The position numbers and the translations under genes were made by a program. The notes beneath the pieces are model-generated. The model was not told the origin of the DNA. It saw only the letters and a program-made list of their open reading frames with translations, and did not search any database. From contig DASPNQ010000209.1 of the NCBI GenBank assembly GCA_035626435.1, positions 7,623-71,622 on the forward strand: 64,000 bases of DNA, given 5' to 3'. Positions within the stretch are counted from its first letter, which is position 1. The number at the start of each line of letters is the position of its first letter. Positions 1 through 64,000 of this stretch are shown here, piece by piece. This DNA comes from Vicinamibacterales bacterium. Its GTDB lineage: Bacteria; Acidobacteriota; Vicinamibacteria; Vicinamibacterales; UBA2999.

Positions 1-819
1 TGTCGGAGCTGATCTCGACATTCTCGAAGAAGATGATCTTCGGCTACAGCTTCGTCGCCTTCTCGTCGCTGGCGATCGCGGTGTTCGGCTTCATCGTGTG
101 GGCGCATCACATGTTCGTCGCCGGCATTTCGACTTACGCCGCGATGGTGTTCTCGTTCCTCAGCTTCTCGGTGGCGATTCCGTCGGCGGTGAAGGTCTTC
201 AACTGGACGGCGACACTCTACAAGGGCGCGATCTCGTTCGAGACGCCGATGCTCTACGCCTACGGTTTCATGGGGCTGTTCCTGATTGGCGGCCTGACCG
301 GCCTGTTCCTGGCGACGCTGGGCATGGACATCCACCTGCACGACACCTACTTCGTGGTCGCGCACTTCCACTACATCATGGTCGGCGGCGCCATCATGGG
401 CTACATGGGCGGCCTCCACTACTGGTGGCCGAAGATGACCGGCCGCATGTACTCGGAGTTCTTCTCACGCATCAGTGCGATCCTCGTGTTCGTCGGTTTC
501 AACCTGACGTTCCTGCCGCAGTTCGTGGTCGGCTATCTTGGAATGCCGCGCCGGTATCACTCCTACCCGGATGAATTCCAGGTGCTGAACGTGATGTCGT
601 CGGCCGGCGCCAGCGTGCTGGGCCTCGGCTATGCGCTGCCGGTGATTTACCTGCTGTATTCGCTGAAGAACGGCGCCGTTGCCGGGCCGAACCCGTACGG
701 GGCCTCGACGCTGGAGTGGGCCACGCAGTCGCCGCCGCTGACGGAGAACTTCGTCGAGGTGCCCGAGGTGATCGGCGAGCCCTACGAGTACGAGCACGTC
801 GTCGCCAAGGAGAAGCATC

Positions 820-827
<8 letters not shown>
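1..827 (+). CDS. ctaD: cytochrome c oxidase subunit I, C-terminal part (5' end lies upstream of the window)
   Basis: Reading frame is open from nt 3. The translation contains [23 protein letters not shown] and GMPRRY, conserved motifs of heme-copper oxidase subunit I. Subunit III and IV genes follow directly. Confidence 0.93.
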
Positions 828-1596
<769 letters not shown>

Positions 1597-1965
1597 ATGT
1601 CGGCAGAACACGCACATTCACATGGGGCAGGGCACATTTCGCCGGTGTCGCTCTACGTCACGATATTCCTGGCCTTGATGGTGCTCACCGCGGTCACGGT
1701 TGGCGCTGCTTACGTCGACCTGGGCATCTTCAACTTTTCGGTGGCGATGCTGATTGCCAGCTTCAAGGCGTCGCTGGTGATTTGGTACTTCATGCACGTG
1801 AAGTATCAGAGCCACCTGACCAAGCTGACCGTCGCGACCGGTTTGTTCTTCCTGGCGATCCTGCTCGGGATGATGCTGATCGACTACACGTCGAAGGATT
1901 TGGTGCCGCGCCTGGTGCCGGCGCAGACCGATCCAATGGGTGAAATTCGGCGGCCTACGCACTAA
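1597..1965 (+). CDS. caa3-type cytochrome c oxidase subunit IV family protein
   Basis: ATG lies 1 nt after the ctaE stop. 122 aa with three hydrophobic helices and the SFKASLVIWYFMHVK motif typical of the small bacterial subunit IV. Operon position also fits. Confidence 0.7.
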   Translation: MSAEHAHSHGAGHISPVSLYVTIFLALMVLTAVTVGAAYVDLGIFNFSVAMLIASFKASLVIWYFMHVKYQSHLTKLTVATGLFFLAILLGMMLIDYTSKDLVPRLVPAQTDPMGEIRRPTH

Positions 1966-1972
1966 TAGTCGC

Positions 1973-2034
1973 CAGGGAGCTAGGGAGCTAGGGAGCGAGG
2001 GAGCTAGGGAGCGAGGGAGCGAGTAGCTAGTAGC
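1973..2034 (+). repeat. tandem octamer array A: (KAGGGAGC) x6 followed by degenerate GAGTAGC/TAGTAGC units
   Basis: Read directly: CAGGGAGC TAGGGAGC TAGGGAGC GAGGGAGC TAGGGAGC GAGGGAGC GAGTAGC TAGTAGC. It fills the gap between the convergent stops at 1965 and 2027. Confidence 0.95.
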
Positions 2035-2518
2035 TACCAACGCGCGCGAAGGCGTTGAACCCCTTGGACTCGCTGCGGTCGCTGAGGCCCTGGTCGACGC
2101 CGACATCCTCGAATTGAATGGCGTTTGCGCCAATCTCCGCGAGCGCATGCAGCAGCCAATGTCGGCGTTCATCCGGCACGCCGAGCACGGCGATTGCGTG
2201 CGTCGCTTTCGCAAACATGCGCGCGAGCACGCCGCGCATGTAATCCAAATCGGCAGCGCCCGCGAAGGACCGGCAGACGATCACGTCCCAGGGAACGGAA
2301 GGGTCGAGCGTCGAGGCCATGCCGACCTGAAATACCCCTTCCGGCATTGCGGCGATGGCCGTCGCGATTGCGCCGGCCTCTCCGTCGATCCCGCCGACGA
2401 TGTAGCCGTTTCGATGGAAAGGAAAGAGGAAGGCGCCGTCGCCGCAATCGACTTCGAAGATGCGCGTACCGGGTCCGACGTCCAGGACCTCGGCGACATG
2501 TTCCGCCAGCTCGATCAA
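2027..2518 (-). CDS. class I SAM-dependent methyltransferase-like protein
   Basis: 163-aa ORF with a glycine-rich motif-I-like stretch (VLDVGPGT...VDCGDGAF). TTG start lies 1 nt after the stop of the upstream gene (2520), suggesting an operon. Assignment is motif-level only. Confidence 0.45.
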   Translation of the reverse strand: MIELAEHVAEVLDVGPGTRIFEVDCGDGAFLFPFHRNGYIVGGIDGEAGAIATAIAAMPEGVFQVGMASTLDPSVPWDVIVCRSFAGAADLDYMRGVLARMFAKATHAIAVLGVPDERRHWLLHALAEIGANAIQFEDVGVDQGLSDRSESKGFNAFARVGSY

Positions 2519-2519
2519 C

Positions 2520-2957
2520 TTACTTGTCGAGACCGGAGATATCGATAGTGGCGGTGTCGACGGTCACCGACGCCACTTTGGTACCGGCCGGCACGCGGAA
2601 CGGAAAGTTGCACTTGTACTCGGGCACCGAACCCGCGTCGATGATCGACACCGAGGTCTGATAGGTCTTGCCCGACGCGTCCGTCAGAACCGGTTTCTTG
2701 ACAATGGTCTTGGCGTCGAATGCGGGTGTGACCTTGAAGGCCAGCGCCACGACCGCGAACTCGGTGCCCTCGAGGGCGTTGCCGCGGACGCTGTTTTGTC
2801 CCGGCGGGCAATCCACGAGCGCAACGTTCTTGGCGCGCTCTACGCCGATCGGCGTGATGTCGAGGCCTTTGTAGGAGACCGGCTTGGCCGGCTGCGCCGA
2901 CGTGAAGAGCGAAACGTGAAAGGTGAAAAGCAAGCCGGCTACTATTCCACTCTTCAC
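2520..2957 (-). CDS. exported hypothetical protein
   Basis: 145-aa ORF with a GTG start preceded by GGGAGCGGA. N-terminal hydrophobic signal-like segment (IVAGLLFTFHVSLFTSAQP). No recognisable catalytic motif. Confidence 0.55.
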   Translation of the reverse strand: MKSGIVAGLLFTFHVSLFTSAQPAKPVSYKGLDITPIGVERAKNVALVDCPPGQNSVRGNALEGTEFAVVALAFKVTPAFDAKTIVKKPVLTDASGKTYQTSVSIIDAGSVPEYKCNFPFRVPAGTKVASVTVDTATIDISGLDK

Positions 2958-2974
2958 GTTTCCGCTCCCTACGC

Positions 2975-3009
2975 CTTTAACTTTTAACTTTTAACTTTTA
3001 ACTTCCTAG
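2975..3009 (+). repeat. tandem heptamer array (TTTTAAC) x4.5
   Basis: CTTTAAC TTTTAAC TTTTAAC TTTTAAC TTCCTAG read directly. The last unit overlaps the stop codon of the 3006-3827 gene. The first unit lies 18 nt upstream of the GTG start at 2957. Confidence 0.9.
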
Positions 3010-3827
3010 AGCGGCGCATCCGGATTGGCAATCGTCCGCCACATGTGCGCGCTCGGGCTGTTGTCGTTGCCGAGCCCTTCCTTCGGCTGCTTGAAGTGGC
3101 GGCCGATGATGTCTTCGAACGGCTCGATCGACACCTTGGCGTTCGCGTCGAACGCGTAGAGATCGTTGACCGTGACCAGGCGCGGCTCCATGTACCACTT
3201 GTGGTTGCGGAGCATCTTGTAGGTCGCTTCGATGTGGGCTGGCGGTTTGTAGTCTTCGCCGAAAATCCGGTAGTACTGATCGGGATATTCGTAGCCCGCA
3301 TCGAGGTCCGGGTAGAACCGCAGCGTCTGGTGATAGCGGATCGCGAAGGTCGACTTCTCCGGAATGTACGGCTCGAACAGCTGTGCGCCCCACCAGCCGT
3401 GATCCGGCTTGATCAGGTTCAGCACGCAGTCATGCAGCAGGCACGCGAGCGTCACTTCCTCTGACATGCCGGTCTTGAGCGCGCGCGTCGCGCTTTGCAG
3501 CACGTGGTTGGCCGGCGCGAAGCGGAGGCGGAAGAAGTCCTGGAGCGTTGGATTCTTCGGCATCGGCTCGAGCTTCTTGACGTTGCCGCGCGTGTTGACG
3601 AACAGGCTGCCGACGCCGCGGCGATAGTTGCGCGTTTCGATTTGCGCTTCGATTTCGGCGACCGTTGGGAACTTCGGCGGTGCCTGTCCCTGGTTCGCGG
3701 CGACCTGCTCGTCGAGCTGCTCTTCCATCCAGTGCTCGAGGGCGTCGGCCTTGGCTTCCGAGTCCATCATCGCGACGGCCGCCGTGCCTCCGAGGCTGGC
3801 GATGAACGCTCTGCGATCTATTTCCAT
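3006..3827 (-). CDS. Tat-signal HD-domain protein (MIOX-like motif pattern)
   Basis: ATG at 3827 is preceded by GAGGTGGGA. N-terminus MEIDRRAFIASLGGTAAVAMM is a twin-arginine signal. Contains an LLHD (HD) motif, plus IRYHQTLRFYP and VNDLYAFD, which resemble the C-terminal motifs of myo-inositol-oxygenase-type HD diiron enzymes. Confidence 0.6.
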   Translation of the reverse strand: MEIDRRAFIASLGGTAAVAMMDSEAKADALEHWMEEQLDEQVAANQGQAPPKFPTVAEIEAQIETRNYRRGVGSLFVNTRGNVKKLEPMPKNPTLQDFFRLRFAPANHVLQSATRALKTGMSEEVTLACLLHDCVLNLIKPDHGWWGAQLFEPYIPEKSTFAIRYHQTLRFYPDLDAGYEYPDQYYRIFGEDYKPPAHIEATYKMLRNHKWYMEPRLVTVNDLYAFDANAKVSIEPFEDIIGRHFKQPKEGLGNDNSPSAHMWRTIANPDAPL

Positions 3828-3925
3828 GAGTCCCACCTCTACGGCCTACGGCCGCCAGGGGAAACACTACGCCGAGTCCGGCCCTCGTTCAACCGGATCT
3901 TTGTGCTGCGCTGGCGCGTCGCCTG

Positions 3926-4729
3926 CTACTTCACACCCTGACGATGCAGATCGTCGAGCCATCGTTGCGCGAAGGCGCGAGCGGCGTCGGTGGCGGGTTT
4001 TCCGGCCCGAAAAGTCATTTTCCATGCGGCCGGCTTGGCTTCGAGCGTGGGGTCGGCGAACACTTTCTTATCGCCCTTATCGACGAGCTTGGCGTTGAAA
4101 TCGATGTCTTTGGTCGTGTCGAGGAAGTGCCGGAGCCGCATCGCGACCAGCGCTCGCGAGTCAGCCGGATAGACTTTTTCCAGCTCCTGCATCGCCAGAT
4201 CGCGGCTGCGAACCTGCTGGGCGCGTTGTTCACGAAGCACCGCTTCGATTTCCTTGCGGCGCTCGCCTTTTTCCATCTCGTCAAGCTGCCGCCGCATGTC
4301 GGTCCATCCGGCTTCGAGCGTGGCGCGCTGTTCCGGGGTGATCTGATCGAACAGCTTGCGCATCTCGACCACCTGGTTTTCGAACCCGGTGCGCTGTTTC
4401 GCGAATACCTGATCGACGGTTTGCTCGTCCGGCAGCGGGTCGGGGCCGTTCGCTTCGCGATGGTCCGCGTATCGGCGCTTGAAGTCGTCGCTCTCCGCGA
4501 ACGTTCGCGCCATGGTCAGCGCGAAGTTGACGAGCGCGACCCGCGCCGCATCCGGCATGGCGATGAACGCAGCCGGCTTGCCGGCGATTGACACCGCGTC
4601 GGCGACGAAGGAGTCGAAGATTGCTTCCTTGGCGCGCCCTTCGCTAATCCCAAGCGTCGCCAGATGATCCTGCGCCGCGGCCGCGGCCGCGATTACGCAA
4701 ACAAGCGTAACGGTTACGTAAAGTCGCAT
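3926..4729 (-). CDS. exported hypothetical protein
   Basis: 267-aa ORF with a signal-like N-terminus (VTVTLVCVIAAAAAAQ). The rest is helical and charged, with no known motif. Confidence 0.55.
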   Translation of the reverse strand: MRLYVTVTLVCVIAAAAAAQDHLATLGISEGRAKEAIFDSFVADAVSIAGKPAAFIAMPDAARVALVNFALTMARTFAESDDFKRRYADHREANGPDPLPDEQTVDQVFAKQRTGFENQVVEMRKLFDQITPEQRATLEAGWTDMRRQLDEMEKGERRKEIEAVLREQRAQQVRSRDLAMQELEKVYPADSRALVAMRLRHFLDTTKDIDFNAKLVDKGDKKVFADPTLEAKPAAWKMTFRAGKPATDAARAFAQRWLDDLHRQGVK

Positions 4730-4746
4730 AGCAGGGAGTATAGCGT

Positions 4747-4834
4747 TAGGGAGCTAGGGAGCTAGGGAGCGAGGGAGCGAGGGAGCGAGGGAGCGAGGGA
4801 GCGCGAAAGCCGGGGAGCGCGGGAGCCGGGGAGC
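4747..4834 (+). repeat. tandem octamer array B: (KAGGGAGC) x7 plus 4 degenerate units
   Basis: TAGGGAGC x3, GAGGGAGC x4, then GCGAAAGC CGGGGAGC GCGGGAGC CGGGGAGC. Lies between the divergent starts at 4729 and 4951. Confidence 0.95.
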
Positions 4835-4950
4835 GCAAGTCTTGCGATCACGACATGGTTTCTACTGCGCAAGAATTGCGAACAGGTTCGGCGCAAATTG
4901 GTGATCTGCGAACAATTCCGCGTGGCTCGCAGCGTGCATCGACGTGGCGC

Positions 4951-5334
4951 ATGCCCATTAGGTCGTTTCAAGATTTGCTGGTGTGGCAGCGCTCGATGCA
5001 ACTCGCCCAAGACGCCTATCCGATGATCCGTCGGTTGCCTGCGGATGAACGGTTTGAATTGTGTGCGCAGATGCGGCGAGCGGTGGTCTCGACGCCCTCA
5101 AATATCGCCGAGGGCTTCGGCTACGGCTCCACTCGTCGCTACGTCCATCACCTGCGAATCGCACTCGGATCGAATGCCGAGTTTCTCACGCACCTGATGC
5201 CGGCCGAGCGATTACAACTCGTCTCCGCTGACGAGACCAAACCATTAATCGACCATGCGTCGCAAATTGGCCGGATGCTCAACGCGCTGATCCAGTCGTT
5301 GCAACGATATGAACGTGGCTCGCTAGCTCCCTAG
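4951..5334 (+). CDS. four-helix-bundle protein (23S rRNA intervening-sequence protein / Avd-like family)
   Basis: MPIRSFQDLLVWQRSMQLAQDAY...ELCAQMRRAVVSTPSNIAEGFG...HHLRIALGSNAEF matches the TIGR02436/PF05635 pattern (F.DL.VWQ, R...SI..NIAEG, A.GS..E). The tracked ORF starts at 4855, but the family-typical N-terminus is the ATG at 4951. Confidence 0.8.
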   Translation: MPIRSFQDLLVWQRSMQLAQDAYPMIRRLPADERFELCAQMRRAVVSTPSNIAEGFGYGSTRRYVHHLRIALGSNAEFLTHLMPAERLQLVSADETKPLIDHASQIGRMLNALIQSLQRYERGSLAP

Positions 5335-5407
5335 CTGCGCCCAGCTCCCGCGCTCCCTAGCTCCCTAGCTCCCTAGCTCCCTGGCTCCCTGGCTCCCTAG
5401 CTCCCTA
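5318..5407 (-). repeat. tandem octamer array C: 11 units, reverse complement of arrays A/B/D (reads GCTCCCTR on the + strand)
   Basis: GCTCGCTA GCTCCCTA GCTGCGCC, a 2-nt slip, then GCTCCCGC, GCTCCCTA x3, GCTCCCTG x2, GCTCCCTA x2. It starts inside the last codons of the 4951-5334 ORF and ends 5 nt before the helicase stop at 5412. Confidence 0.95.
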
Positions 5408-5411
5408 ATTC

Positions 5412-7082
5412 CTAATTCGCCGGCTTCGACTGAACGGTGACCTTCTGGCCGCGGATCTTGGTTGCTTTCAAGGCGACGATGATTTTTTGCGACACCTCCT
5501 CGGGCACCTCGACGAGCGAGTAGTCGTCGTGCACTTTGATCGCGCCGATCACGCTTGACGGCACCCGCGCTTCGCCGGCGATGGCGCCGACCAGATCGGC
5601 GGGGCGGACGTTGTGTTCCTTACCGACGCTGATTCGCAGCAGCGTCATCGGGCCCGCGTCGCGAGTCGCAGCCGGACGCCGTTCGCGCTGCGGTCCGCGG
5701 TCGTCATAGCGGTCGCGTGAGCGCGTGTCGGGTTCCGTTGCGACGTCGGCAATGGCGCGCTCAGACCCGTCGCTGGCGAGCGCGATCGCGGCCGCGGCGA
5801 CATCCATCAGATCGAACTCGTCGGCGAGCTCCTGCACCAGCTCGCGGGTCAGTTCAAGGCCGCCGGCGGTAATCCGCTCTCGCAGAGCGTCCTTGGTCGC
5901 TTCCATGCGGCGCTTGCGCAGGTCCGCCTCCGTCGGCAGCTTGCCGATCTCGATCTTCTGCTTGGTCAAGCGCTCGACGAATTGCAGAAACCGCTGCTCG
6001 CGTGGCGATACCAGCGTGATCGCGACGCCCTCGCGGCCAATGCGCCCGGTGCGGCCAATGCGATGGACGTAAACTTCAGGCGCCGTGGGTAGATCGAAAT
6101 TGACGACGTGGGAGACGTGCTCGATGTCCAAGCCGCGCGCGGCGACGTCGGTCGCGACGAGAATCTCGGATTGTTCGCTGCGGAACCCCTGCATGACGCG
6201 ATCGCGCTGTTTCTGCATCATGCCGCCATGCAGTGCCTGCGCGCCGTAGCCGTGGGCGTTGAGGGTGTCGGTGAGCTCGTCGACTTCGATGCGGGTGCGG
6301 CAGAAAACGATCGCCGACTTGGGGCTCTCGAAGTCGAGAATCCGGCTGAGCGCGTTGATCTTCTGGCCCCTGCCGACGATGTAGGCAACCTGGCGCACTT
6401 GCGGTAACTTGCCCGCGGCGCGTTTCTCCTGCGCGATCTGCACCTTCTTCGGACTCTTGAGATGCCGTCCGGCGATCGCCATGATCCGCGGCGCAAACGT
6501 CGCGGCAAACAGCGCTGTCTGGCGGGTCGCCGGCGTCTCGTTCACGATCGCGTCGATGTCTTCCGCGAAGCCCATGTCGAGCATCTCGTCCGCTTCATCG
6601 AGCACCAGCACCTTCACCTCGCCCAGCTGCAGTGTCCGCCGGCGCAGATGATCGAGCACGCGACCCGGCGTCCCGACGACGATGTCGGCGCCGCGGCGCA
6701 AGGCGCGGATCTGGTGATCCATCGGCGCGCCGCCGTACACCGGCACGACGACGAGGTTCGAGCCTTTGGCGTATTTATGGAGCGCCTCGGCCACCTGCAT
6801 CGCCAGCTCGCGCGTCGGCACTAACACCAGCGCGCGCGTGCGCCCGCGATCGGCCTTGCCGTCTTTGGACAGGGTATCGAGCAGCGGCAGTGCAAACGCG
6901 GCGGTCTTGCCCGTGCCCGTCGCGGCCTGGCCGAGCATGTCGGCGCCGGACAGCAAGGTGGGAATCGCTTCGCGTTGAATGGGAGTGGGTTCTTCGTAGC
7001 CCAGTGCGGCGACCGCAGCCACGAGGGCGTCGGTTAGACCGAGTGACGCAAATCCAGCCGACTCGGCCGAAGGATTCTTCAT
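5412..7082 (-). CDS. deaD: DEAD-box ATP-dependent RNA helicase with DbpA-type C-terminal RNA-binding domain
   Basis: 556 aa with a Q-motif region (TPIQREAIP), AATGTGKTAAF (Walker A), VLDEADEML (DEAD), ARGLDI and HRIGRTGR. The C-terminal ...LLRISVGKEHNVRPADLVGAI... resembles a DbpA/DeaD RNA-binding domain. Confidence 0.92.
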   Translation of the reverse strand: MKNPSAESAGFASLGLTDALVAAVAALGYEEPTPIQREAIPTLLSGADMLGQAATGTGKTAAFALPLLDTLSKDGKADRGRTRALVLVPTRELAMQVAEALHKYAKGSNLVVVPVYGGAPMDHQIRALRRGADIVVGTPGRVLDHLRRRTLQLGEVKVLVLDEADEMLDMGFAEDIDAIVNETPATRQTALFAATFAPRIMAIAGRHLKSPKKVQIAQEKRAAGKLPQVRQVAYIVGRGQKINALSRILDFESPKSAIVFCRTRIEVDELTDTLNAHGYGAQALHGGMMQKQRDRVMQGFRSEQSEILVATDVAARGLDIEHVSHVVNFDLPTAPEVYVHRIGRTGRIGREGVAITLVSPREQRFLQFVERLTKQKIEIGKLPTEADLRKRRMEATKDALRERITAGGLELTRELVQELADEFDLMDVAAAAIALASDGSERAIADVATEPDTRSRDRYDDRGPQRERRPAATRDAGPMTLLRISVGKEHNVRPADLVGAIAGEARVPSSVIGAIKVHDDYSLVEVPEEVSQKIIVALKATKIRGQKVTVQSKPAN

Positions 7083-7107
7083 CCTTCAACGTTACTTCAT
7101 CACTAAT

Positions 7108-7195
7108 CCGGGGAGTTTGGGGCTAGGGAGCTAGGGAGCAAGGGAGCTGGGGAGCGAGGGAGCTGGGGAGCGAGGGAGCGAGGGAGCTAGGGTGA
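7108..7195 (+). repeat. tandem octamer array D: (NRGGGAGC) about 9-11 units (clear core 7124-7195)
   Basis: TAGGGAGC TAGGGAGC AAGGGAGC TGGGGAGC GAGGGAGC TGGGGAGC GAGGGAGC GAGGGAGC TAGGGTGA, preceded by two degenerate units. It ends 2 nt before the permease stop (7197). The clear core starts 42 nt upstream of the helicase start (7082). Confidence 0.95.
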
Positions 7196-7196
7196 A

Positions 7197-9989
7197 TCAG
7201 TCGACCCGCAGAGCGATGACGGGGTCGACCCTCGTGGCGCGGCGAGCGGGGACGTACGAGGCGAGCAGCGCGATTGCCGCAAACGTCGCGGCGACGACGG
7301 CGAACGTGGCGGGATCGCGGGGCTCGACGCCAAACAGCATCGATTGCAGGAACCGCGCGCCGGCCGCGGCGGTGGCGATGCCGATCGTGATTCCGATCGC
7401 CGCGCAAGCAACGCCGCCGCGCATCACCAGCGCCATGACCTGCCCGCGCTCCGCGCCGAGCGCCATTCGAATGCCAATCTCCTGCGTGCGTTGAACCACC
7501 GAATACGCGAGCACGCTGTAAACCCCGATTGCCGCCAGTACGGCGGCCACGGCGGCAAACATGCCAAGCAGCACGGCATAGAACCGCTGCCGCGCCGTTG
7601 AATACCCGACCATTTCATCCATCGTGTGGATGGCGTCGATGCTCGCGTTCGCGTCCACGGCGCGGACGGCGTCGCGCACCACCGGAAAAAACGCGACCGG
7701 GTTGCCGCGCGTCTTGACGCCGAACGACATGAAGCCGAACGAAATCTGCTCTACCCGGCCCTTCGGAAAGTTCATCCGTTCGTGGATCGCTCGCACCTGA
7801 CGGTAGTCCATGAAGATCTCCGCATATGCGGGTGCTGCCACGCGGCCCTGTCGAACGTCCTCCACGACGCCAACCACGTGCAGCGGCGCGTCAAACGGCC
7901 TCAATGTCGGATTGAGACCGGCACCCGTTCGCCAGACAATCGTCTGCCCGACGGGATTTGCGTCACCGAAATAGCGCTTGGCCACCGATCGGCTGATGAC
8001 GACGTTGACGGCGCCTCCGACGACGCCATCGCGTTCATCGAGATACCGGCCGCCGAGCAGCGGCACCCCCATCGTCTCGAGGTAGCCGGGGCTCAGCGAC
8101 TTCAATCGCGGCTTTTCGGGCTCCGTCTGCATCTCTTCGACGGTTCGACCTGGTGGGATGAACACACCGACCGTGTCCTGGAGACCGAGCAGGATGCCCG
8201 CGTACGCAAACCCCGCATGCGCAACGTCGGTCTTGTTGCGCAGCGCGGCCAACAGCGATTCAATCGTCGCGGCCTTTCGCGCGGTGGCGTATTCGGCCGG
8301 CAGCACGAGCTGGAACGCGACCACGTTCGAGGGGTCGTAGCCTTTCTCGACTCGCGACAGGCTGATGAAGCTGTTGACGAGCAGTCCCGCTGCGACGAGA
8401 AGGACCGTCGCGAGCATCACTTGGCTGACGACCAGTATGGTGCGCGTGCGCGTCTCGCGCCGCGGCCGCGAATGGCCACGCGCTCCCAGCGATTGCAGCT
8501 GGCTGACCCGCGAAAGATGCCAGGCCGGCAACACCCCAAACAAGGCGCTCGCAATCCCCGACAGCGTGAGGGCGATCAGCAGCAGCGTACGGTCGACCGA
8601 CACTTCCTGCAGGCGCGGCAGCAGGTTGGCGCCGAACACGATCCGAAATACACCCTGTGCCTCGATGGTCGCCAGATGTTTGGTCACAGCCACGCCGGCG
8701 GCGCCCAACGCCGCTCCCAACGTCCCGCCGATGGCGGCGAGGACGACGCATTCGGTCAGGATCTGGCGCATTACGCGCGAGCGGCTCGCGCCGATCGCCA
8801 GACGCACCCCGATTTCTCTCGCGCGCGCGGTGCCGCGCGCCATCAGCAGGTTCGCCACGTTGGCGCAGACGATCAGCAGCACAACGGCGACCGCGACGAG
8901 GCACACCCGTAACGCCGGCCGCATCGGCGCGACGAGGTCCTCTTTCACCGAGGACACCTTGAATCGCGGCCGCGTCAGGGCCGGCGCCGTTGCCGGCCGC
9001 GGCGGCCGAATAGCGTTGCCAATAGCGTTGGCCTCGCTTTCCGCCGCCTGAAGCGACACGCCTTCTCGGAGACGCGCTCGCACTGTCACCCCGGGTGGCC
9101 GGCTGTACATGCCGCGCACCATCGGCATGTAGAACTCGAACGCATCACCATAGGTGTCGAATTCAGGCGGGAGGACGCCGATGATCGTCAGCAGCCGGAC
9201 GGGGTCACCGGCCTGTGCGCCGAGGTTGCTGGGCCCCTGACCGATGCTGCCGCGCAGCTCGATGACCGAGCCAACCGCACTCGGATCCCTCCGGAAGTAG
9301 TTACGCCAGGTACCCTCGGTAATAACGACGACGTCGCCCTGGATGTCGTCCTGCCGATCGATCAGCCTGCCCAGGGCCGGGCGGACGCCGAGCACCTGGA
9401 AATAGTTCGTGGAGACAATGGCCGCGGTGAGCCGCGCCGTGCTCTCGCGTGTCCGCATGATGACCTGCGGATTGAAGGTGTGCGTCGCGAGATCCTCGAG
9501 TGTCTCGCTACGGGAGCGCCAGTCGAGCGCCTCCTGATAATTGATTCCGGGTACGCCGGGTGGCGCCTCGGGTTCGGTGATCGCGACCAGGCGATCGCTG
9601 TCCGCGAAGGGCAACGGGCGAATCAGCACGGTATCGACGATGCTGTAGATGGTTGTTGTCGCGCCGATACCGATCGCCAGTGTGAGAACGGCGGCGATCG
9701 TGAACGCCGGACTGCGACGCAGCGATCGCACGGCATAGGCCGCGTCGCGCGGAACGTCGCCGATCCACCGAAATGCCCGGGCGTCGCGTTGCAGCTCCTT
9801 CGCTTGCTCGATGCCTCCGAACGCACGCCGGGCCGCCAGCTTCGCATCGGCCGCGGACATGCCGTTGTTGATGAACTCCTCTTCGAGCAGTGACAAGTGC
9901 GATGCGATCTCTCGACTCAGCTCCCGCTCCGCACGGGACCAGCGCAGGATTGCAAGGACCCGCCAGAGGAATTCGCGCAAAGAGGCCAT
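7197..9989 (-). CDS. ADOP-family duplicated permease (MacB/FtsX-like, no fused ATPase)
   Basis: 930 aa. Has the characteristic N-terminal cytoplasmic extension (SREIASHLSLLEEEF...GMSAADAKLAARRAFGGIEQAKELQRDAR...YAVRSLRRSPAFT) followed by two MacB-periplasmic-core/FtsX halves. Start lies 6 nt downstream of the PadR stop. Confidence 0.88.
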   Translation of the reverse strand: MASLREFLWRVLAILRWSRAERELSREIASHLSLLEEEFINNGMSAADAKLAARRAFGGIEQAKELQRDARAFRWIGDVPRDAAYAVRSLRRSPAFTIAAVLTLAIGIGATTTIYSIVDTVLIRPLPFADSDRLVAITEPEAPPGVPGINYQEALDWRSRSETLEDLATHTFNPQVIMRTRESTARLTAAIVSTNYFQVLGVRPALGRLIDRQDDIQGDVVVITEGTWRNYFRRDPSAVGSVIELRGSIGQGPSNLGAQAGDPVRLLTIIGVLPPEFDTYGDAFEFYMPMVRGMYSRPPGVTVRARLREGVSLQAAESEANAIGNAIRPPRPATAPALTRPRFKVSSVKEDLVAPMRPALRVCLVAVAVVLLIVCANVANLLMARGTARAREIGVRLAIGASRSRVMRQILTECVVLAAIGGTLGAALGAAGVAVTKHLATIEAQGVFRIVFGANLLPRLQEVSVDRTLLLIALTLSGIASALFGVLPAWHLSRVSQLQSLGARGHSRPRRETRTRTILVVSQVMLATVLLVAAGLLVNSFISLSRVEKGYDPSNVVAFQLVLPAEYATARKAATIESLLAALRNKTDVAHAGFAYAGILLGLQDTVGVFIPPGRTVEEMQTEPEKPRLKSLSPGYLETMGVPLLGGRYLDERDGVVGGAVNVVISRSVAKRYFGDANPVGQTIVWRTGAGLNPTLRPFDAPLHVVGVVEDVRQGRVAAPAYAEIFMDYRQVRAIHERMNFPKGRVEQISFGFMSFGVKTRGNPVAFFPVVRDAVRAVDANASIDAIHTMDEMVGYSTARQRFYAVLLGMFAAVAAVLAAIGVYSVLAYSVVQRTQEIGIRMALGAERGQVMALVMRGGVACAAIGITIGIATAAAGARFLQSMLFGVEPRDPATFAVVAATFAAIALLASYVPARRATRVDPVIALRVD

Positions 9990-9995
9990 CGACGC

Positions 9996-10331
9996 CTACG
10001 ATTCGAGGAGCAGTTTGTCGACCAGACCGGCGAGCCGCCGCCATTTCTCGGCTTCCTTCGCGAGCGCGCGCTCGCCGGATTTGGTCAGGACGTAGAACTT
10101 GGCCTCGCGGTTGCTTTCCGTCTTGCCCCAGGACCCTTTGATCCATCCCTTGTGCTCCAGGCGCACTAACGCTGGATACAGCGTGCCCTGGTTGAGCGAC
10201 AGCGGATGATCGGCCACCTGAGCGAGGCGCGCCGCCAGTCCGTACGCGTGCTGCGGCCCCATGGTGGACAGCGCCCGCAGGATGATCAAATCCAGGGTTC
10301 CCTGGAGGAGCTCGACTTTCTCGCCGGACAT
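9996..10331 (-). CDS. PadR-family transcriptional regulator
   Basis: 111 aa. LLQGTLDLIILRAL...HAYGL...LYPALVRLEHKGWI...W is the PadR winged-helix pattern. Directly upstream of an ADOP permease, as in the Acidobacterial PadR/ADOP pairing. Confidence 0.9.
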   Translation of the reverse strand: MSGEKVELLQGTLDLIILRALSTMGPQHAYGLAARLAQVADHPLSLNQGTLYPALVRLEHKGWIKGSWGKTESNREAKFYVLTKSGERALAKEAEKWRRLAGLVDKLLLES

Positions 10332-10333
10332 GC

Positions 10334-10369
10334 GTGGACTATAGCCGCGTCCACTTGAATGTCAAGTGG
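10334..10369 (-). promoter_or_regulatory. putative leaderless promoter with nested palindromic operators for the PadR gene
   Basis: On the minus strand: TTGACA (10360-10365), 16-nt spacer, TATAGT (10338-10343), 6 nt, ATG (10331). Palindrome CCACTTGA-ATG-TCAAGTGG (10351-10369) covers the -35. Palindrome GTGGAC-N9-GTCCAC (10334-10354) covers the -10. Confidence 0.5.
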
Positions 10370-10472
10370 AGTACGGCGTGGGCGCAAGGACGGGTTCGCG
10401 CTACCATCGGGGGCAGCCGCGGGCCGCCGCACGACAGGTGCGCCGGCCGCCGCAGCGCCAGACGGATATCTG

Positions 10473-11804
10473 ATGCGAATCGTCATCGTGGGAGGGGGGC
10501 AGATTGGCTCATCGCTGGCGCGCGCCCTGGCCGCCACCCACGAAGTCGTCGTCATCGACAACGACCCGGCCGTGGCCGGCGCGTTCGCCAACATCGACGC
10601 CGAGCTGCTGATTGGCGGCGGCACCAGCGCCGAAATGCTGACGCGGGCGCGCGTTCAGGATGCCCGATTCTTCGTCGCCACGACGCCGCTTGACGAGGTC
10701 AACATCGTGGCGTGCGCGATCGCCAACCGGATGTCGAATCCGGAAACGATTTGCGTCGTGTCGCGCGCCGATTTTGTGCCCGATCGCGAGGGCCTTCGAG
10801 ACTTCGGCATCAATCGCGTGCTGTGGCCCGAAGCGCAGCTGGCCAGCGACATCGAAGGCGTGGTCACGGCGCCGGGGGCAATCGACGCAGAAATATTTGC
10901 CGGCGGCCGCATCCGGCTGCTCGAATACCGGCTCGACGCCGGGTCCAGCCTCGCGGGCGTGACGCTTGGCGACTTGCATTTGCCACGCGGTTCGCTGATC
11001 GTTGCGGTCAAGCGCGCCGGCGCGTTGTTCGTGCCGCGCGGCAACACCCGACTGGAGGTCGGGGACAAGATCATCGTGATGGGCACGCCCGACGCGATGC
11101 AGCAGGTGGAGCGGTTCGTCCATCCCGCGCGTCACGGCGGCCGCCTGGAAGTCACCATCGTCGGCGGCGGCGACGTCGGCCTGCAGCTGGCAGAGCGCCT
11201 CGAGGGGTCGAGCTGCCACGTCCGCATCATCGAGAGCGATCCGGCGCGGGGCGAAATGCTCGCGGCGCGGTTGAAGCGCACGCTGGTGCTCAACGGCGAC
11301 GGCACCGACCTGGAGTTTCTCGAGAGCGAAAACGTCGGCCGTAGCGACGTAATGGTGTCGGTGATCGACAACGACGAACGCAACCTGCTGGCCTCGTTGC
11401 TCGGCCGCCAGCTTGGCGTCCCGAAAATCGTGACGCGGGTCAGCCGGCCGACGAACCTTCGCCTGTTCGAACGGGTCGGCATCGACGTGGCGCTATCAGC
11501 GCGCGCGGCCGCCGTCGCTTCGATCCTTCACCAGATCACCGGCGGCACCTCGAGCCTGCTGGCGGTGGTCGAGCACGGCGAGGCCCGCGTCATCGAGATG
11601 GTCGTCTCGCCGCGATTCGAGCCGAAGCCGTTGAAGGCGATCGGTGCTCCCGCGGACGTCATTGTCGCGGCGATTCTGCGCGGCCGCGAAGTGATCGTTC
11701 CGCGCGGCGACGATCGCGTCGAGCCTGGCGATCACATCATCGTATTCTCGACACGAGCGGCGGAAGAACGGGTGCAGGCCTACTTCAGTGGTTTGGGCAG
11801 CTAG
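10473..11804 (+). CDS. trkA: Trk potassium uptake system NAD-binding subunit TrkA
   Basis: The family-typical start MRIVIVGGGQIGSSLARAL (Rossmann GxGxxG) is at ATG 10473; the tracked ORF begins at 10359. A second RCK-N repeat begins at EVTIVGGGDVGLQLA. trkH follows. Confidence 0.88.
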   Translation: MRIVIVGGGQIGSSLARALAATHEVVVIDNDPAVAGAFANIDAELLIGGGTSAEMLTRARVQDARFFVATTPLDEVNIVACAIANRMSNPETICVVSRADFVPDREGLRDFGINRVLWPEAQLASDIEGVVTAPGAIDAEIFAGGRIRLLEYRLDAGSSLAGVTLGDLHLPRGSLIVAVKRAGALFVPRGNTRLEVGDKIIVMGTPDAMQQVERFVHPARHGGRLEVTIVGGGDVGLQLAERLEGSSCHVRIIESDPARGEMLAARLKRTLVLNGDGTDLEFLESENVGRSDVMVSVIDNDERNLLASLLGRQLGVPKIVTRVSRPTNLRLFERVGIDVALSARAAAVASILHQITGGTSSLLAVVEHGEARVIEMVVSPRFEPKPLKAIGAPADVIVAAILRGREVIVPRGDDRVEPGDHIIVFSTRAAEERVQAYFSGLGS

Positions 11805-11834
11805 CGTCCGTCGAACGCGCCGGCCCGCAGACAC

Positions 11835-13316
11835 ATGCGCGTCTCATTAGTCACCCACGTCATCGGCCTCATCGTGCGCGTGTTTGGCTTGATGTTTCTC
11901 GCGCCACTCGTGATCGCGCTGATCTACGGCGAGTATCGCGACGCGATCGGCTTCGCGCTGGCGACCGTCGTGACCAGCCTGGCTGGCCACGCGATGCGTC
12001 ACGCCGGAGGCCCCGACGCCGAGCACGGCGTCGAGGATATGCGCCGCGTCGAAGGACTTGCCGCCGTGTCCGGCGCGTGGCTGCTGATTGCGGGCTTCGC
12101 CGCGCTGCCCTATGCGTGGGCTGGCCTCGGCGCGATCGACTCCATGTTCGAAGCGATGTCGGGATTGACGACGACGGGCGCGACCGTGTTTCGCGACTTC
12201 GACGCATTCGGCCGCGGCGTGTTCTTCTGGCGAAGCCTCACGCACTGGCTTGGCGGCATGGGAGTGATCGCGCTGTTCGTCGCGATTCTGCCGCGACTCG
12301 CGATCGGCGGCCGGGAGCTGTTCTTCGCCGAGGCGTCCGGTCACGAGGACGAGAAGGTCACGCCGCAGATTCGCCGAACGGCGGCGGTGTTGTGGCGGTT
12401 GTATGCCGTGCTGACCCTGCTGCAGGTCATCGCGTTGTGGTTCGCCGGCATGTCGCTGTACGACAGCGTCAACCACGCCTTCGCGACGCTCGCAGCCGGC
12501 GGCTTTTCGACGCATCCACAGTCGATTGCGGGCTACCAGAACCCGGCGGTCGAATGGGTCATCATCGTGTTCATGCTGCTGGCAGGCGCGAACTTTGCCC
12601 TGCAGTACCGCGCGCTGACCCGCCGCAACTTCAAACTGCTCTCCGGCGACGAAGAGCTCCGCGTCTACGTTGGCGTCGTCGTGGCGGCATCGTTGCTCCT
12701 GATCGTCGCGCTGCGCCTGCCATTGATCGACGAGCCGTCGATTCGGACGACGTTGTTTCAATCGCTGTCGATCATCACCACGACCGGTTTTGCGAGCGTT
12801 GATTTCAACCTCTGGAACGATCAGGCCAAGGCCGTGCTGCTCGGCCTGATGTTCATCGGCGGCTGCGCCGGATCGGCCGCCGGCGGCCCCAAGGTGGTAC
12901 GCCACATCCTGCTGGCGAAATTCACGCTGCATGAACTGCGGCGTGCGCTGCACCCGCGGGCCGTGCTGCCGGTAAAGCTTGCGGGCCGCGTGGTACCTGT
13001 GCACATCCTGCAGGGTGTCATCGTCTTTTTTCTGTTCTACATGCTGACCTTCGCGGTCTGTACGGCCTTGGTCGTGCTGCTGGGCGCCGACCTGGTCACG
13101 GGAATCTCGGCGACGGCGGCGTGCCTTGGCAACGTCGGCCCGGGCTTCAACACGGTCGGGCCGATGGCGCATTTCGGAGACCTTCATCCGCTCAGCCGCA
13201 TCGTCTTGACGCTGGCGATGTGGATCGGGCGACTCGAGATCATCACTGTCCTGGTGATGCTCCAACCGGAAGCCTGGCGATCGAGCCGATGGGCCACCGC
13301 GCAGAACAGCCGCTGA
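11835..13316 (+). CDS. trkH: Trk potassium transporter membrane subunit TrkH
   Basis: 493-aa polytopic protein with TrkH-type selectivity-loop motifs (GLTTTGATV, GGFSTH, TTTGFAS, LGNVGPG). Adjacent to trkA. Confidence 0.88.
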   Translation: MRVSLVTHVIGLIVRVFGLMFLAPLVIALIYGEYRDAIGFALATVVTSLAGHAMRHAGGPDAEHGVEDMRRVEGLAAVSGAWLLIAGFAALPYAWAGLGAIDSMFEAMSGLTTTGATVFRDFDAFGRGVFFWRSLTHWLGGMGVIALFVAILPRLAIGGRELFFAEASGHEDEKVTPQIRRTAAVLWRLYAVLTLLQVIALWFAGMSLYDSVNHAFATLAAGGFSTHPQSIAGYQNPAVEWVIIVFMLLAGANFALQYRALTRRNFKLLSGDEELRVYVGVVVAASLLLIVALRLPLIDEPSIRTTLFQSLSIITTTGFASVDFNLWNDQAKAVLLGLMFIGGCAGSAAGGPKVVRHILLAKFTLHELRRALHPRAVLPVKLAGRVVPVHILQGVIVFFLFYMLTFAVCTALVVLLGADLVTGISATAACLGNVGPGFNTVGPMAHFGDLHPLSRIVLTLAMWIGRLEIITVLVMLQPEAWRSSRWATAQNSR

Positions 13317-13317
13317 C

Positions 13318-13334
13318 CGCGGCCATGCGCCGCG
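13318..13334. terminator. short GC hairpin between convergent genes
   Basis: CGCGGC-CATGC-GCCGCG lies between the trkH stop (13316) and the MFS stop (13337). No U-tract. Confidence 0.3.
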
Positions 13335-13336
13335 AA

Positions 13337-14566
13337 CTACGCCGTCTCGTGATTGGGCGCGTGACTGAGCTGAACATCGGGCAGCGGCGTCACTGATGCC
13401 GAGAAAGCCACCAACGTAATCACCGCGGCGAGAACGTTGAACATCGCGCTGTAGCTGCCGGTCCACTCCACGCACCACGCCAGCAGCAACGGTCCGACTG
13501 CCGATGCGACGACGGTCATCGCCTGCGCGGCGCCTTGGATGCGCCCAAGATGGGCGCGGCCATACACGCGCGGCCAGACGCTGAAGAACAGCACCATGAC
13601 GAGCCCCCCGCCCACCCCCATTGCGGTGGCCCACACCATCACATGCACGATCGTCGCAACGTGCGGCAGCGCGGCCAGGCCGAGCGCGAGCATCAGCAGC
13701 GACATCGTCAGCAGATTAGTAAGCGAAACGCGCAACGCTAGCCATCCGCCTGCGAAGTTTCCAAGCAAGGCGGTGATCGCGGTCACGACCAGCGTCTGGT
13801 AGTACACCGACGCGCTGAAACCTCGTTCGGCGAGGATGGATTCGTTGAAGAGGCCGATCCCCGACGCAACCAGGCCATACAGCGCGGCCCCGGTCGAAAA
13901 GACCCAGAACGCCGGCGTGGCCAGCGCTTCACGCCAGGTCGCGCCCATGCCGCACGATGGCTGATCCGGTTGATCGAGCGAGCGGCCCGCGTCCTCAGGC
14001 AGACCGCGGCCGAATAGCGCTGCGGCCGGCGCCAATCCGGCCAGCAGCGCAATGCCGATCATCAACCAGGCCGATCGCCACCCGGCCGCTTGCACCATCG
14101 ATCCGACGATCGGAAACGCGATCATGAATCCGATGCTCATGACGATGCTGTAGATCGCCATGGCCAGGTCGATCTTGCGTGTAAACCATTGGCCGATCAT
14201 CGCCAGGCTGATCACCGACAACGCGCTCTGTCCGAGCCCGCGCGTCAACGTGACGGCAACGGCCAGCGCCCAGAATGACTGCACAGTGCTCATCACGCAC
14301 ACGACAATGCCGAGGGCTGCGGCGACGACCGTCAGCACGACGCGCGTGCCCAGGCGATCGATGAACCGCCCGATACCAATCGCGAAAACCGACCCGATCA
14401 ACGTCGCCCACAAGTTCAGGGTCGCGTAGTCGACGCGATCGATTTGGAGGTCCGCCAGCAACGGCTCGGTGACCAGGCCGAGGCCCTGGGTGCGCCCCGG
14501 CAGGGTGCCGACCATGGCCGCTGCGGCCAGCATCAGCATCACCCAGCGATACTTCACGACGGTCAT
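13337..14566 (-). CDS. MFS transporter
   Basis: Polytopic protein with about 12 predicted hydrophobic helices of MFS layout. Start chosen at MTVVKYRWVML (14566); the tracked ORF extends to 14686, which would overlap the divergent kinase gene. Start is uncertain. Confidence 0.7.
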   Translation of the reverse strand: MTVVKYRWVMLMLAAAAMVGTLPGRTQGLGLVTEPLLADLQIDRVDYATLNLWATLIGSVFAIGIGRFIDRLGTRVVLTVVAAALGIVVCVMSTVQSFWALAVAVTLTRGLGQSALSVISLAMIGQWFTRKIDLAMAIYSIVMSIGFMIAFPIVGSMVQAAGWRSAWLMIGIALLAGLAPAAALFGRGLPEDAGRSLDQPDQPSCGMGATWREALATPAFWVFSTGAALYGLVASGIGLFNESILAERGFSASVYYQTLVVTAITALLGNFAGGWLALRVSLTNLLTMSLLMLALGLAALPHVATIVHVMVWATAMGVGGGLVMVLFFSVWPRVYGRAHLGRIQGAAQAMTVVASAVGPLLLAWCVEWTGSYSAMFNVLAAVITLVAFSASVTPLPDVQLSHAPNHETA

Positions 14567-14585
14567 TGTAGGCTGTATGCCAATC

Positions 14586-16367
14586 ATGCTCCGGCCAAGA
14601 CAGCCGTCGCTGGCGATCAAGATCCCGGCGCTGCTGCTGGTCCTGCTCCTGGCGGCGCTCGCCGCGATGAGCGTCGCTTCGTACATCGAAGTGCGTGGCG
14701 CGCTGACCGGGATGGCGTCCTCGCGCCTGCGGCAGGCAGCCGACCAGATGGCGAACGTGTTTGCGCTGTCGGCGCGACAGCGCGTCGCGGCGGTGAAACA
14801 GTTGATGTCGCGATCGGATGTTCAGGAGTTCCTGCGCAGCGGCGATGCCGCGCTGGTGCCGAGCATCGAAGCGGCGGTGCGCTCGCATCTCGGTACCGCA
14901 GCTGCGATCGCCAACGTGGAACTGTGGGATGCCGCCGGCACCCGGCGTCTGGCTGTCGGTGCCGAATTCGAGGAAGTCACCGGTACGCTGCTCGATGATC
15001 TTAAGAAAGACCTGTCGTTCGACGACACCGCGATCGGACGGCTTCGCCCGTTTGCCGACGGGCTGCGCTATCCCGTCGGCGGCCGCCTCCTGCGCGGCGG
15101 CGAGGTGCTTGGATTCGTGGTCGAGCGGCGCCGCATCTCCAATCCGGCGCAAACGCGCCAGACCGTGGCCGTGCTGACGGGACTGATTGGCAACGAAGCG
15201 ACCATGCTGCTCGGCAACAGTGATGGCTCGATCTGGTCGGACCTCGAGGTCGTCGTGCCCGACCTCCCAGTGCGCGGCACCGAGCCGCGCCTCTGGGAAT
15301 ATCAGCGCAGCGGGCGTCCGGATACTTTCGCGTGGGCGACGCCGATCGCCGCGACGCCCTGGGCGGTCGTCATCGAGTTTCCGCGCGCCGTCGTCCTCGC
15401 CCCGTCACAGCGATTGCTGCTGCGTCTCGCTGCCATTGCCGCGGTGTTGCTGTTTCTTGCCGCCGGCGCAGGGCTGGTCCTCAGCCGGCGAATCACCACA
15501 CCGCTCCGGCAGGTGACGGAAGCGGCGGAAGCCGTCGCCGCGTCGAAGCCGCACGTGCGCCTGGACATGGAGCGCGGCGACGAGATCGGCAGGCTCGCCG
15601 ACTCGTTCAATACGATGGCCGAGAAGGTCGAACAGGCCCGGGCGGATCTCGAGTCGCGCGTCGAGCTGCGGACCGCCGAACTGCGCGCCGCCAATCGCGA
15701 GCTCGAAGCGTTCAGTTACACGGTCTCGCACGATCTGCGCGCGCCGCTGCGCGCGATAGCCGGCTTCGTGCAGATCCTCGAGGAGGATCACGCCGAAACG
15801 TTCGACAGCGAAGCGCGACGGGCGCTCGATCGCGTCAAGGCAAACGCGCGTCGAATGGGACAGCTGATTGACGACCTGCTGGCGTTTTCGCAAATCGGCC
15901 GGACGACGATGCTCCGCCAATCGGTGAATATGACGTCGCTGGCGAAAACGGTGGCAACGGAAGCCGTGGCGGCATCGGGGCGCGCCATCGATCTGACGGT
16001 GGAGGATCTGCCGGACTGTTACGGGGAGGTGGCGCTGCTCAACCAGGTGTTCGTCAATCTCGTGTCGAACGCCGTCAAGTTCACCGCGACGACTCCGCAT
16101 CCCGCGATTACCATCGGCAGCCACACCAACAACGGCGAGACAGTGTATTTCGTCCGCGACAACGGCGCCGGATTCGATGATCGCTACGCGGAAAAATTGT
16201 TTGGTGTCTTTCAGCGATTGCATCGCGCGGAGGATTTCGAAGGCACCGGCGTCGGTCTCGCCATCGTGCATCGCATCATCACGCGTCACGGCGGCCGGGT
16301 CTGGGCGGAAGGCAAACCCAACGGGGGCGCCACGTTTTATTTCACCATCCCCGCCAAGCCCGCATGA
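14586..16367 (+). CDS. sensor histidine kinase (extracytoplasmic sensor domain - HAMP - HisKA - HATPase_c)
   Basis: Signal-anchor AIKIPALLLVLLLAALAA, HAMP (TTPLRQVTEAAEAV...GRLADSFNTMAEKV), H-box FSYTVSHDLRAPLRAI, N-box NAVKFT, G-boxes DNGAGFD and GTGVGLAIV. No cognate response regulator is adjacent. Confidence 0.88.
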   Translation: MLRPRQPSLAIKIPALLLVLLLAALAAMSVASYIEVRGALTGMASSRLRQAADQMANVFALSARQRVAAVKQLMSRSDVQEFLRSGDAALVPSIEAAVRSHLGTAAAIANVELWDAAGTRRLAVGAEFEEVTGTLLDDLKKDLSFDDTAIGRLRPFADGLRYPVGGRLLRGGEVLGFVVERRRISNPAQTRQTVAVLTGLIGNEATMLLGNSDGSIWSDLEVVVPDLPVRGTEPRLWEYQRSGRPDTFAWATPIAATPWAVVIEFPRAVVLAPSQRLLLRLAAIAAVLLFLAAGAGLVLSRRITTPLRQVTEAAEAVAASKPHVRLDMERGDEIGRLADSFNTMAEKVEQARADLESRVELRTAELRAANRELEAFSYTVSHDLRAPLRAIAGFVQILEEDHAETFDSEARRALDRVKANARRMGQLIDDLLAFSQIGRTTMLRQSVNMTSLAKTVATEAVAASGRAIDLTVEDLPDCYGEVALLNQVFVNLVSNAVKFTATTPHPAITIGSHTNNGETVYFVRDNGAGFDDRYAEKLFGVFQRLHRAEDFEGTGVGLAIVHRIITRHGGRVWAEGKPNGGATFYFTIPAKPA

Positions 16368-16503
16368 GCGGTTGAACGAACGGGACGGGCGCCGTGATGA
16401 AGCGATCTCGTAAACGATTACGGTATCCCCGACGGTATGAAGCGAGAGCATATACTTGGCTGGCACGGCCATTCTTACTTGTAGCGTTTACGGAGACACT
16501 TTG

Positions 16504-17310
16504 ATGACGAGACGATTGGCAATTCTTTCGGCGGCGTTCGTGCTGACCGCGACCGTTGCATCCGCACAGGCCACGACGACCGGGCAGAAGCCGTTCGAGC
16601 CGCAGGTTGGCCAGGCCGGCAAGGACGTGGTCTGGGTGCCGACCCCGCAGGCGGTAGTCGACAAGATGCTCGACATGGCGCAAGTCACCAGTAGCGACAC
16701 GGTGATCGATCTCGGATCGGGCGACGGCCGCACGGTGATCACCGCCGCCAAGCGCGGCGCGCGTGCCTATGGCATCGAGTACAACCCGGACATGGTGGAG
16801 CTGTCGAAGAAGAACGCGGCGGCGGCGGGCGTCACCGATCGGGCGACGTTCATCCAGGCCGACCTGTTCGAATTCGTGAAGGGCGATCAGTTCAAGAACG
16901 CGACCGTCATCACGATGTTCCTGCTGCCGTCGATCAACATGAAGCTGCGGCCCACCATTCTCGATCTCAAGCCGGGCACGCGCGTCGCCTCGAACACCTT
17001 CACGATGGAAGACTGGCAGGCCGATGAGACGGCGACGGTCACCGACGGCTGCTCGAGCAGCTGGTGCACGGCGCTGTTCTGGATCGTGCCGGCGAAGGTT
17101 GCCGGCACGTGGAACACGCCCAACGGCGCGTTGACGCTGACGCAGAACTTCCAGATGCTGAGCGGCACGCTTGGCAACCAGGCCGTTCAGGGCCGCCTGC
17201 GCGGGAACGAGATCACGCTGACCGCCGGCAATCAGAAGTGGTCGGGCGTCGTCGACGGCAGCACGATCAAGTTCTCCGCGCCGTCGGCGATGACCGCCAC
17301 CAAGAAATAG
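16504..17310 (+). CDS. signal-peptide-bearing class I SAM-dependent methyltransferase-like protein
   Basis: ATG 16504 is preceded by GGAGA. N-terminus MTRRLAILSAAFVLTATVASAQ is Sec-signal-like. Motif I is VIDLGSGDGR, followed by GIEYNPDMV and FIQADLF. Paralogous to the 33680-34207 gene. Confidence 0.7.
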   Translation: MTRRLAILSAAFVLTATVASAQATTTGQKPFEPQVGQAGKDVVWVPTPQAVVDKMLDMAQVTSSDTVIDLGSGDGRTVITAAKRGARAYGIEYNPDMVELSKKNAAAAGVTDRATFIQADLFEFVKGDQFKNATVITMFLLPSINMKLRPTILDLKPGTRVASNTFTMEDWQADETATVTDGCSSSWCTALFWIVPAKVAGTWNTPNGALTLTQNFQMLSGTLGNQAVQGRLRGNEITLTAGNQKWSGVVDGSTIKFSAPSAMTATKK

Positions 17311-17422
17311 GTGCCAAAGTGCCAAGGTGCCAAGCGGTGCGACGGTGCCGCCTGGCACCTAGGTGTTGGCACTGTGGCACCCGCACCCCTTTGGCACCGT
17401 GGCACTTTTGGCACGTTGGCAC
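17311..17422. repeat. inverted pair of octamer arrays: (GTGCCAAN) x3-5 facing (TTGGCAC/TGGCAC) x7
   Basis: GTGCCA at 17311, 17319 and 17327, then GGTGCG and GGTGCC. Centre GGTGCC-GCCT-GGCACC (17344-17359). TGGCAC at 17353, 17367, 17375, 17392, 17400, 17409 and 17417. Starts 1 nt after the stop at 17310. Confidence 0.9.
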
Positions 17423-17648
17423 TTAGAATCCTGCAGAAACCAGCCTAATTCGACTGATTAGAACAATCGTTTAAGACGCGCGCCGATTCAGGTCTTGGCA
17501 CCGTTGTCTACGATTGTCTCGAAAGGTCTTATCTTCTTGCCCCATCTATGCTTACGGGCGATTGGGTGTATATTTTCCACAGGTTCAAGTAGGACGCCGA
17601 GACAGCACTTCGGGGTCCTTGTTCTTCGTGCGTTTGGGGATGTTCGAA

Positions 17649-20147
17649 ATGAAAAGCGCCGGCGTCATTTCCTTCGGCACCGTGGTCGCGTGCCTGGGAC
17701 TGGTCACTGTTCTCGCGGCCCAACAGGGCGCGCCCGTGGCGAAATCACCGGCGCCGGCGAAGCGTGTGACCGCGACGAAGCCCGCGGTGTCTCATCCCTC
17801 CGGGCCGGCGCCCGTCACGCGTGCGGCCGCTCCCGCCACTGACTACAACGCGCTGGTGAAGCAGTACTGCACGAACTGCCACAACGATCGCAACAAGGAT
17901 CGCGCCGGAAGCCTGACGCTCGCGTCGTTCGACATCGCAAAGGTCGGCCAGCATGCCGACGTTGCCGAGCGGATGATTCGCAAACTCCAGGCGAGCATGA
18001 TGCCGCCGCCGGGTATGCCGAGACCGGAGCCCGCGGTCTATCAGAGCTTCATTCGCGCGCTCGAAACCGGCGTCGACGCCTACGCGAAGGCGAATCCCAA
18101 TCCGGGCGGGCGGCCGTTCCAACGCCTGAATCGTCCGGAGTACGCGCGCGCGATTCGCGAGCTGCTCGCGCTCGAAGTCGATCCGGGCAAGTGGCTGCCG
18201 CTCGACACGATGAGCGCGAACTTCGACAACATCGCCGATGAACAGGCGCTGTCGCCAACCCTGCTCGAGGCGTATTTGAACGCTGCGGCCGATATCAGCC
18301 GCATGGCGGTCGGCGACAAGAGCGCGCCGTCGATCGACGTCACCTATACCAACCCGACCTACATGTCGCAGCACCCGTGGGATCACGTCGAAGGCGCGCC
18401 CTTCGGCACGCGCGGCGGCATCGTCGTCAACCACGTCTTTCCCGCTGACGGCGAATATCAATTCGAGATGACGTTCAACTCGGGCGAGAACACCCGCTTC
18501 GAGGACATCGACGTGTCGATTGACGGCCAGCGCGTCGCGCTCGTCGCCTACGAGCTGCTCAACATCGCCGGCGCGGACGGCCGCGGCCAGACGCCGCTGC
18601 GCACGGAACCGATTCTCGTGAAGGCCGGCCAGCGCAAGGTCGCGGCCGCGTTCATCAAGAAAATCGACGGGCCGTACGAGGATTTGATCCGCCCGCACGA
18701 ATGGTCGTACGCGGGCGGTGGTTCGGGCGGCGCCGGCATCACCACGCTGCCGCACATGGGCGACCTGATCATCCGCGGGCCGCTCAAGACCACCGGCATT
18801 TCGACGACGCCGAGCCGGCAGAAGATTTTTTCGTGCCGGCCGACCGCGGCCACCAACGAGAGTGCGTGCGCCCGACAGATCATCGCCAAGATCGGCGGCG
18901 AAGCGTATCGCCGTCCGCTGGCGCCGAATGAAGTCGAACGGCTGATGCCGTTCTACGACGCCGGCACCAAGAAGGGCGGCTTCGAGATGGGCGTGCGCTC
19001 GGCGCTCGAAGCGATCCTCGCCAGCCCGCATTTCATTTTCCGCATCGAGCGGGCGCCCACCGACGCCCGTTCGGGCGGCACCTACCGCCTGAGCGACATC
19101 GACCTCGCGTCACGGCTGTCGTTCTTCCTGTGGGGCTTGCCGCCCGACGAGGAGTTGATCGAGGCCGCGACCCGCCGCGAGTTGTCGACGCTTGCCGGCC
19201 TCGAGAAGCACGCGCGCCGCATGCTGGCCGATCCGCGCAGCCAGGCGCTCGCCGATCGTTTCGCGGCGCAGTGGCTGCGGCTGCAGGACGTCGACAAGGT
19301 TCACCCCGATCCGAACTTCTATCCGAACTTCGACGAGAACCTCGCCTCGGCGATGCGCACCGAGACGAAGATGTTCTTCAACAGCCTCGTCAAGGACGAC
19401 CGCAGCATCATCGAGCTGCTGACCGCGGACTACACCTTCGTCAACGAGCGGCTCGCCCGCCACTACGGCATCAACGGCGTCGTCGGCCGCGAGTTCCGCC
19501 GCATCACCTATCCGGATTCGACACGGCGCGGCATCCTCGGCCATGGCACGATGCTGGTGCAGACGTCGCTCGCGAATCGCACCTCGCCGGTACTGCGCGG
19601 CAAGTGGGTGATGGAAGTGCTGCTTGGCACGCCGCCACCGCCGCCGCCCCCAGACGTCCCGGATCTCGAGGCCGCGGGCGAATCGAAGGAAGGCCGCCTG
19701 CTGACGACGCGCGAGAAGATGGAAATCCATCGGAAGAATGCGACGTGCAACAGCTGCCACCGCTTCATGGATCCGATCGGCCTGGCGCTGGACAACTTCG
19801 ACGTCACCGCCAAGTGGCGCGTCCGCGAAAACGGCATGCCGCTCGACACCACCGGCGACTTCTACGACGGGTCGAAGGTGACGTCGCTGCCGGAGCTGGT
19901 CACACTGCTGGCCAAGCGGCCGACGCCGCTGGTGCGCAACTTCACCGAGAACCTGATGGCCTACGCGCTCGGCCGCCGCGTCGAGTACTTCGACCAGCCG
20001 GCGATTCGCGCGATTGCCAAGAACGCGGAAGCGGCGAACTACAAGATTTCGTCGTTCATCCTCGGCGTCGTCAAGAGCGACGCATTCAGGATGCGGCGGG
20101 TGGAACCAGACACGACAACGACCGAAACGAAGGCTAGTGGACGCTAA
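17649..20147 (+). CDS. DUF1592/DUF1588-family protein with N-terminal cytochrome c motif
   Basis: ATG 17649 is preceded by GGGGA (17640 also possible). Signal peptide, heme-binding CTNCH motif, a poly-Pro run (GTPPPPPPPDVPDLE) and a second CNSCH motif. Large architecture of the planctomycete/acidobacterial DUF1587-1592-1595-1588-1585 family, which is always paired with DUF1552. Confidence 0.8.
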   Translation: MKSAGVISFGTVVACLGLVTVLAAQQGAPVAKSPAPAKRVTATKPAVSHPSGPAPVTRAAAPATDYNALVKQYCTNCHNDRNKDRAGSLTLASFDIAKVGQHADVAERMIRKLQASMMPPPGMPRPEPAVYQSFIRALETGVDAYAKANPNPGGRPFQRLNRPEYARAIRELLALEVDPGKWLPLDTMSANFDNIADEQALSPTLLEAYLNAAADISRMAVGDKSAPSIDVTYTNPTYMSQHPWDHVEGAPFGTRGGIVVNHVFPADGEYQFEMTFNSGENTRFEDIDVSIDGQRVALVAYELLNIAGADGRGQTPLRTEPILVKAGQRKVAAAFIKKIDGPYEDLIRPHEWSYAGGGSGGAGITTLPHMGDLIIRGPLKTTGISTTPSRQKIFSCRPTAATNESACARQIIAKIGGEAYRRPLAPNEVERLMPFYDAGTKKGGFEMGVRSALEAILASPHFIFRIERAPTDARSGGTYRLSDIDLASRLSFFLWGLPPDEELIEAATRRELSTLAGLEKHARRMLADPRSQALADRFAAQWLRLQDVDKVHPDPNFYPNFDENLASAMRTETKMFFNSLVKDDRSIIELLTADYTFVNERLARHYGINGVVGREFRRITYPDSTRRGILGHGTMLVQTSLANRTSPVLRGKWVMEVLLGTPPPPPPPDVPDLEAAGESKEGRLLTTREKMEIHRKNATCNSCHRFMDPIGLALDNFDVTAKWRVRENGMPLDTTGDFYDGSKVTSLPELVTLLAKRPTPLVRNFTENLMAYALGRRVEYFDQPAIRAIAKNAEAANYKISSFILGVVKSDAFRMRRVEPDTTTTETKASGR

Positions 20148-20159
20148 AGGGAGAAGCCG

Positions 20160-21575
20160 ATGAATTTCCTGACTGGCAAGCAGATGGAACGCCGCAAGTT
20201 CCTGCGCGGCGCGATGGGCGCCGCCGTGGCGTTGCCGTTCCTCGACGCGATGGTGGCCGCGAAAGGTGTCGGCAAGGCGGCGGTCGCGGGCGCGGATCGG
20301 ACTCGATTCATCGCCATCGAAGAGGTCCACGGCCTCGCCGGCTGCAACAAGTGGGGCGCGACCAAGCACCTGTTCGCGCCGGCGGAAGTCGGCTCGAACT
20401 TCACGTTCGCGCCGGACAGCGCGCTCGCCTCGCTCGAGCCGTATCGTCAGCACTTGACGATCGTCTCGAACACTGACGTGCGCATGGCCGAGGCGTTTAC
20501 CGCGCCAGAGATCGGCGGCGATCACTTCCGATCGAGCGCGGTGTTCCTGACCCAGGCGCATCCGAAGCAGACGCAGGGATCGGACATCTGGGCCGGCACG
20601 TCGTTCGATCAGCTCTACGCGCAGAAGTACGGGCAGGAAACGCCGATGCCGTCGATGCAGTTCTGCATCGAGAACCTCGACCAGGCCGGCGGCTGCACCT
20701 ACAACTATTCGTGCGCCTACACGGACTCGATCAGCTGGGCGTCGCCCAACGAGCCGCTGCCGATGATCCGCGATCCGCGCGTCGCGTTCGACATGCTGTT
20801 CGGTTCCGGATCGTCGAAGCAGGATCGCGCCGACCGCCGCGTCACCCGCCGCAGCATCCTCGACTGGGTGCAGGGCGAGGTCGCGACGATCAAGCGCGAG
20901 CTCGGCCCCGGCGATCGCACGCGGCTCGACCGCTACCTCAGCTACGTGCGCGAGATCGAGCGCCGCATCCAGGCGATCGAAGCCCGCAACACCAGCGGCG
21001 AAGAGCGCGCCCTGCCGGACGCGCCGGCCGGCGTGCCCGACTCGTTCTCCGAACATATGCGCCTGATGTTCGACCTGCAGGTGCTCGCGCTGCAGACCGA
21101 CATGACGCGCATCATCACCTTCAAGACCGGCCGCGACTCACAGAACCGCGTGTTCCCCGAAAGCGGCTCCCTCCAGCCGTTCCATCCTGCGTCGCATCAC
21201 GGCGACCGCGAGGATCGGATCATGGAGTTCAACAAGATCACGAAATACCGCGTCAGCCAGGTCACCTACCTGGTCGACCGCCTGAAGGAAATCACCGAAG
21301 GCGACAAGACGCTGCTCGACAAGACCATGGTGGTGTGGGGCTCGCCGATGGCGGACCCGAACGTGCACAACCATCGCCGGTGCCCGCTGTTCCTGCTCGG
21401 CCACGCCAATGGCGCGCTGAAGGGCAACATGCATATCCGCGCCGCTGCCGACACCCCGATGGCCAACGCCTTCCTGACGATGGGCCACATGCTCGGCATG
21501 GATGACATGAAGCAGTTCGGCGATTCGACCGGCGAGCTGTCGCTCAACCAGGCGTCGCCGACCACCGCCGCCTGA
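20160..21575 (+). CDS. DUF1552 domain protein (Tat signal)
   Basis: SD GGGAGAAG. N-terminus MERRKFLRGAMGAAVALPFL is a twin-arginine signal. 471 aa, immediately downstream of the DUF1592 gene, which is the conserved pair. Confidence 0.8.
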   Translation: MNFLTGKQMERRKFLRGAMGAAVALPFLDAMVAAKGVGKAAVAGADRTRFIAIEEVHGLAGCNKWGATKHLFAPAEVGSNFTFAPDSALASLEPYRQHLTIVSNTDVRMAEAFTAPEIGGDHFRSSAVFLTQAHPKQTQGSDIWAGTSFDQLYAQKYGQETPMPSMQFCIENLDQAGGCTYNYSCAYTDSISWASPNEPLPMIRDPRVAFDMLFGSGSSKQDRADRRVTRRSILDWVQGEVATIKRELGPGDRTRLDRYLSYVREIERRIQAIEARNTSGEERALPDAPAGVPDSFSEHMRLMFDLQVLALQTDMTRIITFKTGRDSQNRVFPESGSLQPFHPASHHGDREDRIMEFNKITKYRVSQVTYLVDRLKEITEGDKTLLDKTMVVWGSPMADPNVHNHRRCPLFLLGHANGALKGNMHIRAAADTPMANAFLTMGHMLGMDDMKQFGDSTGELSLNQASPTTAA

Positions 21576-21588
21576 GGTTCGCATGGAG

Positions 21589-21607
21589 GCGGGTCTTCCG
21601 GACCCGC
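21589..21607 (+). terminator. intrinsic-terminator-like hairpin
   Basis: GCGGGTC-TTCCG-GACCCGC followed by TTCTCGTTT, 14 nt after the DUF1552 stop. Confidence 0.5.
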
Positions 21608-21643
21608 TTCTCGTTTGGACGATCGATTTTTCGGAGAGCCGAA

Positions 21644-23473
21644 ATGAAGCGTCAGTCTTTCTTTGCGTTGATGATCGCGCTCCTCATGACCGGTGCGATG
21701 AGCGCGCAGCAGGGTACCGTCGCGGATGCGGCGTCGCGCGGTGACAAGGCCGCGGTCCGACAGCTGCTGAAGGACGGTGCCGACGTCAACGGCGCGTTGG
21801 GCGACGGCATGAGCGCGCTGCATTGGGCCGCCGAGCGGGGCGATGCCGAGCTCGCGGAGATGTTGCTCTACGCCGGCGCCAACATCGGCGCAGTGACCCG
21901 GATCGGGCAGTACACGCCGCTGCATCTCGCGGCGCGCTCCGGCAACGCGCCGGTCGCCAAGGCGCTGATCAAAGCCGGCGCCGACGTCAATGCGAAGACG
22001 ACCACCAGCGGCGTCACACCGGTGCACCTGGCCGCCTCGTCCGGCAATGCCGAGATCATCACCGCGCTGGCCGACGCGAAGGCCGACCTCAACGCCAGGG
22101 AAAATGAAGCCGGGCAGACGCCGCTGATCTTCGCGGCCGGGTTGAATCGCGCCGAAGCGATAAAGACGTTGCTGGCGCGAGGCGCCGACCCGGCCGCCAC
22201 CACCAAAGTCATCGACATCGCCAAGTTCAGCGCGCTCGATCGCGCCGCGGCCGAAAAGCAGCGGGAGGTGATCAGCGCGTTCGTCGCGAAGGATTCCGAA
22301 GCCAAGGCGTCGCCGAGCCAGGTCGCCGCCGCAATCGAAGCCGGGCGGGAAATCGTGCGCTCCGGAAAGATTCCGGCGCGCGATCCAAATGCGCCCGTCG
22401 ATCCCAACGTGCGTAATTTCAATCCCGAAGAGATCAACCCGCCGGTGGCGACCAAGGGCGGCATGACCGCGTTGTTGCACGCCGCGCGGCAGGGATATCT
22501 CGAAGCGGCGACGGCGCTGCTCGACGGCGGCGCGAACATCGATCAAGTCAACGCCGGTGACGGCACCAGCCCGCTGCTCACCGCGGTCATCAACGGCCAG
22601 TTCGACATGGCGATGCTGCTGATCAAGCGCGGCGCCAATCCCAACATCGCGGCGAAGAACAACGGTGTGTCGCCACTGTGGGCGGCCGTCAACACGGTAT
22701 GGCAGCCGCGCACACGCTTCCCGCAGCCACAGGAGATGGAGCTGCAGAAGCACACCTATCTTGAAGTGATGCAGGCGCTGCTCGACAAGGGCGCCAACGT
22801 CAATCACCGCATCACCTCGCATCCGTGGTACCTGGTCTACACCGGCTGCGGCAACCGCAACTGCGGTCTCGCCGACACGACGGGCTCAACCGCCTTCTGG
22901 CGCGCCGCCTACGGCACCGACCTGATGGCGATGAAGTTATTGATGGCCTACGGCGCCGACCCGAACATTCCGACGATCGCCCCGCAGCAGCAGATTCGCC
23001 GCGGTGCCGGCGGCCAGCCGCAGGGCGCCGGCGGCGCGATCATCCCGACCGCGGACGCCGGGATGGAGAAGTACGACGCACCGCCGATTCCATACGGCGG
23101 GCCGGGCGCCTACGCCATTCACGCCGCCGCCGGCGTCGAGTACGGCGAAGGCTTCGCCGGCAACGCCCATCGTCATGCCCCGGATGCGTGGTTGAGCGTG
23201 ATGCGATACCTCGTCGAGGAGCTCGGTGCCGACGTCAACATGCGCGACAACGACGGCTACACGCCGCTGCATCACGCAGCCGCCCGCGGCGACAACGAGA
23301 TGATTCTGTATCTCGTGAGCAAGGGCGCGGACGTCAAGGCCGTGGCGCGCAGCGGTCAATCGACCGCCGACATGGCCAACGGCCCGGTGCAGCGCCTCTC
23401 GGCCATCCCCGAGACGATTGCGCTGCTGGTGAAGCTCGGCGCGAAGAACAACAATCGGTGCGTCACCTGCTAG
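21644..23473 (+). CDS. exported ankyrin-repeat protein
   Basis: SD GGAGAG and a signal peptide (FFALMIALLMTGAMSAQQ). Many copies of the ankyrin consensus (G.SALHWAAERGD..L...LL..GA, YTPLHLAARSGN, VTPVHLAASSGN, YTPLHHAAARGDNEMILYLVSKGADV). Confidence 0.85.
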   Translation: MKRQSFFALMIALLMTGAMSAQQGTVADAASRGDKAAVRQLLKDGADVNGALGDGMSALHWAAERGDAELAEMLLYAGANIGAVTRIGQYTPLHLAARSGNAPVAKALIKAGADVNAKTTTSGVTPVHLAASSGNAEIITALADAKADLNARENEAGQTPLIFAAGLNRAEAIKTLLARGADPAATTKVIDIAKFSALDRAAAEKQREVISAFVAKDSEAKASPSQVAAAIEAGREIVRSGKIPARDPNAPVDPNVRNFNPEEINPPVATKGGMTALLHAARQGYLEAATALLDGGANIDQVNAGDGTSPLLTAVINGQFDMAMLLIKRGANPNIAAKNNGVSPLWAAVNTVWQPRTRFPQPQEMELQKHTYLEVMQALLDKGANVNHRITSHPWYLVYTGCGNRNCGLADTTGSTAFWRAAYGTDLMAMKLLMAYGADPNIPTIAPQQQIRRGAGGQPQGAGGAIIPTADAGMEKYDAPPIPYGGPGAYAIHAAAGVEYGEGFAGNAHRHAPDAWLSVMRYLVEELGADVNMRDNDGYTPLHHAAARGDNEMILYLVSKGADVKAVARSGQSTADMANGPVQRLSAIPETIALLVKLGAKNNNRCVTC

Positions 23474-23540
23474 GTCGCGTTCGCCGTTCGGCGTTGGCCG
23501 CGCCAACTCTCGAGCGTCCCATTCCTACGAAGGAGCCCGT

Positions 23541-24707
23541 GTGCCTGAAATGACTCGTCGTGATGTGATCAAGACTGGCGTGGCAGCAGCAGCACTTGGT
23601 GCGGCTTCGAATTTCGACTGGATCCTGCCGGCGCTCGCGCAGGGGGAAGTCGTCGTTCCGTTCACCGACTCGCACCAGAATTTCAATCCGACGCCCGCGC
23701 CCGACCGCCGCTTGCTCGATACGCGGACGGTGAGCGGCCCGTTCACGCCGAAGGATCAGTTCTTCACCACGCAGCATTACGGTCACCCGGAGATCGATCC
23801 GGCGGCGTTCCGCTTGAAAGTCTCCGGTCTCGTCAATACCTCGCTGGCATTGTCACTGGACGATTTGCGCAAGATGGGCAACAGCGAGCTGATCGCCGGA
23901 TTCGAATGCTCAGGCAATCGCCGGCCGGTGCAAGGGTTGATCGGCAACGGCCGTTGGACGGGCGTGCCGCTCAAGACCGTGCTCGACAAAGCCGGTCTCA
24001 AGTCCAACGTCCAGGAAATCGTGTTCTTCGGCGCGGACCGCGGCAAGGAATCGGTCGCGTTCCGCGGCACGAACTACGACGTCGAGCAGCAGTATGGACG
24101 CAGCCTGCCGCGAGCGCGTGCGCTGGCCGCGGAGCCGGCGCCGTTTCTCGCCTATGCGCTCAACGGCGAGCCGTTGACCAAACATCAAGGCGCGCCGCTG
24201 CGTCTGATCGTGCCCGGCTGGTACGGCGCACCGAACGTCAAGTGGCTCTCCGAGATCGTCGCGCAGGAAGATCCGTACATGGGCAAGTTCCAGACGCACT
24301 GGTACCGGACGCTGAAGGGCGAAATGATCAACGGTGAGATGAAGTGGGTCGAGACCGGGATCACCCACCTCAATCTCAAGTCGTTCGTCGCGCGCGTCAC
24401 GAAGAATGGCGCCGCGCACAAAGCCACGGTAATCGTGCTCAACGACGGCACCCCGATCAAGAGCGTCGAAGTGCAGGTTGATGGCGGCGCCTGGCAGCCG
24501 GCAAAGCTGGATCCCGCGACCACCGCAAAGTATGGATGGAAGCTGTATCACTGGGATTGGCCGAACGCGGCGGCGGGCGAACACACCATCGTGTCGCGCG
24601 TCACCGACGCGACCGGCAAGGTGCAGCCGACCGAGAAGGAGCTCGAGAACAAGAAGACGTTCCTCGAGGACAACTCGCAGCATCCACGGAAAATCACGAT
24701 CGCGTAG
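23541..24707 (+). CDS. sulfite-oxidase-family molybdopterin oxidoreductase (SorA-like), Tat signal
   Basis: GAAGGAG lies 5 nt upstream of GTG 23541. MTRRDVIKTGVAAAALGAAS is a Tat signal. Has the FECSGNRR molybdopterin-binding cysteine motif and a C-terminal Ig-like dimerisation-domain pattern. Confidence 0.8.
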   Translation: MPEMTRRDVIKTGVAAAALGAASNFDWILPALAQGEVVVPFTDSHQNFNPTPAPDRRLLDTRTVSGPFTPKDQFFTTQHYGHPEIDPAAFRLKVSGLVNTSLALSLDDLRKMGNSELIAGFECSGNRRPVQGLIGNGRWTGVPLKTVLDKAGLKSNVQEIVFFGADRGKESVAFRGTNYDVEQQYGRSLPRARALAAEPAPFLAYALNGEPLTKHQGAPLRLIVPGWYGAPNVKWLSEIVAQEDPYMGKFQTHWYRTLKGEMINGEMKWVETGITHLNLKSFVARVTKNGAAHKATVIVLNDGTPIKSVEVQVDGGAWQPAKLDPATTAKYGWKLYHWDWPNAAAGEHTIVSRVTDATGKVQPTEKELENKKTFLEDNSQHPRKITIA

Positions 24708-24711
24708 CGGC

Positions 24712-24753
24712 GCGACGGCGGTCTCGCCGCCGCGCGCGGGTTTCGCGACCCGC
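24712..24753. terminator. two GC hairpins between convergent genes
   Basis: GCGACGGCG-GTCT-CGCCGCCGC (one mismatch) and GCGGGT-TTCGCG-ACCCGC (24736-24753) lie between the stops at 24707 and 24756. Confidence 0.35.
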
Positions 24754-24755
24754 TG

Positions 24756-27161
24756 CTACTCCGACCTGAGGGCCACGACTGGATCGACCAGCGTGGCCCT
24801 TCGTGCAGGCAGCCAGCACGAAAACGCCGCGACAGCGAGGAGCACGGCCGGCACCGCGAACAGCACCGTCCATGCCCCGGGCATACCGCTGAACAAGTGC
24901 AATTGCGCCATGGCGGCGACTACCCAGGCGAGGATAATGCCGACCGCAGCCACGGCCAGTCCTTCCTTCACGATCTGCCGCACCACGCGATCCGTGGTCG
25001 CGCCAACCGCCATGCGCACGCCGATTTCAGTGGTGCGTTGCGACACCGAGTAGCTGATTACCGAATAGATTCCAATTGCCACCAGCGACAGCAGCAGCGG
25101 CGCGATGATCGCGAACATGCGCGCGGGGATTTTCCGCAGGAACAGGTTGCGCTCGACGTGTTCAGCCATGGTGCGGACGTTGTAGATCGGCAAGGAGGCG
25201 TCGAGCTCGCGGACCGCCCGCTGCACCACCGACGCGAGCAGCGTCTCGGCGCCGGGCTTCGCGCGCAGGTGGATCTCGCCCAGGTAACGGGGACGGTCGC
25301 GGTACGAGAAGAAGAACGCCGGGGTTGGCCGTTCCCCGAAGGTCTCGTACGTAGAGTTCTTGACGACGGCGGCAATGGTGTAAGTGGTGGTGCCGTTCGT
25401 GAGGCGCCGTCCAATCGGATCTGCCGGCGCGATGTAGCGGCGCACGAACTCTTCGTTCACGATGACCTGCGGCGGCGGCGCGGTGTCGCTCATCGCCACG
25501 AAGTCGTCGCCCAGAACGATCGGGATGCCCATCGTCTTGAAGTAACCGGGCGACACGATGTTGCTCAGTGCCTGTTCCTGTTGTCTGCCTGGGGCGGCCC
25601 GCCCTTCGAGCGTAAAGCCACGTGATGGGAGCCCATGAAGGTCGAGCGGCATGGCGTTGGCCAGAGCGACGGATTCAATCGCAGGAACGTTGTGCAGCTT
25701 GTCGAGCAGTTGCGCCGCAAACTGCCTCGAATAGTCATCCGTCGTCACTGTTCCACTCAGGTCGTAGGTTGCCAGTAACAATCCGTCGACGCGGAACCCC
25801 GGGTTCGTATCGCGAGTCTCCGCAAAGCTGTAGAAGAACAGGCCGGCGACGACCAGCACCAGCAAGGCCAGGCCGCATTGCAGCGCCATCAACGCGTCGC
25901 GGGCGACGCTGCGGCCAGACGATTTCGATCCGGCGCGGAGCGCGACCTGCGGATCGACTCGCCCTAACTGCATCGCCGGCGCTGCGCCAAACAAGAGTCC
26001 GCTGCCGATCCCGAGCACGACGGCAAAGGCCAGGCCGACTGCGTCGAGACTGGTTTGAAATCGTACCGGGAATGCCCCATAGGGCGGCATCGCGCGCAGC
26101 GCCTCGGTGCCCCACCAGGCAATGACCACCCCGAGGGCGGCTCCCAGCAGGCCGAGCAGAAGGTTCTCCGCGAGCATCAGCCGAACAATCGCACGCGGCG
26201 CCGCACCCAAGGCGAGTCGCACGCCGACTTCGCGATAGCGAGTGCTCGCGCGCGCGAGTATCAGGTTTGCGGTGTTGCCGCAGACGGCCAGCAGCACCAG
26301 CAGCATCACACCCTGCAACACGCCGAGCGCGGTAATGAACATCATCTGCGGTCCCCGAGGCGCTCGCCAATAGGGCAGCAGCTCGCCGCCGATGCGCGCG
26401 TTGCTCTCTGGAAAGGCGGTCGACAACTCGCGCATCGCCGACGACAGCTCGGCGGACGCGTGTGCTTCATCGGCGCCGCGCCTGAGCCGACCCAGCGCCG
26501 AGTATCCGCGCTGGTTGCGGTCTTCGAGCTCGCGCGAGCCGCTGAACAATGCCGGGGCGAGCGTTGCGGGCACCCACAGATCGAACTGCAGCGCGAGGAT
26601 CGTTCCCTGAAAGTGAGGGGGAGCGACACCGATGATGGTCAGCTGGTTGTCATTGACGCGCAGTGTCTGGCCTACCGCGGATGGCGAACCGCCGTAATGC
26701 GTCAGCCAATAATCGTGGGAGATCACCACTACGGGCTCGGCACCGGGTTGATCCGCGTCGTCGGGTTCGATGAAGCGGCCCGCGGCCGGCGCGATTCGCA
26801 ACGCCTTGAACAGATTGCCGGACACGAGCTGCGCGTAGGTGCGCTCGGTACGGCCGGGCGCGCCGACGTTGAGCGGCACCATGCGGTGCACGATGAGCTC
26901 GTCAATCGACTGCAGCCGCGGTTTGAGGTCGACGTACTCCCGCCACGACATGCCCGGATAGGTGCCGGTGTCTGCCCTGGCCTCGACGTGGTAGAAACTG
27001 CCGCTGTCCGGGACGCCCGGAATCGGCTTGAGGATGATGGCTTGAATCCACGAGAACACGGCGGTGTTGATGCCGATGCCGACGCCGAGCGACACGACAA
27101 CCACCGCGGCAACGCCGGGCATCCGCGCAATCGCGCGACACGCCTGCCGGATCATCCCCAC
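24756..27161 (-). CDS. MacB/FtsX-type duplicated ABC permease (ADOP-like, short N-terminus)
   Basis: 801 aa, two MacB-periplasmic-core + FtsX halves. N-terminus IRQACRAIARMPGVAAVVVVSLGVGIGINTAVFS. GTG 27161 or ATG 27155 as start. No ATPase or PadR gene adjacent. Confidence 0.85.
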   Translation of the reverse strand: MGMIRQACRAIARMPGVAAVVVVSLGVGIGINTAVFSWIQAIILKPIPGVPDSGSFYHVEARADTGTYPGMSWREYVDLKPRLQSIDELIVHRMVPLNVGAPGRTERTYAQLVSGNLFKALRIAPAAGRFIEPDDADQPGAEPVVVISHDYWLTHYGGSPSAVGQTLRVNDNQLTIIGVAPPHFQGTILALQFDLWVPATLAPALFSGSRELEDRNQRGYSALGRLRRGADEAHASAELSSAMRELSTAFPESNARIGGELLPYWRAPRGPQMMFITALGVLQGVMLLVLLAVCGNTANLILARASTRYREVGVRLALGAAPRAIVRLMLAENLLLGLLGAALGVVIAWWGTEALRAMPPYGAFPVRFQTSLDAVGLAFAVVLGIGSGLLFGAAPAMQLGRVDPQVALRAGSKSSGRSVARDALMALQCGLALLVLVVAGLFFYSFAETRDTNPGFRVDGLLLATYDLSGTVTTDDYSRQFAAQLLDKLHNVPAIESVALANAMPLDLHGLPSRGFTLEGRAAPGRQQEQALSNIVSPGYFKTMGIPIVLGDDFVAMSDTAPPPQVIVNEEFVRRYIAPADPIGRRLTNGTTTYTIAAVVKNSTYETFGERPTPAFFFSYRDRPRYLGEIHLRAKPGAETLLASVVQRAVRELDASLPIYNVRTMAEHVERNLFLRKIPARMFAIIAPLLLSLVAIGIYSVISYSVSQRTTEIGVRMAVGATTDRVVRQIVKEGLAVAAVGIILAWVVAAMAQLHLFSGMPGAWTVLFAVPAVLLAVAAFSCWLPARRATLVDPVVALRSE

Positions 27162-27258
27162 GAAAATATGCCCTCGCTGTATCCGAAGCTCGCCAGATCG
27201 TCGCCGGCGGCCGAATGCAACAGGCTAAGGACGCATGCGAGCGCTCTTACCAGGGCCA

Positions 27259-27369
27259 TAGCTTTCCGCCGTGAATCTCCCGAGGAAATTCGGGGCCGTG
27301 CAGGTGCAGCACAACCGCGGCGCCAACAATACCAACGGCCGCCAGAAGCAGCAATTTGAAACGGGTCAT
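27259..27369 (-). CDS. possible small membrane peptide (36 aa)
   Basis: Hand-translated ORF, too short for the supplied track: MTRFKLLLLAAVGIVGAAVVLHLHGPEFPREIHGGKLWPW. One hydrophobic helix, 97 nt upstream of the permease gene. No further support. Confidence 0.25.
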
Positions 27370-27414
27370 GAGGGCAGGGTATCGAGTCCCCCCTGAACGA
27401 GTGGTGAAGGCGCC

Positions 27415-27431
27415 GTTCAGCTGCAGTTCAG
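27415..27431 (+). promoter_or_regulatory. direct repeat GTTCAG-N5-GTTCAG (11-bp register) upstream of the OmpR-family regulator
   Basis: GTTCAG at 27415-27420 and 27426-27431. A related GTGAACAG lies at 27440-27447. An 11-bp direct-repeat register is typical of OmpR/PhoB-family boxes. Speculative. Confidence 0.25.
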
Positions 27432-27475
27432 AAAACAGGGTGAACAGTTATGAGTCAGGAGTTTAGAGTTAACCC

Positions 27476-28138
27476 TTGCGAATTCTGGTGATTGAGGACG
27501 AAGTTCAACTCGCAGCGCAGCTTACCCGCACGCTGGGCGACGCCGGCTACGCGGTCGATCACGCTGCTGACGGCGAACGCGGGGAGTTTCTCGGCCGGAC
27601 CGAGGGCTATGACGCTGTGATCCTCGACCTGGGACTTCCGAAAATGGACGGACTCACTGTGTTGCGGCAATGGCGCGAAGCCGGTCTGGCGATGCCCGTG
27701 CTGATCCTGACCGCACGCGGCAGCTGGCACGAGAAGGTCCAGGGCATCGACGGCGGCGCCGACGATTATGTCGCCAAGCCGTTTCAAGTCGAAGAGGTAC
27801 TGGCGCGTTTACGCGCGCTGATACGACGATCGAGCGGCCAGGTCACGCCGGAGCTACGGTGTGGCCGAGTGGTGCTCGATCCGCGCGGCGCCCGCGTCTC
27901 GGTCGATGGCGTTCCGGTCAAGCTGACCAGCCACGAGTTCCGCGTCCTTTCGTACCTGATGCACCATCGCGGCCGCATCGTCTCGCAGTCGGAGCTCACC
28001 GAGCATATCTATTCGCAGGGCTTCGATCGCGATTCGAACACCGTCGAAGTCTTCATTGCGCGGCTGCGCCGCAAGCTGGGTGGAACGTTCATCGAAACGG
28101 TGCGCGGCATGGGTTATCGGATCGAGGCCGGCAACTGA
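27476..28138 (+). CDS. OmpR-family response regulator
   Basis: TTG start. MRILVIEDE...DAVILDLGLPKMDG...LTAR receiver domain plus a C-terminal winged-helix (LTSHEFRVLSYLM...VEVFIARLRRKL...TVRGMGYR). Confidence 0.92.
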   Translation: MRILVIEDEVQLAAQLTRTLGDAGYAVDHAADGERGEFLGRTEGYDAVILDLGLPKMDGLTVLRQWREAGLAMPVLILTARGSWHEKVQGIDGGADDYVAKPFQVEEVLARLRALIRRSSGQVTPELRCGRVVLDPRGARVSVDGVPVKLTSHEFRVLSYLMHHRGRIVSQSELTEHIYSQGFDRDSNTVEVFIARLRRKLGGTFIETVRGMGYRIEAGN

Positions 28139-29133
28139 TGGTGTCGCTGCGCGCGCGGGTGTTCCTGGGCGCCCTGCTGTGGAGTCTTGGACTGTTTCTC
28201 GGCAGCGGCATGATCCTCACGCACTACATGCTGTTCGTGCCGCAGGCCCCAGGGATTTTTCACGGTTTCTTCATCCACTACATGTACGCGATCTTCATCG
28301 TCACCATCGCCAGCATGGTGATCGGCCTGCGCCAGGTGCGCAAGGGGCTTGCGTCATTTGATGAATTACGCGCGCGATTGCCGGGCGTTCGCGAGGGCAA
28401 GCAATCGCGTCTCGACGGCGAATATCCGTCGGAGGTGCAGCCGTTGGTGAACGACCTCAACGCGTTGCTCGCCGATCGTGAGCAGCGCATTACGAAGGCG
28501 CAACTGAAAGCTGGCGATCTTGCGCACGGCTTGAAGACACCGCTGACGCTGCTGAATCAGCAGGCCGAGCGGGCGCGGGAGGGTGGGCAGCGGGAGCTGG
28601 CCGCCGCGATCACGCAGCAGATCGAGCGGATGCGCCGCCAGATCGAGTACCACCTCGCGCATGCGCGCGCGTCGGCGGCGGGCGGCACACCTGCCGCTCG
28701 CTGCCATGTCCTGACGTCGGCCGACGCGTTGGCTCGGACCATGCTGGCGTTGCACGCCGAGCGGTCGCTCAGCCTCGATTGCAACGTGTCGCACGAGCAT
28801 TTCGTCAGAGCGCAACGCGAAGACTTCGAGGAGATGCTCGGCAATCTCGTGGACAACGCCTGCAAGTGGGCTCGTTCGCGCGTTACCGTACAGTCGACGC
28901 TGGAGGGCGGCAGCATCACGACGACGGTGGATGACGACGGGCCGGGGCTGGCAGATGCGTTGCGGGAGACGGTATTACAGCGCGGCGTCCGGGCCGACGA
29001 AGCCGCGCCCGGTTCCGGGCTCGGCCTCGCCATCGTCGCCGATCTGGTCGAGTTGTACGGCGGCACCATCACGCTGACATCGTCACCGCTTGGCGGACTC
29101 CGCGCCATCCTGCGGTTGCCATCGGCATCGTAA
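28138..29133 (+). CDS. sensor histidine kinase (partner of the preceding regulator)
   Basis: The ATG overlaps the regulator stop (TGATG). Two N-terminal TM helices, H-box DLAHGLKTPLTLL, N-box VDNACKWA, G-boxes DDDGPGL and GSGLGLAIV. The upstream part of the tracked ORF (from 27670) is an out-of-gene extension. Confidence 0.88.
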   Translation: MVSLRARVFLGALLWSLGLFLGSGMILTHYMLFVPQAPGIFHGFFIHYMYAIFIVTIASMVIGLRQVRKGLASFDELRARLPGVREGKQSRLDGEYPSEVQPLVNDLNALLADREQRITKAQLKAGDLAHGLKTPLTLLNQQAERAREGGQRELAAAITQQIERMRRQIEYHLAHARASAAGGTPAARCHVLTSADALARTMLALHAERSLSLDCNVSHEHFVRAQREDFEEMLGNLVDNACKWARSRVTVQSTLEGGSITTTVDDDGPGLADALRETVLQRGVRADEAAPGSGLGLAIVADLVELYGGTITLTSSPLGGLRAILRLPSAS

Positions 29134-29143
29134 GCAGCTAACG

Positions 29144-29231
29144 CTGCCTGACTGCCTGACTGCTTGACTGCCTGACTGCCTGACTGCCTGTCTGCCTGTC
29201 TGCCTGTCTGCCTGTCTGCCTGACTGCCTGT
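29144..29231 (+). repeat. tandem octamer array (CTGCCTGW) x11
   Basis: CTGCCTGA x2, CTGCTTGA, CTGCCTGA x2, CTGCCTGT x4, CTGCCTGA, CTGCCTGT. Starts 11 nt after the kinase stop (29133) and ends 2 nt before the stop of the convergent gene (29233). Confidence 0.95.
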
Positions 29232-29232
29232 C

Positions 29233-29586
29233 TTACCTGTCCTTCGGATGCACTTCGATCTTCGTCGCGATGTTCGCGGTTCCGTGGACGTCGTAGTGAA
29301 CAGTCACGGTCGCCCCGTGGGTGGTCGCGAGACCTGACGCGCCCTTGTCGGCGCCGATGATCTCGGTCGTATCCGAATAGCTGAACTTCACTTCCGTGTC
29401 CGCATTCGTTTTCACGACCAGCGTCTTGGTGTCGGGATTCAATGTGAGCAACTCGCCTGTCACCGGCTCAGGCGTCTTCGCACGCGCGTGCTCGACTGGT
29501 GCCGGTTGCGTTTGCTGAGATGCCAACGTGACTGACAGCGGTGCAGCGGAAAGCGTGACGGCGATGGCGATTGCAGCGGTTTTCAT
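29233..29586 (-). CDS. exported hypothetical protein
   Basis: Start taken at MKTAAIAIAVTLSAAPLSV (ATG 29586, GGGGG upstream). Small beta-rich mature part. No known motif. Confidence 0.55.
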   Translation of the reverse strand: MKTAAIAIAVTLSAAPLSVTLASQQTQPAPVEHARAKTPEPVTGELLTLNPDTKTLVVKTNADTEVKFSYSDTTEIIGADKGASGLATTHGATVTVHYDVHGTANIATKIEVHPKDR

Positions 29587-29701
29587 ATGGCCCCCGAGGG
29601 GTGAATCGCTGCAAGAACCGTACACACAAGAATTACGTTTACCTCTGCCGATTCTTTGCTAGACTGACCGCTCTTCTCAATTCAAAGGACACGCGTCGCC
29701 C

Positions 29702-30205
29702 ATGAATCACCTTGGGGTCGTTCTACTGTTGTCGCTGCTACCTCTGCGTTCGGAGACAGCGCCACGATCGGTAGAAAACTGGATCGGTAGAGCCGCGCCT
29801 GCCGCCGAAGTGACGGTGCTGCAGGACATGACGGACGACCTCCGCGCGCGGCTGCAGATCGCAGAATCTGTCCACATTACGCTTGTCGACCACAATCCCC
29901 TGGTGATGTCGGTCGAAACGCTGGCGGGGCGCACCGGCCCGTTCGTCATTACCGTCGACCGCGACTTCGTGCATGAACTGAATTACGACGAGCTCGAAGC
30001 CGCCATCGCCCACGAGCTCGGGCACGTCTGGATTTACACACACCACCCGTACCTGCAGACCGAACGTCTCGCGAACGAGATCGCAATGCGCGTCATCGAT
30101 CGGAAAGCGTTCGAACCGGTCTACGAAAAGGTCTGGCAGCGGACGGGCATTCGCGGCAACCTCATCGAGTTCATCGGCCCGCCAACGCCAACTTCGCAGC
30201 AGTAA
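29702..30205 (+). CDS. putative HExxH zinc metalloprotease-like protein
   Basis: 167 aa with a signal-like N-terminus and the AIAHELGHVW (HExxH) motif. No further family assignment is possible by eye. Confidence 0.45.
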   Translation: MNHLGVVLLLSLLPLRSETAPRSVENWIGRAAPAAEVTVLQDMTDDLRARLQIAESVHITLVDHNPLVMSVETLAGRTGPFVITVDRDFVHELNYDELEAAIAHELGHVWIYTHHPYLQTERLANEIAMRVIDRKAFEPVYEKVWQRTGIRGNLIEFIGPPTPTSQQ

Positions 30206-30218
30206 TTCTTACTGCTGC
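30196..30218. terminator. perfect 10-bp palindrome spanning two convergent stop codons (bidirectional terminator candidate)
   Basis: GCAGCAGTAA-TTC-TTACTGCTGC. Each arm is the Gln-Gln-stop end of one of the convergent genes. On the + strand it is followed by GGCCTTTTGCC. Confidence 0.55.
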
Positions 30219-30598
30219 GGCCTTTTGCCGAACACTTCGACGATTGTCGCGGCCGTCGTGCCGTGATTGGTGAAAGTGTGTCTCGCACCGGCCGGCACGT
30301 CCACCACGTCGCCCGCTTTCACTTCGACCGGCGGCTGTCCTTCGATCGTCAACCGCAGTTGTCCTGTCAGCAGCGTGAAGACGTGGTAAGTCACGTTAGG
30401 GTGGCTGTGCATGATCCGCGTCGCGCCAGGCTCCGCCCAGTCGCGCAGCACGCGGAAATCCGGGCGCTCCATCACCAGCATGGTCGTGATGCCGGGTTCT
30501 TTGTCGGGAGTCGGCCGGCCCTTTTCGGGACCACCGATCGCCTGCGCAAACGCCGGCGGCGGCGACAACAGGAACAGTGCGAGCAATGCGTATCGCAT
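30209..30598 (-). CDS. exported cupin-domain protein
   Basis: Start taken at MRYALLALFLLSPPPAFAQ (ATG 30598). Cupin motifs: IMHSHPNVTYHVFTLLTGQL and GDVVDVPAGARHTFTN. Confidence 0.75.
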   Translation of the reverse strand: MRYALLALFLLSPPPAFAQAIGGPEKGRPTPDKEPGITTMLVMERPDFRVLRDWAEPGATRIMHSHPNVTYHVFTLLTGQLRLTIEGQPPVEVKAGDVVDVPAGARHTFTNHGTTAATIVEVFGKRPQQ

Positions 30599-30619
30599 GC
30601 GTCGCAGTATACCCAAGCG

Positions 30620-33280
30620 TCACTCGGCGCGCAGCGATTCACCTGGCGCCACGCGAAGGGCGCGCCGCACCGGCGTCACCAGGGCCACCAGCCCCGTGAG
30701 CATCAGCACCGGCACGGCCGTCATGAACGTGATCGGGTCGAGCGGGTTCACTCCGTACAGCAGGCTGCGCATCAACGACGTTGCCAGCGTTGCCACGAGG
30801 AACCCGGCGACGAGGCCTGTTCCGAGCAGTCTCGCGCCGTCGCGGAACACCAGTAGCACGATCGCGCGCGATGTCGCGCCGAGCGCCTGGCGCACGCCGA
30901 ATTCACGATGCCGCAACGCGACCGAATAGGCGATGACCCCATATATTCCAACCGCGGCGAGGCTGAGCGATACGATCGCGAAGATGACGGCAAGCTGCAT
31001 CGTGAATGCCCGCGTCGCGCGCGCATCATCGACATACACGGCGAGCGGCCGCACGTCATAGATTGGCAGCGTCGGGTCGATGCTCTTGATGGCCTCACGT
31101 ATTGCCGGCACGATCGCGGACGTCTCACCCGCGGTCTTGACAACATAGACCGACGGATTGCGCAGCGCCTGCCGTTGCGAGAAATACACCTGATCCCGCA
31201 CCTCCTCGACCGGACTACGGTGACGTACATGATTGACGACGCCAATCACGGTCGCGGCGATGTGTGGTTGTCCTGAAACAAACGGATCGACGATCAGGCG
31301 CTTGCCGACCGCGGATTGGCCCGGCCAGGCGCGTTTAGCGAGGCGCGTATCGACGATGACGACAAAGCCCGTCGTGATGTCATCGTCCTCTGTGAAACTG
31401 CGCCCTTCGACAAGCTCGATGTCCATCAACTCGAGCGCGCCGGGTGACAACGTCCGGTAGTCGGCTTGCGGCGCCGTTGAGGGATCTCTGCCGGCGTCCG
31501 ACAGGTACGCACCGCCCCAGTTCGGAACGTGATCGTACGGCGCATGGCTGAGCGAGCCCGCAGCGACGACACCCGGCAGCGCACTGAGCGCGTCCTGCAT
31601 GCGGCGCCCGAAGGCAACAGCCACTTCGGGATTCGGCGTCCGCGCTGCGACTCGAAAAGATTGAACACCTCGCACGTCAAAACCGAGATCGGCCGACTGC
31701 ACATTGAGGAAGCTTCTCACCAGCATCAAGGCAGCGACGACAAGAACGACGCTCATCGCGACCTGGCCGGCGATCAACATGGCGCGCACGCGCTGGCTGG
31801 CTGATGATCCCGCTCGGGCGGCGTCGAATCTGACTGCGGTTGCGAGTTTGAGGCGAACGACCTCCGACAAGGGCGCGATCGACAGGATGACGCCCCACGT
31901 CATGACAACGGCGATGGAGAACACCACGACCGGGACGTTGACGCGGGCCGCCGCGAGTCGGTCAAGGCTTGGCGGAGCCAACGCCAGCAATCCCGCCAAA
32001 CCCCAGCGCCCAACCACGATTCCGGCAATGGCGCCCAACGCTGTCAAGAGGAGACTCTCGATCAGATGCTGGCGGAGCACTCTTCCATAGCCGGCACCGA
32101 GAGCGATGCGCACCGCAGTCTCCCGCGACCGCGCCGCGGCACGTGCGACCTGCAGGCTGGCGACGTTGACGCAGGCAATCACCAAAAGGATCGCGACCCC
32201 GACGAACGCGGCCAGCAGCGGTGCGCGAATTTCCCTGACCGATTCCGCGTGGAGCGGCACGGTGTCGAACTTCCGGCCGGCGGCGCCATAGACGGCGAAT
32301 TCTTTCGAAATCTCCGCGGCGACACGGTCGATGTCGGCGCGCGCATCGCTCACGGTGACGCCGTGCCGCGTGCGGCCGACGACGCGCAGAAAGCGTTGTC
32401 CTCGAGGCGCCGTGGGAATACGGCGCCCGTCAAACAACAGCCATGCATCGAGATTGTCGGGGACGGACGCGTCCGGCGCCATCAACAGTTTGAAGGTGGC
32501 CGGCATGACGCCAATGACGGTCACCGGCTGGCCGTTGACGAGAATGCGTTTGCCGACGACTGACGGGTCCGCCCCGTAGCGCCGTTGCCAGAGAGCGGAT
32601 CCCAGCAGGATGGCCGACGGTGGTCCGTTGGTGACATCGGTGTCAACGAACGTCCGTCCGAGAGCCGCGTGCGCGCCAAGCACCGAGAAAAAGTCCGGCG
32701 TGACCAGTCCGATGCGCAGCTGTTCCGGTTCGTCGTCGCCGGTGAGCGCCGCCGTGGTCGCCCAAATCGCCCCGAAGCCCTCGAACACCGACGCGCGCTG
32801 ATCGAGATCGATCAGCTCGGGCCCTGACAACGGCGCCCGCGGATATCCTTCGGCCGACTGATCGGCCCAGACCATCATCAGCCGCGCTGAATCCGCGTAC
32901 GGCAGCGGCTGCAGCAACAACGCGTGCACGACGCTGAAAATCGCGGTGTTGGCGCCGACGCCCAAGGCCAGTGTCGCAACCGCCGTGGCAGTGAAGGTTG
33001 GAGCCCTGCGCAACATGCGCACGGCGTAACTGACGTCACGGCAGATCTCGTCGAGGAGCCGTCCGGCACGCACGTCCCGCACTTGCTCCTTGAGCTGATC
33101 GACGCCGCCAATCTCCATTGCGGCAACGCGCCGCGCAGCTTCAGCGCCCATACCACGGGCCATGGCGCGGCGCGCGATTTCCTCCATGTAGCCATGGACC
33201 TCGTCGTTCAGGTCGGCTTCGAGCTGATCGCGACGCAGCAACGAGCGCCACACGCCGGCGATGCGCGAGAACAATCGCAT
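30620..33280 (-). CDS. ADOP-family duplicated permease
   Basis: Start taken at MRLFSRIAGVWRSLLRRDQLEADLNDEVHGYMEE...GMGAEAARRVAAMEIGGVDQLKEQVRD (ATG 33280, 2 nt after the PadR stop). Two MacB-core/FtsX halves. The upstream part of the tracked ORF overlaps the PadR gene and is rejected. Confidence 0.88.
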   Translation of the reverse strand: MRLFSRIAGVWRSLLRRDQLEADLNDEVHGYMEEIARRAMARGMGAEAARRVAAMEIGGVDQLKEQVRDVRAGRLLDEICRDVSYAVRMLRRAPTFTATAVATLALGVGANTAIFSVVHALLLQPLPYADSARLMMVWADQSAEGYPRAPLSGPELIDLDQRASVFEGFGAIWATTAALTGDDEPEQLRIGLVTPDFFSVLGAHAALGRTFVDTDVTNGPPSAILLGSALWQRRYGADPSVVGKRILVNGQPVTVIGVMPATFKLLMAPDASVPDNLDAWLLFDGRRIPTAPRGQRFLRVVGRTRHGVTVSDARADIDRVAAEISKEFAVYGAAGRKFDTVPLHAESVREIRAPLLAAFVGVAILLVIACVNVASLQVARAAARSRETAVRIALGAGYGRVLRQHLIESLLLTALGAIAGIVVGRWGLAGLLALAPPSLDRLAAARVNVPVVVFSIAVVMTWGVILSIAPLSEVVRLKLATAVRFDAARAGSSASQRVRAMLIAGQVAMSVVLVVAALMLVRSFLNVQSADLGFDVRGVQSFRVAARTPNPEVAVAFGRRMQDALSALPGVVAAGSLSHAPYDHVPNWGGAYLSDAGRDPSTAPQADYRTLSPGALELMDIELVEGRSFTEDDDITTGFVVIVDTRLAKRAWPGQSAVGKRLIVDPFVSGQPHIAATVIGVVNHVRHRSPVEEVRDQVYFSQRQALRNPSVYVVKTAGETSAIVPAIREAIKSIDPTLPIYDVRPLAVYVDDARATRAFTMQLAVIFAIVSLSLAAVGIYGVIAYSVALRHREFGVRQALGATSRAIVLLVFRDGARLLGTGLVAGFLVATLATSLMRSLLYGVNPLDPITFMTAVPVLMLTGLVALVTPVRRALRVAPGESLRAE

Positions 33281-33282
33281 GA

Positions 33283-33627
33283 TCAGTCCGAGTCCAGAAC
33301 CAGGCCGATTGCCGACACGATTCGCGCCCATTGCTTCTTTTCGGCAGCCAGTTGCTGTCGGCCGGGCGTGGTCAGGCGGTAGAGCTTGACCCGACGGCCG
33401 GCGTCGTTCAGTGACCATTCGCCCGCGATGAAGCCTTCCTGCTCGAGCCGATGGAGAGCGGGGAACAGCGAGCCGGCTTTTACCGCGAACGTCCCTTTGG
33501 TGATTTGCGCGATGCGATCGGCAATGCTGACGCCGTGGCGCGGCTCGAGTTCGAGGGTGCGCAAGATCAGCAGTGCGAGCGTGCCCTTGAGGATTTCGGT
33601 TGGTTGGGTCACGATATCGGTGAACAA
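33283..33627 (-). CDS. PadR-family transcriptional regulator
   Basis: ILKGTLALLILRTLELEPRHGVSIADRI...LFPALHRLEQEGFI...W is the PadR pattern. TTG at 33627 or GTG at 33612 as start. Paired with the downstream ADOP permease. Confidence 0.88.
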   Translation of the reverse strand: MFTDIVTQPTEILKGTLALLILRTLELEPRHGVSIADRIAQITKGTFAVKAGSLFPALHRLEQEGFIAGEWSLNDAGRRVKLYRLTTPGRQQLAAEKKQWARIVSAIGLVLDSD

Positions 33628-33643
33628 TATAGAAAATCTATAT
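33627..33643. promoter_or_regulatory. AT-rich palindrome ATATAG-N5-CTATAT at the PadR start / divergent promoter region
   Basis: Read directly at 33627-33643. On the minus strand, TAGATT (33635-33640) lies 7 nt upstream of the TTG start. Candidate PadR operator and -10 region. Confidence 0.4.
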
Positions 33644-33679
33644 CAAGTCGGCAACTATAAAGTGCGATAGCCTTCGCGA

Positions 33680-34207
33680 ATGCCTTTTCGGGCGATCTTT
33701 GCGGTCGCCGCTCTTCTAACCGTCCCGGCCGCGCTCGCCCAGCAGCCGGCGCGGACACCCGACATTCATTTCACGCCAACCCGCCATCGCGTCGCCGACA
33801 TGATGTTGCAACTGGCCGGCGTCACGGCCGACGACGTGGTCTACGACCTCGGTTCGGGAGACGGCCGCATCGCAATCATCGCTGCGCAAAAGTACGGCGC
33901 GCGCGCTGTCGGCATCGAGATCGATCCGAGATTGGTCGAGCTGTCGTGGCGCACGGCGAACGAGGCCGAAGTCGCGAACAAAGTGAAGTTCATTGTCGGC
34001 GACGTGTTCGAGGCCGACTTCTCCGATGCAACGGTGGTCACGTTGTACCTGTCGACGGCCATGCTCCGCACGATGGAACCACGGTTACGTGCGCTCAAGA
34101 AAGGCACGCGGATCGTGTCTCACCAGTTTGGCATCGCGGGCTGGCCCCCCGATCGGCAAATCACCGTGGATGGATCGACGTTGATGCTCTGGACGGTGCG
34201 CCAGTAG
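33680..34207 (+). CDS. signal-peptide-bearing class I SAM-dependent methyltransferase-like protein
   Basis: MPFRAIFAVAALLTVPAALAQQ is a signal peptide. Motif I is VYDLGSGDGR, followed by GIEIDPRLV and FIVGDVF. Clear paralogue of the core of the 16504-17310 gene. Confidence 0.7.
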   Translation: MPFRAIFAVAALLTVPAALAQQPARTPDIHFTPTRHRVADMMLQLAGVTADDVVYDLGSGDGRIAIIAAQKYGARAVGIEIDPRLVELSWRTANEAEVANKVKFIVGDVFEADFSDATVVTLYLSTAMLRTMEPRLRALKKGTRIVSHQFGIAGWPPDRQITVDGSTLMLWTVRQ

Positions 34208-34227
34208 CGCAGAAAGCGAAACACACC

Positions 34228-36066
34228 ATGTTGGACTTCCGAACCCCGGTCGAAGCCGATTACCCCGACGTCCTCACCGACGCCGCAAAACGCGCGCTCG
34301 AAATTCTGGCGCCGCTCGACGACAGGCGAAAGGCGTTGATGCGCGCACGGCTTCAACGCCGCGCCGATCGCGCAAGAGCCGGACGCCGAATCGACTTCCT
34401 CGATGCGGACGCGACGATCGGCGGAACATCCATCACGGTGCGTGATGCACGGAGGGGAAACTTCACCGGCGGCGAGATTCCTCACGATCTGCGGCGGCAG
34501 TGGATTCAGGGCACCGGGCCGGCGGCGCGACCGGGCGCCTCGACAGAGGTCGGTCTCCGCAACGTGGCGTACGGGCTGTTGAGCGGGGCAGACGGCTGGA
34601 TGTTCGATGGTGAGGACGCGCTCGGTCAGATTTCGACGATGTCGCTCGACAACCAGCGCAATCTCAAGCTCGCGATTCACGGCGACGAGTCGTTCCTGCG
34701 TGTCGCCGAAACCGTCGCTCGCGAGATGAACGCCTGGTCCTCTGGTTTTTTTGGACGCCCGATCGTCACCGACTGGCAACAGCAGCTGGCATTTACCACC
34801 AAGATTTTCCGGGCACGTGGGCTGCATCTCGATGACCGCCACGTCCGCAATCGCGACACGTCCGGTCTCTCCGCTTCGATAGTCGACACCACGCTGTATG
34901 TCGTGAACAACCATCGTCGTCTCCTCGACGAAGGTTCGTCCGTGGTTCTGTACTTGCCAAAGATTCAGACCGCCGAAGAAGCGGCGTTGTGGAACGAGAT
35001 GTTGACGTCGCTCGAGCAGCATTTGGGTCTGCCATCCGGCACCATCAAGGCGTACGTCCTCGTCGAGCAAGTCGAAGCGTGCTTCCAGTTGATGGAGATT
35101 CGCGCGGTTCTCGGGCAGCACTTCGTCGGCTTCAATACGGGACGGTGGGACTACATCAACAGCGTCTCCGATGCGTTGGCGTGGGATCCGACGTTCGTGA
35201 ACCCCAACATCGACGCGATCACCATGACCTACGGCTACATGCGGACCTACGAGGATCGCGTACGGCGGGCCGTCAATACGCCGGATCGCCACGGCAATTA
35301 CGCATTGTGGCAGGGCGGCATGGAGCCGAACATTCCTGTCGGCTCCGAAGCGGGAGTTGCCGCCGGCATGAAGCGTGCGATCGGCGGCGCGGAGCGTGAA
35401 CAACGCGAGGGCGCCAGTGGTAAATGGGTGGCGCACTGGAAGATGGTCCACATCGTCCGTCCGGTATGGGAGAAGGTCGGCGACGCGAACCAGTTAGGGC
35501 GCGCCTTTCCTCCACTCACTTACACCGCCGAGGACGCGGCGGGCCTGTTCCAGCTCGATGACGCGCCCCGCACCATCAGAGGTGCACGCGATCTGATGAG
35601 CGTTGCGCTCCAGTACGGCAACGCGTTTGGCCAGGGTATGCAAGCCGCTGCGCTCAAGCCCGCCGACTTTTTCGGAAACGACGACGTTCTGTATTTGATG
35701 GAGGACATGGCAACCGGCGAAATCCGGCTCAGCATCCTCTGGGAGTGGTTGCATAAAGGCGCGACGCTGGAAGGCACGCCTGTCACCACCGCGTTCGTCA
35801 TGAACCTGCTCGAGGAGGAATACCAAAAGCTGCTGAAAGCCAGCCATCGCGATGTCCACGACAACTCGAAGACGACGACGCTGCCGATTGCGAGGGAAAT
35901 CGTCGAGTGCTATCTGATGGACGATATCAAGCTGCCTTGGTACATCGATCTGCTGAATATCACTCTGGGAAATACTGATTTGAACGAGGCGAAGCGGAGG
36001 ATTCGGCTTTTGGCGGATGCCTTCCGTGAGGACGGCACCCGCCTGACTGCCAATCTGGACTTCTAG
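34228..36066 (+). CDS. malate synthase family protein (A-type-like, long variant)
   Basis: Start taken at MLDFRTPVE (ATG 34228). Motifs align with malate synthase A: MFDGEDA, RARGLHLDD, LYLPKIQTAEEA, YVLVEQVEACFQLMEI, FNTGRWDYINS, GGMEPNIP, GKWVAHW. The tracked ORF from 33946 overlaps the preceding gene and is rejected. Confidence 0.72.
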   Translation: MLDFRTPVEADYPDVLTDAAKRALEILAPLDDRRKALMRARLQRRADRARAGRRIDFLDADATIGGTSITVRDARRGNFTGGEIPHDLRRQWIQGTGPAARPGASTEVGLRNVAYGLLSGADGWMFDGEDALGQISTMSLDNQRNLKLAIHGDESFLRVAETVAREMNAWSSGFFGRPIVTDWQQQLAFTTKIFRARGLHLDDRHVRNRDTSGLSASIVDTTLYVVNNHRRLLDEGSSVVLYLPKIQTAEEAALWNEMLTSLEQHLGLPSGTIKAYVLVEQVEACFQLMEIRAVLGQHFVGFNTGRWDYINSVSDALAWDPTFVNPNIDAITMTYGYMRTYEDRVRRAVNTPDRHGNYALWQGGMEPNIPVGSEAGVAAGMKRAIGGAEREQREGASGKWVAHWKMVHIVRPVWEKVGDANQLGRAFPPLTYTAEDAAGLFQLDDAPRTIRGARDLMSVALQYGNAFGQGMQAAALKPADFFGNDDVLYLMEDMATGEIRLSILWEWLHKGATLEGTPVTTAFVMNLLEEEYQKLLKASHRDVHDNSKTTTLPIAREIVECYLMDDIKLPWYIDLLNITLGNTDLNEAKRRIRLLADAFREDGTRLTANLDF

Positions 36067-36659
36067 TTATTGCTGCTCGTCGTCGCCGCAATCGACGGCG
36101 AGTTGTTCGCCGTCACTGACAGGATGTCAGCCCGTGCTTCACCCTTGGCGCGCAGCGCTTCCGTGCGTGCGTCGATGTCGGGGTTCGACTCGCGGATCGC
36201 TTCTTCGAGCGACTTGCCTTCGGTCAGCACGCGGTGTTTCAGCAGGATGAACGGCACCTTGGTGTTGCGCGACGCGCGCGCCAGGGCGGCAAATTGTTCC
36301 GCATCGGTAAAACCTTCCACCGCGAGAGGCAGCTTGGTGCCGCGCGCCAGAACAGGTTTCATCCGCGCCTGGAATTCAGGCGCCGACACCGGAATGGTCA
36401 TCACCAGCTTGGGTGCCGATTCCGGGGCCGGCGCCTCTGCGGCTGCGCTGCCGGAGGCTGCGCGCGCTACGCGTGCGACGCGCTTGGTTTTGGCAGGCGC
36501 GGCCGGCGCCGCCGGCTCTTCGACAGCCTGGGTCGCAACCGCGGCGGGCTCAGCGGTCTTGACGGCACGCATCTGAGTCATCTCCGCGCCGATCCACGCA
36601 CCGAGCGCGAGTCCGCCCACCAGGCCGAGAGTCGCGGCTGAAGTTTTACCGGTTCTCAT
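36063..36659 (-). CDS. membrane-anchored hypothetical protein (Ala/Pro-rich linker)
   Basis: ATG 36659 lies 6 nt after GGAGG. N-terminal TM segment (AATLGLVGGLALGAWIGA), a low-complexity linker and a conserved-looking C-terminal domain. Its stop overlaps the malate synthase stop (CTAG). Confidence 0.55.
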   Translation of the reverse strand: MRTGKTSAATLGLVGGLALGAWIGAEMTQMRAVKTAEPAAVATQAVEEPAAPAAPAKTKRVARVARAASGSAAAEAPAPESAPKLVMTIPVSAPEFQARMKPVLARGTKLPLAVEGFTDAEQFAALARASRNTKVPFILLKHRVLTEGKSLEEAIRESNPDIDARTEALRAKGEARADILSVTANNSPSIAATTSSNN

Positions 36660-36799
36660 CACTCACCTCCATAGGTCTCACGCCCACACCAGTCCAAGTT
36701 TCGTACCGCGGATTTTCTGAGCGAAATCGCGATCTTCGCCCGATGATCGACGGATTTTTTACACGGTCGCGGATAAGATTGCCGGCGCGAGGTTGTCCA

Positions 36800-37723
36800 A
36801 TGAAGAGCTTCAGAGCCGCCCTTCTCATCGTCCTCGGAGCGCTAACCGTCTCACCAGCGCTTGGCCAACAGGCGAGGCCCGTCGAGACGCGAGTGTGGGC
36901 ACCCAAGCCCGTGACGGTGCCTGGCTACAAAGCACCGCAACAACCCTGGGTCAAACTCGCCGATTTGAAAGCGAAGTACCAAAAGCAGCGCAACTGGCAC
37001 GCGGTCGTCGTCGACGATGGGCGGTTGACCGCTGAGTACTTTTTCGCGGCTCCAGGGACCGTGGTGTCGAGGCGCTTTCATCCCGACACGCGTGAGTGGT
37101 TCGCCGTGGTCGAAGGCGAAATTCGAGTGGACATCGAGGGGCAGGAGCCGTTCGTCGCTACACGCGGCTCGCTGGTGAACATCCCCCGGCAGACGATGTA
37201 TTCACTGCAGACGGTCGGAACGTCGCCGAGTTTGCGATTTGCGGTCAACGTCGCGGGTGCCAAGACTGTTTACCCGCATGATGCAACACTGCCCGCCCCG
37301 CCCCCAGGCATGGCGTGGACTGAGGTTCGCATCAATCGCAACCCGGGCCGCTACGACGAGTTCAACCAGCCGCATTTGAACATTCACGAGGCTGCCGCCA
37401 AGAACGAAAAGTATTCCGGCGGACGTTTTGTGCGCGATGACAAGTCCGAAATGCTGGTGCTGTACGGCCACGAAAAAAACCTGCCGCCGCTGGACCCAAG
37501 CGACAAGGGCCACTTTCACGCAGAGAGCGCGGAGTTCTGGCTGGTGTTCTCAGGAAGGATTCGCTACTCGTTCGAAGGTCAGCAGCCGTTCGTCGCCGTC
37601 GAAGGCGACGTCGTCTACGTGCCGTCGAATACCTGGCATGCGACGCGATACGTCGGTGACAATTCGTGCCGGTTGTCGATTACGGAATACGTCGGCAACG
37701 CGCTGCTGCTGCCGCCTCAATAG
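36800..37723 (+). CDS. exported bicupin protein
   Basis: Start taken at MKSFRAALLIVLGALTVSPALGQQ (ATG 36800, GAGG upstream). Two cupin-like halves (RRFHPDTREWFAVVEGEIRV...GSLVNIPR and GHFHAESAEFWLVFSGRIRY...GDVVYVPSNTWH). Confidence 0.7.
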   Translation: MKSFRAALLIVLGALTVSPALGQQARPVETRVWAPKPVTVPGYKAPQQPWVKLADLKAKYQKQRNWHAVVVDDGRLTAEYFFAAPGTVVSRRFHPDTREWFAVVEGEIRVDIEGQEPFVATRGSLVNIPRQTMYSLQTVGTSPSLRFAVNVAGAKTVYPHDATLPAPPPGMAWTEVRINRNPGRYDEFNQPHLNIHEAAAKNEKYSGGRFVRDDKSEMLVLYGHEKNLPPLDPSDKGHFHAESAEFWLVFSGRIRYSFEGQQPFVAVEGDVVYVPSNTWHATRYVGDNSCRLSITEYVGNALLLPPQ

Positions 37724-37726
37724 GGG

Positions 37727-37752
37727 TGCCAGGGTGTCAAGGCACCCTGGCA
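37727..37752. terminator. perfect 10-bp hairpin between convergent genes
   Basis: TGCCAGGGTG-TCAAGG-CACCCTGGCA lies between the stops at 37723 and 37761. Confidence 0.5.
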
Positions 37753-37760
37753 ACATGACG

Positions 37761-39158
37761 TTACCTGTCGTTCAGGCGCACGGACCGGATCACTCGATCG
37801 AATGCCTGGGAGTAGTAGCCAACCTCGCGCTCCGGCACGACGGTGAGGACGTAGAAGAGATCCCCGTTCGACAGCATCGTGGTGTGCACGTCGACGCGCT
37901 CGCCGCCGCCGAGCGCGGACCGTCCGATCAGCGGCGTGACGATGGCGCGGCGGCCGGACAGCGAGAACTGTTCGGGACCTCCGGCGAGCCGCATCCCGTC
38001 GTTGCTGCGAAGGAATCCTTCAACTAGAGTTTGCGTGGCTTCATTCAAGTCGCGTGACGACGCACGGGCGACGCCGAGCTCGACGCCGTGCGTCAGCGTC
38101 GTCTGGCCTTCATGTTCGCCGTAGGCGTTCTGCGGCACGTACTTGATGGAGCTGTTTGACGTCACCGCCTGCCAGTTCGCTGGAATGCTGGTGGTGAACA
38201 GTTGGCCGCCCTGCACTGTCCGATACTGGCGCGCCGGTGCGGGGACCGGTTCACCGATACGGCCAACTGAAGCCGTCGATCCGCCGCGGCCGCCACCGCC
38301 GCCGTTGCCGCCGCCGCGCTCGAGTTCGGCCATCGTGCGGGCCGGGCCAAGCTGAGCGAGCCGCGACTTCGCCTGCAGGAAACCCTGATCGCTCGGCCTC
38401 GGTCCGATGCGCAGCTGGTTTGCTTCCGCCGTGATGTACTGCGTACGGTTGCCGGGATTGGGGTGGCTGCTCAGCCACTCCGGTCCGCCGCGGCCGCCCT
38501 GTTTTTGAATCGTCTCGAACATGTGCGCGAGGGCGCGCGGGTCGTACCCGGCACGCGCCATGATCTGCGCGCCGACCAGGTCCGCCTGTTTCTCGTACTC
38601 ACGGCTGTACTTCATCAGCCAGGTGCCGAGCCCGAACTGCGAGCCCTGCGCAATCACGTTGCCCCAGCCGCCGCCGATAATCGCGCCGGCGATCGCGCCG
38701 GCAATCGCGCCTATCTGAGCGCCCTGCTGTTTGCTGGCGTTCGCGGTGCCGTGCCGGAGCAGCACATGCGCGAGCTCGTGAGCCATCACGCCGGCGACTT
38801 CGGCCTCGTTGCTGGCGGCTTCGACCATGCCGCGATTGACGAACATCGGCCCGCCTGGCAGCGCGAAGGCGTTGATGTCCTTCAGGTTCACCGGCGTGAA
38901 CGAGTATTCGAACACCGGGTTGTTCAATTCGCGCGGCGCGGCTTCGACGAGGCGATCGCCCAGGCGATCCAGGTACCCGCGAATATGATCGTCGTTGATG
39001 ATCGGATATTGGCTGCGGACTTCCTGAGCCGCTTCGCGGCCAATCTGGACGTCCTGCTGGGGTGTGTACTTGTTTTTGGGCGGCGTCACCTTCGTCTGCG
39101 CGACGACGGTGGTCGCGGTCAGTGTCATGACGAGCGCGAGCCGGCTCAGCAATTTCAT
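37761..39158 (-). CDS. M48-family zinc metallopeptidase, exported
   Basis: ATG 39158 lies 8 nt after GAGGA. Signal peptide MKLLSRLALVMTLTATTVVAQ. HELAHV zinc motif with a downstream E (EYEKQAD). Gly-rich linker and an extra C-terminal domain. Confidence 0.8.
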   Translation of the reverse strand: MKLLSRLALVMTLTATTVVAQTKVTPPKNKYTPQQDVQIGREAAQEVRSQYPIINDDHIRGYLDRLGDRLVEAAPRELNNPVFEYSFTPVNLKDINAFALPGGPMFVNRGMVEAASNEAEVAGVMAHELAHVLLRHGTANASKQQGAQIGAIAGAIAGAIIGGGWGNVIAQGSQFGLGTWLMKYSREYEKQADLVGAQIMARAGYDPRALAHMFETIQKQGGRGGPEWLSSHPNPGNRTQYITAEANQLRIGPRPSDQGFLQAKSRLAQLGPARTMAELERGGGNGGGGGRGGSTASVGRIGEPVPAPARQYRTVQGGQLFTTSIPANWQAVTSNSSIKYVPQNAYGEHEGQTTLTHGVELGVARASSRDLNEATQTLVEGFLRSNDGMRLAGGPEQFSLSGRRAIVTPLIGRSALGGGERVDVHTTMLSNGDLFYVLTVVPEREVGYYSQAFDRVIRSVRLNDR

Positions 39159-39354
39159 AGTCGTAATCCTCGGCGAAATCCGTTTCAAGAAACGCGCCGT
39201 TCCCTAGTGTCCCCATCAGGCAACCGCTTGCTCATGTACGGAAAGATGGACGAGCTGGCTGCGGCGGCGGCTGGGGCGATCTCGGCACCAATACCGGCAC
39301 AACACTTGCTCAGTCTATCGACGGCGCACCGTTCGCGCTTTTGGGGGGTGCAAG

Positions 39355-40203
39355 ATGAAATTCGGTTTGACACTAGGCGCCATGCTGCTGGCAGCGAATG
39401 TTGCGGCGGCGCAGGTGGCCATCGACATGGCCACACTCGAACGGCGCTATGAAGACGCGCAGGCTCAGTACGATCGCAACCCGACGAACATGGATCGTCA
39501 GCAATTGGACGATCTGCGCGACGAGCTGGGCTATCTCCGCATCAAGCAGCGCCGCGGCGAGGTCGTGTCGCGCGCAGAGCGTCAGCGTTTTGCGGACAAT
39601 CTCGATCGGTTCCTGACGCGCAATGCGTCCACTTCAGGGCGCGACCGTAATCAGCGCTACGAGAACCGCGACAATCGCGACAACCGTATTGGTTCGATGC
39701 AGCGGCTGGAGATCCCCGGCGGCAGCGAAGTCGACGTTCGCCTGGTCACGCCGCTCAGTTCCGACACCACGCAGGTGGAGGACCGCGTCGAAGCCACGAC
39801 CCTGATCGACCTGTATCGCGGCAACGAACTGCTGGTGCCGGCCGGTTCGACGCTGCTGGGGTGGGTGACGTCCGTCGATCGCGCGAGCCGTACCGATCGC
39901 AAAGGCGAGTTGACGATCGAGTTCAATCGCCTGCGCATCAACAATCGCACCTACGACGCGCGCGCCTATGTGACGCAGGCACTGGAAAGCGAAGGCATCA
40001 AGGCCGAAGCCGGACGCATCGGCGCCGGCGCGGGTATCGGCGCCATCATCGGCGGCATTCTCGGCGGCACCAAGGGCGCCATTGCAGGCATCCTGATCGG
40101 AGGAGGCGGCGTGATTGCGGCGACCGAGGGCAAGGACGTCCATCTCCCGGAAGGAACCGTGCTTCGTGTTCGCTTTGACAGTTCCGTTCCCCTGGGTTAC
40201 TAA
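39355..40203 (+). CDS. exported hypothetical protein with C-terminal glycine-zipper segment
   Basis: Signal peptide MKFGLTLGAMLLAANVAAAQ and a charged coiled region. The C-terminal segment GAGAGIGAIIGGILGGTKGAIAGILIGGGG is a glycine zipper. Confidence 0.55.
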   Translation: MKFGLTLGAMLLAANVAAAQVAIDMATLERRYEDAQAQYDRNPTNMDRQQLDDLRDELGYLRIKQRRGEVVSRAERQRFADNLDRFLTRNASTSGRDRNQRYENRDNRDNRIGSMQRLEIPGGSEVDVRLVTPLSSDTTQVEDRVEATTLIDLYRGNELLVPAGSTLLGWVTSVDRASRTDRKGELTIEFNRLRINNRTYDARAYVTQALESEGIKAEAGRIGAGAGIGAIIGGILGGTKGAIAGILIGGGGVIAATEGKDVHLPEGTVLRVRFDSSVPLGY

Positions 40204-40264
40204 CACAGAGGACGCAGAACCCGTTGACGGCGGGGCCCTCGCGGGCCCCGCTCTGTCGTCCTCG

Positions 40265-41359
40265 ATGCAGATGGCTGCTACTCCGACAGAGCTACTCAGC
40301 GCCCGGCTTCACCATCAACAACTCATCGACCCGAAGCGGCGCCAACCGGCGGAAGTCGTGTCGCTGTTGTGCGCCGTGCAGGCACAGGACTATCCGGCGG
40401 CGAAATGGGCGATCGGCTTGCGGTCCGCCGGCTGCCAGGATCCTGACGTGGAGCAGGCGTTCAACGACGGCCTGATCCTGCGCACGCACGTGTTGCGCCC
40501 GACCTGGCACTTCGTCACGCCGAACGACATTCGATGGCTGCTGGCGCTCAGCGCGCCGCGTATCCACGCGGCGAACGCGTATTACTACCGGCAGTCCGAG
40601 CTGGACGCAAAGACTTTTGCCAAAAGCTGCGCGATGCTGCACCGCACGCTCGAAGGCGGCAAAACGCTGACGCGCGCGGAACTCGCCGTCTATCTGGAAC
40701 GCGCCAAAGTGCCGGCGGCCGGATTGAAACTGGCCTACATCATGATGCACGCCGAGCTCGAAGGCGTCATCTGCAGCGGGCCGCGGCGCGGCAAGCAGTT
40801 CACCTATGCGCTGTTGGACGAGCGGGCGCCAGACGCACGGACGCTCGATCGTCAGGAAGCGCTGAGCGAGCTGGCGCGGCGCTATTTCGCGAGTCACGGG
40901 CCCGCGACCGTGCGCGACTTTGCGTGGTGGGCCGGGTTGACGATCAAAGAAGCGCAGCAGGGCGTCGAGTCGAACGGCAAGATGCTGGAGCCGACAACGA
41001 TTGACGGTCGCGTCTACTGGACGGCGGAAGGTACCAACGGATCGTCAACCCGCAGTTCGGGTGCGCTGCTGCTGCCAAACTACGACGAATACCTGATCGC
41101 CTACCGCGATCGTACCCCGGTCGTCGACAGCGCGCGCGCCGCGAACATTGTCGCTCGCAGCAACGGCGCGTTCGCGAACCACCTTGTGCTGGATGGCCGT
41201 CTCGCCGGCAGCTGGTCGCGCACCCTCAAAGCCGGCTCCGTGCTGATCGAAGTGGCGCCATACATCAAGCTCAATGCCGCGCAGACGCGCGCCGTTAGGG
41301 CAGCCGCCGACTGTTACGGCGAGTTCCTCGGCCTGCCTGCGACGCTGTCCCTCGTATAA
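40265..41359 (+). CDS. YcaQ/AlkZ-family winged-helix DNA glycosylase-like protein (DUF1006)
   Basis: Start taken at MQMAATPTELL (ATG 40265). LLCAVQAQDYPAAKWAIGLRS and LRTHVLRPTWHFV match the family pattern. Confidence 0.72.
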   Translation: MQMAATPTELLSARLHHQQLIDPKRRQPAEVVSLLCAVQAQDYPAAKWAIGLRSAGCQDPDVEQAFNDGLILRTHVLRPTWHFVTPNDIRWLLALSAPRIHAANAYYYRQSELDAKTFAKSCAMLHRTLEGGKTLTRAELAVYLERAKVPAAGLKLAYIMMHAELEGVICSGPRRGKQFTYALLDERAPDARTLDRQEALSELARRYFASHGPATVRDFAWWAGLTIKEAQQGVESNGKMLEPTTIDGRVYWTAEGTNGSSTRSSGALLLPNYDEYLIAYRDRTPVVDSARAANIVARSNGAFANHLVLDGRLAGSWSRTLKAGSVLIEVAPYIKLNAAQTRAVRAAADCYGEFLGLPATLSLV

Positions 41360-41407
41360 AATCGTCCGTCTGGGCTGCCGGGGATGCAGCCGGCGGAGAC
41401 CGTATCT

Positions 41408-42631
41408 ATGAAATTTACGAAGATTGTCACGGCGCTCGTGGTCGCGGCTGCGACTGCGGACCCCGCAAACGCGCAAGCGCCCGTCGACCCACGCCCCGCG
41501 AACAATCCTGCGCAGCAACCGGCGTTTGCCGGGCAGACCGATGCGCCCGAACAGAAGCTCGGCGTCGCCTTCGATGTGACGACCGTGGTCGAGGGGCTCC
41601 AGAACCCATGGAGCGTGGCCTTCCTGCCGGGCGGCAAGATGTTGATCACCGAGCGGCCTGGGCGCCTGCGCGTTGCCGGTGCCGACGGCAAGCTGTCGGA
41701 GCCCGTCGCCGGACTACCGCCCGTTGCCGCACGCGGACAGGGCGGCCTGCTCGATGTCGTACTCGATCCGGCGTTCGCAAAATCGAGCCTGATCTACTGG
41801 AGCTACGCCGAACCTCGCGAGAACAACGAGAACAACACGGCCGTTGCTCGCGGGAGGTTTGTCGACGACGCGGCGGCGCCGCGGGTCGAGGACGTGCAGG
41901 TGATCTATCGCCAGACCCCCTCGATGGCGTCGCCGCTGCATTTTGGCAGCCGGCTTGTTTTCGGTCGCGACGGCACCTTGTTTGTGACGCAGGGCGATCG
42001 ATCAATCATCCCCGGACGCATGCAGTCTCAAAAGCTCGATAGCGGCATCGGCAAGATCGTCCGCATCAATCCCGACGGCTCGATCCCGAAAGACAACCCC
42101 TTCGTCGGCAAGGCGGGCGCGCGGCCCGAGATCTGGTCGTACGGACATCGCAACATCCAGGCTGCCGCGTTGAACCCGGCGACGGGCGAGCTGTGGGAGG
42201 TCGAGCACGGCACGCGAGGCGGTGACGAGTTGAACATCGCGCGCAAAGGCAGGGACTACGGCTGGCCGACGATCGCCTACGGCATCGAGTACCAAGGCGG
42301 CCAAATCACCGGTGGCATCCAGCAGCAGGCGGGGATGGAGCAGCCGATTTACTACTGGGATCCAGTGATTGGTCCGAGCGGCATGGCGTTCTACACCGGC
42401 AGCCAGTTTCCGCAGTGGAAGGGCAGCGTGTTCATCGGCGGTCATGCCACCAACGATCTCGTGCGCCTGACGGTTGACGGTGAGAAGGTCACCGGCGAAG
42501 AGCGGCTGCTGAAGGACCTGCAGCCGAAGCCGGAGCGGATCCGCGACGTCCGACAGGGCCCGGACGGAGCGCTCTACGTGCTGACCGACGGTTCGGCGGC
42601 CAGACTGCTCAAACTGACGCCGAAAAAGTAA
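41408..42631 (+). CDS. PQQ-dependent sugar dehydrogenase (soluble aldose dehydrogenase family)
   Basis: Signal peptide [83 protein letters not shown] and [33 protein letters not shown]...GRDYGWP match the GSDH beta-propeller family. Confidence 0.85.
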
Positions 42632-42636
42632 CGAGC

Positions 42637-42972
42637 CTACTTTCTGGGACCGGTGTCGACCTTACCGCTCAGCGCGGCACCATCCTCCATCACGAACGTC
42701 GGCGCCGTCACGTCGCCCAGTACTTCGGCGGTGCTTTTCAATTCCACCTTCGCGGAACCGATGACGCTGCCGTGGACCTTGCCGCTGATGGTCACGGTCC
42801 TGGCGACGAGATTGGCGACCACGGTCGCCGTGTTGCCGATCGTGAGATTGTGATCGCCGATCTCGATGGTGCCTTGCACCTGCCCGTCGATCTGCAGATC
42901 TCCCTTCGAGACCACGTCGCCTCTGACCAGCACCGAGCCGCCGATCCACGCCGAGCGCCGCCGTTCTTCCAT
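42637..42972 (-). CDS. bactofilin family protein
   Basis: ATG 42972 lies 9 nt after GGAGGAG. Beta-helical repeat pattern (IGGSVLVRGDVVSKGDLQIDGQVQGTIEIGDHNLTIGNTATVVANLVARTVTISGKVHGSVIGS..VELKSTAEVLGDV) is typical of DUF583/bactofilin. Confidence 0.8.
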   Translation of the reverse strand: MEERRRSAWIGGSVLVRGDVVSKGDLQIDGQVQGTIEIGDHNLTIGNTATVVANLVARTVTISGKVHGSVIGSAKVELKSTAEVLGDVTAPTFVMEDGAALSGKVDTGPRK

Positions 42973-43057
42973 GGGTGTCGTCTCCTCCGCCGATCGCGGC
43001 ACGACGGCCGCGTCACTCCGGACAGGTCGCTCACAATCTCCGACGAATAGTACGCGA

Positions 43058-44230
43058 TCAGTAGGTCTGTCTCGCGACCCATTCGCGGTACAACGAGTCG
43101 ACGGTCGTGTAGCGATCGCGATCCTTCGCGATGATGTCCTGCCGCATCAGCGCCGCCAGCGCCGCCTGGATAGTCGACGTTCCCGGCAACCGATGGCGGG
43201 AGCGGACATCGGCGGACATCAGCTCGCGTCCCTCTTCGACCACCAACGCGCGCAACACGGCGCGTTGCGGCAAGGTCAACCGCTGCCACGACTCCTCGAA
43301 GACGGTGTGGTGCTCGCCGAGCAGCCGCATCAAGGTGGCGTGCAGATCGTCCAGCGTCGCGAGTTTACGTCCCGCTGCCTTGACGTCATCCCACGTTTCA
43401 TGAGCGAGACGCTGCACGTCGTACGGCACGTTCGCCGCCAGATCGACGATCGCTTCGCCGAGGCCTGCCGCCGGGCGGATGCCGCTGCCCTGAAAGCGCG
43501 CCTCGATGAACACCGCGAAGTCGTCCGGATCGATCTTGTCGAGGCGCAGCACCGGGCCGGCCTTGTAGAACGGCCGGCGCGGCCCGAGCATCCGCTCCAT
43601 CAATGACGGCTCCGACCCCGAAAACACGTAGCCGACCTGCCGCTGTTCCTGCACGGCAGCGCGCAGCGCCTGCTCGACGCTGCCGCCGTTGAACGCCGTA
43701 ATCGCCTGGAACTCGTCGAGCGCGATGGCCAGGCGCTGGCGGCGGGCCTCGGCGATCCGGGCCGGCAGCTGAAAGACCTCGTTGGCGACGCGCGCCGTAT
43801 CCCGCGCGGTGCGCACCGCCGGGAACGACAGCGCGAAGCGCGCCTTGCCCAGCGGGTCGGCGTCGAAGCGGATTTCCGGCTTGATCGCGCGCAGCAGCTC
43901 GCCGGCCCAGTGCCTCAACCGCGAGACCGGCGTGTCGGCGGCGAGCAGGGTGTGCGCGTAGTTTTCGAGAAAGCCGATATACGAGCTCGAGGCCGCGACC
44001 GTGACCTCGATGGTCAGGATCTTCCGGCGCGCCAGACCGCGCATCACGTCGCGGACCAGCGACGACTTGCCGTAGCGGCGCGGCGAGATCAGGAACACCT
44101 TCTGGCCGGACGCCAGATCGCGAGCCAGCCGCGCCCGCTCGTCCTCGCGGTCGGCAAACGCCGCGGCGGTGACGATCTCGCCGTAGACGAAAGGATTGCC
44201 GCCGTCGGGTGCCGGGAACGCGGCCGCCAT
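43058..44230 (-). CDS. Arch_ATPase-type AAA+ NTPase with C-terminal winged-helix region
   Basis: 390 aa. ADREDERARL...VFLISPRRYGKSSLV (Walker A), RLAIALDEFQ (Walker B), and a C-terminal helical region with LPQRAVLRALV (wHTH-like). Single-gene unit. Confidence 0.7.
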   Translation of the reverse strand: MAAAFPAPDGGNPFVYGEIVTAAAFADREDERARLARDLASGQKVFLISPRRYGKSSLVRDVMRGLARRKILTIEVTVAASSSYIGFLENYAHTLLAADTPVSRLRHWAGELLRAIKPEIRFDADPLGKARFALSFPAVRTARDTARVANEVFQLPARIAEARRQRLAIALDEFQAITAFNGGSVEQALRAAVQEQRQVGYVFSGSEPSLMERMLGPRRPFYKAGPVLRLDKIDPDDFAVFIEARFQGSGIRPAAGLGEAIVDLAANVPYDVQRLAHETWDDVKAAGRKLATLDDLHATLMRLLGEHHTVFEESWQRLTLPQRAVLRALVVEEGRELMSADVRSRHRLPGTSTIQAALAALMRQDIIAKDRDRYTTVDSLYREWVARQTY

Positions 44231-44269
44231 TACGTTATTATACGTAATGATTACGTAATTCAGCGTAAT
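44230..44269 (-). promoter_or_regulatory. four helically phased wTACGTAAT boxes plus TATAAT -10 placed 6 nt from the ATG (leaderless promoter/operator candidate)
   Basis: Boxes: TTACGTTAT (44230-44238), ATACGTAAT (44240-44248), TTACGTAAT (44251-44259, inside the perfect palindrome ATTACGTAAT) and CAGCGTAAT (44261-44269). Core spacing is 10, 11 and 10 bp. The minus strand reads TATAAT (44237-44242), AACGTA, ATG. Confidence 0.55.
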
Positions 44270-44357
44270 CCCGCCGCGCCAGCCCCCGCGTCAGCCCGGC
44301 GCCGCCGCCGGCGTGAGGGGGAGTGCCCGCGGCGGCGCGGCCGGGCCGCCGCCATCG

Positions 44358-47036
44358 CTACTGCGGCCGGTAGAACAGCCACCGCTCCGGCGTGGCGTCA
44401 TCCCAGGCGCACAACGGCGGCCGCGACAGGAACTCCATGCCGAGGTCGCCGATCGGCGCGCCCGGCGGCGCCGCCAGCGGCGCGATAATCCGCGCCGACA
44501 TGGCGTCGTTCATCGGCCGTTCGAGGAAGCGCTTGATATCGGCCGCCAACAACGCCCGATGCGCGCGCTCGAGCTCGCCCGCCGTGCCGGGTCTGCCCGG
44601 CGCTGCCGCCGGCGGACGGACCCGATCGGCAATCTGCTGCAACTTGAGCGAGGCGATGGCGCGCACCTGCGCATTTGGCGACGAGGCGGCGAGCCAGGCG
44701 ACGCGATCGACCAGCACACGCTCGACGGCGCGGCGCACTTCCGACTCGTAATTGGTGGTCGTGGTCTGTTCGAACGCCGCCTTGACGAGACGATCGATCA
44801 CTTCGCCAAGCCCAGGCCGCGATTGCTCCACGGCGTGCTGGGCCACCATGCGCGCCGCCCGATCCGGCTGCAGCACGAACCCGATCGTCACTTCGGCGGC
44901 GATCGCCGCCGGCGCGATCGGATCGAACGCCTCGCCGGTCGTGCGATTGAACAATTCGCGGTGCATGCCGTAGCCGGGCGGCCGCGGCGGAATCAACTCG
45001 AGAATCCGCTGCGGCAGCACCAGTTCGGAGACGCGCAACGTCTGCCCGAGCGCGTCGATCGCCTTGCGTTGGGCTTCGCCAGACACCCATTCGACGGGCG
45101 TGCGGCCATCGCCGCGCATCGCATAGACGAAGTCCTGGCCGCCGATCATCGACGCCGCGGATTCCACCGTGTAGCGGTGGTACATATAGGTCGTGACCAG
45201 CGGCTCTTCGATCAGCGCGGTCGGCGTGCCGGTGCGGATCGTGTTGACGCCGATGCGATTGAGCGCCGCGCGGCGCACGCGCATGATGCGCGCCAGCTCG
45301 TCGGCCTGATCGGTGCCGTTCGACCACTGGTCCGAGCGCGGGTGAATGTCGGTATCCTGGTTCGTGAAGTACCGCAAGTCCTCCTTCCACGCATCGTCGA
45401 GGATCTTGGTCAGCGCCGCCGCCTCGTCGGTGCCGGCCGGAAACTGCCGGTAGCCGTAATTGATCGCGACCTTGTCCCAGTCGCCGATCTTCTGCTCGTA
45501 GGCCTTCGACAGATCGATGGTGCCGTCTTCACGCAGCGTCTCGAGCGGGTGCGGGTAATCCAGCGTCGAGATCCAGCCCTTGCTGCTGCTGTAATAGTTG
45601 TGGCCGAGGCCGAGCGTGTGACCGACTTCGTGCGCGGACAGCTGGCGGATGCGCATCAGCGCAGCGTCATAGAGGATCGAGGGCCGTTCGGTGCCGTTGG
45701 TGTACGGCGACAGTAGCCCCTCGAAGATCATGTAGTCCTGGCGGTCGCGCAACGATCCGAGCGTGACGGTGGCCTTGATGATCTCGCCGGTGCGCGGGTC
45801 GGACACCGACCCGCCGGAGCTCCAGCCGCGCGTCGAGCGATGCACCCAGTTGATCATGTTGTAGCGGATGTCCATCGGATCGGCGTCCGCCGGAAGCACG
45901 TCGACCTTGAAGGCGTTGCGGAAGCCCGCGGCCTCGAAGGCCTGGTTCCACCACATCGCGCCTTCGATCAGCGCTTTCTTGACGTCTTCCGGCGCTCCGG
46001 GATCAACCCAGTACTGAATCGGCTTGATCGGTTCGCTGATCGCGGCGTTGGGATCTTTCTTTTCGAGCCGATGGCGCCGGATGTAGCGAAATTGAATGGG
46101 CTCGCCGATTGGCTGGCTGAAATCGACGAAGGTCGCGCCGCCGTATCCGGCGCGGGGATCATCGTGCCGCGGCTTGAAGTTGTTGTCCGGCAGTTGCACG
46201 AACGAGGCATGCTGTCGCAGCGTCACCGCTTCCGGTGTGGGCGTCACGCTCGCCACCGATCCCGAGAACAAGCCGCCGCCAAAACCGCCGCCGCCGCCAC
46301 CTGCGGTCTGGCCGATCGGCGCCGGCCCCTGGACCGGTCCGCCGCCGCCGCCACCGCCGGTCGGCTCGTTGACGAACGTCAAGGTCATGTCGACTTCCGT
46401 GTTCATCGGGAAGTTGCGGGTGTTCGGCAGATAGAACGCGCTGCGCGTGCGATCGACCCGGTAATTGCCCGGCCGCAAGCTCGCAGCGGCGTTGGCGACA
46501 TCGCGCAGGTAAAAATCGGTCGCGTCGACGAGCACGCGGCCGCCCGATTCCGCCGCGACGGTGAAGCCCCACAGGATTGACTTCGCGAACGAGTCCTCGA
46601 CCGACTTGCGTTCGAGCGGGTTGGCACTGCTCGATCGGAACGACTGGTTCGGTTGCACGAGCAACACGCGCGGGCCGACGCGCTGGAAGACGACCAGCCT
46701 GCTGCCGCGGCCGGAGCCGCGGTCCAAGCCGATGTCGTTCGAGCCGAGACCGGCCGACAATCCGGTGGTGAACAGGAACTCGGTATCGAAGCGCGGGATT
46801 TCGAGGAACAGCGAGCCGCTCCGCTCGTCCCAGTAGATTGGGAAGTAGCCGTCGAGCTTTTTCATGCCCGAGGTGCGGTCGTCGATGGATGGAGGTGGTG
46901 CCGGCCGTTGCTGTTGCGCGGGCTGGCGGCCCTCGACGAGGCTCGGCGTCGTCGCGGTGAATGCAGACGGCCGCGCCTCGATCACCGGGCCGGCAAGCAG
47001 CACGGTACCGACAAGCAGAACTGATTGTTTGAACAT
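44358..47036 (-). CDS. exported zinc-dependent metalloprotease (met-zincin, DUF5117/DUF4953-type)
   Basis: ATG 47036 lies 5 nt after AGGAG. Signal peptide MFKQSVLLVGTVLLAGPVI. HEVGHTLGLGHN zincin motif. Gly-rich insert (TGGGGGGGPVQGP...AGGGGGGFGGG). Large size typical of this family. Confidence 0.8.
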   Translation of the reverse strand: MFKQSVLLVGTVLLAGPVIEARPSAFTATTPSLVEGRQPAQQQRPAPPPSIDDRTSGMKKLDGYFPIYWDERSGSLFLEIPRFDTEFLFTTGLSAGLGSNDIGLDRGSGRGSRLVVFQRVGPRVLLVQPNQSFRSSSANPLERKSVEDSFAKSILWGFTVAAESGGRVLVDATDFYLRDVANAAASLRPGNYRVDRTRSAFYLPNTRNFPMNTEVDMTLTFVNEPTGGGGGGGPVQGPAPIGQTAGGGGGGFGGGLFSGSVASVTPTPEAVTLRQHASFVQLPDNNFKPRHDDPRAGYGGATFVDFSQPIGEPIQFRYIRRHRLEKKDPNAAISEPIKPIQYWVDPGAPEDVKKALIEGAMWWNQAFEAAGFRNAFKVDVLPADADPMDIRYNMINWVHRSTRGWSSGGSVSDPRTGEIIKATVTLGSLRDRQDYMIFEGLLSPYTNGTERPSILYDAALMRIRQLSAHEVGHTLGLGHNYYSSSKGWISTLDYPHPLETLREDGTIDLSKAYEQKIGDWDKVAINYGYRQFPAGTDEAAALTKILDDAWKEDLRYFTNQDTDIHPRSDQWSNGTDQADELARIMRVRRAALNRIGVNTIRTGTPTALIEEPLVTTYMYHRYTVESAASMIGGQDFVYAMRGDGRTPVEWVSGEAQRKAIDALGQTLRVSELVLPQRILELIPPRPPGYGMHRELFNRTTGEAFDPIAPAAIAAEVTIGFVLQPDRAARMVAQHAVEQSRPGLGEVIDRLVKAAFEQTTTTNYESEVRRAVERVLVDRVAWLAASSPNAQVRAIASLKLQQIADRVRPPAAAPGRPGTAGELERAHRALLAADIKRFLERPMNDAMSARIIAPLAAPPGAPIGDLGMEFLSRPPLCAWDDATPERWLFYRPQ

Positions 47037-47132
47037 GACCACTCCTAGCAAAGCTGAGTCGTGGTCAGATTCTACCGTTGCCGCCGCGGCTGTGTCGGCG
47101 AATGTCTCTTCGCCTGGTTATGCCGTTCGTCG

Positions 47133-47372
47133 CTACTTCTCGTCGTCTTCGGTCTCTGACTGATGTTCCGACTGATCAGCCGGTTCGGCGTCGGCGGCAT
47201 CGGCTGCCGATTCTCCGGAGGGCGTCGCCTTGGTGTAGGAAGGCGGTTTGCCTTCCATCCGGCGAGTCGACGCGGCGTCGACCTGCTTTTGCCGCTCGCG
47301 CGCGATGTCGTCCGGCGACAGCCGGCCGGCCTGCGTGTACATCCCTGGGTTGACCTTGTTGTGTTTGCTCAT
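47133..47372 (-). CDS. small acidic-tailed hypothetical protein, translationally coupled to the release-factor-like gene
   Basis: 79 aa. The ATG overlaps the upstream TGA (ATGA at 47369-47372). Basic N-terminal half (MSKHNKVNPGMYTQAGRLSPDDIARERQKQ) and a strongly acidic C-terminal tail. Confidence 0.6.
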   Translation of the reverse strand: MSKHNKVNPGMYTQAGRLSPDDIARERQKQVDAASTRRMEGKPPSYTKATPSGESAADAADAEPADQSEHQSETEDDEK

Positions 47373-48520
47373 ATGCGGAACCGTAGCAGCGCGCCGACGC
47401 CGCCGACCTCCTCCAGAAGGCTGGCATCCTCGATGAAGCGGATGCGGGCGGCGGTCTGTTGCGCGCGCTTGATTAATTCAGCGGACAGCTTCAACCGCGA
47501 TTCGTCGACGCCGCCCTGCGGCGCCGAGGTGTCGGCCTGCATCTCCGTCGCAGAGTTGGCCGGCATTGTCTGCACCGGCTTCAACGTTTCGACCGCGCCG
47601 GTGATGATCAGCTCTTCGACCTGTCCGAGCTCGAACGCGCGCAGCGTCGCCTCGGGACCGGTCACGCCGAGTCCGCTGCCGAGCCACTCGTCGAACAGCT
47701 CCTGCACCTTTTCGGCGTCGGACTCCGCGTCCTTCCGCCAGATCTCGGCGAGGGTGTCCTCGAGTGCGCTGCCAGGAGCGTTGCGCTGCAGCGGCACCGT
47801 CGCGACGATCTTCTCGGCCAGATGGGCCGGCAGCTGCTCGCGTAGTTTTGGCAGCGCCACTTCGTCAGCGGCGACGACAATCTGGTTGAGATGTTCTTCG
47901 CGCACAATCCGCTCGAGCGCCTCCGCCACTTCCTTCATGTGATGCAGGTGCACGTTGTCGGCGCGGCGCTGGTACCGGGCTTGCGACCAGCCGCCCTGTG
48001 AGCTGCGGCGTGTCTTGTCGTTGACGATTCTTTCCTCGCGCTCGGTCGCCGCCAGGCTGAAGACCAGGATGCGCGCTTTGTTGGTGTCGACCATGACCGC
48101 GGCATAGCGCGGATATGTATCCACGAGCTTGGCGAGCGGGTAGAGATGCGGCACCGACCCGACGAACATCCAATGATCGTCAAACGGCGTTTCGAGCGGG
48201 ATGGCTTCGAACAGCTGCGCGCCCGCGCAGGCGAAAATGGCGACGCCCTGCCATGACGGATCGCGTTCGCTGGCCAGATACTGCCGGATCCGCTCGGCGT
48301 CCTGGTCGAAGCTGTCGCGCTCCGGTGAGTTCTGCCGGAACGACTTGGCGCGCTCCGGAAACACCTTGCGCACGAACACGTCGAAGTCTTCTCTGCCGTT
48401 CTGGTTGGGCTTGAGGCTGAGGTACAGGCTGATCACTGGAAACGGACTGGGTTCCAGCGCGGCCAGTATCTCCATTCGCTGACTCAAAGGCTGCACGGAC
48501 AAGGGCATGGAATCGGCCAT
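47369..48520 (-). CDS. eRF1/Pelota/Vms1-superfamily (baeRF/VLRF1-like) release-factor homologue
   Basis: 383 aa. The central segment QGGWSQARYQRRADNVHLHHMKEVAEAL aligns with the eRF1 M-domain [25 protein letters not shown], with the Gln shifted as in Vms1-type GSQ loops. The C-terminal end VGGVGALLRFRI resembles the eRF1/Pelota C-domain end. Confidence 0.7.
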   Translation of the reverse strand: MADSMPLSVQPLSQRMEILAALEPSPFPVISLYLSLKPNQNGREDFDVFVRKVFPERAKSFRQNSPERDSFDQDAERIRQYLASERDPSWQGVAIFACAGAQLFEAIPLETPFDDHWMFVGSVPHLYPLAKLVDTYPRYAAVMVDTNKARILVFSLAATEREERIVNDKTRRSSQGGWSQARYQRRADNVHLHHMKEVAEALERIVREEHLNQIVVAADEVALPKLREQLPAHLAEKIVATVPLQRNAPGSALEDTLAEIWRKDAESDAEKVQELFDEWLGSGLGVTGPEATLRAFELGQVEELIITGAVETLKPVQTMPANSATEMQADTSAPQGGVDESRLKLSAELIKRAQQTAARIRFIEDASLLEEVGGVGALLRFRI

Positions 48521-48634
48521 GCCGGCTGTAGTGCAAGGGCGGGGCCAGCGGTCAGCCGACAGCGGTGGCGAAGCGTTGGGGAAAGTTTCGACAGGGCCCG
48601 GCTTGATGCAGGCCCCGTCGTGAGGACGCGCGCG

Positions 48635-48994
48635 TTACTTGATGATCGCCGTCGGCTTGTTGTTCTGGTACTGCAGCGTGATGTGCGAAGCCGCGCACAG
48701 GTCGAGGCTGTCCCACTCGATCTCGTCGCCGTCCTCGTCTTTGATCTTCAGATCCCAGTCGCACGACTTCTCGCTGCGCGAGAACGTGATGTCGACCGAC
48801 TCATTGTGCTTCAGCACGTCGCGGCCGAGAACATCCTCTTCCCAATCGTCGGCTTCATCCGGCGACACGTAGAGCTCCATGATCGTCACGCCGGTGCGAT
48901 TCATCAGCGTGAAATCGAGCTTGCTCTGCCGGGCGACAATCGGCGAGGAGGCGACGGTCGCGAGCAACACGAAAGCGAGTGCGGCAATTCTCAT
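48635..48994 (-). CDS. small exported hypothetical protein
   Basis: ATG 48994 lies 9 nt after GGAGTGG. Signal peptide MRIAALAFVLLATVASS. The mature part has two Cys and an acidic patch (DEADDWEEDVLG). No known function. Confidence 0.55.
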   Translation of the reverse strand: MRIAALAFVLLATVASSPIVARQSKLDFTLMNRTGVTIMELYVSPDEADDWEEDVLGRDVLKHNESVDITFSRSEKSCDWDLKIKDEDGDEIEWDSLDLCAASHITLQYQNNKPTAIIK

Positions 48995-49067
48995 ATACGT
49001 AACCACTCCAATCACCAGGGAAGTTTTGGTAAGTCAAGACGTGCAAACCAGCAATCATACGTGAAAC

Positions 49068-49676
49068 TCATGACCGCGCGTAAGGAATTTCCTCGAACAT
49101 CGGCAGGCGTGCCGCCGCAATGATCTCGAGCAAACCGCGGCGCTCGTGAAACTCCTTGCCGTCGCGATCGATCACGATCGTGTTCGGGTAAAGCGGCGCG
49201 AGCCTCCGGAATTCGCCGTCGATCAGACGGAAGCGCCGCACCATGTTCTCGACGTTTTCGTGATCGCGGTTGCGCTGCCGGATATGTTTCTCGATCGTCG
49301 CAGTGCTCGACGTCAGGACGATGACCCTGTCAGGGTTCCACGCATCGCCGATCGACAGCACGCGGCGCAGCGCGGGATGGTCGGCCGCCGGGTACTCCGC
49401 CATGTGCGCTTCCAGCGTGATCCGCGCGCCCTCGAAAAAGATCACGCGGCGCGCGCCGTCGTGCAGCGCCGCGTCGCGGTAGTTGGCGTCGTAAAGCCGC
49501 GCGAAATACTCCGTCACGCCGACGGCATTGACGCCGTCGGCGATGTCCTCGAGGACCCGCGGATCCCAGACGCCTTTCTCGCCCTCGCCGTACGCGCCGT
49601 TGTGATACAGGTCGGCCAGCTGCCGCACCAGCGTGCTCTTCCCGACCCCCGGCCCACCGACGATGGCAACGCGCAC
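49068..49676 (-). CDS. P-loop NTPase (deoxynucleoside-kinase-like fold suggested)
   Basis: GTG start. MRVAIVGGPGVGKSTLV is a Walker A motif. A later IEKHIRQRNRDHE resembles the dNK-family R-x-R-x-x-E lid motif. Assignment is weak. Confidence 0.45.
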   Translation of the reverse strand: MRVAIVGGPGVGKSTLVRQLADLYHNGAYGEGEKGVWDPRVLEDIADGVNAVGVTEYFARLYDANYRDAALHDGARRVIFFEGARITLEAHMAEYPAADHPALRRVLSIGDAWNPDRVIVLTSSTATIEKHIRQRNRDHENVENMVRRFRLIDGEFRRLAPLYPNTIVIDRDGKEFHERRGLLEIIAAARLPMFEEIPYARS

Positions 49677-49709
49677 GACGCAGATATTACTGCGCCGCCG
49701 CGAATCGGG

Positions 49710-50483
49710 TCAGCGTCTGGTCACGTGCGCGGATACCGCGAGCCACCGGCCGTCGCGGCGGGCCCAGACGTCCGTGTAACGGCCGCCGCCGGGCGTGCCG
49801 TCCGCCGTCACGTAACTGGTACGCGCATGCACGATCGCGACATCACCCAGCAACCGCACGTTGACGTCCTGCGCCTGCAGATTGCGGATCGTCACCGGGC
49901 GCGCCGTGTAGTCGAGGAACGCCTCGCGATCCAGCAACGAGCCGTCCGGCATCGAGCACAGAAAATCAGGCGCCAGAATCTCGCGGAAACGCTTCACATC
50001 GGATCGCTGCACCGACTGCACGTAGTCCTCATTCAACTTCGTCAGCTCCTCGACATCCTTCGCAACGCCCATGGTCCCGCCTCCAGCCCTTCGCATCCCC
50101 GCCAAGGTCGCTTCGTCCACGCTGATGACGATGGTCGTGTACGAATCAATGCCGGCGAGAATGCGCTCCCGCGGGCCCTTGATCCATTCCTCGCTGCCGT
50201 AAAACGCGTCTTCGTCCTGCTGCCGCTTGCCGACGCCGTCGAAGGCACGCATCAGGAAGTACGAGTCGCGGTCGTGCAGCGACGGGCCGTAGCCGACGAC
50301 GTCGACCTTCCATCGCCGCAGCATCGGCAGCGCTTCCTTCAGAAACAGCTGATGAAAGGCCTCGCGCGTTCCCGGTTTCAGGTTATAGGACCGGATCTCC
50401 AAGATCCTTGACGGCGTAGATTGCCCGGCCAGCGGTGGAGCGAGCACCGCTGCCACGCAGAGCAGGCCGATGAATGTCCGCAT
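49710..50483 (-). CDS. exported NIPSNAP domain + NTF2-like (DUF4440/SnoaL) fusion protein
   Basis: ATG 50483 is preceded by GGAGGG. Signal peptide MRTFIGLLCVAAVLAPPLAG. NIPSNAP-like ILEIRSYNLKPGTREAFHQLF...YFLMRAF. C-terminal NTF2-like ELTKLNEDYVQSV...RYTDVWARRDGRWLAVSAHVT. Confidence 0.68.
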   Translation of the reverse strand: MRTFIGLLCVAAVLAPPLAGQSTPSRILEIRSYNLKPGTREAFHQLFLKEALPMLRRWKVDVVGYGPSLHDRDSYFLMRAFDGVGKRQQDEDAFYGSEEWIKGPRERILAGIDSYTTIVISVDEATLAGMRRAGGGTMGVAKDVEELTKLNEDYVQSVQRSDVKRFREILAPDFLCSMPDGSLLDREAFLDYTARPVTIRNLQAQDVNVRLLGDVAIVHARTSYVTADGTPGGGRYTDVWARRDGRWLAVSAHVTRR

Positions 50484-51927
50484 GCGTTTCCCTCCGAGAA
50501 AGTGTTCGTTGATCGCCGGCAGACAGCCACAACAGCATGACGGCGTAGGCACGCCAAGGCCGCCACGCCTCCGAGCGCAGCGCCAATTGGCGCGCGCTGA
50601 CGCCGCCGGCCATGCGTTTCAAAATCAGATCGCCGGACAGGAAAGCGTCGGGGTGATTCAGCGCCCGCATCGCGACGTATTGCGTCGTCCAATCGCCGAT
50701 GCCGGCGATCGCGCGCAGCGCGGCAAGCCCCGTGTCGTCGTCGAAATTCACGACACCGTCCCTGACCGCGCGCGCCACGGCACGCAGCGTGTCGGCACGA
50801 GCCGCGGGAAGTCCGGCCTCTTCGACCGGCGCTGCGGCAAGTTGCGAGGGCGATGGGAACAGATGCGTCAGCCGGTGATCGCTTCCGATTGGCGTGCCCC
50901 ACCGCGTGGCAAGGCGTCCGGCGATGGTCGTCGCGGCGCGGACGGAAATCTGCTGGCCAATGACGGCGCGGACGGTGAGTTCGAACGGATCCCATGCGCC
51001 CGGCGTGCGAATGCCCGGATGAGCCGTGAGCGGCCGCCGCAGTAATGGGTCATCGCCGAGTTGGGCCGCGATTGCCGCGGGATCGGCGCCGACATCGAAC
51101 ATCCGCCGCACCCGCTCGATGATCGTCAGTAGACGCCGCGGCTCGGCGGTCTGCACGTCGACTATCAGCATCGACGCGTCTGCGACGTGGCTCACCGAGA
51201 TCGACCCGATGCTGCCGTTGACGGCGATGGTGCGCGAATAGCGTTCGCCCTCGACGATCTCGACACCGGGCGTGGCACGCGCAGCGAGGAATGCGATCAG
51301 CGCCTTCCAGTCATAGGGCGGGCGATAGGCCAGCTTGAACCGATACCCGCTGCCTTGGGAAACCGCGCGCGACAGTCGTCGCAATTCGCCCGGGGTGCGC
51401 GCATACGTCCGCCGGATTTCGCCGTTGAAGCGACGCACGCTGCCAAAACCGGCGGCCGCCGCGACCTGCGCCAGCGGCAGGCGCGTTTCGTCGAGCAGTT
51501 TTTTCGCGAGCTGGACCCGCCGCGTCAGCGCGACCTCGAGCGGCGTCGCACCTAGGTGCTGAACGAACAGCCGCCGCAGATGGCGCGAAGTCACACCGAC
51601 GCGATCGGCGAGCGGGTCCACGCCGCCGTGATCGAGGGCGCCTTCCGTAATCAGCCGCAACGCGCGTGACACGACGCTCGACGTGCCGAACCAGGCCGGT
51701 GTGCCGGGCGCCGCTTCCGGCCGGCAGCGCAGGCACGGCCGGAACCCCGCCGCTTCGGCGGCCGCGGCGGTCGAGTAATAGCGAATGTTCTCGTCCTTCG
51801 GCGATCGCGCAGGGCAGATCGGCCGGCAATAAATTCGCGTGCTGGTGACGGCGATGAAAAACTTGCCGTCGAATCGCGCGTCGCGGGATCGGCGTGCGCG
51901 ATCGCAGACGCGACGGTCCAGCTCCAT
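50383..51927 (-). CDS. Ada-type Zn-finger/AraC HTH fused to AlkA DNA-3-methyladenine glycosylase II
   Basis: N-terminal Ada Zn-binding pattern (FFIAVTSTRIYCRPICPARSP...GFRPCLRCRP), an AraC HTH (GVTSRHLRRLF...FGSVRRFNGEIRR), an AlkA N-domain and HhH-GPD (GIGDWTTQYVAMRAL). The last 45 aa lack family resemblance and overlap the next gene. Confidence 0.85.
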   Translation of the reverse strand: MELDRRVCDRARRSRDARFDGKFFIAVTSTRIYCRPICPARSPKDENIRYYSTAAAAEAAGFRPCLRCRPEAAPGTPAWFGTSSVVSRALRLITEGALDHGGVDPLADRVGVTSRHLRRLFVQHLGATPLEVALTRRVQLAKKLLDETRLPLAQVAAAAGFGSVRRFNGEIRRTYARTPGELRRLSRAVSQGSGYRFKLAYRPPYDWKALIAFLAARATPGVEIVEGERYSRTIAVNGSIGSISVSHVADASMLIVDVQTAEPRRLLTIIERVRRMFDVGADPAAIAAQLGDDPLLRRPLTAHPGIRTPGAWDPFELTVRAVIGQQISVRAATTIAGRLATRWGTPIGSDHRLTHLFPSPSQLAAAPVEEAGLPAARADTLRAVARAVRDGVVNFDDDTGLAALRAIAGIGDWTTQYVAMRALNHPDAFLSGDLILKRMAGGVSARQLALRSEAWRPWRAYAVMLLWLSAGDQRTLSRRETHADIHRPALRGSGARSTAGRAIYAVKDLGDPVL

Positions 51928-52000
51928 CGGGGCAGCTTAATCCGTTTCCGCCCGTGGCACTGGTCATATTCGGTCCTGTTCAGCCGATTACAATGGATCC

Positions 52001-52891
52001 GTGCACATCGCCGGCCTTGTCGTGCTGCTGTTGGTCACCTTGCAAACGCCCGCGTTCCAGTCGGATCCGCCGCACATCTGCAGCATGTGCGACGAGTGGA
52101 ACAAACCGCGCGAGCCGTTTCGCATCTACGGCAACAGCTACTACGTCGGCACCGACGGTTTGTCGGCGATTCTGATCGCCGGTGACGCCGGTCACATCCT
52201 TCTCGACGGCGGCCTCGAGCAGTCGGCGGCACTTATCGAGGCGAGCATTCGCAAGCTCGGCTTCCGCATCGCCGACGTCAAGCTGATTCTCAATTCGCAC
52301 GGCCATTACGATCACGCCGGCGGAATCAGCGCGTTGCAACGCGCCAGCGGCGCTACCGTGGCGGCGAGCCCGTCAAGCGCCGACGCCCTGCAGCGCGGCG
52401 AGAACACGCCGGACGATCCGCAGTTCGGATTTGGCAAGGCGGAGAACGGTTTTCCGGCGGTGAAGCAGGTGCGAGTCGTCAAAGACAGCGAAACGCTTCG
52501 CGTCGGCAATCTTGCAATCACCGCGAATTTCACGCCCGGTCACACACCTGGGAGCACCGCCTGGACCTGGCAGTCGTGCGAGAACGGCAAGTGCCTCAAC
52601 CTGGTCTACGCCGACAGCCTCACCGCAGTATCCGCGCCGGGTTTCAAGTACACCGCTGAACCCGAGCGCGTGGCTGCCTTCCGTCGCAGCATTACTCGCG
52701 TGGCGGAATTGCCGTGCGACATCGTGGTGTCAACACACCCTTCGGCGACCGGGCTCGACGCCAAGATCCAGAAGCGCGCGGAGCTGAAGGGCGCCGGACC
52801 GGATCCATTCGTCGATCACGGGTGCAAGGCGTTCGCGGCAGGAGCGCTGAAAAGCCTCGAAGCCCGCATTGCCGAGGAGAAAAAGCAGTGA
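52001..52891 (+). CDS. subclass B3 metallo-beta-lactamase fold protein
   Basis: GTG start and a signal peptide. Has FRIYGNSYYVGT, the NSHGHYDHAGG (HxHxDH) motif and FTPGHTPGST, as in L1/FEZ-1/GOB-type B3 enzymes. Confidence 0.8.
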   Translation: MHIAGLVVLLLVTLQTPAFQSDPPHICSMCDEWNKPREPFRIYGNSYYVGTDGLSAILIAGDAGHILLDGGLEQSAALIEASIRKLGFRIADVKLILNSHGHYDHAGGISALQRASGATVAASPSSADALQRGENTPDDPQFGFGKAENGFPAVKQVRVVKDSETLRVGNLAITANFTPGHTPGSTAWTWQSCENGKCLNLVYADSLTAVSAPGFKYTAEPERVAAFRRSITRVAELPCDIVVSTHPSATGLDAKIQKRAELKGAGPDPFVDHGCKAFAAGALKSLEARIAEEKKQ

Positions 52892-53277
52892 ACCGCGTTA
52901 CACGGACGCTCCCGTTTCTGACGATCGTCGCCATGCTCGCCTGCTCCAGCGGTCCGCTGGAGCTCGCCAACATCCAAATCGGGCGGTCGCTCAACCAGGA
53001 CCGCAGCGTCGCCAGCATCACCACGCTGTTCAAGCCCAGCGAAACCGTGTACGTCGCCGTCCAGACCAAAGCGGCGGGTAAGGGCACCATCGGCGTCAAA
53101 TGGAAGTTCGGCACGCAGGTGATCGATGAGCCGACCAAGCAGGTGTCGTACGACGGCCCGGCCTCGACCGAGTTTCAACTGCAGAACTCCGGTGGGTTCC
53201 CCCCAGGCGACTACAGCGTCGATGTGTTCATCGACGGGCAGCAGGTCGGATCGAGAACGTTCAAGGTCGATGGATAA
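52888..53277 (+). CDS. lipoprotein of unknown function
   Basis: GTG overlaps the MBL stop (GTGA) and is preceded by GAGGAG. Lipobox LTIVAMLACSS. Beta-rich mature part. Confidence 0.6.
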   Translation: MNRVTRTLPFLTIVAMLACSSGPLELANIQIGRSLNQDRSVASITTLFKPSETVYVAVQTKAAGKGTIGVKWKFGTQVIDEPTKQVSYDGPASTEFQLQNSGGFPPGDYSVDVFIDGQQVGSRTFKVDG

Positions 53278-53317
53278 GTGGGTGCGAGTTTCGTTCTCAA
53301 CTGTTGACCGATTTCCG

Positions 53318-55816
53318 CTATTCGTAGCGTAAGGCCAGAATCGGATCGATCCTGCTGGCCTTTCCGGCGGGAATCAAACCCGCCGCGACCGACACGATTG
53401 ACAACAGAGCAACCGTCGCCACCGCGATCCATGGATCGTTCGGCTGAATTCCATACAGCTGCGACGAGACGTACCGACCCAGGCCGATCGCAGTCGGCAC
53501 GCCGATAGCGAGCCCGATCGCCAGCAGGATCAGCACCTCTTTCATCACAATCCAGAGAACGCCTGCCGGCTCGGCGCCCAGCGCCAGCCGCAACCCAAGT
53601 TCCTTCCGGCGACGCGCGACGATGAACGCCATCACGCCGTACAGGCCGATCGAAGCCAGCAAGGTCGCAAGCATGCCGAATCCGGCCGACAGCAGGGCGA
53701 TCAGACGATCGGTCAGCAGCGTTTCATCAAGCTGCCCCTGTACGGTCTTCATGTCATAGACCGGCATCGACCCATCCAGGCGCTTCACTTCGTTTCGGAT
53801 CATGTTGAACGCGCCCGCTGACGCATCGGTGGTGCGCACGTAAAAGGCGACGCCGCTGTTGCCCCATGACGGCCAGAACACCTGCCGGTGCACGCCTTCG
53901 CGCGGTCCCTCGTAAAGCGAGTCCTCGACGACGCCGATGATCTCGACGTTGAATTTGGTGTTCGGGCCCGTGCCGCGGCCGATGCGTTTGCCGATGGCGC
54001 TCTTGTCACCGAAGAAATGCTGCGCGAACTTGCGGTTGACGATCGCGACGGTCGGATTTTCCTTCGCATCGAGCGGCGTAAAATCCCGCCCCTCGAGAAA
54101 CCGGATCCCCATCGTCGAAAAGTAGCCGGGCGACAGCGCGTTCATGAATGCCTGCATGTCCTCGCCGTCCTTCGCCTGATGGCCCTCGACCGAGGTGCTG
54201 CTGTCCCACTCGTCGCCGGCAAGGAGAGAGACGGCAGCGGTGCCCGCTCCCGTTACTCCGGCGGAGCCGCGGAGGCGATCGAGCAGCTCGCTGTAAAAAT
54301 TGTTGGCGCGTTCGTGGCTGTAGCCGCTCAGCGCCGGATTGAGCCGGAACATCACCAGGTTGTCGAGCTGCATGCCGGTGTCGGTGGTCTGCAGGTTCTG
54401 CAGACTGCGCACGAACAGGCCGGCGCCGAACAGCAGGAGGAAGCTCAGCGCCACCTGCGCGGCGACGAGGCTCTTCCGGAGGAACAGCGAACCGCCGCTG
54501 CCGGCGATTCCGCCAACCGTATCTTTGAGGGTGCCCCACTGATCGGGATTGCTGGCGCGCAGCGCCGGCAATAAGCCGAAGACGACGCCGGTGAGCAGCG
54601 TGAGCGCGAACGTAAACGACAGGATTCGCAAGTCCGGTGTCGGGACGATCAGTAGTGGCTGCTGCTGCGGAATCAAGGCGATCAACCCGCGCGTCAGCGC
54701 GATGGACAGTCCGACGCCGATCAGGCCGCCGACCAACGACAACAGGACGCTTTCCGTCAACAGCTGCCGCACCAGCTGTCCACGCGTCGCGCCGAGCGAG
54801 AGGCGAACGGCGATCTCCCGCTGGCGCATGAACCCGCGCGCGATCAGCAGATTCGCCACATTGGCGCACGCAATCAACAGCACCAGGCCGACCATGGCCA
54901 TCAGCACGATCAAGGCGGTGGAAAAATCGTTGCGCAACGGCGAGTAGCCGACGTCGGCCTTCTCGACGTTCAGCTTGCCTTGCATGAAGCGCTCACGAGT
55001 GAACGCCGACCAGTTCTTCGCGCCAGGCAGCGTCATCTCATGCTGGCGGATCTGCAGGAACAGTCCCTGCAACGGCGCCTGCGCTGCCTCCACGGTGACG
55101 CCGGGCTTCAGGCGGGCGAACACTTGCACCCAACGCGAGCGCTCGTCATCCATGCGCAGCCACGCCCATTCGGGGACGATCACCGGCTTCATCAAAATCG
55201 GCACGCGCATCTGCGGCGCGCGCGCCGGGTCGATGCCGGCGAACCCTTGCGCGGAGACGCCGACGATGGTCATCGGGTAGTTGTTGACGAGGATCTTCTT
55301 GCCGACAACCGATGGATCGCGATTGAAGCGGCGATTCCAGTAGTCGTAGCTGAGCACCACCACCGGATGTCCCTGGTAAATCTGATCGTCTTCCTGTGAA
55401 TTGAACACGCGGCCCGCCGCCGGACCGACGCCGAGCATCGTGAAGAAATTACCGGAAACCATTTCGATCTCGACGCGCTCGGTCTGGTTGTCGACGCTGA
55501 CCGACGCATCGGCCAGCCGCCGCGCTAGGACTTCGGCCAGCGGCTCCGCACGCTTTTGATACTCCTGGTAAATCGGGTACGAATGCATCCGCGCACCCAT
55601 GTTGCTGCCGCTATGCGGACCCGACTGATAGAGCATGACGAGCTCCTCAGGGTTTTCGACGGGCAGCTTGCGCAGCAGAATCTGGTCGATCAGCGTGAAG
55701 ATCGCGGTGTTGGCGCCGATGCCAAGCGCGAGGGACATTACCGCCACGATCGAGAACAGCGGGTTACGGAAGAGGCCGCGGACGGCCAGCTTGAGATCGT
55801 TCGTCGGTAACGTCAT
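53318..55816 (-). CDS. MacB/FtsX-type duplicated ABC permease (ADOP-like, short N-terminus)
   Basis: 832 aa. N-terminus LKLAVRGLFRNPLFSIVAVMSLALGIGANTAIFT. Two MacB-core/FtsX halves. No ATPase or regulator adjacent. Confidence 0.85.
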   Translation of the reverse strand: MTLPTNDLKLAVRGLFRNPLFSIVAVMSLALGIGANTAIFTLIDQILLRKLPVENPEELVMLYQSGPHSGSNMGARMHSYPIYQEYQKRAEPLAEVLARRLADASVSVDNQTERVEIEMVSGNFFTMLGVGPAAGRVFNSQEDDQIYQGHPVVVLSYDYWNRRFNRDPSVVGKKILVNNYPMTIVGVSAQGFAGIDPARAPQMRVPILMKPVIVPEWAWLRMDDERSRWVQVFARLKPGVTVEAAQAPLQGLFLQIRQHEMTLPGAKNWSAFTRERFMQGKLNVEKADVGYSPLRNDFSTALIVLMAMVGLVLLIACANVANLLIARGFMRQREIAVRLSLGATRGQLVRQLLTESVLLSLVGGLIGVGLSIALTRGLIALIPQQQPLLIVPTPDLRILSFTFALTLLTGVVFGLLPALRASNPDQWGTLKDTVGGIAGSGGSLFLRKSLVAAQVALSFLLLFGAGLFVRSLQNLQTTDTGMQLDNLVMFRLNPALSGYSHERANNFYSELLDRLRGSAGVTGAGTAAVSLLAGDEWDSSTSVEGHQAKDGEDMQAFMNALSPGYFSTMGIRFLEGRDFTPLDAKENPTVAIVNRKFAQHFFGDKSAIGKRIGRGTGPNTKFNVEIIGVVEDSLYEGPREGVHRQVFWPSWGNSGVAFYVRTTDASAGAFNMIRNEVKRLDGSMPVYDMKTVQGQLDETLLTDRLIALLSAGFGMLATLLASIGLYGVMAFIVARRRKELGLRLALGAEPAGVLWIVMKEVLILLAIGLAIGVPTAIGLGRYVSSQLYGIQPNDPWIAVATVALLSIVSVAAGLIPAGKASRIDPILALRYE

Positions 55817-55931
55817 ATCGCGGTGTTAGACGGGCCGTACCCGGCCGAGAGTTGGGCGCGCCGCGCAAAAATATCCTGCCAACCATGAACTCTTCGAATC
55901 CGTCTCACGTATCAAGAAAAGCGGAGGGTCC

Positions 55932-56096
55932 ATGTCGTTTCTGAGTCGTTTGCTGGGTAAGGACGAAGCACCGAAGACACGAGTTCAGGTGTGCGTTGAA
56001 TGTGGTATGCCAGTTGCCGACCACAAGCAGTGGTGTTCCATCCTCAGGGGCCAGAACGAGTTGAAACTAAAGGCGGTCGAGAAGAAGTCGGCGTAA
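55932..56096 (+). CDS. possible small zinc-ribbon-like protein (54 aa)
   Basis: Hand-translated ORF, below the track cutoff: MSFLSRLLGKDEAPKTRVQVCVECGMPVADHKQWCSILRGQNELKLKAVEKKSA. GGAGGG lies just upstream of the ATG. CxxC...H...C pattern. Confidence 0.4.
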   Translation: MSFLSRLLGKDEAPKTRVQVCVECGMPVADHKQWCSILRGQNELKLKAVEKKSA

Positions 56097-56178
56097 CTGG
56101 GTTACGATCGGGTCCTCCCCCTTCCGAATGCGCGATGCGCCACGGCGACATCGCTGATGACAGTGCGGAGGGACCCCC

Positions 56179-56811
56179 GTGCAGGACCACCCGAACGATC
56201 TCGATAGCCGCGTCGGGCGGCTCGATGCTTCCGTCGAGCGCCTGACGTCCGAAGTCACGTCGCTCAAACTCGAGCTCGCCGCATTGGTCGGCGCGTTGCG
56301 CGAGCTGCAGCCCACTGAATCCGTCCTGCCGCCGCGCCGGCTGCCGACGCGCGCGTCCACTCACAAACCCTCGATAGTCCCCGCAGCCGTCGTTGTCGTG
56401 ATAGCCGGGTCCCTGTTGCTTTGGCAGTTGATGGTGACGCCCCGCCCAGACCGGCCCGAGGCATCGAGCGCCCGAACGGCGGCAGCCACACGTGTCTCCC
56501 CGCAAGTGGGCGGGCCGCCAGCAGCTGCGGCAGTGAACCCAACTCCCGAACCGGCGACATCAGTGGTTGCGCAGCCGACCGTCTATCGCGGCACGCTTGC
56601 CGTGAACGCCGACTTGCCAGACGCCGCGGTTTTCGTCAATCGTCGGCCGGTCGGTACGACCCCGGTTCGCGTTCCCAATCTCCGTGCCGGGGCGCACCTG
56701 GTCTGGGTCGAGCGCGATGGGTATCGCCGCTGGACACGCGTGGTCACGGTCCCGGCCGAACGAGTGACGCGGGTCTCCGCGGATCTCGAACCCGTCACCG
56801 AAGAGCGGTAA
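56179..56811 (+). CDS. membrane-anchored PEGA-domain protein
   Basis: GTG start after GGAGGG. N-terminal coiled segment and a TM helix (AAVVVVIAGSLLLWQL). C-terminal GTLAVNADLPDAAVFVNRRPVGTTPVRVPNLRAGAHLVWVERDGY matches the PEGA pattern. Confidence 0.6.
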   Translation: MQDHPNDLDSRVGRLDASVERLTSEVTSLKLELAALVGALRELQPTESVLPPRRLPTRASTHKPSIVPAAVVVVIAGSLLLWQLMVTPRPDRPEASSARTAAATRVSPQVGGPPAAAAVNPTPEPATSVVAQPTVYRGTLAVNADLPDAAVFVNRRPVGTTPVRVPNLRAGAHLVWVERDGYRRWTRVVTVPAERVTRVSADLEPVTEER

Positions 56812-56853
56812 CGGCACGCGATTGGCATTGCGAGGCCTCTGGCGGAGGCCGCA

Positions 56854-57213
56854 GTGTCGCAACCCAACCACGATCCCATCGTCGACGTCGATCCGCTGCT
56901 CGCCTTCACGACGGAGACGGCGCGGAAAAGTGGGGATTCATCGCACGATTCGCCGTCTGATGCGATGGACACCCGTCTCGCCGAGCTCGAGCAGTCCATC
57001 GATCAATCGAAACAGCACCTGTCGGACCTGCGGGCCGAAGTCGCGACATTAGTCCGCGTCGTAGCGGACATCAAGCAGCGGATGAGCCGTCGGGCGCCGC
57101 CTTCGCCGCCGATCGCACCGGTGGCACGCGCCGGATGGCAGCAGGCTGCGTCGGCCGTCGCCGGCATCGCGATCGGAGTGGCGATTGGCGCGCTATTGTT
57201 GACGGCGGGTTGA
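56854..57213 (+). CDS. membrane-anchored coiled-coil protein, N-terminal paralogue of the preceding gene
   Basis: GTG lies 5 nt after GGAGG. MDTRLAELEQSIDQSKQHLSDLRAEVATLV parallels LDSRVGRLDASVERLTSEVTSLKLELAALV of the previous protein. C-terminal TM helix. Confidence 0.5.
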   Translation: MSQPNHDPIVDVDPLLAFTTETARKSGDSSHDSPSDAMDTRLAELEQSIDQSKQHLSDLRAEVATLVRVVADIKQRMSRRAPPSPPIAPVARAGWQQAASAVAGIAIGVAIGALLLTAG

Positions 57214-57217
57214 TGGC

Positions 57218-57988
57218 TTGTTGCGGATTGGTTGCTCCGGGTGGAACTACAAACACTGGCGCGGGCCCGTCTACCCGGCGGCGATGCCCGCGCGACTGTG
57301 GTTCGATCATTACGTCACGCTGTTCGACACCGTAGAAATCAACAACTCGTTCTACCGGCTGCCGGAACCGTCAACCTTTGCGGCCTGGCGCGAGCGTGCG
57401 CCCGATGATTTTCTCTACGCGATCAAGGCGAGCCGTTTTCTGACGCACTTGAAGCGCTTGCGGGAGCCGGAAGAACCGGTGGCACGCCTGTTCGAGCATG
57501 CGCGCGAGCTGCATGATCATTTCGGTCCAATCCTTTACCAGCTGCCCGGAAGCTTTCATCGCGACTTGCAGCGGCTCGATGACTTTCTGGGAGTCCTGCC
57601 GCGCACGCTGGGCGAGCTCGGCGCGAAGCCGGCCGCCCATCAACTCCAGCATGTCGTCGAATTCAGGCATCCGTCCTGGTACGTGGAAGAAACCTACGAA
57701 GTGCTCGATGCCCACGCGGCTGCCATGTGCCTCCACGACATGCGCGGCTCGGCGATCACCTCACCGTTCGTCGGCCCGTTCACCTACGTCCGATTTCACG
57801 GGCCGAGTGGACGGTATTTCGGCAGGTACGACATCACGAGACTCGACATGTGGGCGGCGCGCCTGCACGAGCAGCTCCAGGACGGCCGGCCGGTGTACGC
57901 GTACTTCAATAACGATCCAGAGGGCATGGCTGTCGCCAACGCGGTGGAGTTGAAGCAATTGATGGCCGCGAGAATGGAGAATGAATGA
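57218..57988 (+). CDS. DUF72 (UPF0759) family protein
   Basis: TTG start. MLRIGCSGWNYKHWRGPVYP...FDTVEINNSFYRLP...FVYVRFHG-type motifs are characteristic of DUF72. Confidence 0.85.
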   Translation: MLRIGCSGWNYKHWRGPVYPAAMPARLWFDHYVTLFDTVEINNSFYRLPEPSTFAAWRERAPDDFLYAIKASRFLTHLKRLREPEEPVARLFEHARELHDHFGPILYQLPGSFHRDLQRLDDFLGVLPRTLGELGAKPAAHQLQHVVEFRHPSWYVEETYEVLDAHAAAMCLHDMRGSAITSPFVGPFTYVRFHGPSGRYFGRYDITRLDMWAARLHEQLQDGRPVYAYFNNDPEGMAVANAVELKQLMAARMENE

Positions 57989-59186
57989 GGTAAGCTACCG
58001 GTCCTCTATGAGCCATGCCGAATTGACGGTATCCGAGCTGACGGCGTCGCTGTTCGGATCGTCCGACGCTCGCGCGATCGCGACGCCGGCGCTGATCCAG
58101 GCGATGCTGGATTCGGGTGACGGCATCAGCGACCTCGTGTTCTCGCCGGGGCGGCCGCCGCAAGTCGAACGGTATGGCGAGCTGACCGTGGTGCCGATCG
58201 CGCAGCTGCCATCGCTGCGACCCGAGGACACCGCCGCGATTGCGCGGGATCTGATTCGCGATAACGAAATCGTCTTACGCACGCTGAAGAACCAGGGCGC
58301 GTGCGACCTGTCGTATGCGTTGCCGGACCGCTGCCGGTTTCGCGTCAACGTGTTTCGACAGCGAGGCAGCTTCGCGATCGTCATGCGCATGATCGCGCAG
58401 CGCATCCCGTCGATTGCGGAGCTCGGACTGCCGCCGCACCTCGCCGAACTGGGGGCGTTGAAGAACGGCATCGTGCTGGTGACCGGTCCGACGGGGTCGG
58501 GTAAGTCGTCGACGCTCGCGGCGATCATCGATCTCATCAACGAGAGTCGGGCGGATCACATCTTGACGATCGAGGATCCGGTTGAATTTCTTCACAACCA
58601 CAAAAAGGGCACGGTGCATCAGCGGGAATTGCACACCGACACGCCGACCTTTGCGTTGGCGCTGCGCGCCGCGCTGCGCCAGGCGCCCAAGGTGATCCTC
58701 GTCGGCGAAATGCGCGATCGCGAGACGATCGAGATTGCGCTGACCGCTGCTGAGACGGGTCACCTCGTGTTCTCGACGCTCCACACCATCGACGCATCGA
58801 AGACCGTCGAGCGCATTGTCGGTACGTTCGAGGTGTCTGATCAGCAAGCGGTGCGGAGCCGGCTGGCCGCGTCGTTCCGCTATTTCATCGCGCAGCGTCT
58901 GATTCCCCGGCGCGAGGGCGGCCGGATGGCCATCCTCGAGATCCTCAAGGCGACGATGCGCACCCGCGAATACATCGAGACCGGCGAGCGCGAAGGCAAG
59001 ACGCTGCTCGATGCCATGCGCGACGGATCCCTGGATGGCATGCAGTACTTCGACGGTGAGCTGGAAAAGCTGGTGCGCAACGGCACCATCTCCCTCAACA
59101 CCGCGTTGGCCTACGCGACCAACGCCGGCAACCTCAAGGTGGCGCTGGCCGACGTGCCGGACGAAGATTCGCTGATCATCCGGTAA
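57981..59186 (+). CDS. pilT: type IV pilus retraction ATPase PilT family
   Basis: GPTGSGKSSTLAA (Walker A), TIEDPVEF, ILVGEMRD (Walker B region) and TGHLVFSTLHT (His box). Start at ATG 57981 (overlaps the DUF72 end) or 58008. Confidence 0.85.
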   Translation: MNEVSYRSSMSHAELTVSELTASLFGSSDARAIATPALIQAMLDSGDGISDLVFSPGRPPQVERYGELTVVPIAQLPSLRPEDTAAIARDLIRDNEIVLRTLKNQGACDLSYALPDRCRFRVNVFRQRGSFAIVMRMIAQRIPSIAELGLPPHLAELGALKNGIVLVTGPTGSGKSSTLAAIIDLINESRADHILTIEDPVEFLHNHKKGTVHQRELHTDTPTFALALRAALRQAPKVILVGEMRDRETIEIALTAAETGHLVFSTLHTIDASKTVERIVGTFEVSDQQAVRSRLAASFRYFIAQRLIPRREGGRMAILEILKATMRTREYIETGEREGKTLLDAMRDGSLDGMQYFDGELEKLVRNGTISLNTALAYATNAGNLKVALADVPDEDSLIIR

Positions 59187-59212
59187 CCCGCCGCGGCACC
59201 CCGGCGCCGGAC

Positions 59213-61657
59213 TTATTCGGACCTCAGCGCTTCCATCACATCCACACGCGACGCTCGCGTCGCGGGCATCAGCGACGCGACGACGGCGGCGGCGATCAGC
59301 ACCGCGGCCGCGCCGGCAAGCGGCATCACGCCTGGCACTTCGATCTCGCCAAAAAAGCCGCCGGCGAAGCGCAGCAACGCAAATCCGGCGATGATCCCCG
59401 TGACGATGCCGGCAGCAGCGATGAGCGCGCCTTCCTTCAATATCCGCGTCAGCAGGTCCGAGGGTGTCGATCCGATGGCGAGGCGGACGCCGAACTCTCG
59501 CATGCGCGCGCTGACCGAGAACGCCAACACGCCCGCGACGCCGACGATCGCGATCGTCAGCGCGACCAGCGCGAACCCGCCAAACACCAGAGTGTTGACG
59601 CGATTGGGCGCGAGCACTTCGGCGCGAACGTCCTCGAGCGTCGCCGCTCGCTCGACAGGCTGCTCGGCGGAGATGTCGCGGATGATCTTCGTGATGGGCG
59701 TGACCAGCGTGTAGGGATCCACCTTCGCGTGCACGAACAGCCGGCCGCCGCCGAACTCCTGCTCCATCGGGTGATAGACGGTCAGCTTCGGTCCCGGAAC
59801 AATGTTTTCATCGTCTAGGTCCGCCGCGATGCCGACGATGCGGCGTCCGCCGGTCGAAATGCCGATGAACTTCATCACGGGATCGGTCCACATCAACTTG
59901 CGGTTGACGACTTCCTGGGTGTTGAACATCCGCCGCGCCACGCTCTCGCTGATGATTACGACCTTTTCGGTGTCGGACCGATCGTTGTCGTTGAAGTCGC
60001 GGCCGGCGATGATCGGGACACCGAGCGAGCGGAAAAATCCGGGCGACACGGTCCGGAAGCTCGCGCGCGGATCGTCCTCGCCGTCGGCTTTCTGATAACC
60101 CTCGACGGTGAACTGCGCGTCGAAGAAGGCCCCCGCCTCGCGCCACGGCACGATGGTGCCGACCGCCACCTGTTCGACGCCGGGCAAATCGCCGATCTTA
60201 CGGATCGCTTCGCGATACAACGGCAGCGTCTGTTCGGGCGGCCGCTCGAAATTCAACGGAACGTGCACTGCGAGCACGTTGCGGAGGTCGACCCCGGTAT
60301 TCTGTCGCTGCAGGGCGATCAGGGTCGCCAGCAACGCGCCGGCACCCGCCAGCAGCACGAACGACGCGGCGATCTGCGTCACGGCAAACGCTTGCAGGCG
60401 GCGATTGGTGCCGCTGGTGACGCGGACGCTGCCCGTTGACAATCCGAGGCCCGCTGCCGAATCCGCCGAGGGCAGCCGCGGCACAAACGCCAGCAGCACC
60501 GACGAGATCAACGCGAGCGTGACGCCCACCCACAACAGCGTGGAATCGACGGTCAGATCGAGCGCGCGCACCGAGTAGCGAGACGCGTAGCGAGCGATGA
60601 CGTTCAACATCGGTCGCGCGATGAGGACGCCAAGAACAGCGCCGGCGCCGCACAGCAAGACACTTTCCGCGAGCAGCGTGCGCCGCAGGGCGCCGACGCC
60701 GGCGCCAAGGGCGGCGCGCACCGCGAGCTCGCCCTCGCGGCGCACCGATCGCGCGAGGATCAGGTTGGCGACGTTCGAACACGCGATGATGAAGATCAAG
60801 CCAGACGCGCCGAGCAGTACCAGCAGGATGGTGCGCGCGGGAGACGTGATCTGATCGCGCAGCCTGACGGCGTTGATTCTGAAATCATCGCGCGGCGGAT
60901 AAGCTTCCTTGTGCGCTGCCATCATTGCGGCATGCACCGTGCGCAGCTCGGCGACCGCCTGCTCGAGACTCGCGCCCGGCACCAGCCGGCCGAACAACTC
61001 CGTCATGCGATGCACGCGGCCGTCCTGCATGGTCGCCGACATGTGATGTGAGCTGGTCACGACGTTGGCGATCAGTTGCGTTTCCGCGGGATACGGCACC
61101 GACGGCTCGAGTATGCCGATGATCGTCGAGGCGCGATCGCCGAGTTTGATCTGCTTGCCAAGCAGCGTCTCGTCGCTGCCCAGCGATTCCGTCCAGAAGC
61201 GATGCGTCAGTACCGTAACGCTGGCAGCCTGCGGGCCGTCGTCGGTGGCATCGATCAACCGGCCGCGAATCGGCTGCAGACCCATCACCGGGAAAAACGA
61301 TCCGCTCACGACACCGGCGCGGACTACGCGCGGTTCGCCGAGGCCGACCAACGTGAAATCGATGGTCGAGAAATCGCCCAACTTGCCGATGGTCTTGAGC
61401 CCCGCCTGAAGGTCGTTGATCTCGGGAACCGAGAAGTTGACGTTTTCGGCGCCGCGCCCCGGCGCGCTCTGGCGAATGTAGACGAGCCGCTCTTCGTCGT
61501 CATTGACGAGCGGCGCCAGCAACACGCCGCGCACGACGGAGAAAATCGCCGCATTGGCGCCGATGCCAAGGGCGAGCGTCACAATCACGGTCAGAGCCAG
61601 CCCGCGCGCGCGGGCGAGCGAACGAATCGCGTATCGGAAGTCGGTCAGCAGTCCCAT
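59213..61657 (-). CDS. MacB/FtsX-type duplicated ABC permease (ADOP-like, short N-terminus)
   Basis: Start taken at MGLLTDFRYAIRSLARARGLALTVIVTLALGIGANAAIFS (ATG 61657). The tracked ORF starts at TTG 61672. Two MacB-core/FtsX halves. Confidence 0.85.
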   Translation of the reverse strand: MGLLTDFRYAIRSLARARGLALTVIVTLALGIGANAAIFSVVRGVLLAPLVNDDEERLVYIRQSAPGRGAENVNFSVPEINDLQAGLKTIGKLGDFSTIDFTLVGLGEPRVVRAGVVSGSFFPVMGLQPIRGRLIDATDDGPQAASVTVLTHRFWTESLGSDETLLGKQIKLGDRASTIIGILEPSVPYPAETQLIANVVTSSHHMSATMQDGRVHRMTELFGRLVPGASLEQAVAELRTVHAAMMAAHKEAYPPRDDFRINAVRLRDQITSPARTILLVLLGASGLIFIIACSNVANLILARSVRREGELAVRAALGAGVGALRRTLLAESVLLCGAGAVLGVLIARPMLNVIARYASRYSVRALDLTVDSTLLWVGVTLALISSVLLAFVPRLPSADSAAGLGLSTGSVRVTSGTNRRLQAFAVTQIAASFVLLAGAGALLATLIALQRQNTGVDLRNVLAVHVPLNFERPPEQTLPLYREAIRKIGDLPGVEQVAVGTIVPWREAGAFFDAQFTVEGYQKADGEDDPRASFRTVSPGFFRSLGVPIIAGRDFNDNDRSDTEKVVIISESVARRMFNTQEVVNRKLMWTDPVMKFIGISTGGRRIVGIAADLDDENIVPGPKLTVYHPMEQEFGGGRLFVHAKVDPYTLVTPITKIIRDISAEQPVERAATLEDVRAEVLAPNRVNTLVFGGFALVALTIAIVGVAGVLAFSVSARMREFGVRLAIGSTPSDLLTRILKEGALIAAAGIVTGIIAGFALLRFAGGFFGEIEVPGVMPLAGAAAVLIAAAVVASLMPATRASRVDVMEALRSE

Positions 61658-61949
61658 GACAGATCCATTCAACGTCTGGCGATGAAGTTATTACGTCGAG
61701 CTCGTCGCTCACTATGTGGCGAGCGCAACGCGTATTCAAGCGATCTACGCATCGTCATCGAGCCATGCCGGCCAAGGCACCGGCTCCTGCTTAGACGTCG
61801 AACGGGAATCGTCAGGATCGACAGGGTGTTTCTGCATCAACCGGCGCTTAGTGCAGACGCCAATTATCGCAAGCTAACCCATTTAGGTTCAGCAACTTAA
61901 GTCAATCTTGGCCCGCCTCAGGCAACAGCGCTTCTCAACGCTCTGGTCA

Positions 61950-63713
61950 TCAGGGGCGCCGTTCGGCCGCAGCAGCGCGGGTGGCCGCCTCGCCAAACAA
62001 TTCCGTGTGCGCACGCGCCCGCTCGCGATCGATCTGCTCGGCCGTCGCGCCCAATCGCGACAGCAGATCCTCGACGAACGCCAGTGCCACTTCGCCTTCG
62101 CCGGCGAAGACGGTATCGGCGCCGGCTTCCCGGAGTTCCGCCAGGTCACGCAAGTACGGGGCGCGCGCCAGCACGCGGATGCGCGGGTTGGTCTCGCGTG
62201 CCGCGCGGATCACTTCACTGCTGTTGGCCATTCCGGCGGACGTCAGGATGAGCGTGTTGGCGCCGTCGACGCCGGCCTCGATCAGCGTTTCCGGCCGCGT
62301 CGCGTCGCCGTAGACGGCGTCGAGGCCCTCATCGCGGATGGCGCGGACAGTCTCGATATTGAGCTCGATGATCGTCGGCTCGATGCCGCTTTCTTTCAGC
62401 AGTCGGGCAACGGTCTTTCCAGTCGGGCCGTAACCGACCAGCACCGCCCGGTGCGCCTTCCGTGCTGTACGCATCTCGCGTGACACTTCGCCCCCGTCGA
62501 GCGGCGCCGCCCGGTCGAGTAGCGAGCGCAGGCGCGCGTGGCGGGTGACCCACGCCACGATCGGCTCCACCGTCCGGAACAGCAGCGGGTTGACGACGAT
62601 GGACACGATCGAAGCGGCAACGATGGTGTTGGTGGCCTCGATCGTCAACAACCCGAGGTCGCGTCCGAGTGTCGAGAGAATGAAGGAGAACTCGCCGATT
62701 TGCGCGAGCGCGATGGCGACGGTGATCGAGTCTCTGAATGGCTGCCGCAGCAGCCACATCACCACGAACGCCGTCACAGGGGTCGCGATCAGGATAATCG
62801 CCAGCGTTCCGGCGAACAGCATCGGCGCGTCGAATAGTGAGGCCGGATCCAGCAGCAGACCGACGGACACAAAAAACAATACGGCAAACGCGTCGCGCAT
62901 CGGCAACGCATCCGATGCGGCGCGTAGACTGAAATCCGATCGGCCGACGATCATGCCGGCGAGGAACGCGCCGAGCGCCATCGACACGCCGAATACCACC
63001 GACGAACCCACCGCGATCCCGAGTGCGATGACGAGGACCGTCAACGTAAACAACTCGCGCGACCGCGTGACGGCGACACGTTCGAGCACCCATGGGATGA
63101 CACGCGAGCCGACGAATCCTGTGAAGAACACGAGTCCCGAGACTTTCAGGATCGTCCACCCGACCGCCATCCAGATCGGCCGGCCGGTGTCGACGCCCCC
63201 GACGACGGCCGGCAACAGGACGATCGCCAGCACCGTCAGCAGGTCTTCGACGACGAGCCATCCGACGGCGATGTGCCCGGCAGGCGTGTGGAGCGTATTG
63301 TTGTCGGAAAGGACGCGCACCACGACCACGGTGCTCGCGACCGCGAGGGCAATGCCGAACACGATGCCGGCGCCCCAGCTCCACCCAAACGACGTCGCCA
63401 GCATCGCGCCAAGCAGCGTTGCCACGCTGCATTGCACCAGCGCGCCGGGCACCGCGACGCCGCGGACGGCGAGGAGCTCTTCGAGGTGGAATTGCAGGCC
63501 GACCCCGAACATCAGCAGGATGACGCCAATTTCCGCGAGCTGCTGCGCCAGTTCCGCGTCGACTGTCAGTCCGGGCGTGTTCGGACCGACGACCATGCCG
63601 GCAAGCAGGTAGCCGACGATGGGCGACAGGCCGAGTCGCTGAGTGATGTAGCCGAGGAGGAGCGCCCCGGCAAGCCCGGCCGTGAGCGTGACGATCAGCT
63701 CGTACTCATGCAT
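61950..63713 (-). CDS. CPA2-family cation:proton antiporter with C-terminal RCK/TrkA-N domain (Kef-type)
   Basis: 587 aa. N-terminus LGLSPIVGYLLAGMVVGP, about 12 TM helices, then a Rossmann RCK domain (AVLVGYGPTGKTVARLL). Confidence 0.85.
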   Translation of the reverse strand: MHEYELIVTLTAGLAGALLLGYITQRLGLSPIVGYLLAGMVVGPNTPGLTVDAELAQQLAEIGVILLMFGVGLQFHLEELLAVRGVAVPGALVQCSVATLLGAMLATSFGWSWGAGIVFGIALAVASTVVVVRVLSDNNTLHTPAGHIAVGWLVVEDLLTVLAIVLLPAVVGGVDTGRPIWMAVGWTILKVSGLVFFTGFVGSRVIPWVLERVAVTRSRELFTLTVLVIALGIAVGSSVVFGVSMALGAFLAGMIVGRSDFSLRAASDALPMRDAFAVLFFVSVGLLLDPASLFDAPMLFAGTLAIILIATPVTAFVVMWLLRQPFRDSITVAIALAQIGEFSFILSTLGRDLGLLTIEATNTIVAASIVSIVVNPLLFRTVEPIVAWVTRHARLRSLLDRAAPLDGGEVSREMRTARKAHRAVLVGYGPTGKTVARLLKESGIEPTIIELNIETVRAIRDEGLDAVYGDATRPETLIEAGVDGANTLILTSAGMANSSEVIRAARETNPRIRVLARAPYLRDLAELREAGADTVFAGEGEVALAFVEDLLSRLGATAEQIDRERARAHTELFGEAATRAAAAERRP

Positions 63714-63749
63714 CAGCGCATGTAGTCTGACAGATGCGCGCCGCGCAGG

Positions 63750-64000
63750 TTAGCCGAGCCGCTGGCGGATTCGTTCAATCTGCGCGAGGTGCATCAGGTC
63801 GTGACCGGCGTAGAGCCGGACCAGATAACCGGCGCTCTCCTCACCGCGTTCCGCGTGGACACCGACGCGCTTCAAGTCATCCGGAGTTGCGCGCTCGATC
63901 AGCCGCAAGTTGTCGCGCCGCAACACCGCGAAGGTTTCGAGCGACTCGTTCGGATCGGCGTTGGCGTAATCAAGCCGCTCGGCCCACAGATCCTGATCGA
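63750..64000 (-). CDS. DinB-family protein, C-terminal part (5' end beyond the window)
   Basis: Hand translation of the minus strand: ...DQDLWAERLDYANADPNESLETFAVLRRDNLRLIERATPDDLKRVGVHAERGEESAGYLVRLYAGHDLMHLAQIERIRQRLG, stop at 63750-63752. The AGHDLMHLAQI end is typical of DinB/YfiT-like four-helix proteins. Confidence 0.6.
   Translation of the reverse strand, partial: DQDLWAERLDYANADPNESLETFAVLRRDNLRLIERATPDDLKRVGVHAERGEESAGYLVRLYAGHDLMHLAQIERIRQRLG

What the first reader, a model, noticed from the sequence alone, without database searches (positions are those of the whole stretch)
1973..7195. Four arrays of one octamer (KAGGGAGC) within 5.3 kb: G-quadruplex-capable, six-frame-stop, SD-mimicking sequence
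Seen: arrays lie at 1973-2034, 4747-4834, 5318-5407 (opposite strand) and 7108-7195. I did not notice this unit elsewhere in the window. Each array offers at least 6 GGG tracts separated by exactly 5 nt, which satisfies the canonical G3-N(1-7) x4 quadruplex rule on the G-rich strand; the complement is C-tract rich. The TAGGGAGC variant creates CTAG at each junction, so TAG occurs every 8 nt on both strands, giving stops in all six frames within three units. GGGAG also resembles a Shine-Dalgarno core repeated many times. Inference: the arrays could act as structural (G4 or i-motif) elements, translation or transcription insulators between genes, or ribosome-binding decoys. Their local clustering suggests spread by local duplication or recombination.
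Basis: partly seen in the sequence, partly recalled or inferred. Interest (0 to 1): 0.6.

Follow-up and report, generated by a model that had tools for sequence, protein, structure and literature searches.

The report
Repeat arms of a four-helix-bundle cassette
The four octamer arrays are real, but two of them are the mirror-image arms of a small inserted gene cassette encoding a "23S rRNA intervening-sequence" four-helix-bundle protein and the other two are gene-less arrays of the same unit in neighbouring gene gaps, which ties an orphan protein family to the long-unexplained 7-8-base tandem repeats of bacterial genomes.

Summary
There are four intergenic GGGAGCNA arrays, with 28 pattern hits against 0.14 expected.

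They are not free-standing G-quadruplex or stop-codon devices. Arrays 4747-4834 and 5318-5407 are inverted arms around a PF05635/TIGR02436 four-helix-bundle (FHB) gene at 4951-5334. Congeners lack this 661-bp cassette at that site. Arrays 1973-2034 and 7108-7195 are gene-less arrays of the same unit.

The genome holds about 300 arrays of 7-8 bp in about 12 unit families. Seven of its eight FHB genes have such arrays beside them, five as strict same-unit inverted pairs, each with its own unit. Only 3 of 3,514 other genes are bracketed this way.

Inverted matching arms recur in 26 of 36 loci from the order and 22 of 55 metagenome loci. The arm unit co-diverges with the protein. Related cassettes lie in neighbouring gaps around the same helicase and permease genes in other lineages. 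Array 7108-7195 is 7 units longer in a 99.9%-identical contig.

G4-capable units are a minority (37%) of the arrays.

My reading is an IVS-like or REPtron-like selfish hairpin cassette whose arms grow by slippage; the mechanism is inferred. This scan has noted the same design in about 77 other genomes. I found no paper linking the two.

The parts
1973..2034 (+). Solo array A1: six GGGAGCKA units followed by about 2.7 AGCTAGT units. It fills the 61-bp gap between the convergent caa3 subunit IV gene (stop 1965) and a 163-aa gene (stop 2027).
   Evidence: The same gap is about 0-10 bp in congener G005. In G003 it holds an inverted AAGTTGA heptamer pair.
2976..3004 (.). TTTAACT x4.1 array of another unit family (AAAAGTT, 20 arrays genome-wide), in the gap between the 145-aa and 276-aa genes.
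   Evidence: Congeners G016 and G005 have CTTGAGA x2.9 in the same gap.
4747..4834 (+). Upstream (G-rich) arm of the cassette, 11 units. The outer units are TAGGGAGC; the inner units are degenerate.
   Evidence: It pairs with 5318-5407 at -164 kcal/mol, against -87 for shuffled arms.
4835..4950 (+). Leader of the cassette, lying between the arm and the start codon. No promoter consensus was found.
4951..5334 (+). Four-helix-bundle protein gene (127 aa; PF05635 / TIGR02436). Its stop codon lies inside the first unit of the downstream arm.
   Evidence: TIGR02436 scores 105.9 bits against a cut-off of 24. The 127-aa product matches a database gene call exactly. The model has pLDDT 94.9 and four helices. 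It matches 2GSC at TM 0.86, 2RLD, and Avd 4DWL at 0.76. GC3 is 0.67 against a genome median of 0.81.
5318..5407 (-). Downstream (C-rich on +) arm of the cassette, 11 units. It ends 5 bp from the helicase stop.
5404..5418 (-). Two CCTAATT units at the outer edge of the downstream arm; they overlap the helicase stop codon region (5412 onward). They belong to a different small family (AATTAGG, 4 arrays genome-wide).
5412..7082 (-). DEAD-box RNA helicase gene (CshA/DeaD-like). It is one of only three non-FHB genes in the genome bracketed by inverted same-unit arrays.
   Evidence: The 5' and 3' arrays of its transcript could pair at -142 kcal/mol.
7108..7195 (+). Solo array A4, 11 units, between the ADOP permease stop (7197) and the helicase start (7082). 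It is length-polymorphic.
   Evidence: It is 56 bp (7 units) longer in ENA contig L059, which is otherwise 99.87% identical over 5,242 bp. Related cassettes occupy a matching position: L174 at the orthologous ADOP 3' end, and L057 at the orthologous helicase 5' end, though there the gene on the far side is a Lactamase_B gene and not ADOP.

Best explanation
**Shown**
- Arrays 2 and 3 are the inverted, complementary arms of a 661-bp cassette (4747-5407) that carries one gene, a PF05635 four-helix-bundle (FHB) protein.
- The cassette is an insertion relative to congeners.
- Arrays 1 and 4 are gene-less arrays of the same unit in adjacent gene gaps.
- The genome holds about 300 such arrays of 7-8 bp in about 12 unit families. 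Nearly every FHB gene sits between inverted arrays of its own unit.
- The unit co-diverges with the protein.
- Array length changes between near-identical strains.
- Cassettes of one FHB clade occupy neighbouring gaps in related lineages.

**Inferred**
- This is a selfish, hairpin-forming cassette. It resembles an ORF-bearing 23S rRNA intervening sequence lodged between protein genes. It also resembles a REPtron, that is, a gene flanked by inverted copies of the repeat it is associated with.
- The arms expand and contract by replication slippage.
- On a transcript the arms form an 88-bp stem, probably an RNase III substrate. Cleavage there would let the host tolerate the insert.
- The cassette or its arms spread over short distances by recombination or template switching. 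Loss of the gene leaves hairpins and solo arrays such as A1 and A4.
- The FHB protein, a likely nucleic-acid-binding pentamer like Avd, is assumed to act on its own repeat.
For: **Gene identity:**

**Arms pair:** the cassette RNA folds at -356 kcal/mol with z = -12.6. The arm duplex is -164 kcal/mol against -87 for shuffled arms.

**Insertion:** the helicase-to-p267 gap is 682 bp here. It is about 140 bp and about 100 bp of unique sequence in G016 and G005. In G003 it holds a gene-less 13-nt-unit hairpin. Sixteen helicase-orthologue loci from relatives (15 congeners and one same-order genome) show no GGGAGCNA arrays and no FHB gene.

**Association in this genome:** 7 of 8 FHB genes have short arrays beside them. 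Five of 8 have strict inverted same-unit arms, against 3 of 3,514 other genes. Adjacent same-unit arrays are inverted 25 times and direct 5 times. Their gaps are either 3-150 bp or about 480-530 bp.

**Generality:** 30 of 36 loci in the order have arrays on both sides, and 26 of these are inverted with matching units. In metagenomes 48 of 55 loci have at least one array and 22 have clean inverted pairs. A cultured Gemmatirosa plasmid locus shows the same design.

**Co-divergence:** the share of FHB pairs with the same unit falls with protein identity: 100% at 98% identity or more, 83% at 80-98%, 69% at 70-80%, 29% at 60-70%, 6% at 50-60% and 2-3% below that. Units are retained where synonymous sites are saturated. 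dN/dS is 0.07-0.37.

**Local movement:** FHB relatives at 60-63% identity lie at the 3' end of the orthologous helicase (L054-56; helicase 74% identical), at its 5' end (L057; 84%), and at the 3' end of the orthologous ADOP (L174; 76%).

**Slippage:** arm copy numbers are 4, 10 and 4, and 5.4, 8.4 and 8.4, in three assemblies that encode an identical FHB protein. Array A4 gains 7 units in L059.

**Foreign composition:** all seven FHB genes have GC3 of 0.60-0.73 against a genome median of 0.81.
Against: - Gene-less arrays vastly outnumber genes: about 26 arrays to 1 gene for this unit, and about 300 to 8 genome-wide. No FHB remnants lie next to solo arrays. In-situ decay therefore cannot explain most of them.
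- Of 80 loci with GGGAGCTA arrays in other phyla, only 4 have an FHB within the fetched stretch (at most 8 kb). None of those has GGGAGCTA on both sides. One FHB only 28% identical to ours has a TAGGGAGC arm. Units can therefore recur independently of protein lineage.
- No nuclease, recombinase or polymerase sits in the cassette. No RT was found in the assembled genome. No target-site duplication could be defined.
- Unit sharing among close proteins may simply reflect common descent of whole cassettes.
- Short-read assemblies can misjudge array length.
Confidence: 0.6

Rival explanations
1. The arrays come first and the gene is a guest. Arrays and hairpins of 7-8 bp arise and spread by an FHB-independent route, such as slippage from chance seeds or host recombination. 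FHB genes then home into, or survive only inside, pre-existing hairpin loops.
For: - Solo arrays and empty hairpins far outnumber cassettes.
- The same gene gaps carry different units in different congeners.
- GGGAGCTA arrays occur in many phyla, mostly with no FHB within the fetched stretch of at most 8 kb.
- The large ACAGGCAG and AAAAGTT families have no FHB gene in this assembly.
Against: - Units co-diverge with the protein and are kept at synonymous saturation.
- Both arms of a cassette nearly always carry the same unit.
- FHB genes and unit families correspond nearly one to one in this genome.
- Chance seeding would not yield the same octamer at 26 sites.
Confidence: 0.2
2. One reading: the arrays are free-standing G-quadruplex or i-motif elements that regulate or insulate neighbouring genes.
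For: - The G3-N5 x4 motif is met in all four arrays.
- G4-aware folding places quadruplexes in three of the four arrays (A1, A2, A4).
- Similar GGGNATC repeats form G4 in vitro (PMC4692102).
- Genome-wide, the G- or purine-rich strand is sense in 97 of 138 co-directional contexts.
Against: - 63% of the 7-8-bp arrays in the genome lack G3 tracts, yet behave alike.
- This family shows no strand bias: 8 sense and 7 antisense (my count).
- There is no preference for four units; the median is about 8.
- In the cassette the C-rich partner arm favours a duplex of -164 kcal/mol.
Confidence: 0.08
3. The arrays are host-adopted RNA-processing stems. Inverted arrays bracket particular genes, here the DEAD-box helicase. 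The transcript would then fold into a long stem that controls processing or stability, as in rRNA operons.
For: - The helicase is one of three non-FHB genes bracketed by inverted same-unit arrays; the others are rpsG and a thioesterase.
- The predicted 5'/3' duplex is -142 kcal/mol.
Against: - Only three such genes exist.
- Helicase orthologues in 16 relatives lack the arrays.
- The inverted bias could result from purging of direct repeats, which delete the intervening gene.
- No RNA data are available.
Confidence: 0.07
4. The arrays are translation or transcription insulators, or Shine-Dalgarno decoys. Repeated TAG stops and GGGAG cores would trap ribosomes or stop read-through between genes.
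For: - CTAG gives stops in five or six frames.
- There are 6-10 GGAG cores per array.
- Arrays start a median of 5 bp after the upstream stop codon.
Against: - Most unit families have no stops or only one-strand stops.
- Half of this family's arrays are antisense to their neighbours (my count).
- G, C and A variants of the unit carry no stop.
- Abutting the stop codon is expected from deletion bias alone.
Confidence: 0.05

Closest known systems
ORF-bearing intervening sequences (IVS) of 23S rRNA (Leptospira, Coxiella S23p-type ORF; from established knowledge)
   Same: A small PF05635 four-helix-bundle ORF is enclosed by inverted repeats that form a long stem in the transcript. The element is inserted into a host transcription unit and is patchy among relatives.
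   Different: Here it lies between protein-coding genes, not in 23S rRNA. The stem arms are tandem arrays of a 7-8-nt unit that vary in copy number. Dozens of gene-less arrays of the same unit are dispersed in the genome. RNase III excision is untested.
Short tandemly repeated repetitive (STRR) and heptameric SSRs: GGGAATC in Xanthomonas, GGGGAYT in Nostoc (Rehm et al. 2015, PMC4692102); TAACTGA in Beggiatoaceae (PMC4679880)
   Same: Intergenic, dispersed, copy-number-variable tandem units of 7(-8) nt. Several unit families occur per genome. Convergent inverted pairs are frequent: 70-75 in Xanthomonas. Some units are G4-capable.
   Different: Those papers treat the repeats as stand-alone elements and do not mention a four-helix-bundle gene. 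Here the unit is an octamer in an acidobacterium, and the arrays are tied to an FHB gene. Xanthomonas XCC0516 (2GSC) is the best structural match of this protein; whether it is flanked by GGGAATC arrays was not tested.
REPIN/REP-RAYT systems (REPtrons)
   Same: One gene is flanked by inverted copies of a repeat that is also dispersed through the genome as gene-less singlets and doublets. Each gene has its own repeat family. This genome's own RAYT-like gene on contig C49 shows exactly this layout with 32-34-nt repeats.
   Different: The flanked gene is not a Y1 HUH transposase, and no catalytic motif is known. The repeat is a tandem 7-8-mer, not a 20-40-nt imperfect palindrome.
Avd, the accessory protein of diversity-generating retroelements (PDB 4DWL, 8UB7)
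   Same: Same fold (TM 0.76) and same Pfam family. Avd is a pentameric nucleic-acid- and RT-binding barrel.
   Different: The Avd equivalog score is 29 bits against a cut-off of 80. No RT was found in the assembled genome, and no template or variable repeat pair is evident.
Eukaryotic Foldback transposons (from established knowledge)
   Same: Long terminal inverted repeats are themselves built of short tandem repeats. There are gene-less and gene-carrying copies.
   Different: Different domain of life, no transposase identified here, and no target-site duplication defined.

Membership tests
PF05635 / TIGR02436 four-helix-bundle protein (23S rRNA IVS protein family) | HMM score above the curated cut-off | tested here: met
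   TIGR02436 scores 105.9 bits against a cut-off of 24. PF05635 scores 105.2 bits against 33.8.
PF05635 / TIGR02436 four-helix-bundle protein (23S rRNA IVS protein family) | Four-helix up-down bundle fold like 2GSC and 2RLD | tested here: met
   The model has pLDDT 94.9 and four helices. TM is 0.86 to 2GSC and 0.74-0.77 to 2RLD.
ORF-bearing 23S rRNA intervening sequence | Located inside the 23S rRNA gene (helix 25 or 45) | tested here: not met
   It lies between a 267-aa protein gene and a DEAD-box helicase gene.
ORF-bearing 23S rRNA intervening sequence | ORF enclosed by inverted repeats that form a long stem | tested here: met
   An 88-bp stem; duplex -164 kcal/mol; whole-cassette z = -12.6.
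ORF-bearing 23S rRNA intervening sequence | Excision of the stem by RNase III | not testable with these tools
Diversity-generating retroelement (Avd component) | Avd equivalog score and an adjacent reverse transcriptase | tested here: not met
   NF033474 scores 29.2 bits against a cut-off of 80. There is no PF00078 match in the assembled genome.
STRR / heptameric-SSR class | Head-to-tail units of 7(-8) nt, dispersed, mostly intergenic, with several unit families per genome | tested here: met
   About 300 arrays in about 12 main families. Most are intergenic. There are 26 GGGAGCNA arrays, all between genes by crude calls.
STRR / heptameric-SSR class | Copy-number variation between strains | tested here: met
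   A4 differs by 7 units in L059. The arms in L054-56 differ. Caveat: these are short-read assemblies.
Canonical G-quadruplex motif | G3+ N1-7 repeated four times on one strand | tested here: met
   6-11 GGG tracts and 3-12 motif starts per array.
Canonical G-quadruplex motif | K+-dependent quadruplex folding | not testable with these tools
   This needs CD or melting of oligonucleotides.
REP/REPIN-RAYT system | Gene flanked by inverted copies of its dispersed repeat | tested here: met
REP/REPIN-RAYT system | The flanked gene is a Y1 (HUH) transposase and the repeat is a 20-40-nt imperfect palindrome | tested here: not met
   The gene is an FHB and the unit is an 8-mer. The genome's two Y1_Tnp genes have their own 32-44-nt repeats.
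CRISPR array | Repeats separated by unique spacers | tested here: not met
   The units are contiguous.
MITE / foldback transposon | Terminal inverted repeats plus a target-site duplication | tested here: inconclusive
   Inverted arms are present. The congener gaps cannot be aligned, so no duplication could be defined.

The most novel reading that the evidence does not exclude
Each FHB protein is a sequence-specific binder of its own 7-8-nt unit, on single-stranded DNA or RNA and perhaps one unit per subunit of a pentamer. It would drive the expansion and short-range dispersal of that unit. FHB-array pairs would then form a widespread, enzyme-less (or host-polymerase-dependent) intragenomic repeat-propagation system, analogous to REPIN-RAYT. 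That system would be the source of the long-unexplained heptamer and octamer repeats (STRR, GGGAATC and others) across many bacterial phyla.
Probability: 0.3. Interest if true: 0.9.

Novelty: new variant of a known kind. Interest (0 to 1): 0.7.

Why it matters
Short 7-8-base tandem repeats have been catalogued in cyanobacteria, Xanthomonas, Beggiatoaceae and other bacteria for decades without a known origin. The PF05635 "S23/IVS" proteins have had solved structures since 2006-2007 without a function outside retroelements.

This window shows the two together, in a form that can be dissected:
- a live cassette;
- two gene-less arrays of the same unit nearby;
- an empty site in congeners;
- strain-level length change;
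- related cassettes that have shifted between neighbouring gene gaps.

If the protein acts on its own repeat, this is a new class of self-propagating genome element. It would also be a common cause of assembly breaks and of operon-internal hairpins in soil bacteria. Cultured carriers make it testable: Gemmatirosa kalamazoonensis KBS708 and Nostoc PCC 7120, both checked here, and possibly Xanthomonas campestris, whose FHB gene's flanks were not examined.

Tried and rejected
- **Polar degeneracy of arrays.** I asked whether the 5' and 3' thirds on the G-rich strand differ. They do not (3.86 against 3.78 mismatches per unit, p = 0.28), so there is no evidence for one-ended growth.
- **Retro-synthesis of repeats.** A telomerase- or DGR-like route was dropped because no RT domain is found in the assembled genome.
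- **RAYT/REP explanation.** Rejected. The two Y1 transposase genes have their own 32-44-nt repeats.
- **Functional coupling of FHB to the DEAD-box helicase.** Rejected. No other FHB locus in the order sample has a helicase neighbour. The adjacency is limited to the closest FHB clade and fits shared ancestry plus local moves.
- **Promoter and terminator scans.** Nothing above the shuffle background.
- **Genome-wide clustering of same-family arrays.** Only modest: 14 pairs within 5 kb against 5.9 +/- 2.5 expected, and the window itself contributes much of it.
- **Literature.** Six searches found no paper linking PF05635 genes to short tandem arrays. The library lacks most subscription journals.
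- **Gene calls.** The crude in-house gene caller placed 33 arrays of 7-8 bp "inside genes". These are mostly stop-free GC-rich units read through by spurious ORFs.

Full report
**1. Observation**

GGGAGCNAGGGAGC with up to one mismatch hits 28 times, only inside these arrays, against 0.14 expected; no shuffle reaches that count. All four lie between genes:
- A1 lies between the convergent caa3 subunit IV gene and a 163-aa gene.
- A2 and A3 lie either side of ORF 4855-5334.
- A4 lies between an ADOP permease and a DEAD-box helicase.

Each array has 6-11 GGG tracts. Stops occur in six frames in A3 and A4 and in five frames in A1 and A2.

**2.

The ORF between A2 and A3 is a four-helix-bundle (FHB) protein of the "23S rRNA intervening-sequence protein" family. 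TIGR02436 scores 105.9 bits against a cut-off of 24. The start at 4951 gives a 127-aa product identical to a database gene call. The model has pLDDT 94.9 and four helices. It superposes on Xanthomonas XCC0516 (2GSC, TM 0.86), BT_0352 (2RLD) and the DGR protein Avd (4DWL, TM 0.76).

A2 is G-rich on the gene's sense strand and A3 is its complement. As RNA the 686-nt element folds at -356 kcal/mol (z = -12.6) with an 88-bp terminal stem. The arm duplex is -164 kcal/mol, against -87 for shuffled arms.

**3. The genome-wide picture**

The window lies in a 4.70-Mb, 64.6% GC assembly of 252 contigs. Earlier notes of this scan assign it to the Vicinamibacterales, and the ADOP permease fits Acidobacteria.

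- TRF finds about 300 arrays with period 6-9 and at least 3.5 copies, in about 12 main unit families. GGGAGCKA, with about 23-26 arrays, is one of them.
- Most arrays are intergenic. They start a median of 5 bp after the upstream stop codon.
- Adjacent arrays of the same unit are inverted 25 times and direct 5 times. Their gaps are either 3-150 bp (gene-less hairpins) or about 480-530 bp.
- The genome has eight PF05635 matches. Seven have short arrays beside them, each with a different unit.
- By a strict test, 5 of 8 FHB genes have inverted same-unit arrays within 250 bp. Only 3 of 3,514 other called genes do: a thioesterase, rpsG and the window's helicase.
- All seven FHB genes have GC3 of 0.60-0.73, against a genome median of 0.81.

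**4. The cassette is an insertion, and the gaps are reused**

Helicase orthologues (64-82% identity) in 16 relatives (15 congeners and one same-order genome) have no GGGAGCNA arrays and no FHB gene nearby.

| Gap | This genome | Relatives |
|---|---|---|
| helicase to p267 | 682 bp (cassette) | about 140 bp (G016) and about 100 bp (G005) of unique DNA; a gene-less hairpin of 13-nt units in G003 |
| caa3-IV to p163 | A1, 61 bp | about 0-10 bp in G005; an inverted AAGTTGA pair in G003 |
| p145 to p276 | TTTAACT x4 | CTTGAGA x2.9 in G016 and G005 |

The same gene gaps are therefore hit repeatedly by arrays of different units.

**5. Generality, tested here**

- Of 36 FHB loci (7 in this genome and 29 from 150 other genomes sampled from the order), 30 have arrays on both sides. 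Twenty-six of these are inverted with matching units. The upstream arm is G-rich on the sense strand in most.
- In an independent metagenome sample, 48 of 55 assessable loci have at least one adjacent array and 22 have clean inverted pairs.
- A cultured Gemmatirosa kalamazoonensis plasmid shows GAGGGCAG and CTCCTGCC arms around its FHB gene. On two Nostoc PCC 7120 plasmids the FHB gene keeps a downstream CTTCTGC array next to IS insertions.

**6. Unit and protein**

The share of FHB pairs with the same unit (at most one mismatch) falls steadily with protein identity:

| Protein identity | Pairs sharing the unit |
|---|---|
| 98% or more | 100% |
| 80-98% | 83% |
| 70-80% | 69% |
| 60-70% | 29% |
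| 50-60% | 6% |
| below 50% | 2-3% |

The pairs are not independent.

Units persist where synonymous sites are saturated (dS 1.7-2.1 or not computable). The genes are under purifying selection, with dN/dS of 0.07-0.37.

Our protein's nearest relatives anywhere are only 60-63% identical. Their arms carry TTAGAGG (a clade 70-89% identical within itself), GGGATCA or GGGGAYY.

The unit can also recur without protein kinship. Exact GGGAGCTA arrays occur in at least 111 stretches of GTDB representatives from Gemmatimonadota, Cyanobacteria, Bacteroidota, Chloroflexota, Planctomycetota and others. They are mostly solo arrays or hairpins. One Dehalococcoidia FHB only 28% identical to ours has a TAGGGAGC arm.

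**7. Local movement and length change**

Cassettes of the closest FHB clade lie in three positions:
- at the 3' end of the orthologous helicase (L054-56; helicase 74% identical);
- at its 5' end (L057; 84% identical);
- at the 3' end of the orthologous ADOP permease (L174; 76% identical).

The L174 position is the gap that holds our solo array A4, in the orientation of an upstream arm. The L057 position is the helicase-5' side of that gap, though its far neighbour there is a Lactamase_B gene. No other FHB locus in the order sample neighbours a helicase. This is therefore shared ancestry plus short-range relocation, not functional coupling.

Three assemblies that encode an identical FHB protein differ in arm copy number: 4, 10 and 4 upstream, and 5.4, 8.4 and 8.4 downstream. 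An ENA contig that is 99.87% identical to the window over 5,242 bp carries A4 with 7 extra units, while the other three arrays are identical. Short-read assembly error cannot be excluded.

**8.

- Only 98 of 265 arrays of 7-8 bp have a G3 or C3 tract, and only three main families give six-frame stops.
- Copy numbers show no peak at four.
- Genome-wide, the G- or purine-rich strand is sense in 97 co-directional contexts and antisense in 41. A possible reason is selection against C-rich, Rho-loading RNA; that is inference. For GGGAGCKA the split is 8 to 7 (my count).
- G4, stop and SD features are real in the sequence. They are unit-specific by-products, not the organising principle.

**9. Mechanism**

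Shown: the anatomy, the insertion, the association, the co-divergence, the polymorphism and the local relocation.

Inferred:
- The element is a selfish hairpin cassette. It is built like an ORF-bearing 23S rRNA IVS, and also like a REPtron. This genome's own RAYT-like gene on contig C49 sits between inverted arrays of 32-34-nt repeats.
- The arms change length by slippage.
- The transcript stem is probably cut by RNase III, which would explain why the host tolerates the insert between genes.
- Gene loss or arm spread leaves hairpins and solo arrays.
- The FHB protein probably acts on its own repeat. By homology it is a nucleic-acid-binding pentamer; 2GSC, 2RLD and 4DWL each have five chains.

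No catalytic activity is known for the protein. No RT is found in the assembled genome. Solo arrays outnumber genes about 30 to 1. The direction of dependence, whether the protein makes the arrays or the gene lodges in arrays, is therefore open. I put 0.6 on the first and 0.2 on the second.

**10. Novelty and prior notes**

Published work treats such repeats as stand-alone: Rehm et al. 2015 (PMC4692102), which notes 70-75 convergent pairs in Xanthomonas, and MacGregor 2015 (PMC4679880). Neither mentions the FHB gene. Six full-text searches found no paper making the link.

This scan has already noted the same design in this genome (the GGGAGCC family) and in about 77 others. I found the association independently and tested the notes' main claims here.

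Noticed in passing
window 17309-17424: A gene-less hairpin of another family: (GGTGCCAA)n at 17309-17334 and the inverted (TTGGCACN)n at 17390-17424, with a loop of about 55 bp, between two co-directional genes. The genome's FHB gene on contig C122 has arms of the same family.
   Followed up: partly
window 29144-29230: A solo array (CTGCCTGA/CTGCCTGT) x10.9 fills the whole gap between two convergent genes (27670-29133 + and 29233-29625 -). It belongs to the largest family (ACAGGCAG, 27 arrays), for which no FHB gene was found in this assembly.
   Followed up: partly
G000 contig C98:17368-17978: The ribosomal protein S7 gene (rpsG) is bracketed by inverted heptamer arrays (TGAAAGC and AGCTGTC/GCTGAAA). 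Such arrays therefore sit beside at least one essential ribosomal-protein gene; its neighbours were not examined.
   Followed up: no
G000 contig C49:21722-23015 and C240:7215-7995: Of two Y1 transposase (RAYT-like) genes, the one on C49 lies between inverted tandem arrays of its own 32-34-nt repeat, a REPtron-like layout; the one on C240 has a 44-nt tandem repeat on one side only. These are separate from the 7-8-mer families.
   Followed up: partly
L023 (G003:C170) 7921-8035: A congener has a gene-less palindromic array of 13-nt units (GGTTCCTCACGGT / GAACCTCCGTCCG) in the helicase-p267 gap, the same gap where this genome has its FHB cassette.
   Followed up: partly
genome-wide (G000): In co-directional gene contexts the G- or purine-rich strand of the 7-8-mer arrays is on the sense strand 97 times and antisense 41 times. 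This could reflect selection against C-rich, Rho-loading RNA inside operons. It is untested.
   Followed up: partly
L070 and L084 (genome contigs): An Anaerolineales MAG and a Gemmatimonas MAG from the same co-assembly (SRP119689) give identical FHB hit scores and mirrored array layouts. This suggests the same contig was binned into two genomes.
   Followed up: no

Follow-up and report, generated by a model that had tools for sequence, protein, structure and literature searches.

We asked what the tandem arrays of 7-8-nt units are that lie between the genes of a 64-kb stretch of Vicinamibacterales DNA (the window, meaning the whole stretch analysed), and why they fit so closely against the ends of these genes. 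Arrays were located with Tandem Repeats Finder and by direct reading of the sequence. At period 7 or 8, 6 exact runs of at least 3 copies were found in the window, compared with none in the 100 Markov-1 simulations taken as the null, and GGGAGCNNGGGAGC gave 28 matches where 0.7 were expected. The arrays are thus real, as a preliminary description of this DNA had stated, with the exception of a two-copy TACGGCC at 3840-3853: the window holds 9 two-copy period-7 duplications for 7.0 expected, which places it at chance level. The existence of several unit families limited to 7-8 nt is also upheld, as related loci show periods 7 and 8 and almost none of 5, 6, 9 or 10. Every confirmed array in the window is intergenic, and those of the KAGGGAGC family are confined to positions 1974-7192, at most 3.3 kb from a four-helix-bundle (4HB) gene.

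Table 1. Arrays and associated features in the window
Feature	Position	Strand	Description
Array A	1974-2036	+	KAGGGAGC x6, then degenerate AGCTAGT tail
TTTTAAC x4.1	2976-3004	.	100% matches; GTTAAAA on gene strand
Array B	4748-4835	+	KAGGGAGC x11; G-rich 5' arm of hairpin cassette
4HB leader	4836-4950	+	115 nt, from arm B to probable start codon; inside hairpin loop
Four-helix-bundle gene	4951-5334	+	127 aa; S23p / 23S rRNA intervening-sequence protein family, Avd-like; stop inside array C
Array C	5318-5407	-	GCTCCCTA / GCTCCCTN x11; inverted, i.e. KAGGGAGC on minus strand; C-rich 3' arm
Array D	7111-7192	+	KAGGGAGC x10
GTGCCAA/TTGGCAC hairpin	17309-17424	.	GTGCCAAN x3 at 17309-17334, 55-nt centre, TTGGCAC x4 at 17390-17424
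CTGCCTGW x10.9	29144-29230	+	94% matches

Array A lies alone in the convergent spacer between a COX4 gene and a 163-aa gene, starting 8 nt past the stop codon of the former (1963-1965) and overlapping with its tail that of the latter (2027-2029). The TTTTAAC array is alone between the start of a 145-aa gene (2957) and the stop of a 276-aa gene (3006-3008), ending 1 nt before this stop. Array C contains the stop codon of the 4HB ORF (5332-5334) and ends 4 nt before that of a DEAD helicase gene at 5412. The start codon of this helicase gene (7082) is separated by 28 nt from array D, which ends 4 nt before the stop of a MacB-like gene (7197). The GTGCCAA array overlaps a methyltransferase stop codon (17308-17310), and the CTGCCTGW array occupies alone the convergent spacer between a histidine-kinase gene and a small secreted-protein ORF, from 10 nt past the kinase stop (29131-29133) to 2 nt before the stop at 29233. 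The distances to stop codons given previously were thus correct within 1-2 nt; the TTTTAAC array abuts its stop and does not overlap it, and array D ends 4 nt, not 2 nt, from its own. At least one stop codon is touched in 6 of the 7 array-bearing spacers. Filling from stop to stop, which had been presented as the rule, applies to three of them (A, C and CTGCCTGW); the other four are stop-to-start spacers (TTTTAAC, D and GTGCCAA) or, for B, a spacer between two starts.

Comparison with related contigs revealed how recent these arrays are. Strain contigs about 99.8% identical to the window differ from it by whole units: array A has one additional unit in L002, array D has seven in L001 and three in L002 (10 to 17 units overall), and the GTGCCAA/TTGGCAC hairpin has one in L216, while the TTTTAAC array is identical in L001 and L002. 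The intergenic placement and variable copy number announced in the preliminary description are thereby borne out. In L212 and L213, whose DEAD helicases are 80-82% identical to that of the window, gene order is kept and the 4HB gene and every array are absent. The spacer between the DEAD helicase and a 267-aa gene measures 118 nt in both, versus 682 nt in the window, the spacer orthologous to that of array A is reduced to 12 nt in L212 and 36 nt in L213, and the orthologues of the genes flanking TTTTAAC abut (0 nt) in both. In L214 the MacB-DEAD spacer is 9 nt long and the spacer orthologous to that of TTTTAAC contains an unrelated octamer, GGTCTTGA x15. The arrays are thus recent gains of DNA in otherwise minimal intergenic spacers. 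Since array-free orthologous spacers span 0-118 nt, arrays make up most of the spacer length and consequently fill it; their tight fit to stop codons follows from this, and also from the many units that contain a stop, which a period of 7 or 8 places in all three frames. The arrays lengthen or shorten by whole units, most likely through strand slippage.

Arrays B and C, in inverted orientation, bracket the 4HB gene. Independent gene calls gave the same 127-aa product with its start at 4951 (P0001), which matches over its full length Pfam PF05635 (E 4.5e-30), and also TIGR02436 (E 1.2e-30) and PDB 2gsc (XCC0516; E 1.2e-14). The GC3 of the gene is 0.67, versus 0.76-0.82 for its neighbours. This gene had been overlooked in the preliminary description. 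B and C can pair over 69-73 nt with 82-88% complementarity, and the predicted fold of the cassette reaches -356 kcal/mol (z -12.6). Array C is also complementary to D (87 nt, 83%, to 7105-7191). The GTGCCAA/TTGGCAC hairpin (RNA fold -72.4 kcal/mol, z -6.6, the other strand being equally stable) has no 4HB remnant in its loop and is an ORF-less version of the B/C-type hairpin. A, D, TTTTAAC and CTGCCTGW are stand-alone arrays. Only weak periodic self-pairing was found for CTGCCTGW (-21.8 kcal/mol, z -5.1), array A lacks self-structure (z -0.6), D alone is unstructured (z 0.1) and the fold test gave TTTTAAC no structure of its own. None of the terminator-like sites coincides with an array.

The inverted-array cassette around PF05635 genes is general. 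Inverted flanks were observed for 51 of 59 metagenomic 4HB homologues, with a flank complementarity above every mismatched control, and in 65 of 89 homologues arrays lie no more than 160 nt from the ORF. The periods of the arrays near homologue ORFs are 7 (74 arrays), 8 (14), 6 (4) and 10 (1), that is 7 or 8 in 88 of 93. In addition, the context could be retrieved for four separate homologues, and every one of them carries inverted 5-7-nt arrays, the unit differing from one homologue to the next. The polarity of the arms is marked, with 804 G and 262 C in 5' arms and 794 C and 276 G in 3' arms, and stop codons are three times commoner in 3'-arm units than in shuffled units. Inverted heptamer arms are present on finished plasmids of Anabaena 90, Nostoc punctiforme, Riemerella and Picosynechococcus, adjacent arrays occur at 19 of 32 homologues on viral contigs, and the Azospirillum lipoferum homologue lies within a 23S rRNA gene, as a true intervening sequence, with CRGAGGA x5 arms. 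Two exceptions were encountered: the Gemmatirosa homologue has C-rich octamers on both sides in the same orientation, and the Nostoc 7120 copies have no clear 5' arm beside a transposase gene. The loops of ORF-less inverted pairs contain no 4HB remnant. In L132 the arms of a 4HB cassette are a heptamer, CTGCCTG/GCAGGCA, related to CTGCCTGW, and cassettes and stand-alone arrays may be linked.

The repeats themselves extend far beyond this lineage. The exact sequence (AGGGAGCN)3 occurs at no fewer than 119 loci, and the matches listed come from Acidobacteriota, Gemmatimonadota, Planctomycetota, Bacteroidota, Cyanobacteria, Actinomycetota and others; they also bear at least 104 further arrays built of unrelated units, with periods of 6-9 and mostly of 7-8. 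A 4HB gene accompanies only 4 of the 119 AGGGAGCN matches listed. Most arrays are not beside any 4HB gene. Heptamer-dominated long simple sequence repeats (LSSRs; Mrazek 2007, as summarised in PMC4679880 and PMC4692102) are already in the literature. They include the cyanobacterial STRR heptamers, the TAACTGA arrays of Beggiatoaceae, Cyanobacteria and Bacteroidetes (PMC4679880), and the GGGAATC / GGGGAYT arrays of Xanthomonas and Nostoc, with inverted pairs of GGGAATC arrays in Xanthomonas (PMC4692102). Described traits of the class are intergenic location near ORF ends, units common to several phyla, length variation and inverted pairs (PMC4679880, PMC4692102, PMC6749651). The explanation that we favour, and hold to be probable as a whole, combines three elements: the window arrays are members of these widespread and already described 7-8-nt repeats, they were gained recently, and the KAGGGAGC family is organised around the 4HB hairpin cassette. 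The earlier interpretation of the arrays is thus only partly supported.

That interpretation invoked a lineage-specific process seeding 7-8-nt arrays, possibly by slippage, at the 3' ends of genes, and an undescribed class of repeats. The frequent contact with stop codons and the lack of arrays in relatives at about 80% protein identity speak for it, but we judge it very improbable: the same unit and other 7-8-nt arrays are found in many phyla, the class is published, B sits between two start codons and D adjoins one. Moreover, convergent spacers are not enriched: tandem/convergent/divergent counts, which relied on a crude gene caller, are 41/9/5 for other units and 34/12/9 for AGGGAGC, against a background of 413/111/111. 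Alternatively, the arrays could be cis-regulatory DNA or mRNA elements whose copy number tunes the genes beside them, in the manner of phase variation. The quadruplex pattern G3+N1-7 x4 is matched by A, B and D on the plus strand and by C on the minus strand; GGGAATC repeats fold as G4 in vitro, and in Xanthomonas the majority of them are transcribed (PMC4692102), TAACTGA arrays are concentrated just upstream of start codons (PMC4679880), heptamer deletion alters reporter output in Nostoc (bioRxiv 10.1101/2022.06.06.494920), and D, close upstream of the helicase start, varies in length. However, TTTTAAC, CTGCCTGW and GTGCCAA are incapable of forming G4, arrays are as frequent after stop codons as before start codons, relatives manage without them, and their orientation to the flanking genes is inconsistent (A, B and D plus, C minus, with genes on both strands). 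A regulatory role for the arrays thus seems doubtful.

A third possibility is that all arrays, B and C included, are neutral by-products of replication slippage, polymerase geometry favouring heptamers and octamers and frame-shifting units persisting only between genes; adjacency to the 4HB gene would then be functionally meaningless. This agrees with the whole-unit changes among near-identical strains, the exclusively intergenic location, the polymerase-slippage proposal of Mrazek 2007 as quoted in PMC4679880 and PMC4692102, the structureless stand-alone arrays, and the absence of arrays from orthologous spacers, which shows that they are dispensable. Yet four arrays of one 8-nt unit in 5.2 kb, a unit that recurs in many phyla, cannot be the product of separate slippage events at each site. 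Nor does slippage account for the complementary flanks of PF05635 genes, whose units vary by lineage while their G-rich-to-C-rich polarity is fixed, or for the excess of stop codons in 3'-arm units, and we consider this possibility unlikely. Short-read assembly artefacts, which the preliminary description had envisaged, were rejected as having practically no chance of being the cause. The source contigs were assembled with MEGAHIT at k141, L002 stops 40 nt past array D and many of the contigs with a 4HB gene do not reach 2 kb; but the window arrays, at 29-90 nt, are below the assembler k of 141 and spanned by single k-mers, three to four independent assemblies reproduce them with whole-unit differences only, and like arrays exist in long-read MAGs (Mb-scale contigs) and in finished genomes and plasmids of cultured strains.

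The cassette shares the layout of 23S rRNA intervening sequences (IVS) but lies between protein-coding genes. Under the favoured explanation, the arms would pair in any transcript crossing it, on either strand, forming a duplex of roughly 100 bp from which the insert is looped out. If IVS elements are a guide, the duplex is probably cleaved by RNase III. Such cutting would explain the tolerance of cassettes inside operons and rRNA. Among the mismatches of 50 stems there is no bias towards wobble pairs (G:U 89 versus A:C 97), so that they do not demonstrate that a sense-strand RNA duplex is under selection; pairing at the DNA level or recent homogenisation would account for them equally well. 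The cassette model directly covers B, C and the 17.3-kb hairpin. It leaves the stand-alone arrays unaccounted for, as A, D and TTTTAAC are structureless and no terminator-like site coincides with them.

How do these elements compare with known systems? Like the LSSRs (Mrazek et al. 2007), STRR, TAACTGA and GGGAATC repeats, they consist of head-to-tail 7-8-nt units in 3 to about 20 copies, are nearly always intergenic with an ORF end within tens of nt, and form multiple unit families per genome, one unit being common to distant phyla. As in heptamer LSSRs, close relatives differ in array length, relatives with the same gene order lack the array, inverted pairs converge and units put stops in all frames. 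They differ in that heptamers are usual among LSSRs, whereas the window has mainly octamers (KAGGGAGC, CTGCCTGW, GTGCCAAN). The host is an acidobacterium, a group outside the coverage of the heptamer-LSSR papers, which draw no link between arrays and PF05635 such as B and C display (PMC4679880, PMC4692102).

The 4HB protein shares its fold family with Avd, the accessory protein of diversity-generating retroelements. Its matches to Avd profiles are weak (PF22296 bAvd, E 2.6e-06; NF033474, 29 bits), far under the family cut-off of 80 bits, and no reverse transcriptase was found among the scanned genes flanking the 4HB gene. In REP/RAYT systems a single gene has inverted short-repeat flanks, and the repeat is also dispersed between genes as single copies and inverted pairs; REP/REPIN and RAYT are reportedly treated by Nunvar 2010, Bertels and Rainey 2011 and Ton-Hoang 2012. 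The window likewise associates one protein gene with inverted flanking copies of a dispersed short repeat. In contrast, REP units are imperfect palindromes of 20-40 nt and not tandem 7-8-mers, and RAYT is a DNA-cleaving Y1 transposase, while no catalytic function is known for the 4HB protein, any mobilisation in trans being hypothetical.

The IVS of Leptospira, Coxiella (PMC4990558), Brucella and Xanthomonas also hold a PF05635 ORF in a loop closed by a long stem of terminal inverted repeats. IVS arms can be tandem heptamers, as in Azospirillum and in Coxiella, where 2-3 strain-variable copies of GACAGAT lie at the place to which RNase III cleavage has been mapped (PMC4990558). IVS reside in helix 25 or 45 of 23S rRNA, unlike the window element, whose arms are plain tandem arrays of about 88 nt, compared with 28 bp in Coxiella, and whose excision by RNase III is putative. 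Both have a patchy distribution, which suggests horizontal transfer. What is new here is that the KAGGGAGC arrays B and C form the arms of a hairpin cassette around a small-protein gene otherwise known from 23S rRNA intervening sequences.

We surveyed the whole window with Tandem Repeats Finder (TRF) and by direct reading of the sequence. Every array listed in a preliminary description of this DNA was found to exist. Exact runs of period 7 or 8 with at least three copies occur 6 times in the window, against 0 in 100 Markov-1 simulations, and GGGAGCNNGGGAGC is counted 28 times for 0.7 expected, being confined to 1975-7187 of the 64 kb. The two-copy TACGGCC that had been listed with the arrays is explained by chance, since 9 period-7 duplications of that sort were observed for 7.0 expected. 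KAGGGAGC occupies four loci in the window, and the AGGGAGCN unit recurs at many loci within single MAGs. Beyond 29.3 kb, TRF detected zero arrays of period 7-8, and searches of the window for Rfam families and tRNAs gave no matches, rRNA included. On a gene map based on ORFs and GC3, all eight arrays lie in spacers, apart from the edges of A and C, which run into ORF ends. The stop-codon distances first described were correct to 1-2 nt. Extension of the arrays from stop codon to stop codon, also claimed there, holds in three of seven spacers and fails for TTTTAAC, D and GTGCCAA (stop/start) and for B (start/start).

Positions of the tandem arrays and of other features in the window
Feature	Position	Unit or content	Detection
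Array A	1974-2036	KAGGGAGC	TRF and reading
TTTTAAC array	2976-3004	TTTTAAC x4	TRF and reading
Array B	4748-4835	KAGGGAGC	TRF and reading
Four-helix-bundle (4HB) gene	4951-5334 (+)	PF05635, S23p/Avd-like	
Array C	5318-5407	KAGGGAGC, inverted	TRF and reading
Array D	7111-7192	KAGGGAGC	TRF and reading
GTGCCAA arm	17309-17334	GTGCCAAN, facing TTGGCAC	TRF and reading
TTGGCAC arm	17390-17424	TTGGCAC	TRF and reading
PSD/PSCyt genes	17475-21575	DUF1592, DUF1588, DUF1585, DUF1595, DUF1587; DUF1552	
CTGCCTGW array	29144-29230	CTGCCTGW x11	TRF and reading
AAA-ATPase-like gene	43058-44227 (-)		
Palindromes	44229-44269	three, TTACGTAA(T)-type (ATTACGTAAT)	

Two other features of the window are recorded here. 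The genes with PSD/PSCyt domains and DUF1552, which are often considered planctomycete markers, are found in an acidobacterial (Vicinamibacterales) genome. The DEAD-box helicase of the window is identical to one that NCBI assigns to a Vicinamibacterales MAG (Acidobacteriota). The three closely spaced palindromes lie directly upstream of the start of the AAA-ATPase-like gene and look like a candidate operator for a dimeric regulator.

To assess array stability, we used MEGAHIT contigs from ENA metagenomes that are about 99.8% identical to the window. These independent assemblies differ in the arrays by whole units only. Relative to the window, array A has one additional unit in contig L002, array D has seven in contig L001 and three in L002, and the GTGCCAA arm has one in contig L216; B, C and TTTTAAC do not vary among the 2-3 contigs compared. 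The window arrays are shorter than the assembler k-mer, and arrays of the same kind are present in long-read MAGs (Mb-scale contigs) and in finished genomes. They are therefore genuine hypervariable loci, and we dismiss their interpretation as assembly artefacts. Contig L002 (1-54) terminates 40 nt past array D.

Records of heptamer and octamer repeats in bacterial genomes go back to 1990, and surveys to 2007. To our knowledge, no explanation exists for how they arose, why different phyla share units or why 7 nt is preferred. As cited in later papers (PMC4679880, PMC4692102), Mrazek et al. 2007 found that, in most genomes, heptanucleotides are the most abundant kind of long simple sequence repeat (SSR), and suggested that polymerase slippage produces them. 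MacGregor 2015 (PMC4679880) described intergenic TAACTGA arrays common to Beggiatoaceae, Cyanobacteria and Bacteroidetes, "with no mechanism evident"; repeat-free relatives keep the gene order, and the arrays carry stops in all frames. The GGGAATC arrays of Xanthomonas are 89-93% intergenic, at a mean of 28 nt from the closest ORF, and are variable in length; only 16% lie in spacers between convergent ORFs, and convergent inverted pairs number 70-75 (Rehm et al. 2015, PMC4692102). The window arrays consist likewise of head-to-tail units within the 5-11 nt that define heptamer/octamer SSRs and exceed the length expected by chance. As such, they are further members of this known class, already reported in the same two papers (PMC4679880, PMC4692102), and A, D, TTTTAAC and CTGCCTGW can be placed only there. 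An exact-pattern scan of one genome per GTDB species located (AGGGAGCN)3 at at least 119 loci of many groups; the listed matches include Acidobacteriaceae, Gemmatimonadales, Phycisphaerae, Planctomycetia, Bacteroidales, Nostocales, Streptomyces and others. At the 119 listed loci, TRF detected 104 more arrays, of period 6-9 and built from unrelated units. Periods 7 (49 arrays) and 8 predominate there, while 6 (7 arrays) and 10 (4 arrays) are minor.

We compared the window with two syntenic loci from relatives, L212 and L213, whose DEAD helicases are 80-82% identical to that of the window. The gene order DEAD, 267 aa, 273 aa, 149 aa, 165 aa, COX4 is conserved in both, and neither contains a 7-8-nt array or a 4HB gene. 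The spacer between COX4 and its convergent gene is 61 nt in the window (array A), 12 nt in L212 and 36 nt in L213; that between the 276-aa and 145-aa genes is 48 nt (TTTTAAC) in the window and 0 nt in both relatives. The DEAD/267-aa spacer measures 682 nt in the window and 118 nt in L212, and the MacB/DEAD spacer 114 nt (array D) and 9 nt in a third relative, L214. The shorter, array-free spacers of the relatives indicate that the arrays are added DNA and make up most of each spacer. In L214, the slot corresponding to TTTTAAC, between the 271-aa and 144-aa genes, is occupied by 15 copies of the unrelated octamer GGTCTTGA (13314-13426), so that this slot holds different units in different lineages.

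The contact of arrays with stop codons can be explained by their own composition. Beside 4HB genes (comparison loci L132-L211 and L123-L131), 30 of 48 units of the 3' arm contain a stop codon, compared with 10.6 expected from letter-shuffled units. With a period of 7 or 8, a stop-bearing unit places stops in all three frames, and ORFs consequently end at the array edges. Seeding at gene 3' ends had been proposed instead. Arrays fall in tandem, convergent and divergent spacers as 41/9/5 (other units) and 34/12/9 (AGGGAGC) against a background of 413/111/111, without enrichment of convergent ones; this null result is indicative only, since the crude GC3-based gene caller behind the tally absorbed many arrays into extended ORFs. 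The preliminary description is thus partly supported: lineage specificity, 3'-end seeding and an undescribed class of repeats find no support, while the constraint on unit length and the instability of the arrays hold.

Arrays B and C enclose a gene and form with it a hairpin cassette. The ORF between these inverted arrays matches PF05635, the family of proteins from 23S rRNA intervening sequences, over its full length (E 4.5e-30). Further matches are TIGR02436 ("four helix bundle protein") and, among solved structures, 2gsc (XCC0516). It probably starts at 4951 and encodes 127 aa, and its stop codon lies within array C. For B and C, an inverted-repeat search found 69-73 nt at 82-88% complementarity, its hits spanning 69-87 nt and 82-91% in all, and a B/C stem of about 100 bp is predicted (fold -356 kcal/mol, z -12.6). 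C is equally complementary to D, which lies 1.7 kb off, beyond the helicase gene. The GC3 of the 4HB gene is 0.67 vs 0.76-0.82 for its neighbours, its strand is opposite to that of the flanking genes, and its site corresponds to the operon-like 118-nt spacer of L212. The cassette accounts directly for B and C. By analogy, the GTGCCAA/TTGGCAC hairpin at 17.3 kb may be accounted for in the same way.

This organization is widely shared. All four separate homologues with retrievable context are flanked by inverted short arrays, with units that are all different: GTTAGAT/CTAAC, AGTGGTT/ACTAACC (ACTAACC varying from 4.7 to 15.7 copies among contigs), AGGGGGA/CTTCCC and AGGGCCG/CCCTCGG. We scanned metagenomes with the family alignment and obtained 80 loci. 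Flank complementarity exceeds every mismatched control in 51 of the 59 loci that extend 200 nt or more to each side, and TRF placed arrays at most 160 nt from the ORF in 65 of 89 loci. Near the 4HB ORFs of these 89 loci, 74 arrays have period 7, 14 period 8, 4 period 6 and 1 period 10. Median stem length is 36.5 bp (range 22-120 bp). The 5' arm is G-rich (G 804, C 262) and the 3' arm C-rich (C 794, G 276), and the same order is seen in 9/9 inverted pairs of one unit that lack an ORF among the listed GTDB loci. The arrangement also occurs on finished plasmids of cultured strains: GGTGACA x9/CTGTCAC x4 between cas6 and cas4 in Anabaena sp. 90 pANA02, GGGTGTR/CCCTACA in Nostoc punctiforme, AAGGTTY/AACCTTR in Riemerella, and GGAGATA/TATCTCC between cmr2 and cmr3 in Picosynechococcus PCC 7003. 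Heptamer arrays adjoin 19 of 32 homologues on IMG/VR viral contigs. Thus, PF05635 genes typically lie between inverted 7-8-nt arrays, on chromosomes, plasmids and viral contigs, in cas operons and in rRNA genes. Across phyla, heptamer/octamer arrays are the arms of IVS-like PF05635 hairpin cassettes, where IVS denotes the intervening sequence of 23S rRNA; in the available literature, we did not find this link between arrays and PF05635.

4HB genes inside cas operons have been noted earlier, the repeats being unmentioned (PMC3936711). This placement may explain why PF05635 receives a "CRISPR-associated" score in surveys. An exception to the inverted arms is Gemmatirosa kalamazoonensis plasmid 1 (NZ_CP007129.1 ~1007586-1007921), where the C-rich octamers CTGCGCTC and CTCCTGCC flank the 4HB match and point the same way; a small G-rich/C-rich hairpin distinct from them may be present upstream. 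At 1262-2883 of comparison locus L128, an IS630-like (DDE_3) transposase gene is located between AGGGGGA arrays of 15.9 and 5.6 copies, the second of which forms the 5' arm of a 4HB cassette; an insertion sequence thus appears to have split, or landed in, an array. Contigs with 4HB homologues are mostly only 0.5-2 kb long. Short-read assemblies seem to be regularly broken by these arrays, and such breaks would hide cassettes from MAG-based surveys. A further practical effect is that arrays create or end spurious ORFs.

Most arrays are not beside 4HB genes. Only 4 of the 119 listed AGGGAGCN loci contain one, and in those 4/4 it is array-adjacent. Inverted pairs without an ORF could be decayed 4HB cassettes; we rejected this, as a relaxed HMM search of their loops detected no 4HB remnant. 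Distant arrays could also have spread locally from a cassette, and would then carry its arm unit. Among the more distant arrays of related loci, only 7 of about 36 share the arm unit of the nearby 4HB gene, most units being different; local spread is therefore not general, though it is compatible with the window. For stand-alone arrays a role as terminators was rejected, since terminator-like sites at arrays number 0 and the arrays are unstructured; no self-structure was found for A, D and TTTTAAC. AGGGAG as a mimic of a ribosome-binding site was dropped because its orientation relative to genes is inconsistent, and target-site-duplication footprints as the origin of arrays were rejected because the arms are inverted, not direct. 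In 50 stems, G:U mismatches number 89 and A:C mismatches 97. This lack of a G:U excess means that selection at the RNA level is not demonstrated.

For the very large family PF05635 (S23p, "four helix bundle protein"), we know of no role outside the Avd of diversity-generating retroelements (DGR); nor do we know how the 23S rRNA IVS spreads. Together with the heptamer repeats, these make three puzzles, which overlap in the window and about 200 related loci. It is conceivable, though we consider it improbable, that the S23p protein and the 7-8-nt arrays work together as a single system, in the manner of REPIN-RAYT or of Avd and a polymerase, the protein targeting in trans those arrays that are made of its own unit type. 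The S23p protein would then bind arrays, drive their growth or place copies of them in other spacers. On this view, the heptamer/octamer repeats spread through the genomes of many phyla would serve the protein as dispersed cis elements, and the classical 23S rRNA IVS would be just one landing site. If true, a very large orphan protein family would gain a function, and the heptamer excess and the sharing of units across phyla would gain a mechanism. The hypotheses raised are processing of array stems by RNase III, repeat binding by S23p and co-variation of unit type with the paralogue.

The arrays are neither REP/BIME nor CRISPR elements. REP/BIME units are imperfect palindromes of 20-40 nt, whereas the window units are 7-8 nt in tandem; RAYT-associated elements flank an IS200/IS605-like Y1 transposase, whereas the gene flanked in the window matches only PF05635. 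CRISPR repeats of 23-50 nt alternate with unique spacers of similar length, in contrast to the contiguous 7-8-mers of the window. MITEs possess terminal inverted repeats and a target-site duplication, measure 100-500 bp and are dispersed in the genome. The GTGCCAA/TTGGCAC element (17309-17424) has inverted arms, no flanking direct duplication and no second copy in the 64-kb window. Compared with DGR Avd, the 4HB protein scores 29 bits on NF033474, for a cut-off of 80, and the reverse transcriptase that adjoins Avd is absent from the window genes scanned (COX4, DEAD helicase, MacB-like permease, methyltransferase and uncharacterised ORFs). The G-quadruplex pattern of the Rehm et al. 2015 type (at least four tracts of G3+ separated by 1-7 nt), a sequence criterion only, fits (AGGGAGCN)n with n>=4, on the plus strand for A, B and D and on the minus strand for C, and does not fit the other three unit families.

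The cassette also resembles the IVS. The Coxiella IVS, termed a selfish element, has a 28-bp terminal stem whose loop contains an S23p ORF; RNase III cuts this stem, and 2-3 strain-variable GACAGAT heptamers lie at the cleavage site (PMC4990558). The window cassette shares the S23p ORF, as recognised by PF05635 and TIGR02436, and, in the predicted fold, the terminal inverted repeats that pair around it. Its arms are much longer than the Coxiella stem and purely tandem, and it lies between the DEAD helicase and the 267-aa ORF, whereas the IVS sits in helix 25 or 45 of the 23S rRNA gene. A homologue in Azospirillum lipoferum 4B (AZO_p2, NC_016586.1 13689-15430) is located within a 23S rRNA gene (Rfam LSU, 1120 bits), with a stem formed by five CRGAGGA heptamers and the complementary arm; its PF05635 ORF is missing from the annotation table of the plasmid. 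The Azospirillum element is a true intervening sequence. The window element, as judged from its sequence, has the same IVS architecture outside rRNA.

Follow-up and report, generated by a model that had tools for sequence, protein, structure and literature searches.

Small genes and short repeats in described systems

The S23p, or "23S rRNA intervening-sequence protein", family is large and present in almost every bacterial phylum. To our knowledge it has remained without an assigned function since the early 1990s, and we know of no catalytic motif in a PF05635 protein. ORF-bearing intervening sequences (IVSs) occupy helix 45, 25 or 9 of the 23S rRNA gene. The IVS of Coxiella burnetii is 428 nt long with a 28-bp stem and carries tandem GACAGAT heptamers 5' of its ATG, in a number that varies between strains; RNase III cuts it at the first repeat, as seen in vitro and from RACE-mapped ends (PMC4990558). 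Here we describe a locus at positions 4747-5407 of a 64,000-nt stretch of DNA from a Vicinamibacterales bacterium, the whole of which we call the window. It resembles the ORF-bearing 23S IVSs of C. burnetii and Leptospira (S23p) in that an ORF of the PF05635 family lies in a loop, with terminal inverted repeats forming a stem tightly around it. As in Coxiella, short tandem units of variable number make up the 5' arm before the ATG. The cassette is 661 nt long, compared with 428 nt in Coxiella and a median loop of 426 nt in our survey. Unlike a 23S IVS, it is located outside rRNA, with protein-coding flanks; no Rfam family reaches its gathering score over the window and no rRNA was found there, and a tRNA scan of the window returned nothing. 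It differs further in that its gene is antisense to the surrounding genes, that RNase III cleavage has not been shown, and that 11 copies of an 8-nt unit give an arm of about 90 nt, as against 28 bp in Coxiella.

A REPtron consists of a RAYT gene, encoding an HUH tyrosine (Y1) transposase, between inverted REPs, and REP and REPIN copies are dispersed genome-wide. The window shares with it one small gene bracketed by inverted repeats that recur intergenically, solo or as hairpin pairs. However, the window gene belongs to PF05635 only and is no HUH Y1 transposase, and the repeat is a tandem 7-8-nt array rather than a palindromic REP, with no known mobilisation activity.

Tandem heptamer arrays in bacteria have, as far as we know, long been unexplained. 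Described examples are GGGAATC in Xanthomonas and GGGGAYT in Nostoc (PMC4692102), paired hepta- and octanucleotide sites in Geobacter metallireducens (PMC2700814) and TAACTGA in Beggiatoa (PMC4679880), read in these papers as G-quadruplex (G4) formers or as binding sites for regulators or S1. The arrays considered here are like these and the cyanobacterial STRRs: intergenic tandem 7-8-nt units, typically about 4 copies, variable in copy number, often directly after a stop codon and sometimes in inverted pairs. The window is STRR-like in that its arrays are intergenic and there are several of the same unit, although the unit is 8 nt and not 7. The four-helix-bundle gene goes unmentioned in the array papers, whereas the window array pair carries it.

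The Avd proteins of DGRs have a homologous four-helix-bundle fold, and the window protein matches PF22296 and NF033474 weakly. An identity as DGR Avd was rejected on these scores (29.2 bits versus 40 and 30.1 versus 80, respectively), and no reverse transcriptase (RVT family) was found among the called genes within 10 kb on either side. Two array-less viral loci that were inspected (L096 and L104) had no obvious reverse transcriptase neighbour, so a DGR-linked Avd negative control was not possible. A MITE or insertion sequence was also rejected, target-site duplication and transposase being absent and the four-helix-bundle gene being the only ORF. Finally, hmw1A of Haemophilus influenzae combines tandem repeats with an RNase III-targeted RNA, an SSR tract and a 5' UTR element jointly setting expression (PMC12721329). 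As summarised there, the tract is a single direct repeat in the promoter/UTR; it lacks an inverted partner and encloses no gene, unlike the arrangement here.

Anatomy and surroundings of the locus

Table 1. Features of the cassette and its neighbourhood, in window coordinates.
Feature	Position	Strand	Basis
Solo array of the cassette unit, AGGGAGCT x about 6	1974..2036	+	TRF, arm pairing
267-aa gene, function unknown; host gene flanking the insertion	3926..4729	-	
5' arm, 11 tandem octamers	4747..4834	+	direct reading, TRF, arm pairing
Leader from 5' arm to ATG, ~115 nt	4835..4950	+	sequence blocks common to L002, L006 and L007
Four-helix-bundle protein gene, 127 aa, PF05635/TIGR02436	4951..5334	+	profile matches
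3' arm, 11 reverse-complement octamers GCTCCCTA/GCTCCCTG, one 2-nt register slip	5318..5407	+	
DeaD-type DEAD-box RNA helicase gene; second host gene flanking the insertion	5412..7082	-	profile match
Solo array of the cassette unit, about 10 copies	7111..7192	+	TRF, pairing with 5340-5426

The 5' arm is composed of TAGGGAGC three times, GAGGGAGC four times and then the degenerate units GCGAAAGC, CGGGGAGC, GCGGGAGC and CGGGGAGC, and is G-rich on the sense strand of the four-helix-bundle gene. The 3' arm begins within the ORF with GCTCGCTA, GCTCCCTA, the 10-nt GCTGCGCCCA and GCTCCCGC, continues with GCTCCCTA x3, GCTCCCTG x2 and GCTCCCTA x2, and ends 4 nt short of the helicase stop codon. A sequence-only reading of this DNA had claimed 11 octamers and a reverse-complement array, and its bounds for both are exact to the base. 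The 2-nt slip that it placed in the 3' arm is the 10-nt unit, and the last codons and stop of the gene do derive from array units, the TAG (5332-5334) sitting in the second unit of that arm. TRF reports period 8 and 11.0 copies in each arm, and 4746-4814 matches 5340-5408 with 88% complementarity across 69 nt. When 4735-5420 is folded as RNA, the predicted energy is -356 kcal/mol, where shuffled sequences give -276 +/- 6 (z = -12.6); the stem is far more stable than these controls, and the outer helix pairs array with array.

The family assignment made earlier for the enclosed ORF holds with room to spare. It matches PF05635 over the full profile (1-106/106; E 2.4e-30, 105.3 bits, cut-off 33.8) and TIGR02436 at 106.8 bits (cut-off 24), its N-terminus lines up with homologs and the NIAEG motif is present. 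In an alignment of 42 sequences including the window protein, Q40, S47, I52, A53, E54, G73, S74 and E77 are invariant. The solved family members 2GSC and 2RLD have five chains per entry. A profile match to 2GSC (E 2e-38) is the only basis, with no model, on which we infer that the window protein may be a homopentamer. A PADLOC comparison gave no match to a defence-system model at E <= 0.01.

At ~115 nt, the leader is unusually long for a class with a median of ~41 nt, and a promoter or operator of the gene itself may lie in it. Because it separates arm from ATG, the gene's own mRNA may miss the 5' arm. A scan of 4500-5600 found no sigma-70-like promoter, and the sole terminator-like match in that interval falls in the helicase ORF. 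A consensus fold of the leader from five relatives was weak (-5 kcal/mol) and gave no convincing structure.

The four-helix-bundle gene is antisense to both neighbours, and just 17 nt separate the ATG of the 267-aa gene from the 5' arm. The window holds four arrays of the cassette octamer in 5.3 kb, two of them distant from the gene, and all four are intergenic or touch only the stop or last few codons of an ORF. The two solo arrays had escaped the sequence-only reading. One follows the coxIV stop, covers the stop of a convergent 163-aa ORF and is 94% complementary to 5344-5393. The other, between the helicase start and the stop of a MacB-type permease, forms an inverted pair with 5340-5426 (87 nt, 83% complementary), so an inverted pair encloses the helicase gene too; a 99.8%-identical contig has seven more units in this array. 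A gene-less inverted array pair is present at 17309-17424. The count of octamer arrays covers only the 82-kb contig and not the whole genome.

Comparison with relatives places the cassette as an insertion between the helicase and the 267-aa gene in this bacterium. A relative (L088) nearer than L002, with a helicase 82% identical and the same gene order, has a spacer of 118 nt with neither the four-helix-bundle gene nor arrays, and homology with the window stops at the outer array ends. The segment 4747-5407 is therefore a discrete indel, a possibility already raised for roughly this interval. Against this empty site, no direct repeat or target-site duplication was found at the indel boundaries. 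Where the gene is present at the syntenic locus (L002-L005) it carries arrays, though of another unit; the ortholog in L002 has GGGATCA/TGATCCC arrays (GGGATCA x4 / CCCTGAT x5). A different unit in a kept layout is covariation at the level of the whole array.

Recurrence of the architecture across bacteria and viral contigs

PF05635 genes were surveyed in about 80 species from many phyla, and 75 of the genes, drawn from nearly all bacterial phyla, were testable. Inverted tandem arrays with period-7/8 arms flank 49 of the 75. Among control ORFs 4/307 were positive and all four turned out to be PF05635 genes, so that the true control rate is 0/303 (Fisher p 8e-43). Copies on viral contigs were array-positive in 26/40 cases, and cassettes also occur in named complete records (Calothrix NIES-22, Nostoc punctiforme pNPUN01, Anabaena sp. 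90 pANA02, N. edaphicum pNe_5). The scan thus bears out the expectation that genes of this family are bracketed by inverted short-unit arrays. The 80 survey loci each had at most one 23S or 16S signature motif, isolated chance matches, and thus none of the surveyed cassettes is in rRNA.

The median arm is 32 nt and the median loop 426 nt. Flanking arrays are usually heptamers and peak at 4-5 units (median 4.3), with copy numbers from 3 to about 19, and period 7 dominates in all phyla surveyed. The architecture thus recurs across phyla with locus-specific units and variable array copy number. The repeat unit differs at every locus, and arms score at least 30 with their own partner at 56/75 loci but in only 11/600 cross-locus pairings. 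The 5' arms are G-rich (G 751 versus C 254) and units across cassettes have a weak common core, nnnYAGK, while many lack GGG or even GG (AGTATTG, GACAAGA, AGTGACA) and retain the architecture.

A unit lies within one mismatch in 77% of pairs at 70-90% protein identity and in just 3% of pairs below 45%. By this measure unit and gene are inherited together, and retention of the unit was counted as support for putative selection on the arms. Arm mismatches in sense orientation were 48 of G:U type and 63 of A:C type (p = 0.18), and without a G:U excess the folding strand could not be identified. The upstream neighbour is co-directional in 60/67 cassettes (90%) versus a background of 62% (p 4e-7), and cassette intergenic gaps are too short for promoters. 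Frequent inversion is therefore unlikely, and the idea of an invertible segment, raised from the sequence alone, loses ground accordingly.

Same-unit arrays occur near 9/33 cassettes versus 3% by chance. Arrays of the window unit that lack the gene far outnumber those that have it: 80 metagenome loci carry octamer arrays of this unit without a PF05635 gene, although these loci are short and leave the rest of the genomes uncovered. Another locus (L067) has a gene-less inverted pair made of the cassette's own unit. Gene-less AGGGAGCN arrays in metagenome loci were scored "inside ORF" in 47/105 cases; an analysis of their orientation relative to neighbours was discarded as confounded, since the arrays keep spurious ORFs open.

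Competing readings and their significance

In our best reading, 4747-5407 is a single instance of a discrete and widespread gene cassette, the element that goes by the name of ORF-bearing IVS where it sits in helix 45 of 23S rRNA. The claim at the core of the sequence-only reading, that a discrete cassette outside rRNA has the architecture of an IVS, is supported. Three of the four refuting conditions set for it could be checked, and it withstood them: the stem exceeds shuffles in stability, other family members are bracketed by arrays, and the relative with the gene at this locus has arrays too. The synteny indel agrees with it as well. That the cassette belongs to a host transcription unit and its stem is processed by RNase III is a view that we hold with slightly more confidence than doubt, cleavage being inferred without transcript data. 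Such cassettes would usually be promoterless and transcribed by read-through in host operons. A transcript over both arms would form a long, near-perfect duplex, typically about 32 bp and up to about 90 bp here, which RNase III would cut as in the Coxiella IVS, freeing the ORF-bearing loop RNA and severing the host transcript. For the window stem this cleavage is pure inference by analogy. Since this gene runs antisense to the genes beside it, the stem would matter most in the minus-strand helicase-to-267-aa transcript, where the duplex would part the two cistrons, and the four-helix-bundle gene may rely on its unusually long leader for its own expression. Slippage would alter arm length and the repeats would keep the arms pairable in any register.

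Several points count against this cassette model. A plain inverted repeat would suit RNase III equally, same-unit arrays exist without any gene, and in the window the upstream neighbour of the gene is divergent. The model leaves unaccounted for the tandem 7-mers in nearly all phyla, the G-rich 5' arm and the nnnYAGK core. Moreover, with no wobble bias nothing marks the sense RNA, over DNA or antisense RNA, as the selected structure. That last absence would suit a cassette that moves or recombines as DNA, with the inverted arrays as terminal repeats or portable homology and the RNA stem as a by-product; movement between array-bearing sites would proceed by recombination, template switching or an unidentified enzyme in trans. 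Presence/absence polymorphism with breakpoints at the outer array ends fits such mobility, as do copies on viral contigs and plasmids, 79%-identical proteins in different intergenic slots of one neighbourhood (P0003 and P0006) or with near-identical units in MAGs with different phylum labels (L015 and L043), and gene-less inverted pairs (17309-17424, L067) that look like deletion derivatives. We regard it as possible but unlikely, as there is no target-site duplication, no transposase, recombinase or known catalytic motif in the cassette and, because the arms are not conserved between cassettes, no common recognition sequence; co-orientation with upstream genes points to a dependence on host transcription that a DNA-only element would not need. 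That the gene merely lies between two genome-wide intergenic octamer arrays, or in a variant of this idea within an invertible switch, could be argued from the four same-unit arrays in 5.3 kb, of which two lie apart from the gene, and from how common gene-less arrays are. It is contradicted by the survey (49/75 versus 0/303), by arms that pair with their own partner and not with other loci, by the ortholog that keeps the layout with another unit and, for the switch, by the 60/67 co-oriented cassettes, and we give it hardly any credence. 

A partnership of protein and array, of the REP/RAYT or TRAP kind, would address the repeats themselves. A pentamer would bind the tandem repeats with roughly one 7-nt unit to each subunit, both in its own flanks (autoregulation) and in dispersed same-unit intergenic arrays. 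Gene and arrays would together be a self-contained module, regulatory or selfish, and processing by RNase III could take place alongside. XCC0516 of Xanthomonas campestris is described as a homopentamer (PMC4990558), in keeping with the five chains of 2GSC and 2RLD and with flanking arrays mostly of 4-5 units, and its annotated start overlaps GGGAATC x4, one of 186 arrays genome-wide (PMC4692102 supplement). A period of 7 prevails in every phylum with nothing but the protein conserved, same-unit arrays accompany cassettes (in the window at 1974 and 7111), and units with a weak common core co-diverge with the protein. Set against this, binding data are lacking, co-inheritance of a selected stem would equally predict the co-divergence, arrays have anything from 3 to about 19 copies, and 80 metagenome array loci lack PF05635, though they are too short to speak for the rest of their genomes. 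A strict ruler of one subunit to one heptamer is weakened by the 60% identity between the window protein, with an 8-nt unit, and those of L002 and L006, with 7-nt units. We think the partnership rather improbable as it stands, and we are more sceptical still that the pentamer is the cognate binder, possibly the propagator, of arrays by which a gene's own 7-8-nt word colonises other sites. The G-rich arm, with GGG every 8 nt, could instead form a G-quadruplex, and the C-rich arm an i-motif, modulating transcription or translation; (TAGGGAGC)n satisfies the G3N5 motif, 5' arms are G-rich generally and the Xanthomonas GGGAATC arrays form G4 in vitro (PMC4692102). Many units without GGG or GG have the same architecture, however, and the complementary partner arm is left unexplained, which makes this a very unlikely account.

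We found no paper linking the PF05635 family to flanking arrays in the full-text literature, subscription-only articles excluded, with the Coxiella IVS heptamers as a partial exception. Array length varies between near-identical assemblies, so assembly may break or collapse the arrays. Cassettes are found within operons, for example between cas6 and cas4, and such insertions can yield spurious functional associations in guilt-by-association screens.

The survey links two puzzles, the function of the S23p protein and the existence of heptamer-rich genomes, and it makes the rRNA IVS a special case of an array-bracketed cassette. As the cassette unit recurs at nearby gene-less sites, a REP/RAYT-like relation between pentamer and heptamer arrays is still possible. 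If this were true, a gene-plus-repeat system would have the STRRs, the Xanthomonas GGGAATC arrays and the paired sites of Geobacter as its dispersed half, and the 23S rRNA IVS as no more than one of its insertion sites. Both puzzles are now experimentally approachable in Nostoc punctiforme, in Anabaena and in Xanthomonas campestris through XCC0516, the structure of which has already been solved (PDB 2GSC).

Anatomy and surroundings of the cassette

The sequence-only reading had described two inverted octamer arrays enclosing a lone four-helix-bundle gene, and direct reading together with TRF (period 8, 11.0 copies in each arm) bears out the arrays, their unit counts and the slip. The arms pair best between 4746-4814 and 5340-5408, with 88% complementarity across 69 nt. 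As had been described, the gene is the single credible ORF between them and its stop codon falls within an array unit. Its product matches the whole PF05635 profile (E 2.4e-30) and TIGR02436 (106.8 bits, cut-off 24), and a profile made from it recovers the pentameric structure 2GSC of Xanthomonas campestris XCC0516 (E 2e-38). Identity as a DGR Avd protein was rejected, its scores lying under the cut-offs. The postulated stem also proved far more stable than shuffled sequence: 4735-5420 folds at -356 kcal/mol and its shuffles at -276 +/- 6 (z = -12.6), with a predicted outer helix made of the two arrays and a loop of ~480 nt.

A leader of ~115 nt (4835-4950) separates the 5' arm from the ATG. 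Counterparts lie in two related loci, L002 (3823-3949) and L006 (4975-5100 and 7969-8084), and the blocks CGAGGATCGCAGAAyCTGAG, TTTCG..GGC and CCTGCA are kept in the Vicinamibacterales clade (L002, L006 and L007). The leader has no Rfam match, no sigma-70-like site and no convincing consensus fold among relatives.

Features of the window around and beyond the cassette
Feature	Position	Strand	Remarks
coxI-coxIII-coxIV		+	start of local gene order
Solo array, cassette octamer unit	1974-2036		G-rich orientation on +
Heptamer array, perfect TTTAACT x4	2976-3004		between minus-strand ORFs 2520-2957 and 3006-3836
Four ORFs, the last being the 267-aa gene	3926-4729 (267-aa gene)	-	after coxIV, before cassette
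Cassette		+	between 267-aa gene and helicase
5' arm	4747-4834	+	11 octamers: TAGGGAGC x3, GAGGGAGC x4, 4 degenerate units
Four-helix-bundle ORF	ATG 4951, TAG 5332-5334	+	between the arms
3' arm	5318-5407	+	11 reverse-complement units, one 2-nt slip (5342-5343)
DeaD-type helicase	5412-7082	-	after cassette
Solo array, cassette octamer unit	7111-7192		G-rich orientation on +; between helicase and permease genes
MacB-type permease, PadR, trkA/trkH		-, -, +	beyond helicase, in that order
Gene-less inverted octamer pair GGTGCCAA / TTGGCACC	17309-17424		directly after stop of ORF 16456-17310
Solo array CTGCCTGA/CTGCCTGT x11	29144-29230		10 nt past stop of ORF 27670-29133

The two solo arrays of the cassette's own unit were absent from the sequence-only reading. 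As both are G-rich on the plus strand, the lone C-rich array is complementary to three partners. In a minus-strand transcript extending from the permease to a 163-aa ORF there would be one G-rich array and three C-rich ones, each a possible partner for it, with loops of about 0.5, 1.7 or 3.3 kb. The window is 99.8% identical to an ENA metagenome contig (L001, ERZ27257312:k141_1110097), and both cassette arms are identical between the two; the solo array at 7111-7192 has 7 more units (56 nt) in that contig (12175-12298), reflecting either a real copy-number polymorphism or an assembly collapse. The helicase protein carries the NCBI label Vicinamibacterales (Acidobacteriota). Farther along, the gene-less pair folds to a ~115-nt hairpin (-72.6 kcal/mol, z = -6.1), and its unit GGTGCCAG also adjoins the cassette 5' arm in L002 (3787-3822). 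No complementary partner of the array at 29144-29230 was seen within the window.

Recurrence, insertion and inheritance

The closest homolog with usable DNA, P0003 (60% identical, encoded at L002), occupies the matching position, convergent with an orthologous helicase (75% identical). The sequence-only reading had left it to relatives whether the gene might stand here without arrays; P0003 has them, GGGATCA x4.3 upstream and CCCTGAT x5.4 downstream, mutual reverse complements that are unrelated to TAGGGAGC. Likewise, the arrays around two paralogs in L006 have the units GAGGTTA and AACCTCT, and those around the gene in L007 have GTTAGAT and CTAAC.

We surveyed 80 loci encoding relatives, drawn from GTDB species genomes of Acidobacteriota, Armatimonadota, Bacteroidota, Clostridia, Planctomycetota, Chloroflexota, Gemmatimonadota, Verrucomicrobiota, Alpha-, Beta- and Gammaproteobacteria, CPR lineages and one archaeal MAG. 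By TRF, most genes have a tandem array on each side, nearly always of period 7; upstream and downstream units are reverse complements, and they differ locus by locus. A gene was scored positive when its local inverted-repeat score was >= 30 and both arms had period 7 or 8; by this fixed criterion 49 of 75 testable PF05635 genes passed, compared with 4 of 307 other ORFs from these loci. All four positive controls are themselves PF05635 genes, so the true control rate is 0/303 (Fisher p 8e-43). Upstream flanks match their own downstream flanks in 56/75 loci versus 11/600 cross-locus pairings. With 26 positives among 40 viral-contig copies as well, the bracketing that had been raised as a possibility for other family members is borne out well beyond this locus.

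The complete record of Calothrix brevissima plasmid1 carries a cassette with GGGTGTA/TACACCC arrays, and the layout is also present on Nostoc punctiforme pNPUN01, Anabaena sp. 90 pANA02 and Nostoc edaphicum pNe_5, where the unit (TAGGGAG/TCCCTAC) is that of the window less one base. Two plasmids of Nostoc sp. PCC 7120, gamma (L250) and alpha (L251), keep a 3' array (CTTCTGC/CCTCTGC) with no 5' partner. In each, the annotation places a transposase gene upstream of the PF05635 gene: in L250 it is of the ISL3 family and ends 77 nt before that gene, and in L251 it lies about 550 nt off on the other strand. IS insertion may have removed the 5' arm. On viral contig L104 the PF05635 ORF (3001-3357) lies within a 1324-aa ORF (12-3986) in another frame, so that either the cassette was inserted in a large gene or the long ORF is spurious.

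Typically, a surveyed cassette has 32-nt arms, a 426-nt loop, ~41 nt from 5' arm to first matched codon and ~6 nt from stop to 3' arm, with a mode of 4-5 units per array. The window cassette, whose arms have 11 octamers each and whose leader is 115 nt, falls in the long tail of this distribution, and is atypical of the class in its octamer unit, roughly 90-nt arms and antisense placement.

An indel between the 267-aa and helicase genes, as the sequence-only reading envisaged, is upheld by the syntenic locus L088. Its helicase is 82% identical to that of the window, nearer than that of L002, and its gene order is the same (helicase, 267-aa, 273-aa, 149-aa and 165-aa genes, then coxIV and coxIII), with only a 118-nt spacer between helicase and 267-aa gene. 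Its whole 9.7 kb lacks four-helix-bundle genes and period-7/8 arrays; none of the window's four arrays of the cassette unit has a counterpart there. The alignment breaks at the outer ends of both arrays, homology resuming on one side ~15 nt before the ATG of the 267-aa gene and on the other at the stop codon of the helicase gene, and reveals no target-site duplication at the cassette boundaries. Judged from this alignment, the cassette is a discrete insertion. Three other helicase orthologs (contigs of P0122, judged from its gene list alone without DNA, P0129/L089 and P0139/L090) have no PF05635 gene beside them. Downstream of its helicase, L090 retains a truncated 267-aa gene remnant (5830-6005, ~58 C-terminal codons readable); this neighbourhood has been rearranged repeatedly.

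Among protein pairs 70-90% identical, the array unit is kept (<=1 mismatch) in 77%, falling to 3% below 45% identity. Unit-keeping pairs include MAGs labelled as different phyla and one bacterium-viral contig pair, and P0003 and P0006, although 79% identical, occupy different intergenic slots within one conserved neighbourhood. From the shared units and these slots we infer that gene and arrays are inherited, and apparently transferred, as one; conservation of the unit between related proteins likewise implies that the arms are under selection.

Expression and putative processing

Of 67 loci, 60 have an upstream neighbour pointing the same way as the cassette gene (62% background, p 4e-7), and 50 of 64 have such a neighbour downstream; gaps to neighbours are too small for promoters or terminators. 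We infer that cassettes are normally read through within host operons and that their arms would pair as a ~32-bp RNA duplex. Duplexes of about this length are among the substrates of RNase III, whose cleavage would free the ORF-bearing RNA and sever the host transcript. This mechanism is inferred by architectural homology with an element whose processing has been shown experimentally. That element, the 428-nt IVS in helix 45 of Coxiella burnetii 23S rRNA, encodes an S23p of the PF05635 family; its 5' arm has two or three tandem GACAGAT heptamers, by strain, and a degenerate one just before the ATG, and RNase III cuts the stem at the first repeat's start, in vitro and by RACE (PMC4990558). By this analogy, the chances that RNase III acts at the window locus seem to us even.

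There, the cassette gene is antisense to both neighbours, as in N. edaphicum, where it sits between RNR genes. The 267-aa gene retains just 17 nt of its own upstream sequence, so its expression must come from transcription crossing or starting in the cassette; a minus-strand transcript from helicase to 267-aa gene would include both arms. The four-helix-bundle gene is probably driven from its own leader.

On Anabaena pANA02 (L253, 1501-1869), an AGGTGAC / CTGTCAC cassette separates cas6 from cas4 in a type I-D CRISPR-Cas operon. Insertions of this kind into operons may account for the listing of '23S rRNA IVP' as an associate of CRISPR adaptation modules (Altae-Tran et al. 2023, PMC10910872).

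Gene-less arrays and the wider cassette class

Processing by RNase III does not explain every feature. Arm mismatches in sense orientation have no G:U excess (48 vs 63), arms are built of tandem 7-mers in nearly all cases, which RNase III does not require, 5' arms are strongly G-rich (G 751 vs C 254), and 57 distinct heptamer units (L008-L130, L252-L255), optimally rotated, share a weak nnnYAGK core (4.3 bits vs 3.66 +/- 0.12 for shuffled units). Nor does it explain arrays existing without a PF05635 gene. Arrays of a cassette's own unit occur nearby in 9/33 cases versus 3% background. Runs of (AGGGAGCN)x3 or longer occur on more than 119 metagenome contigs; the 80 fetched (L131-L210) hold 105 AGGGAGCN arrays, no PF05635 ORF, and six short gene-less G-rich...C-rich hairpins with loops of 49-137 nt. 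Hundreds of such arrays, many as inverted pairs, have been published for Xanthomonas, Nostoc and Geobacter (PMC4692102, PMC2700814), and in X. campestris a GGGAATC x4 array extends over the annotated start of the crystallised family member XCC0516 (PMC4692102).

The asymmetry is clear: the gene is nearly always with arrays (49/75 by the fixed criterion), and most arrays are without the gene. RAYT genes and REP sequences follow the same pattern, the gene accompanied by repeats and most repeats lacking the gene. This likeness, and the pentameric structure combined with the 4-5-unit mode, keep open the possibility that the four-helix-bundle protein binds or propagates the arrays, for which there are no binding data; a strict ruler is disfavoured, as proteins 60% identical use 7-nt or 8-nt units.

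The full-text literature searched, from which subscription-only papers were missing, yielded no description of a PF05635 gene-array association. Its pieces exist separately, as Coxiella heptamers, Xanthomonas/Nostoc G4 repeats and Geobacter "regulator sites", and we classify the finding within the known ORF-bearing IVS kind. The cassette interpretation is supported for architecture and indel status, and we hold with high confidence that the window element belongs to this class. The earlier proposal of an IVS architecture outside rRNA stands as regards architecture, with an array pair enclosing a PF05635 ORF. The Coxiella IVS is like a typical surveyed cassette in size, arm length, repeat structure and ORF, and there is no rRNA in the window and none of the 80 surveyed loci lies within rRNA. 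The rRNA IVS that carries an ORF thus appears to represent one context for insertion of a far more general cassette.
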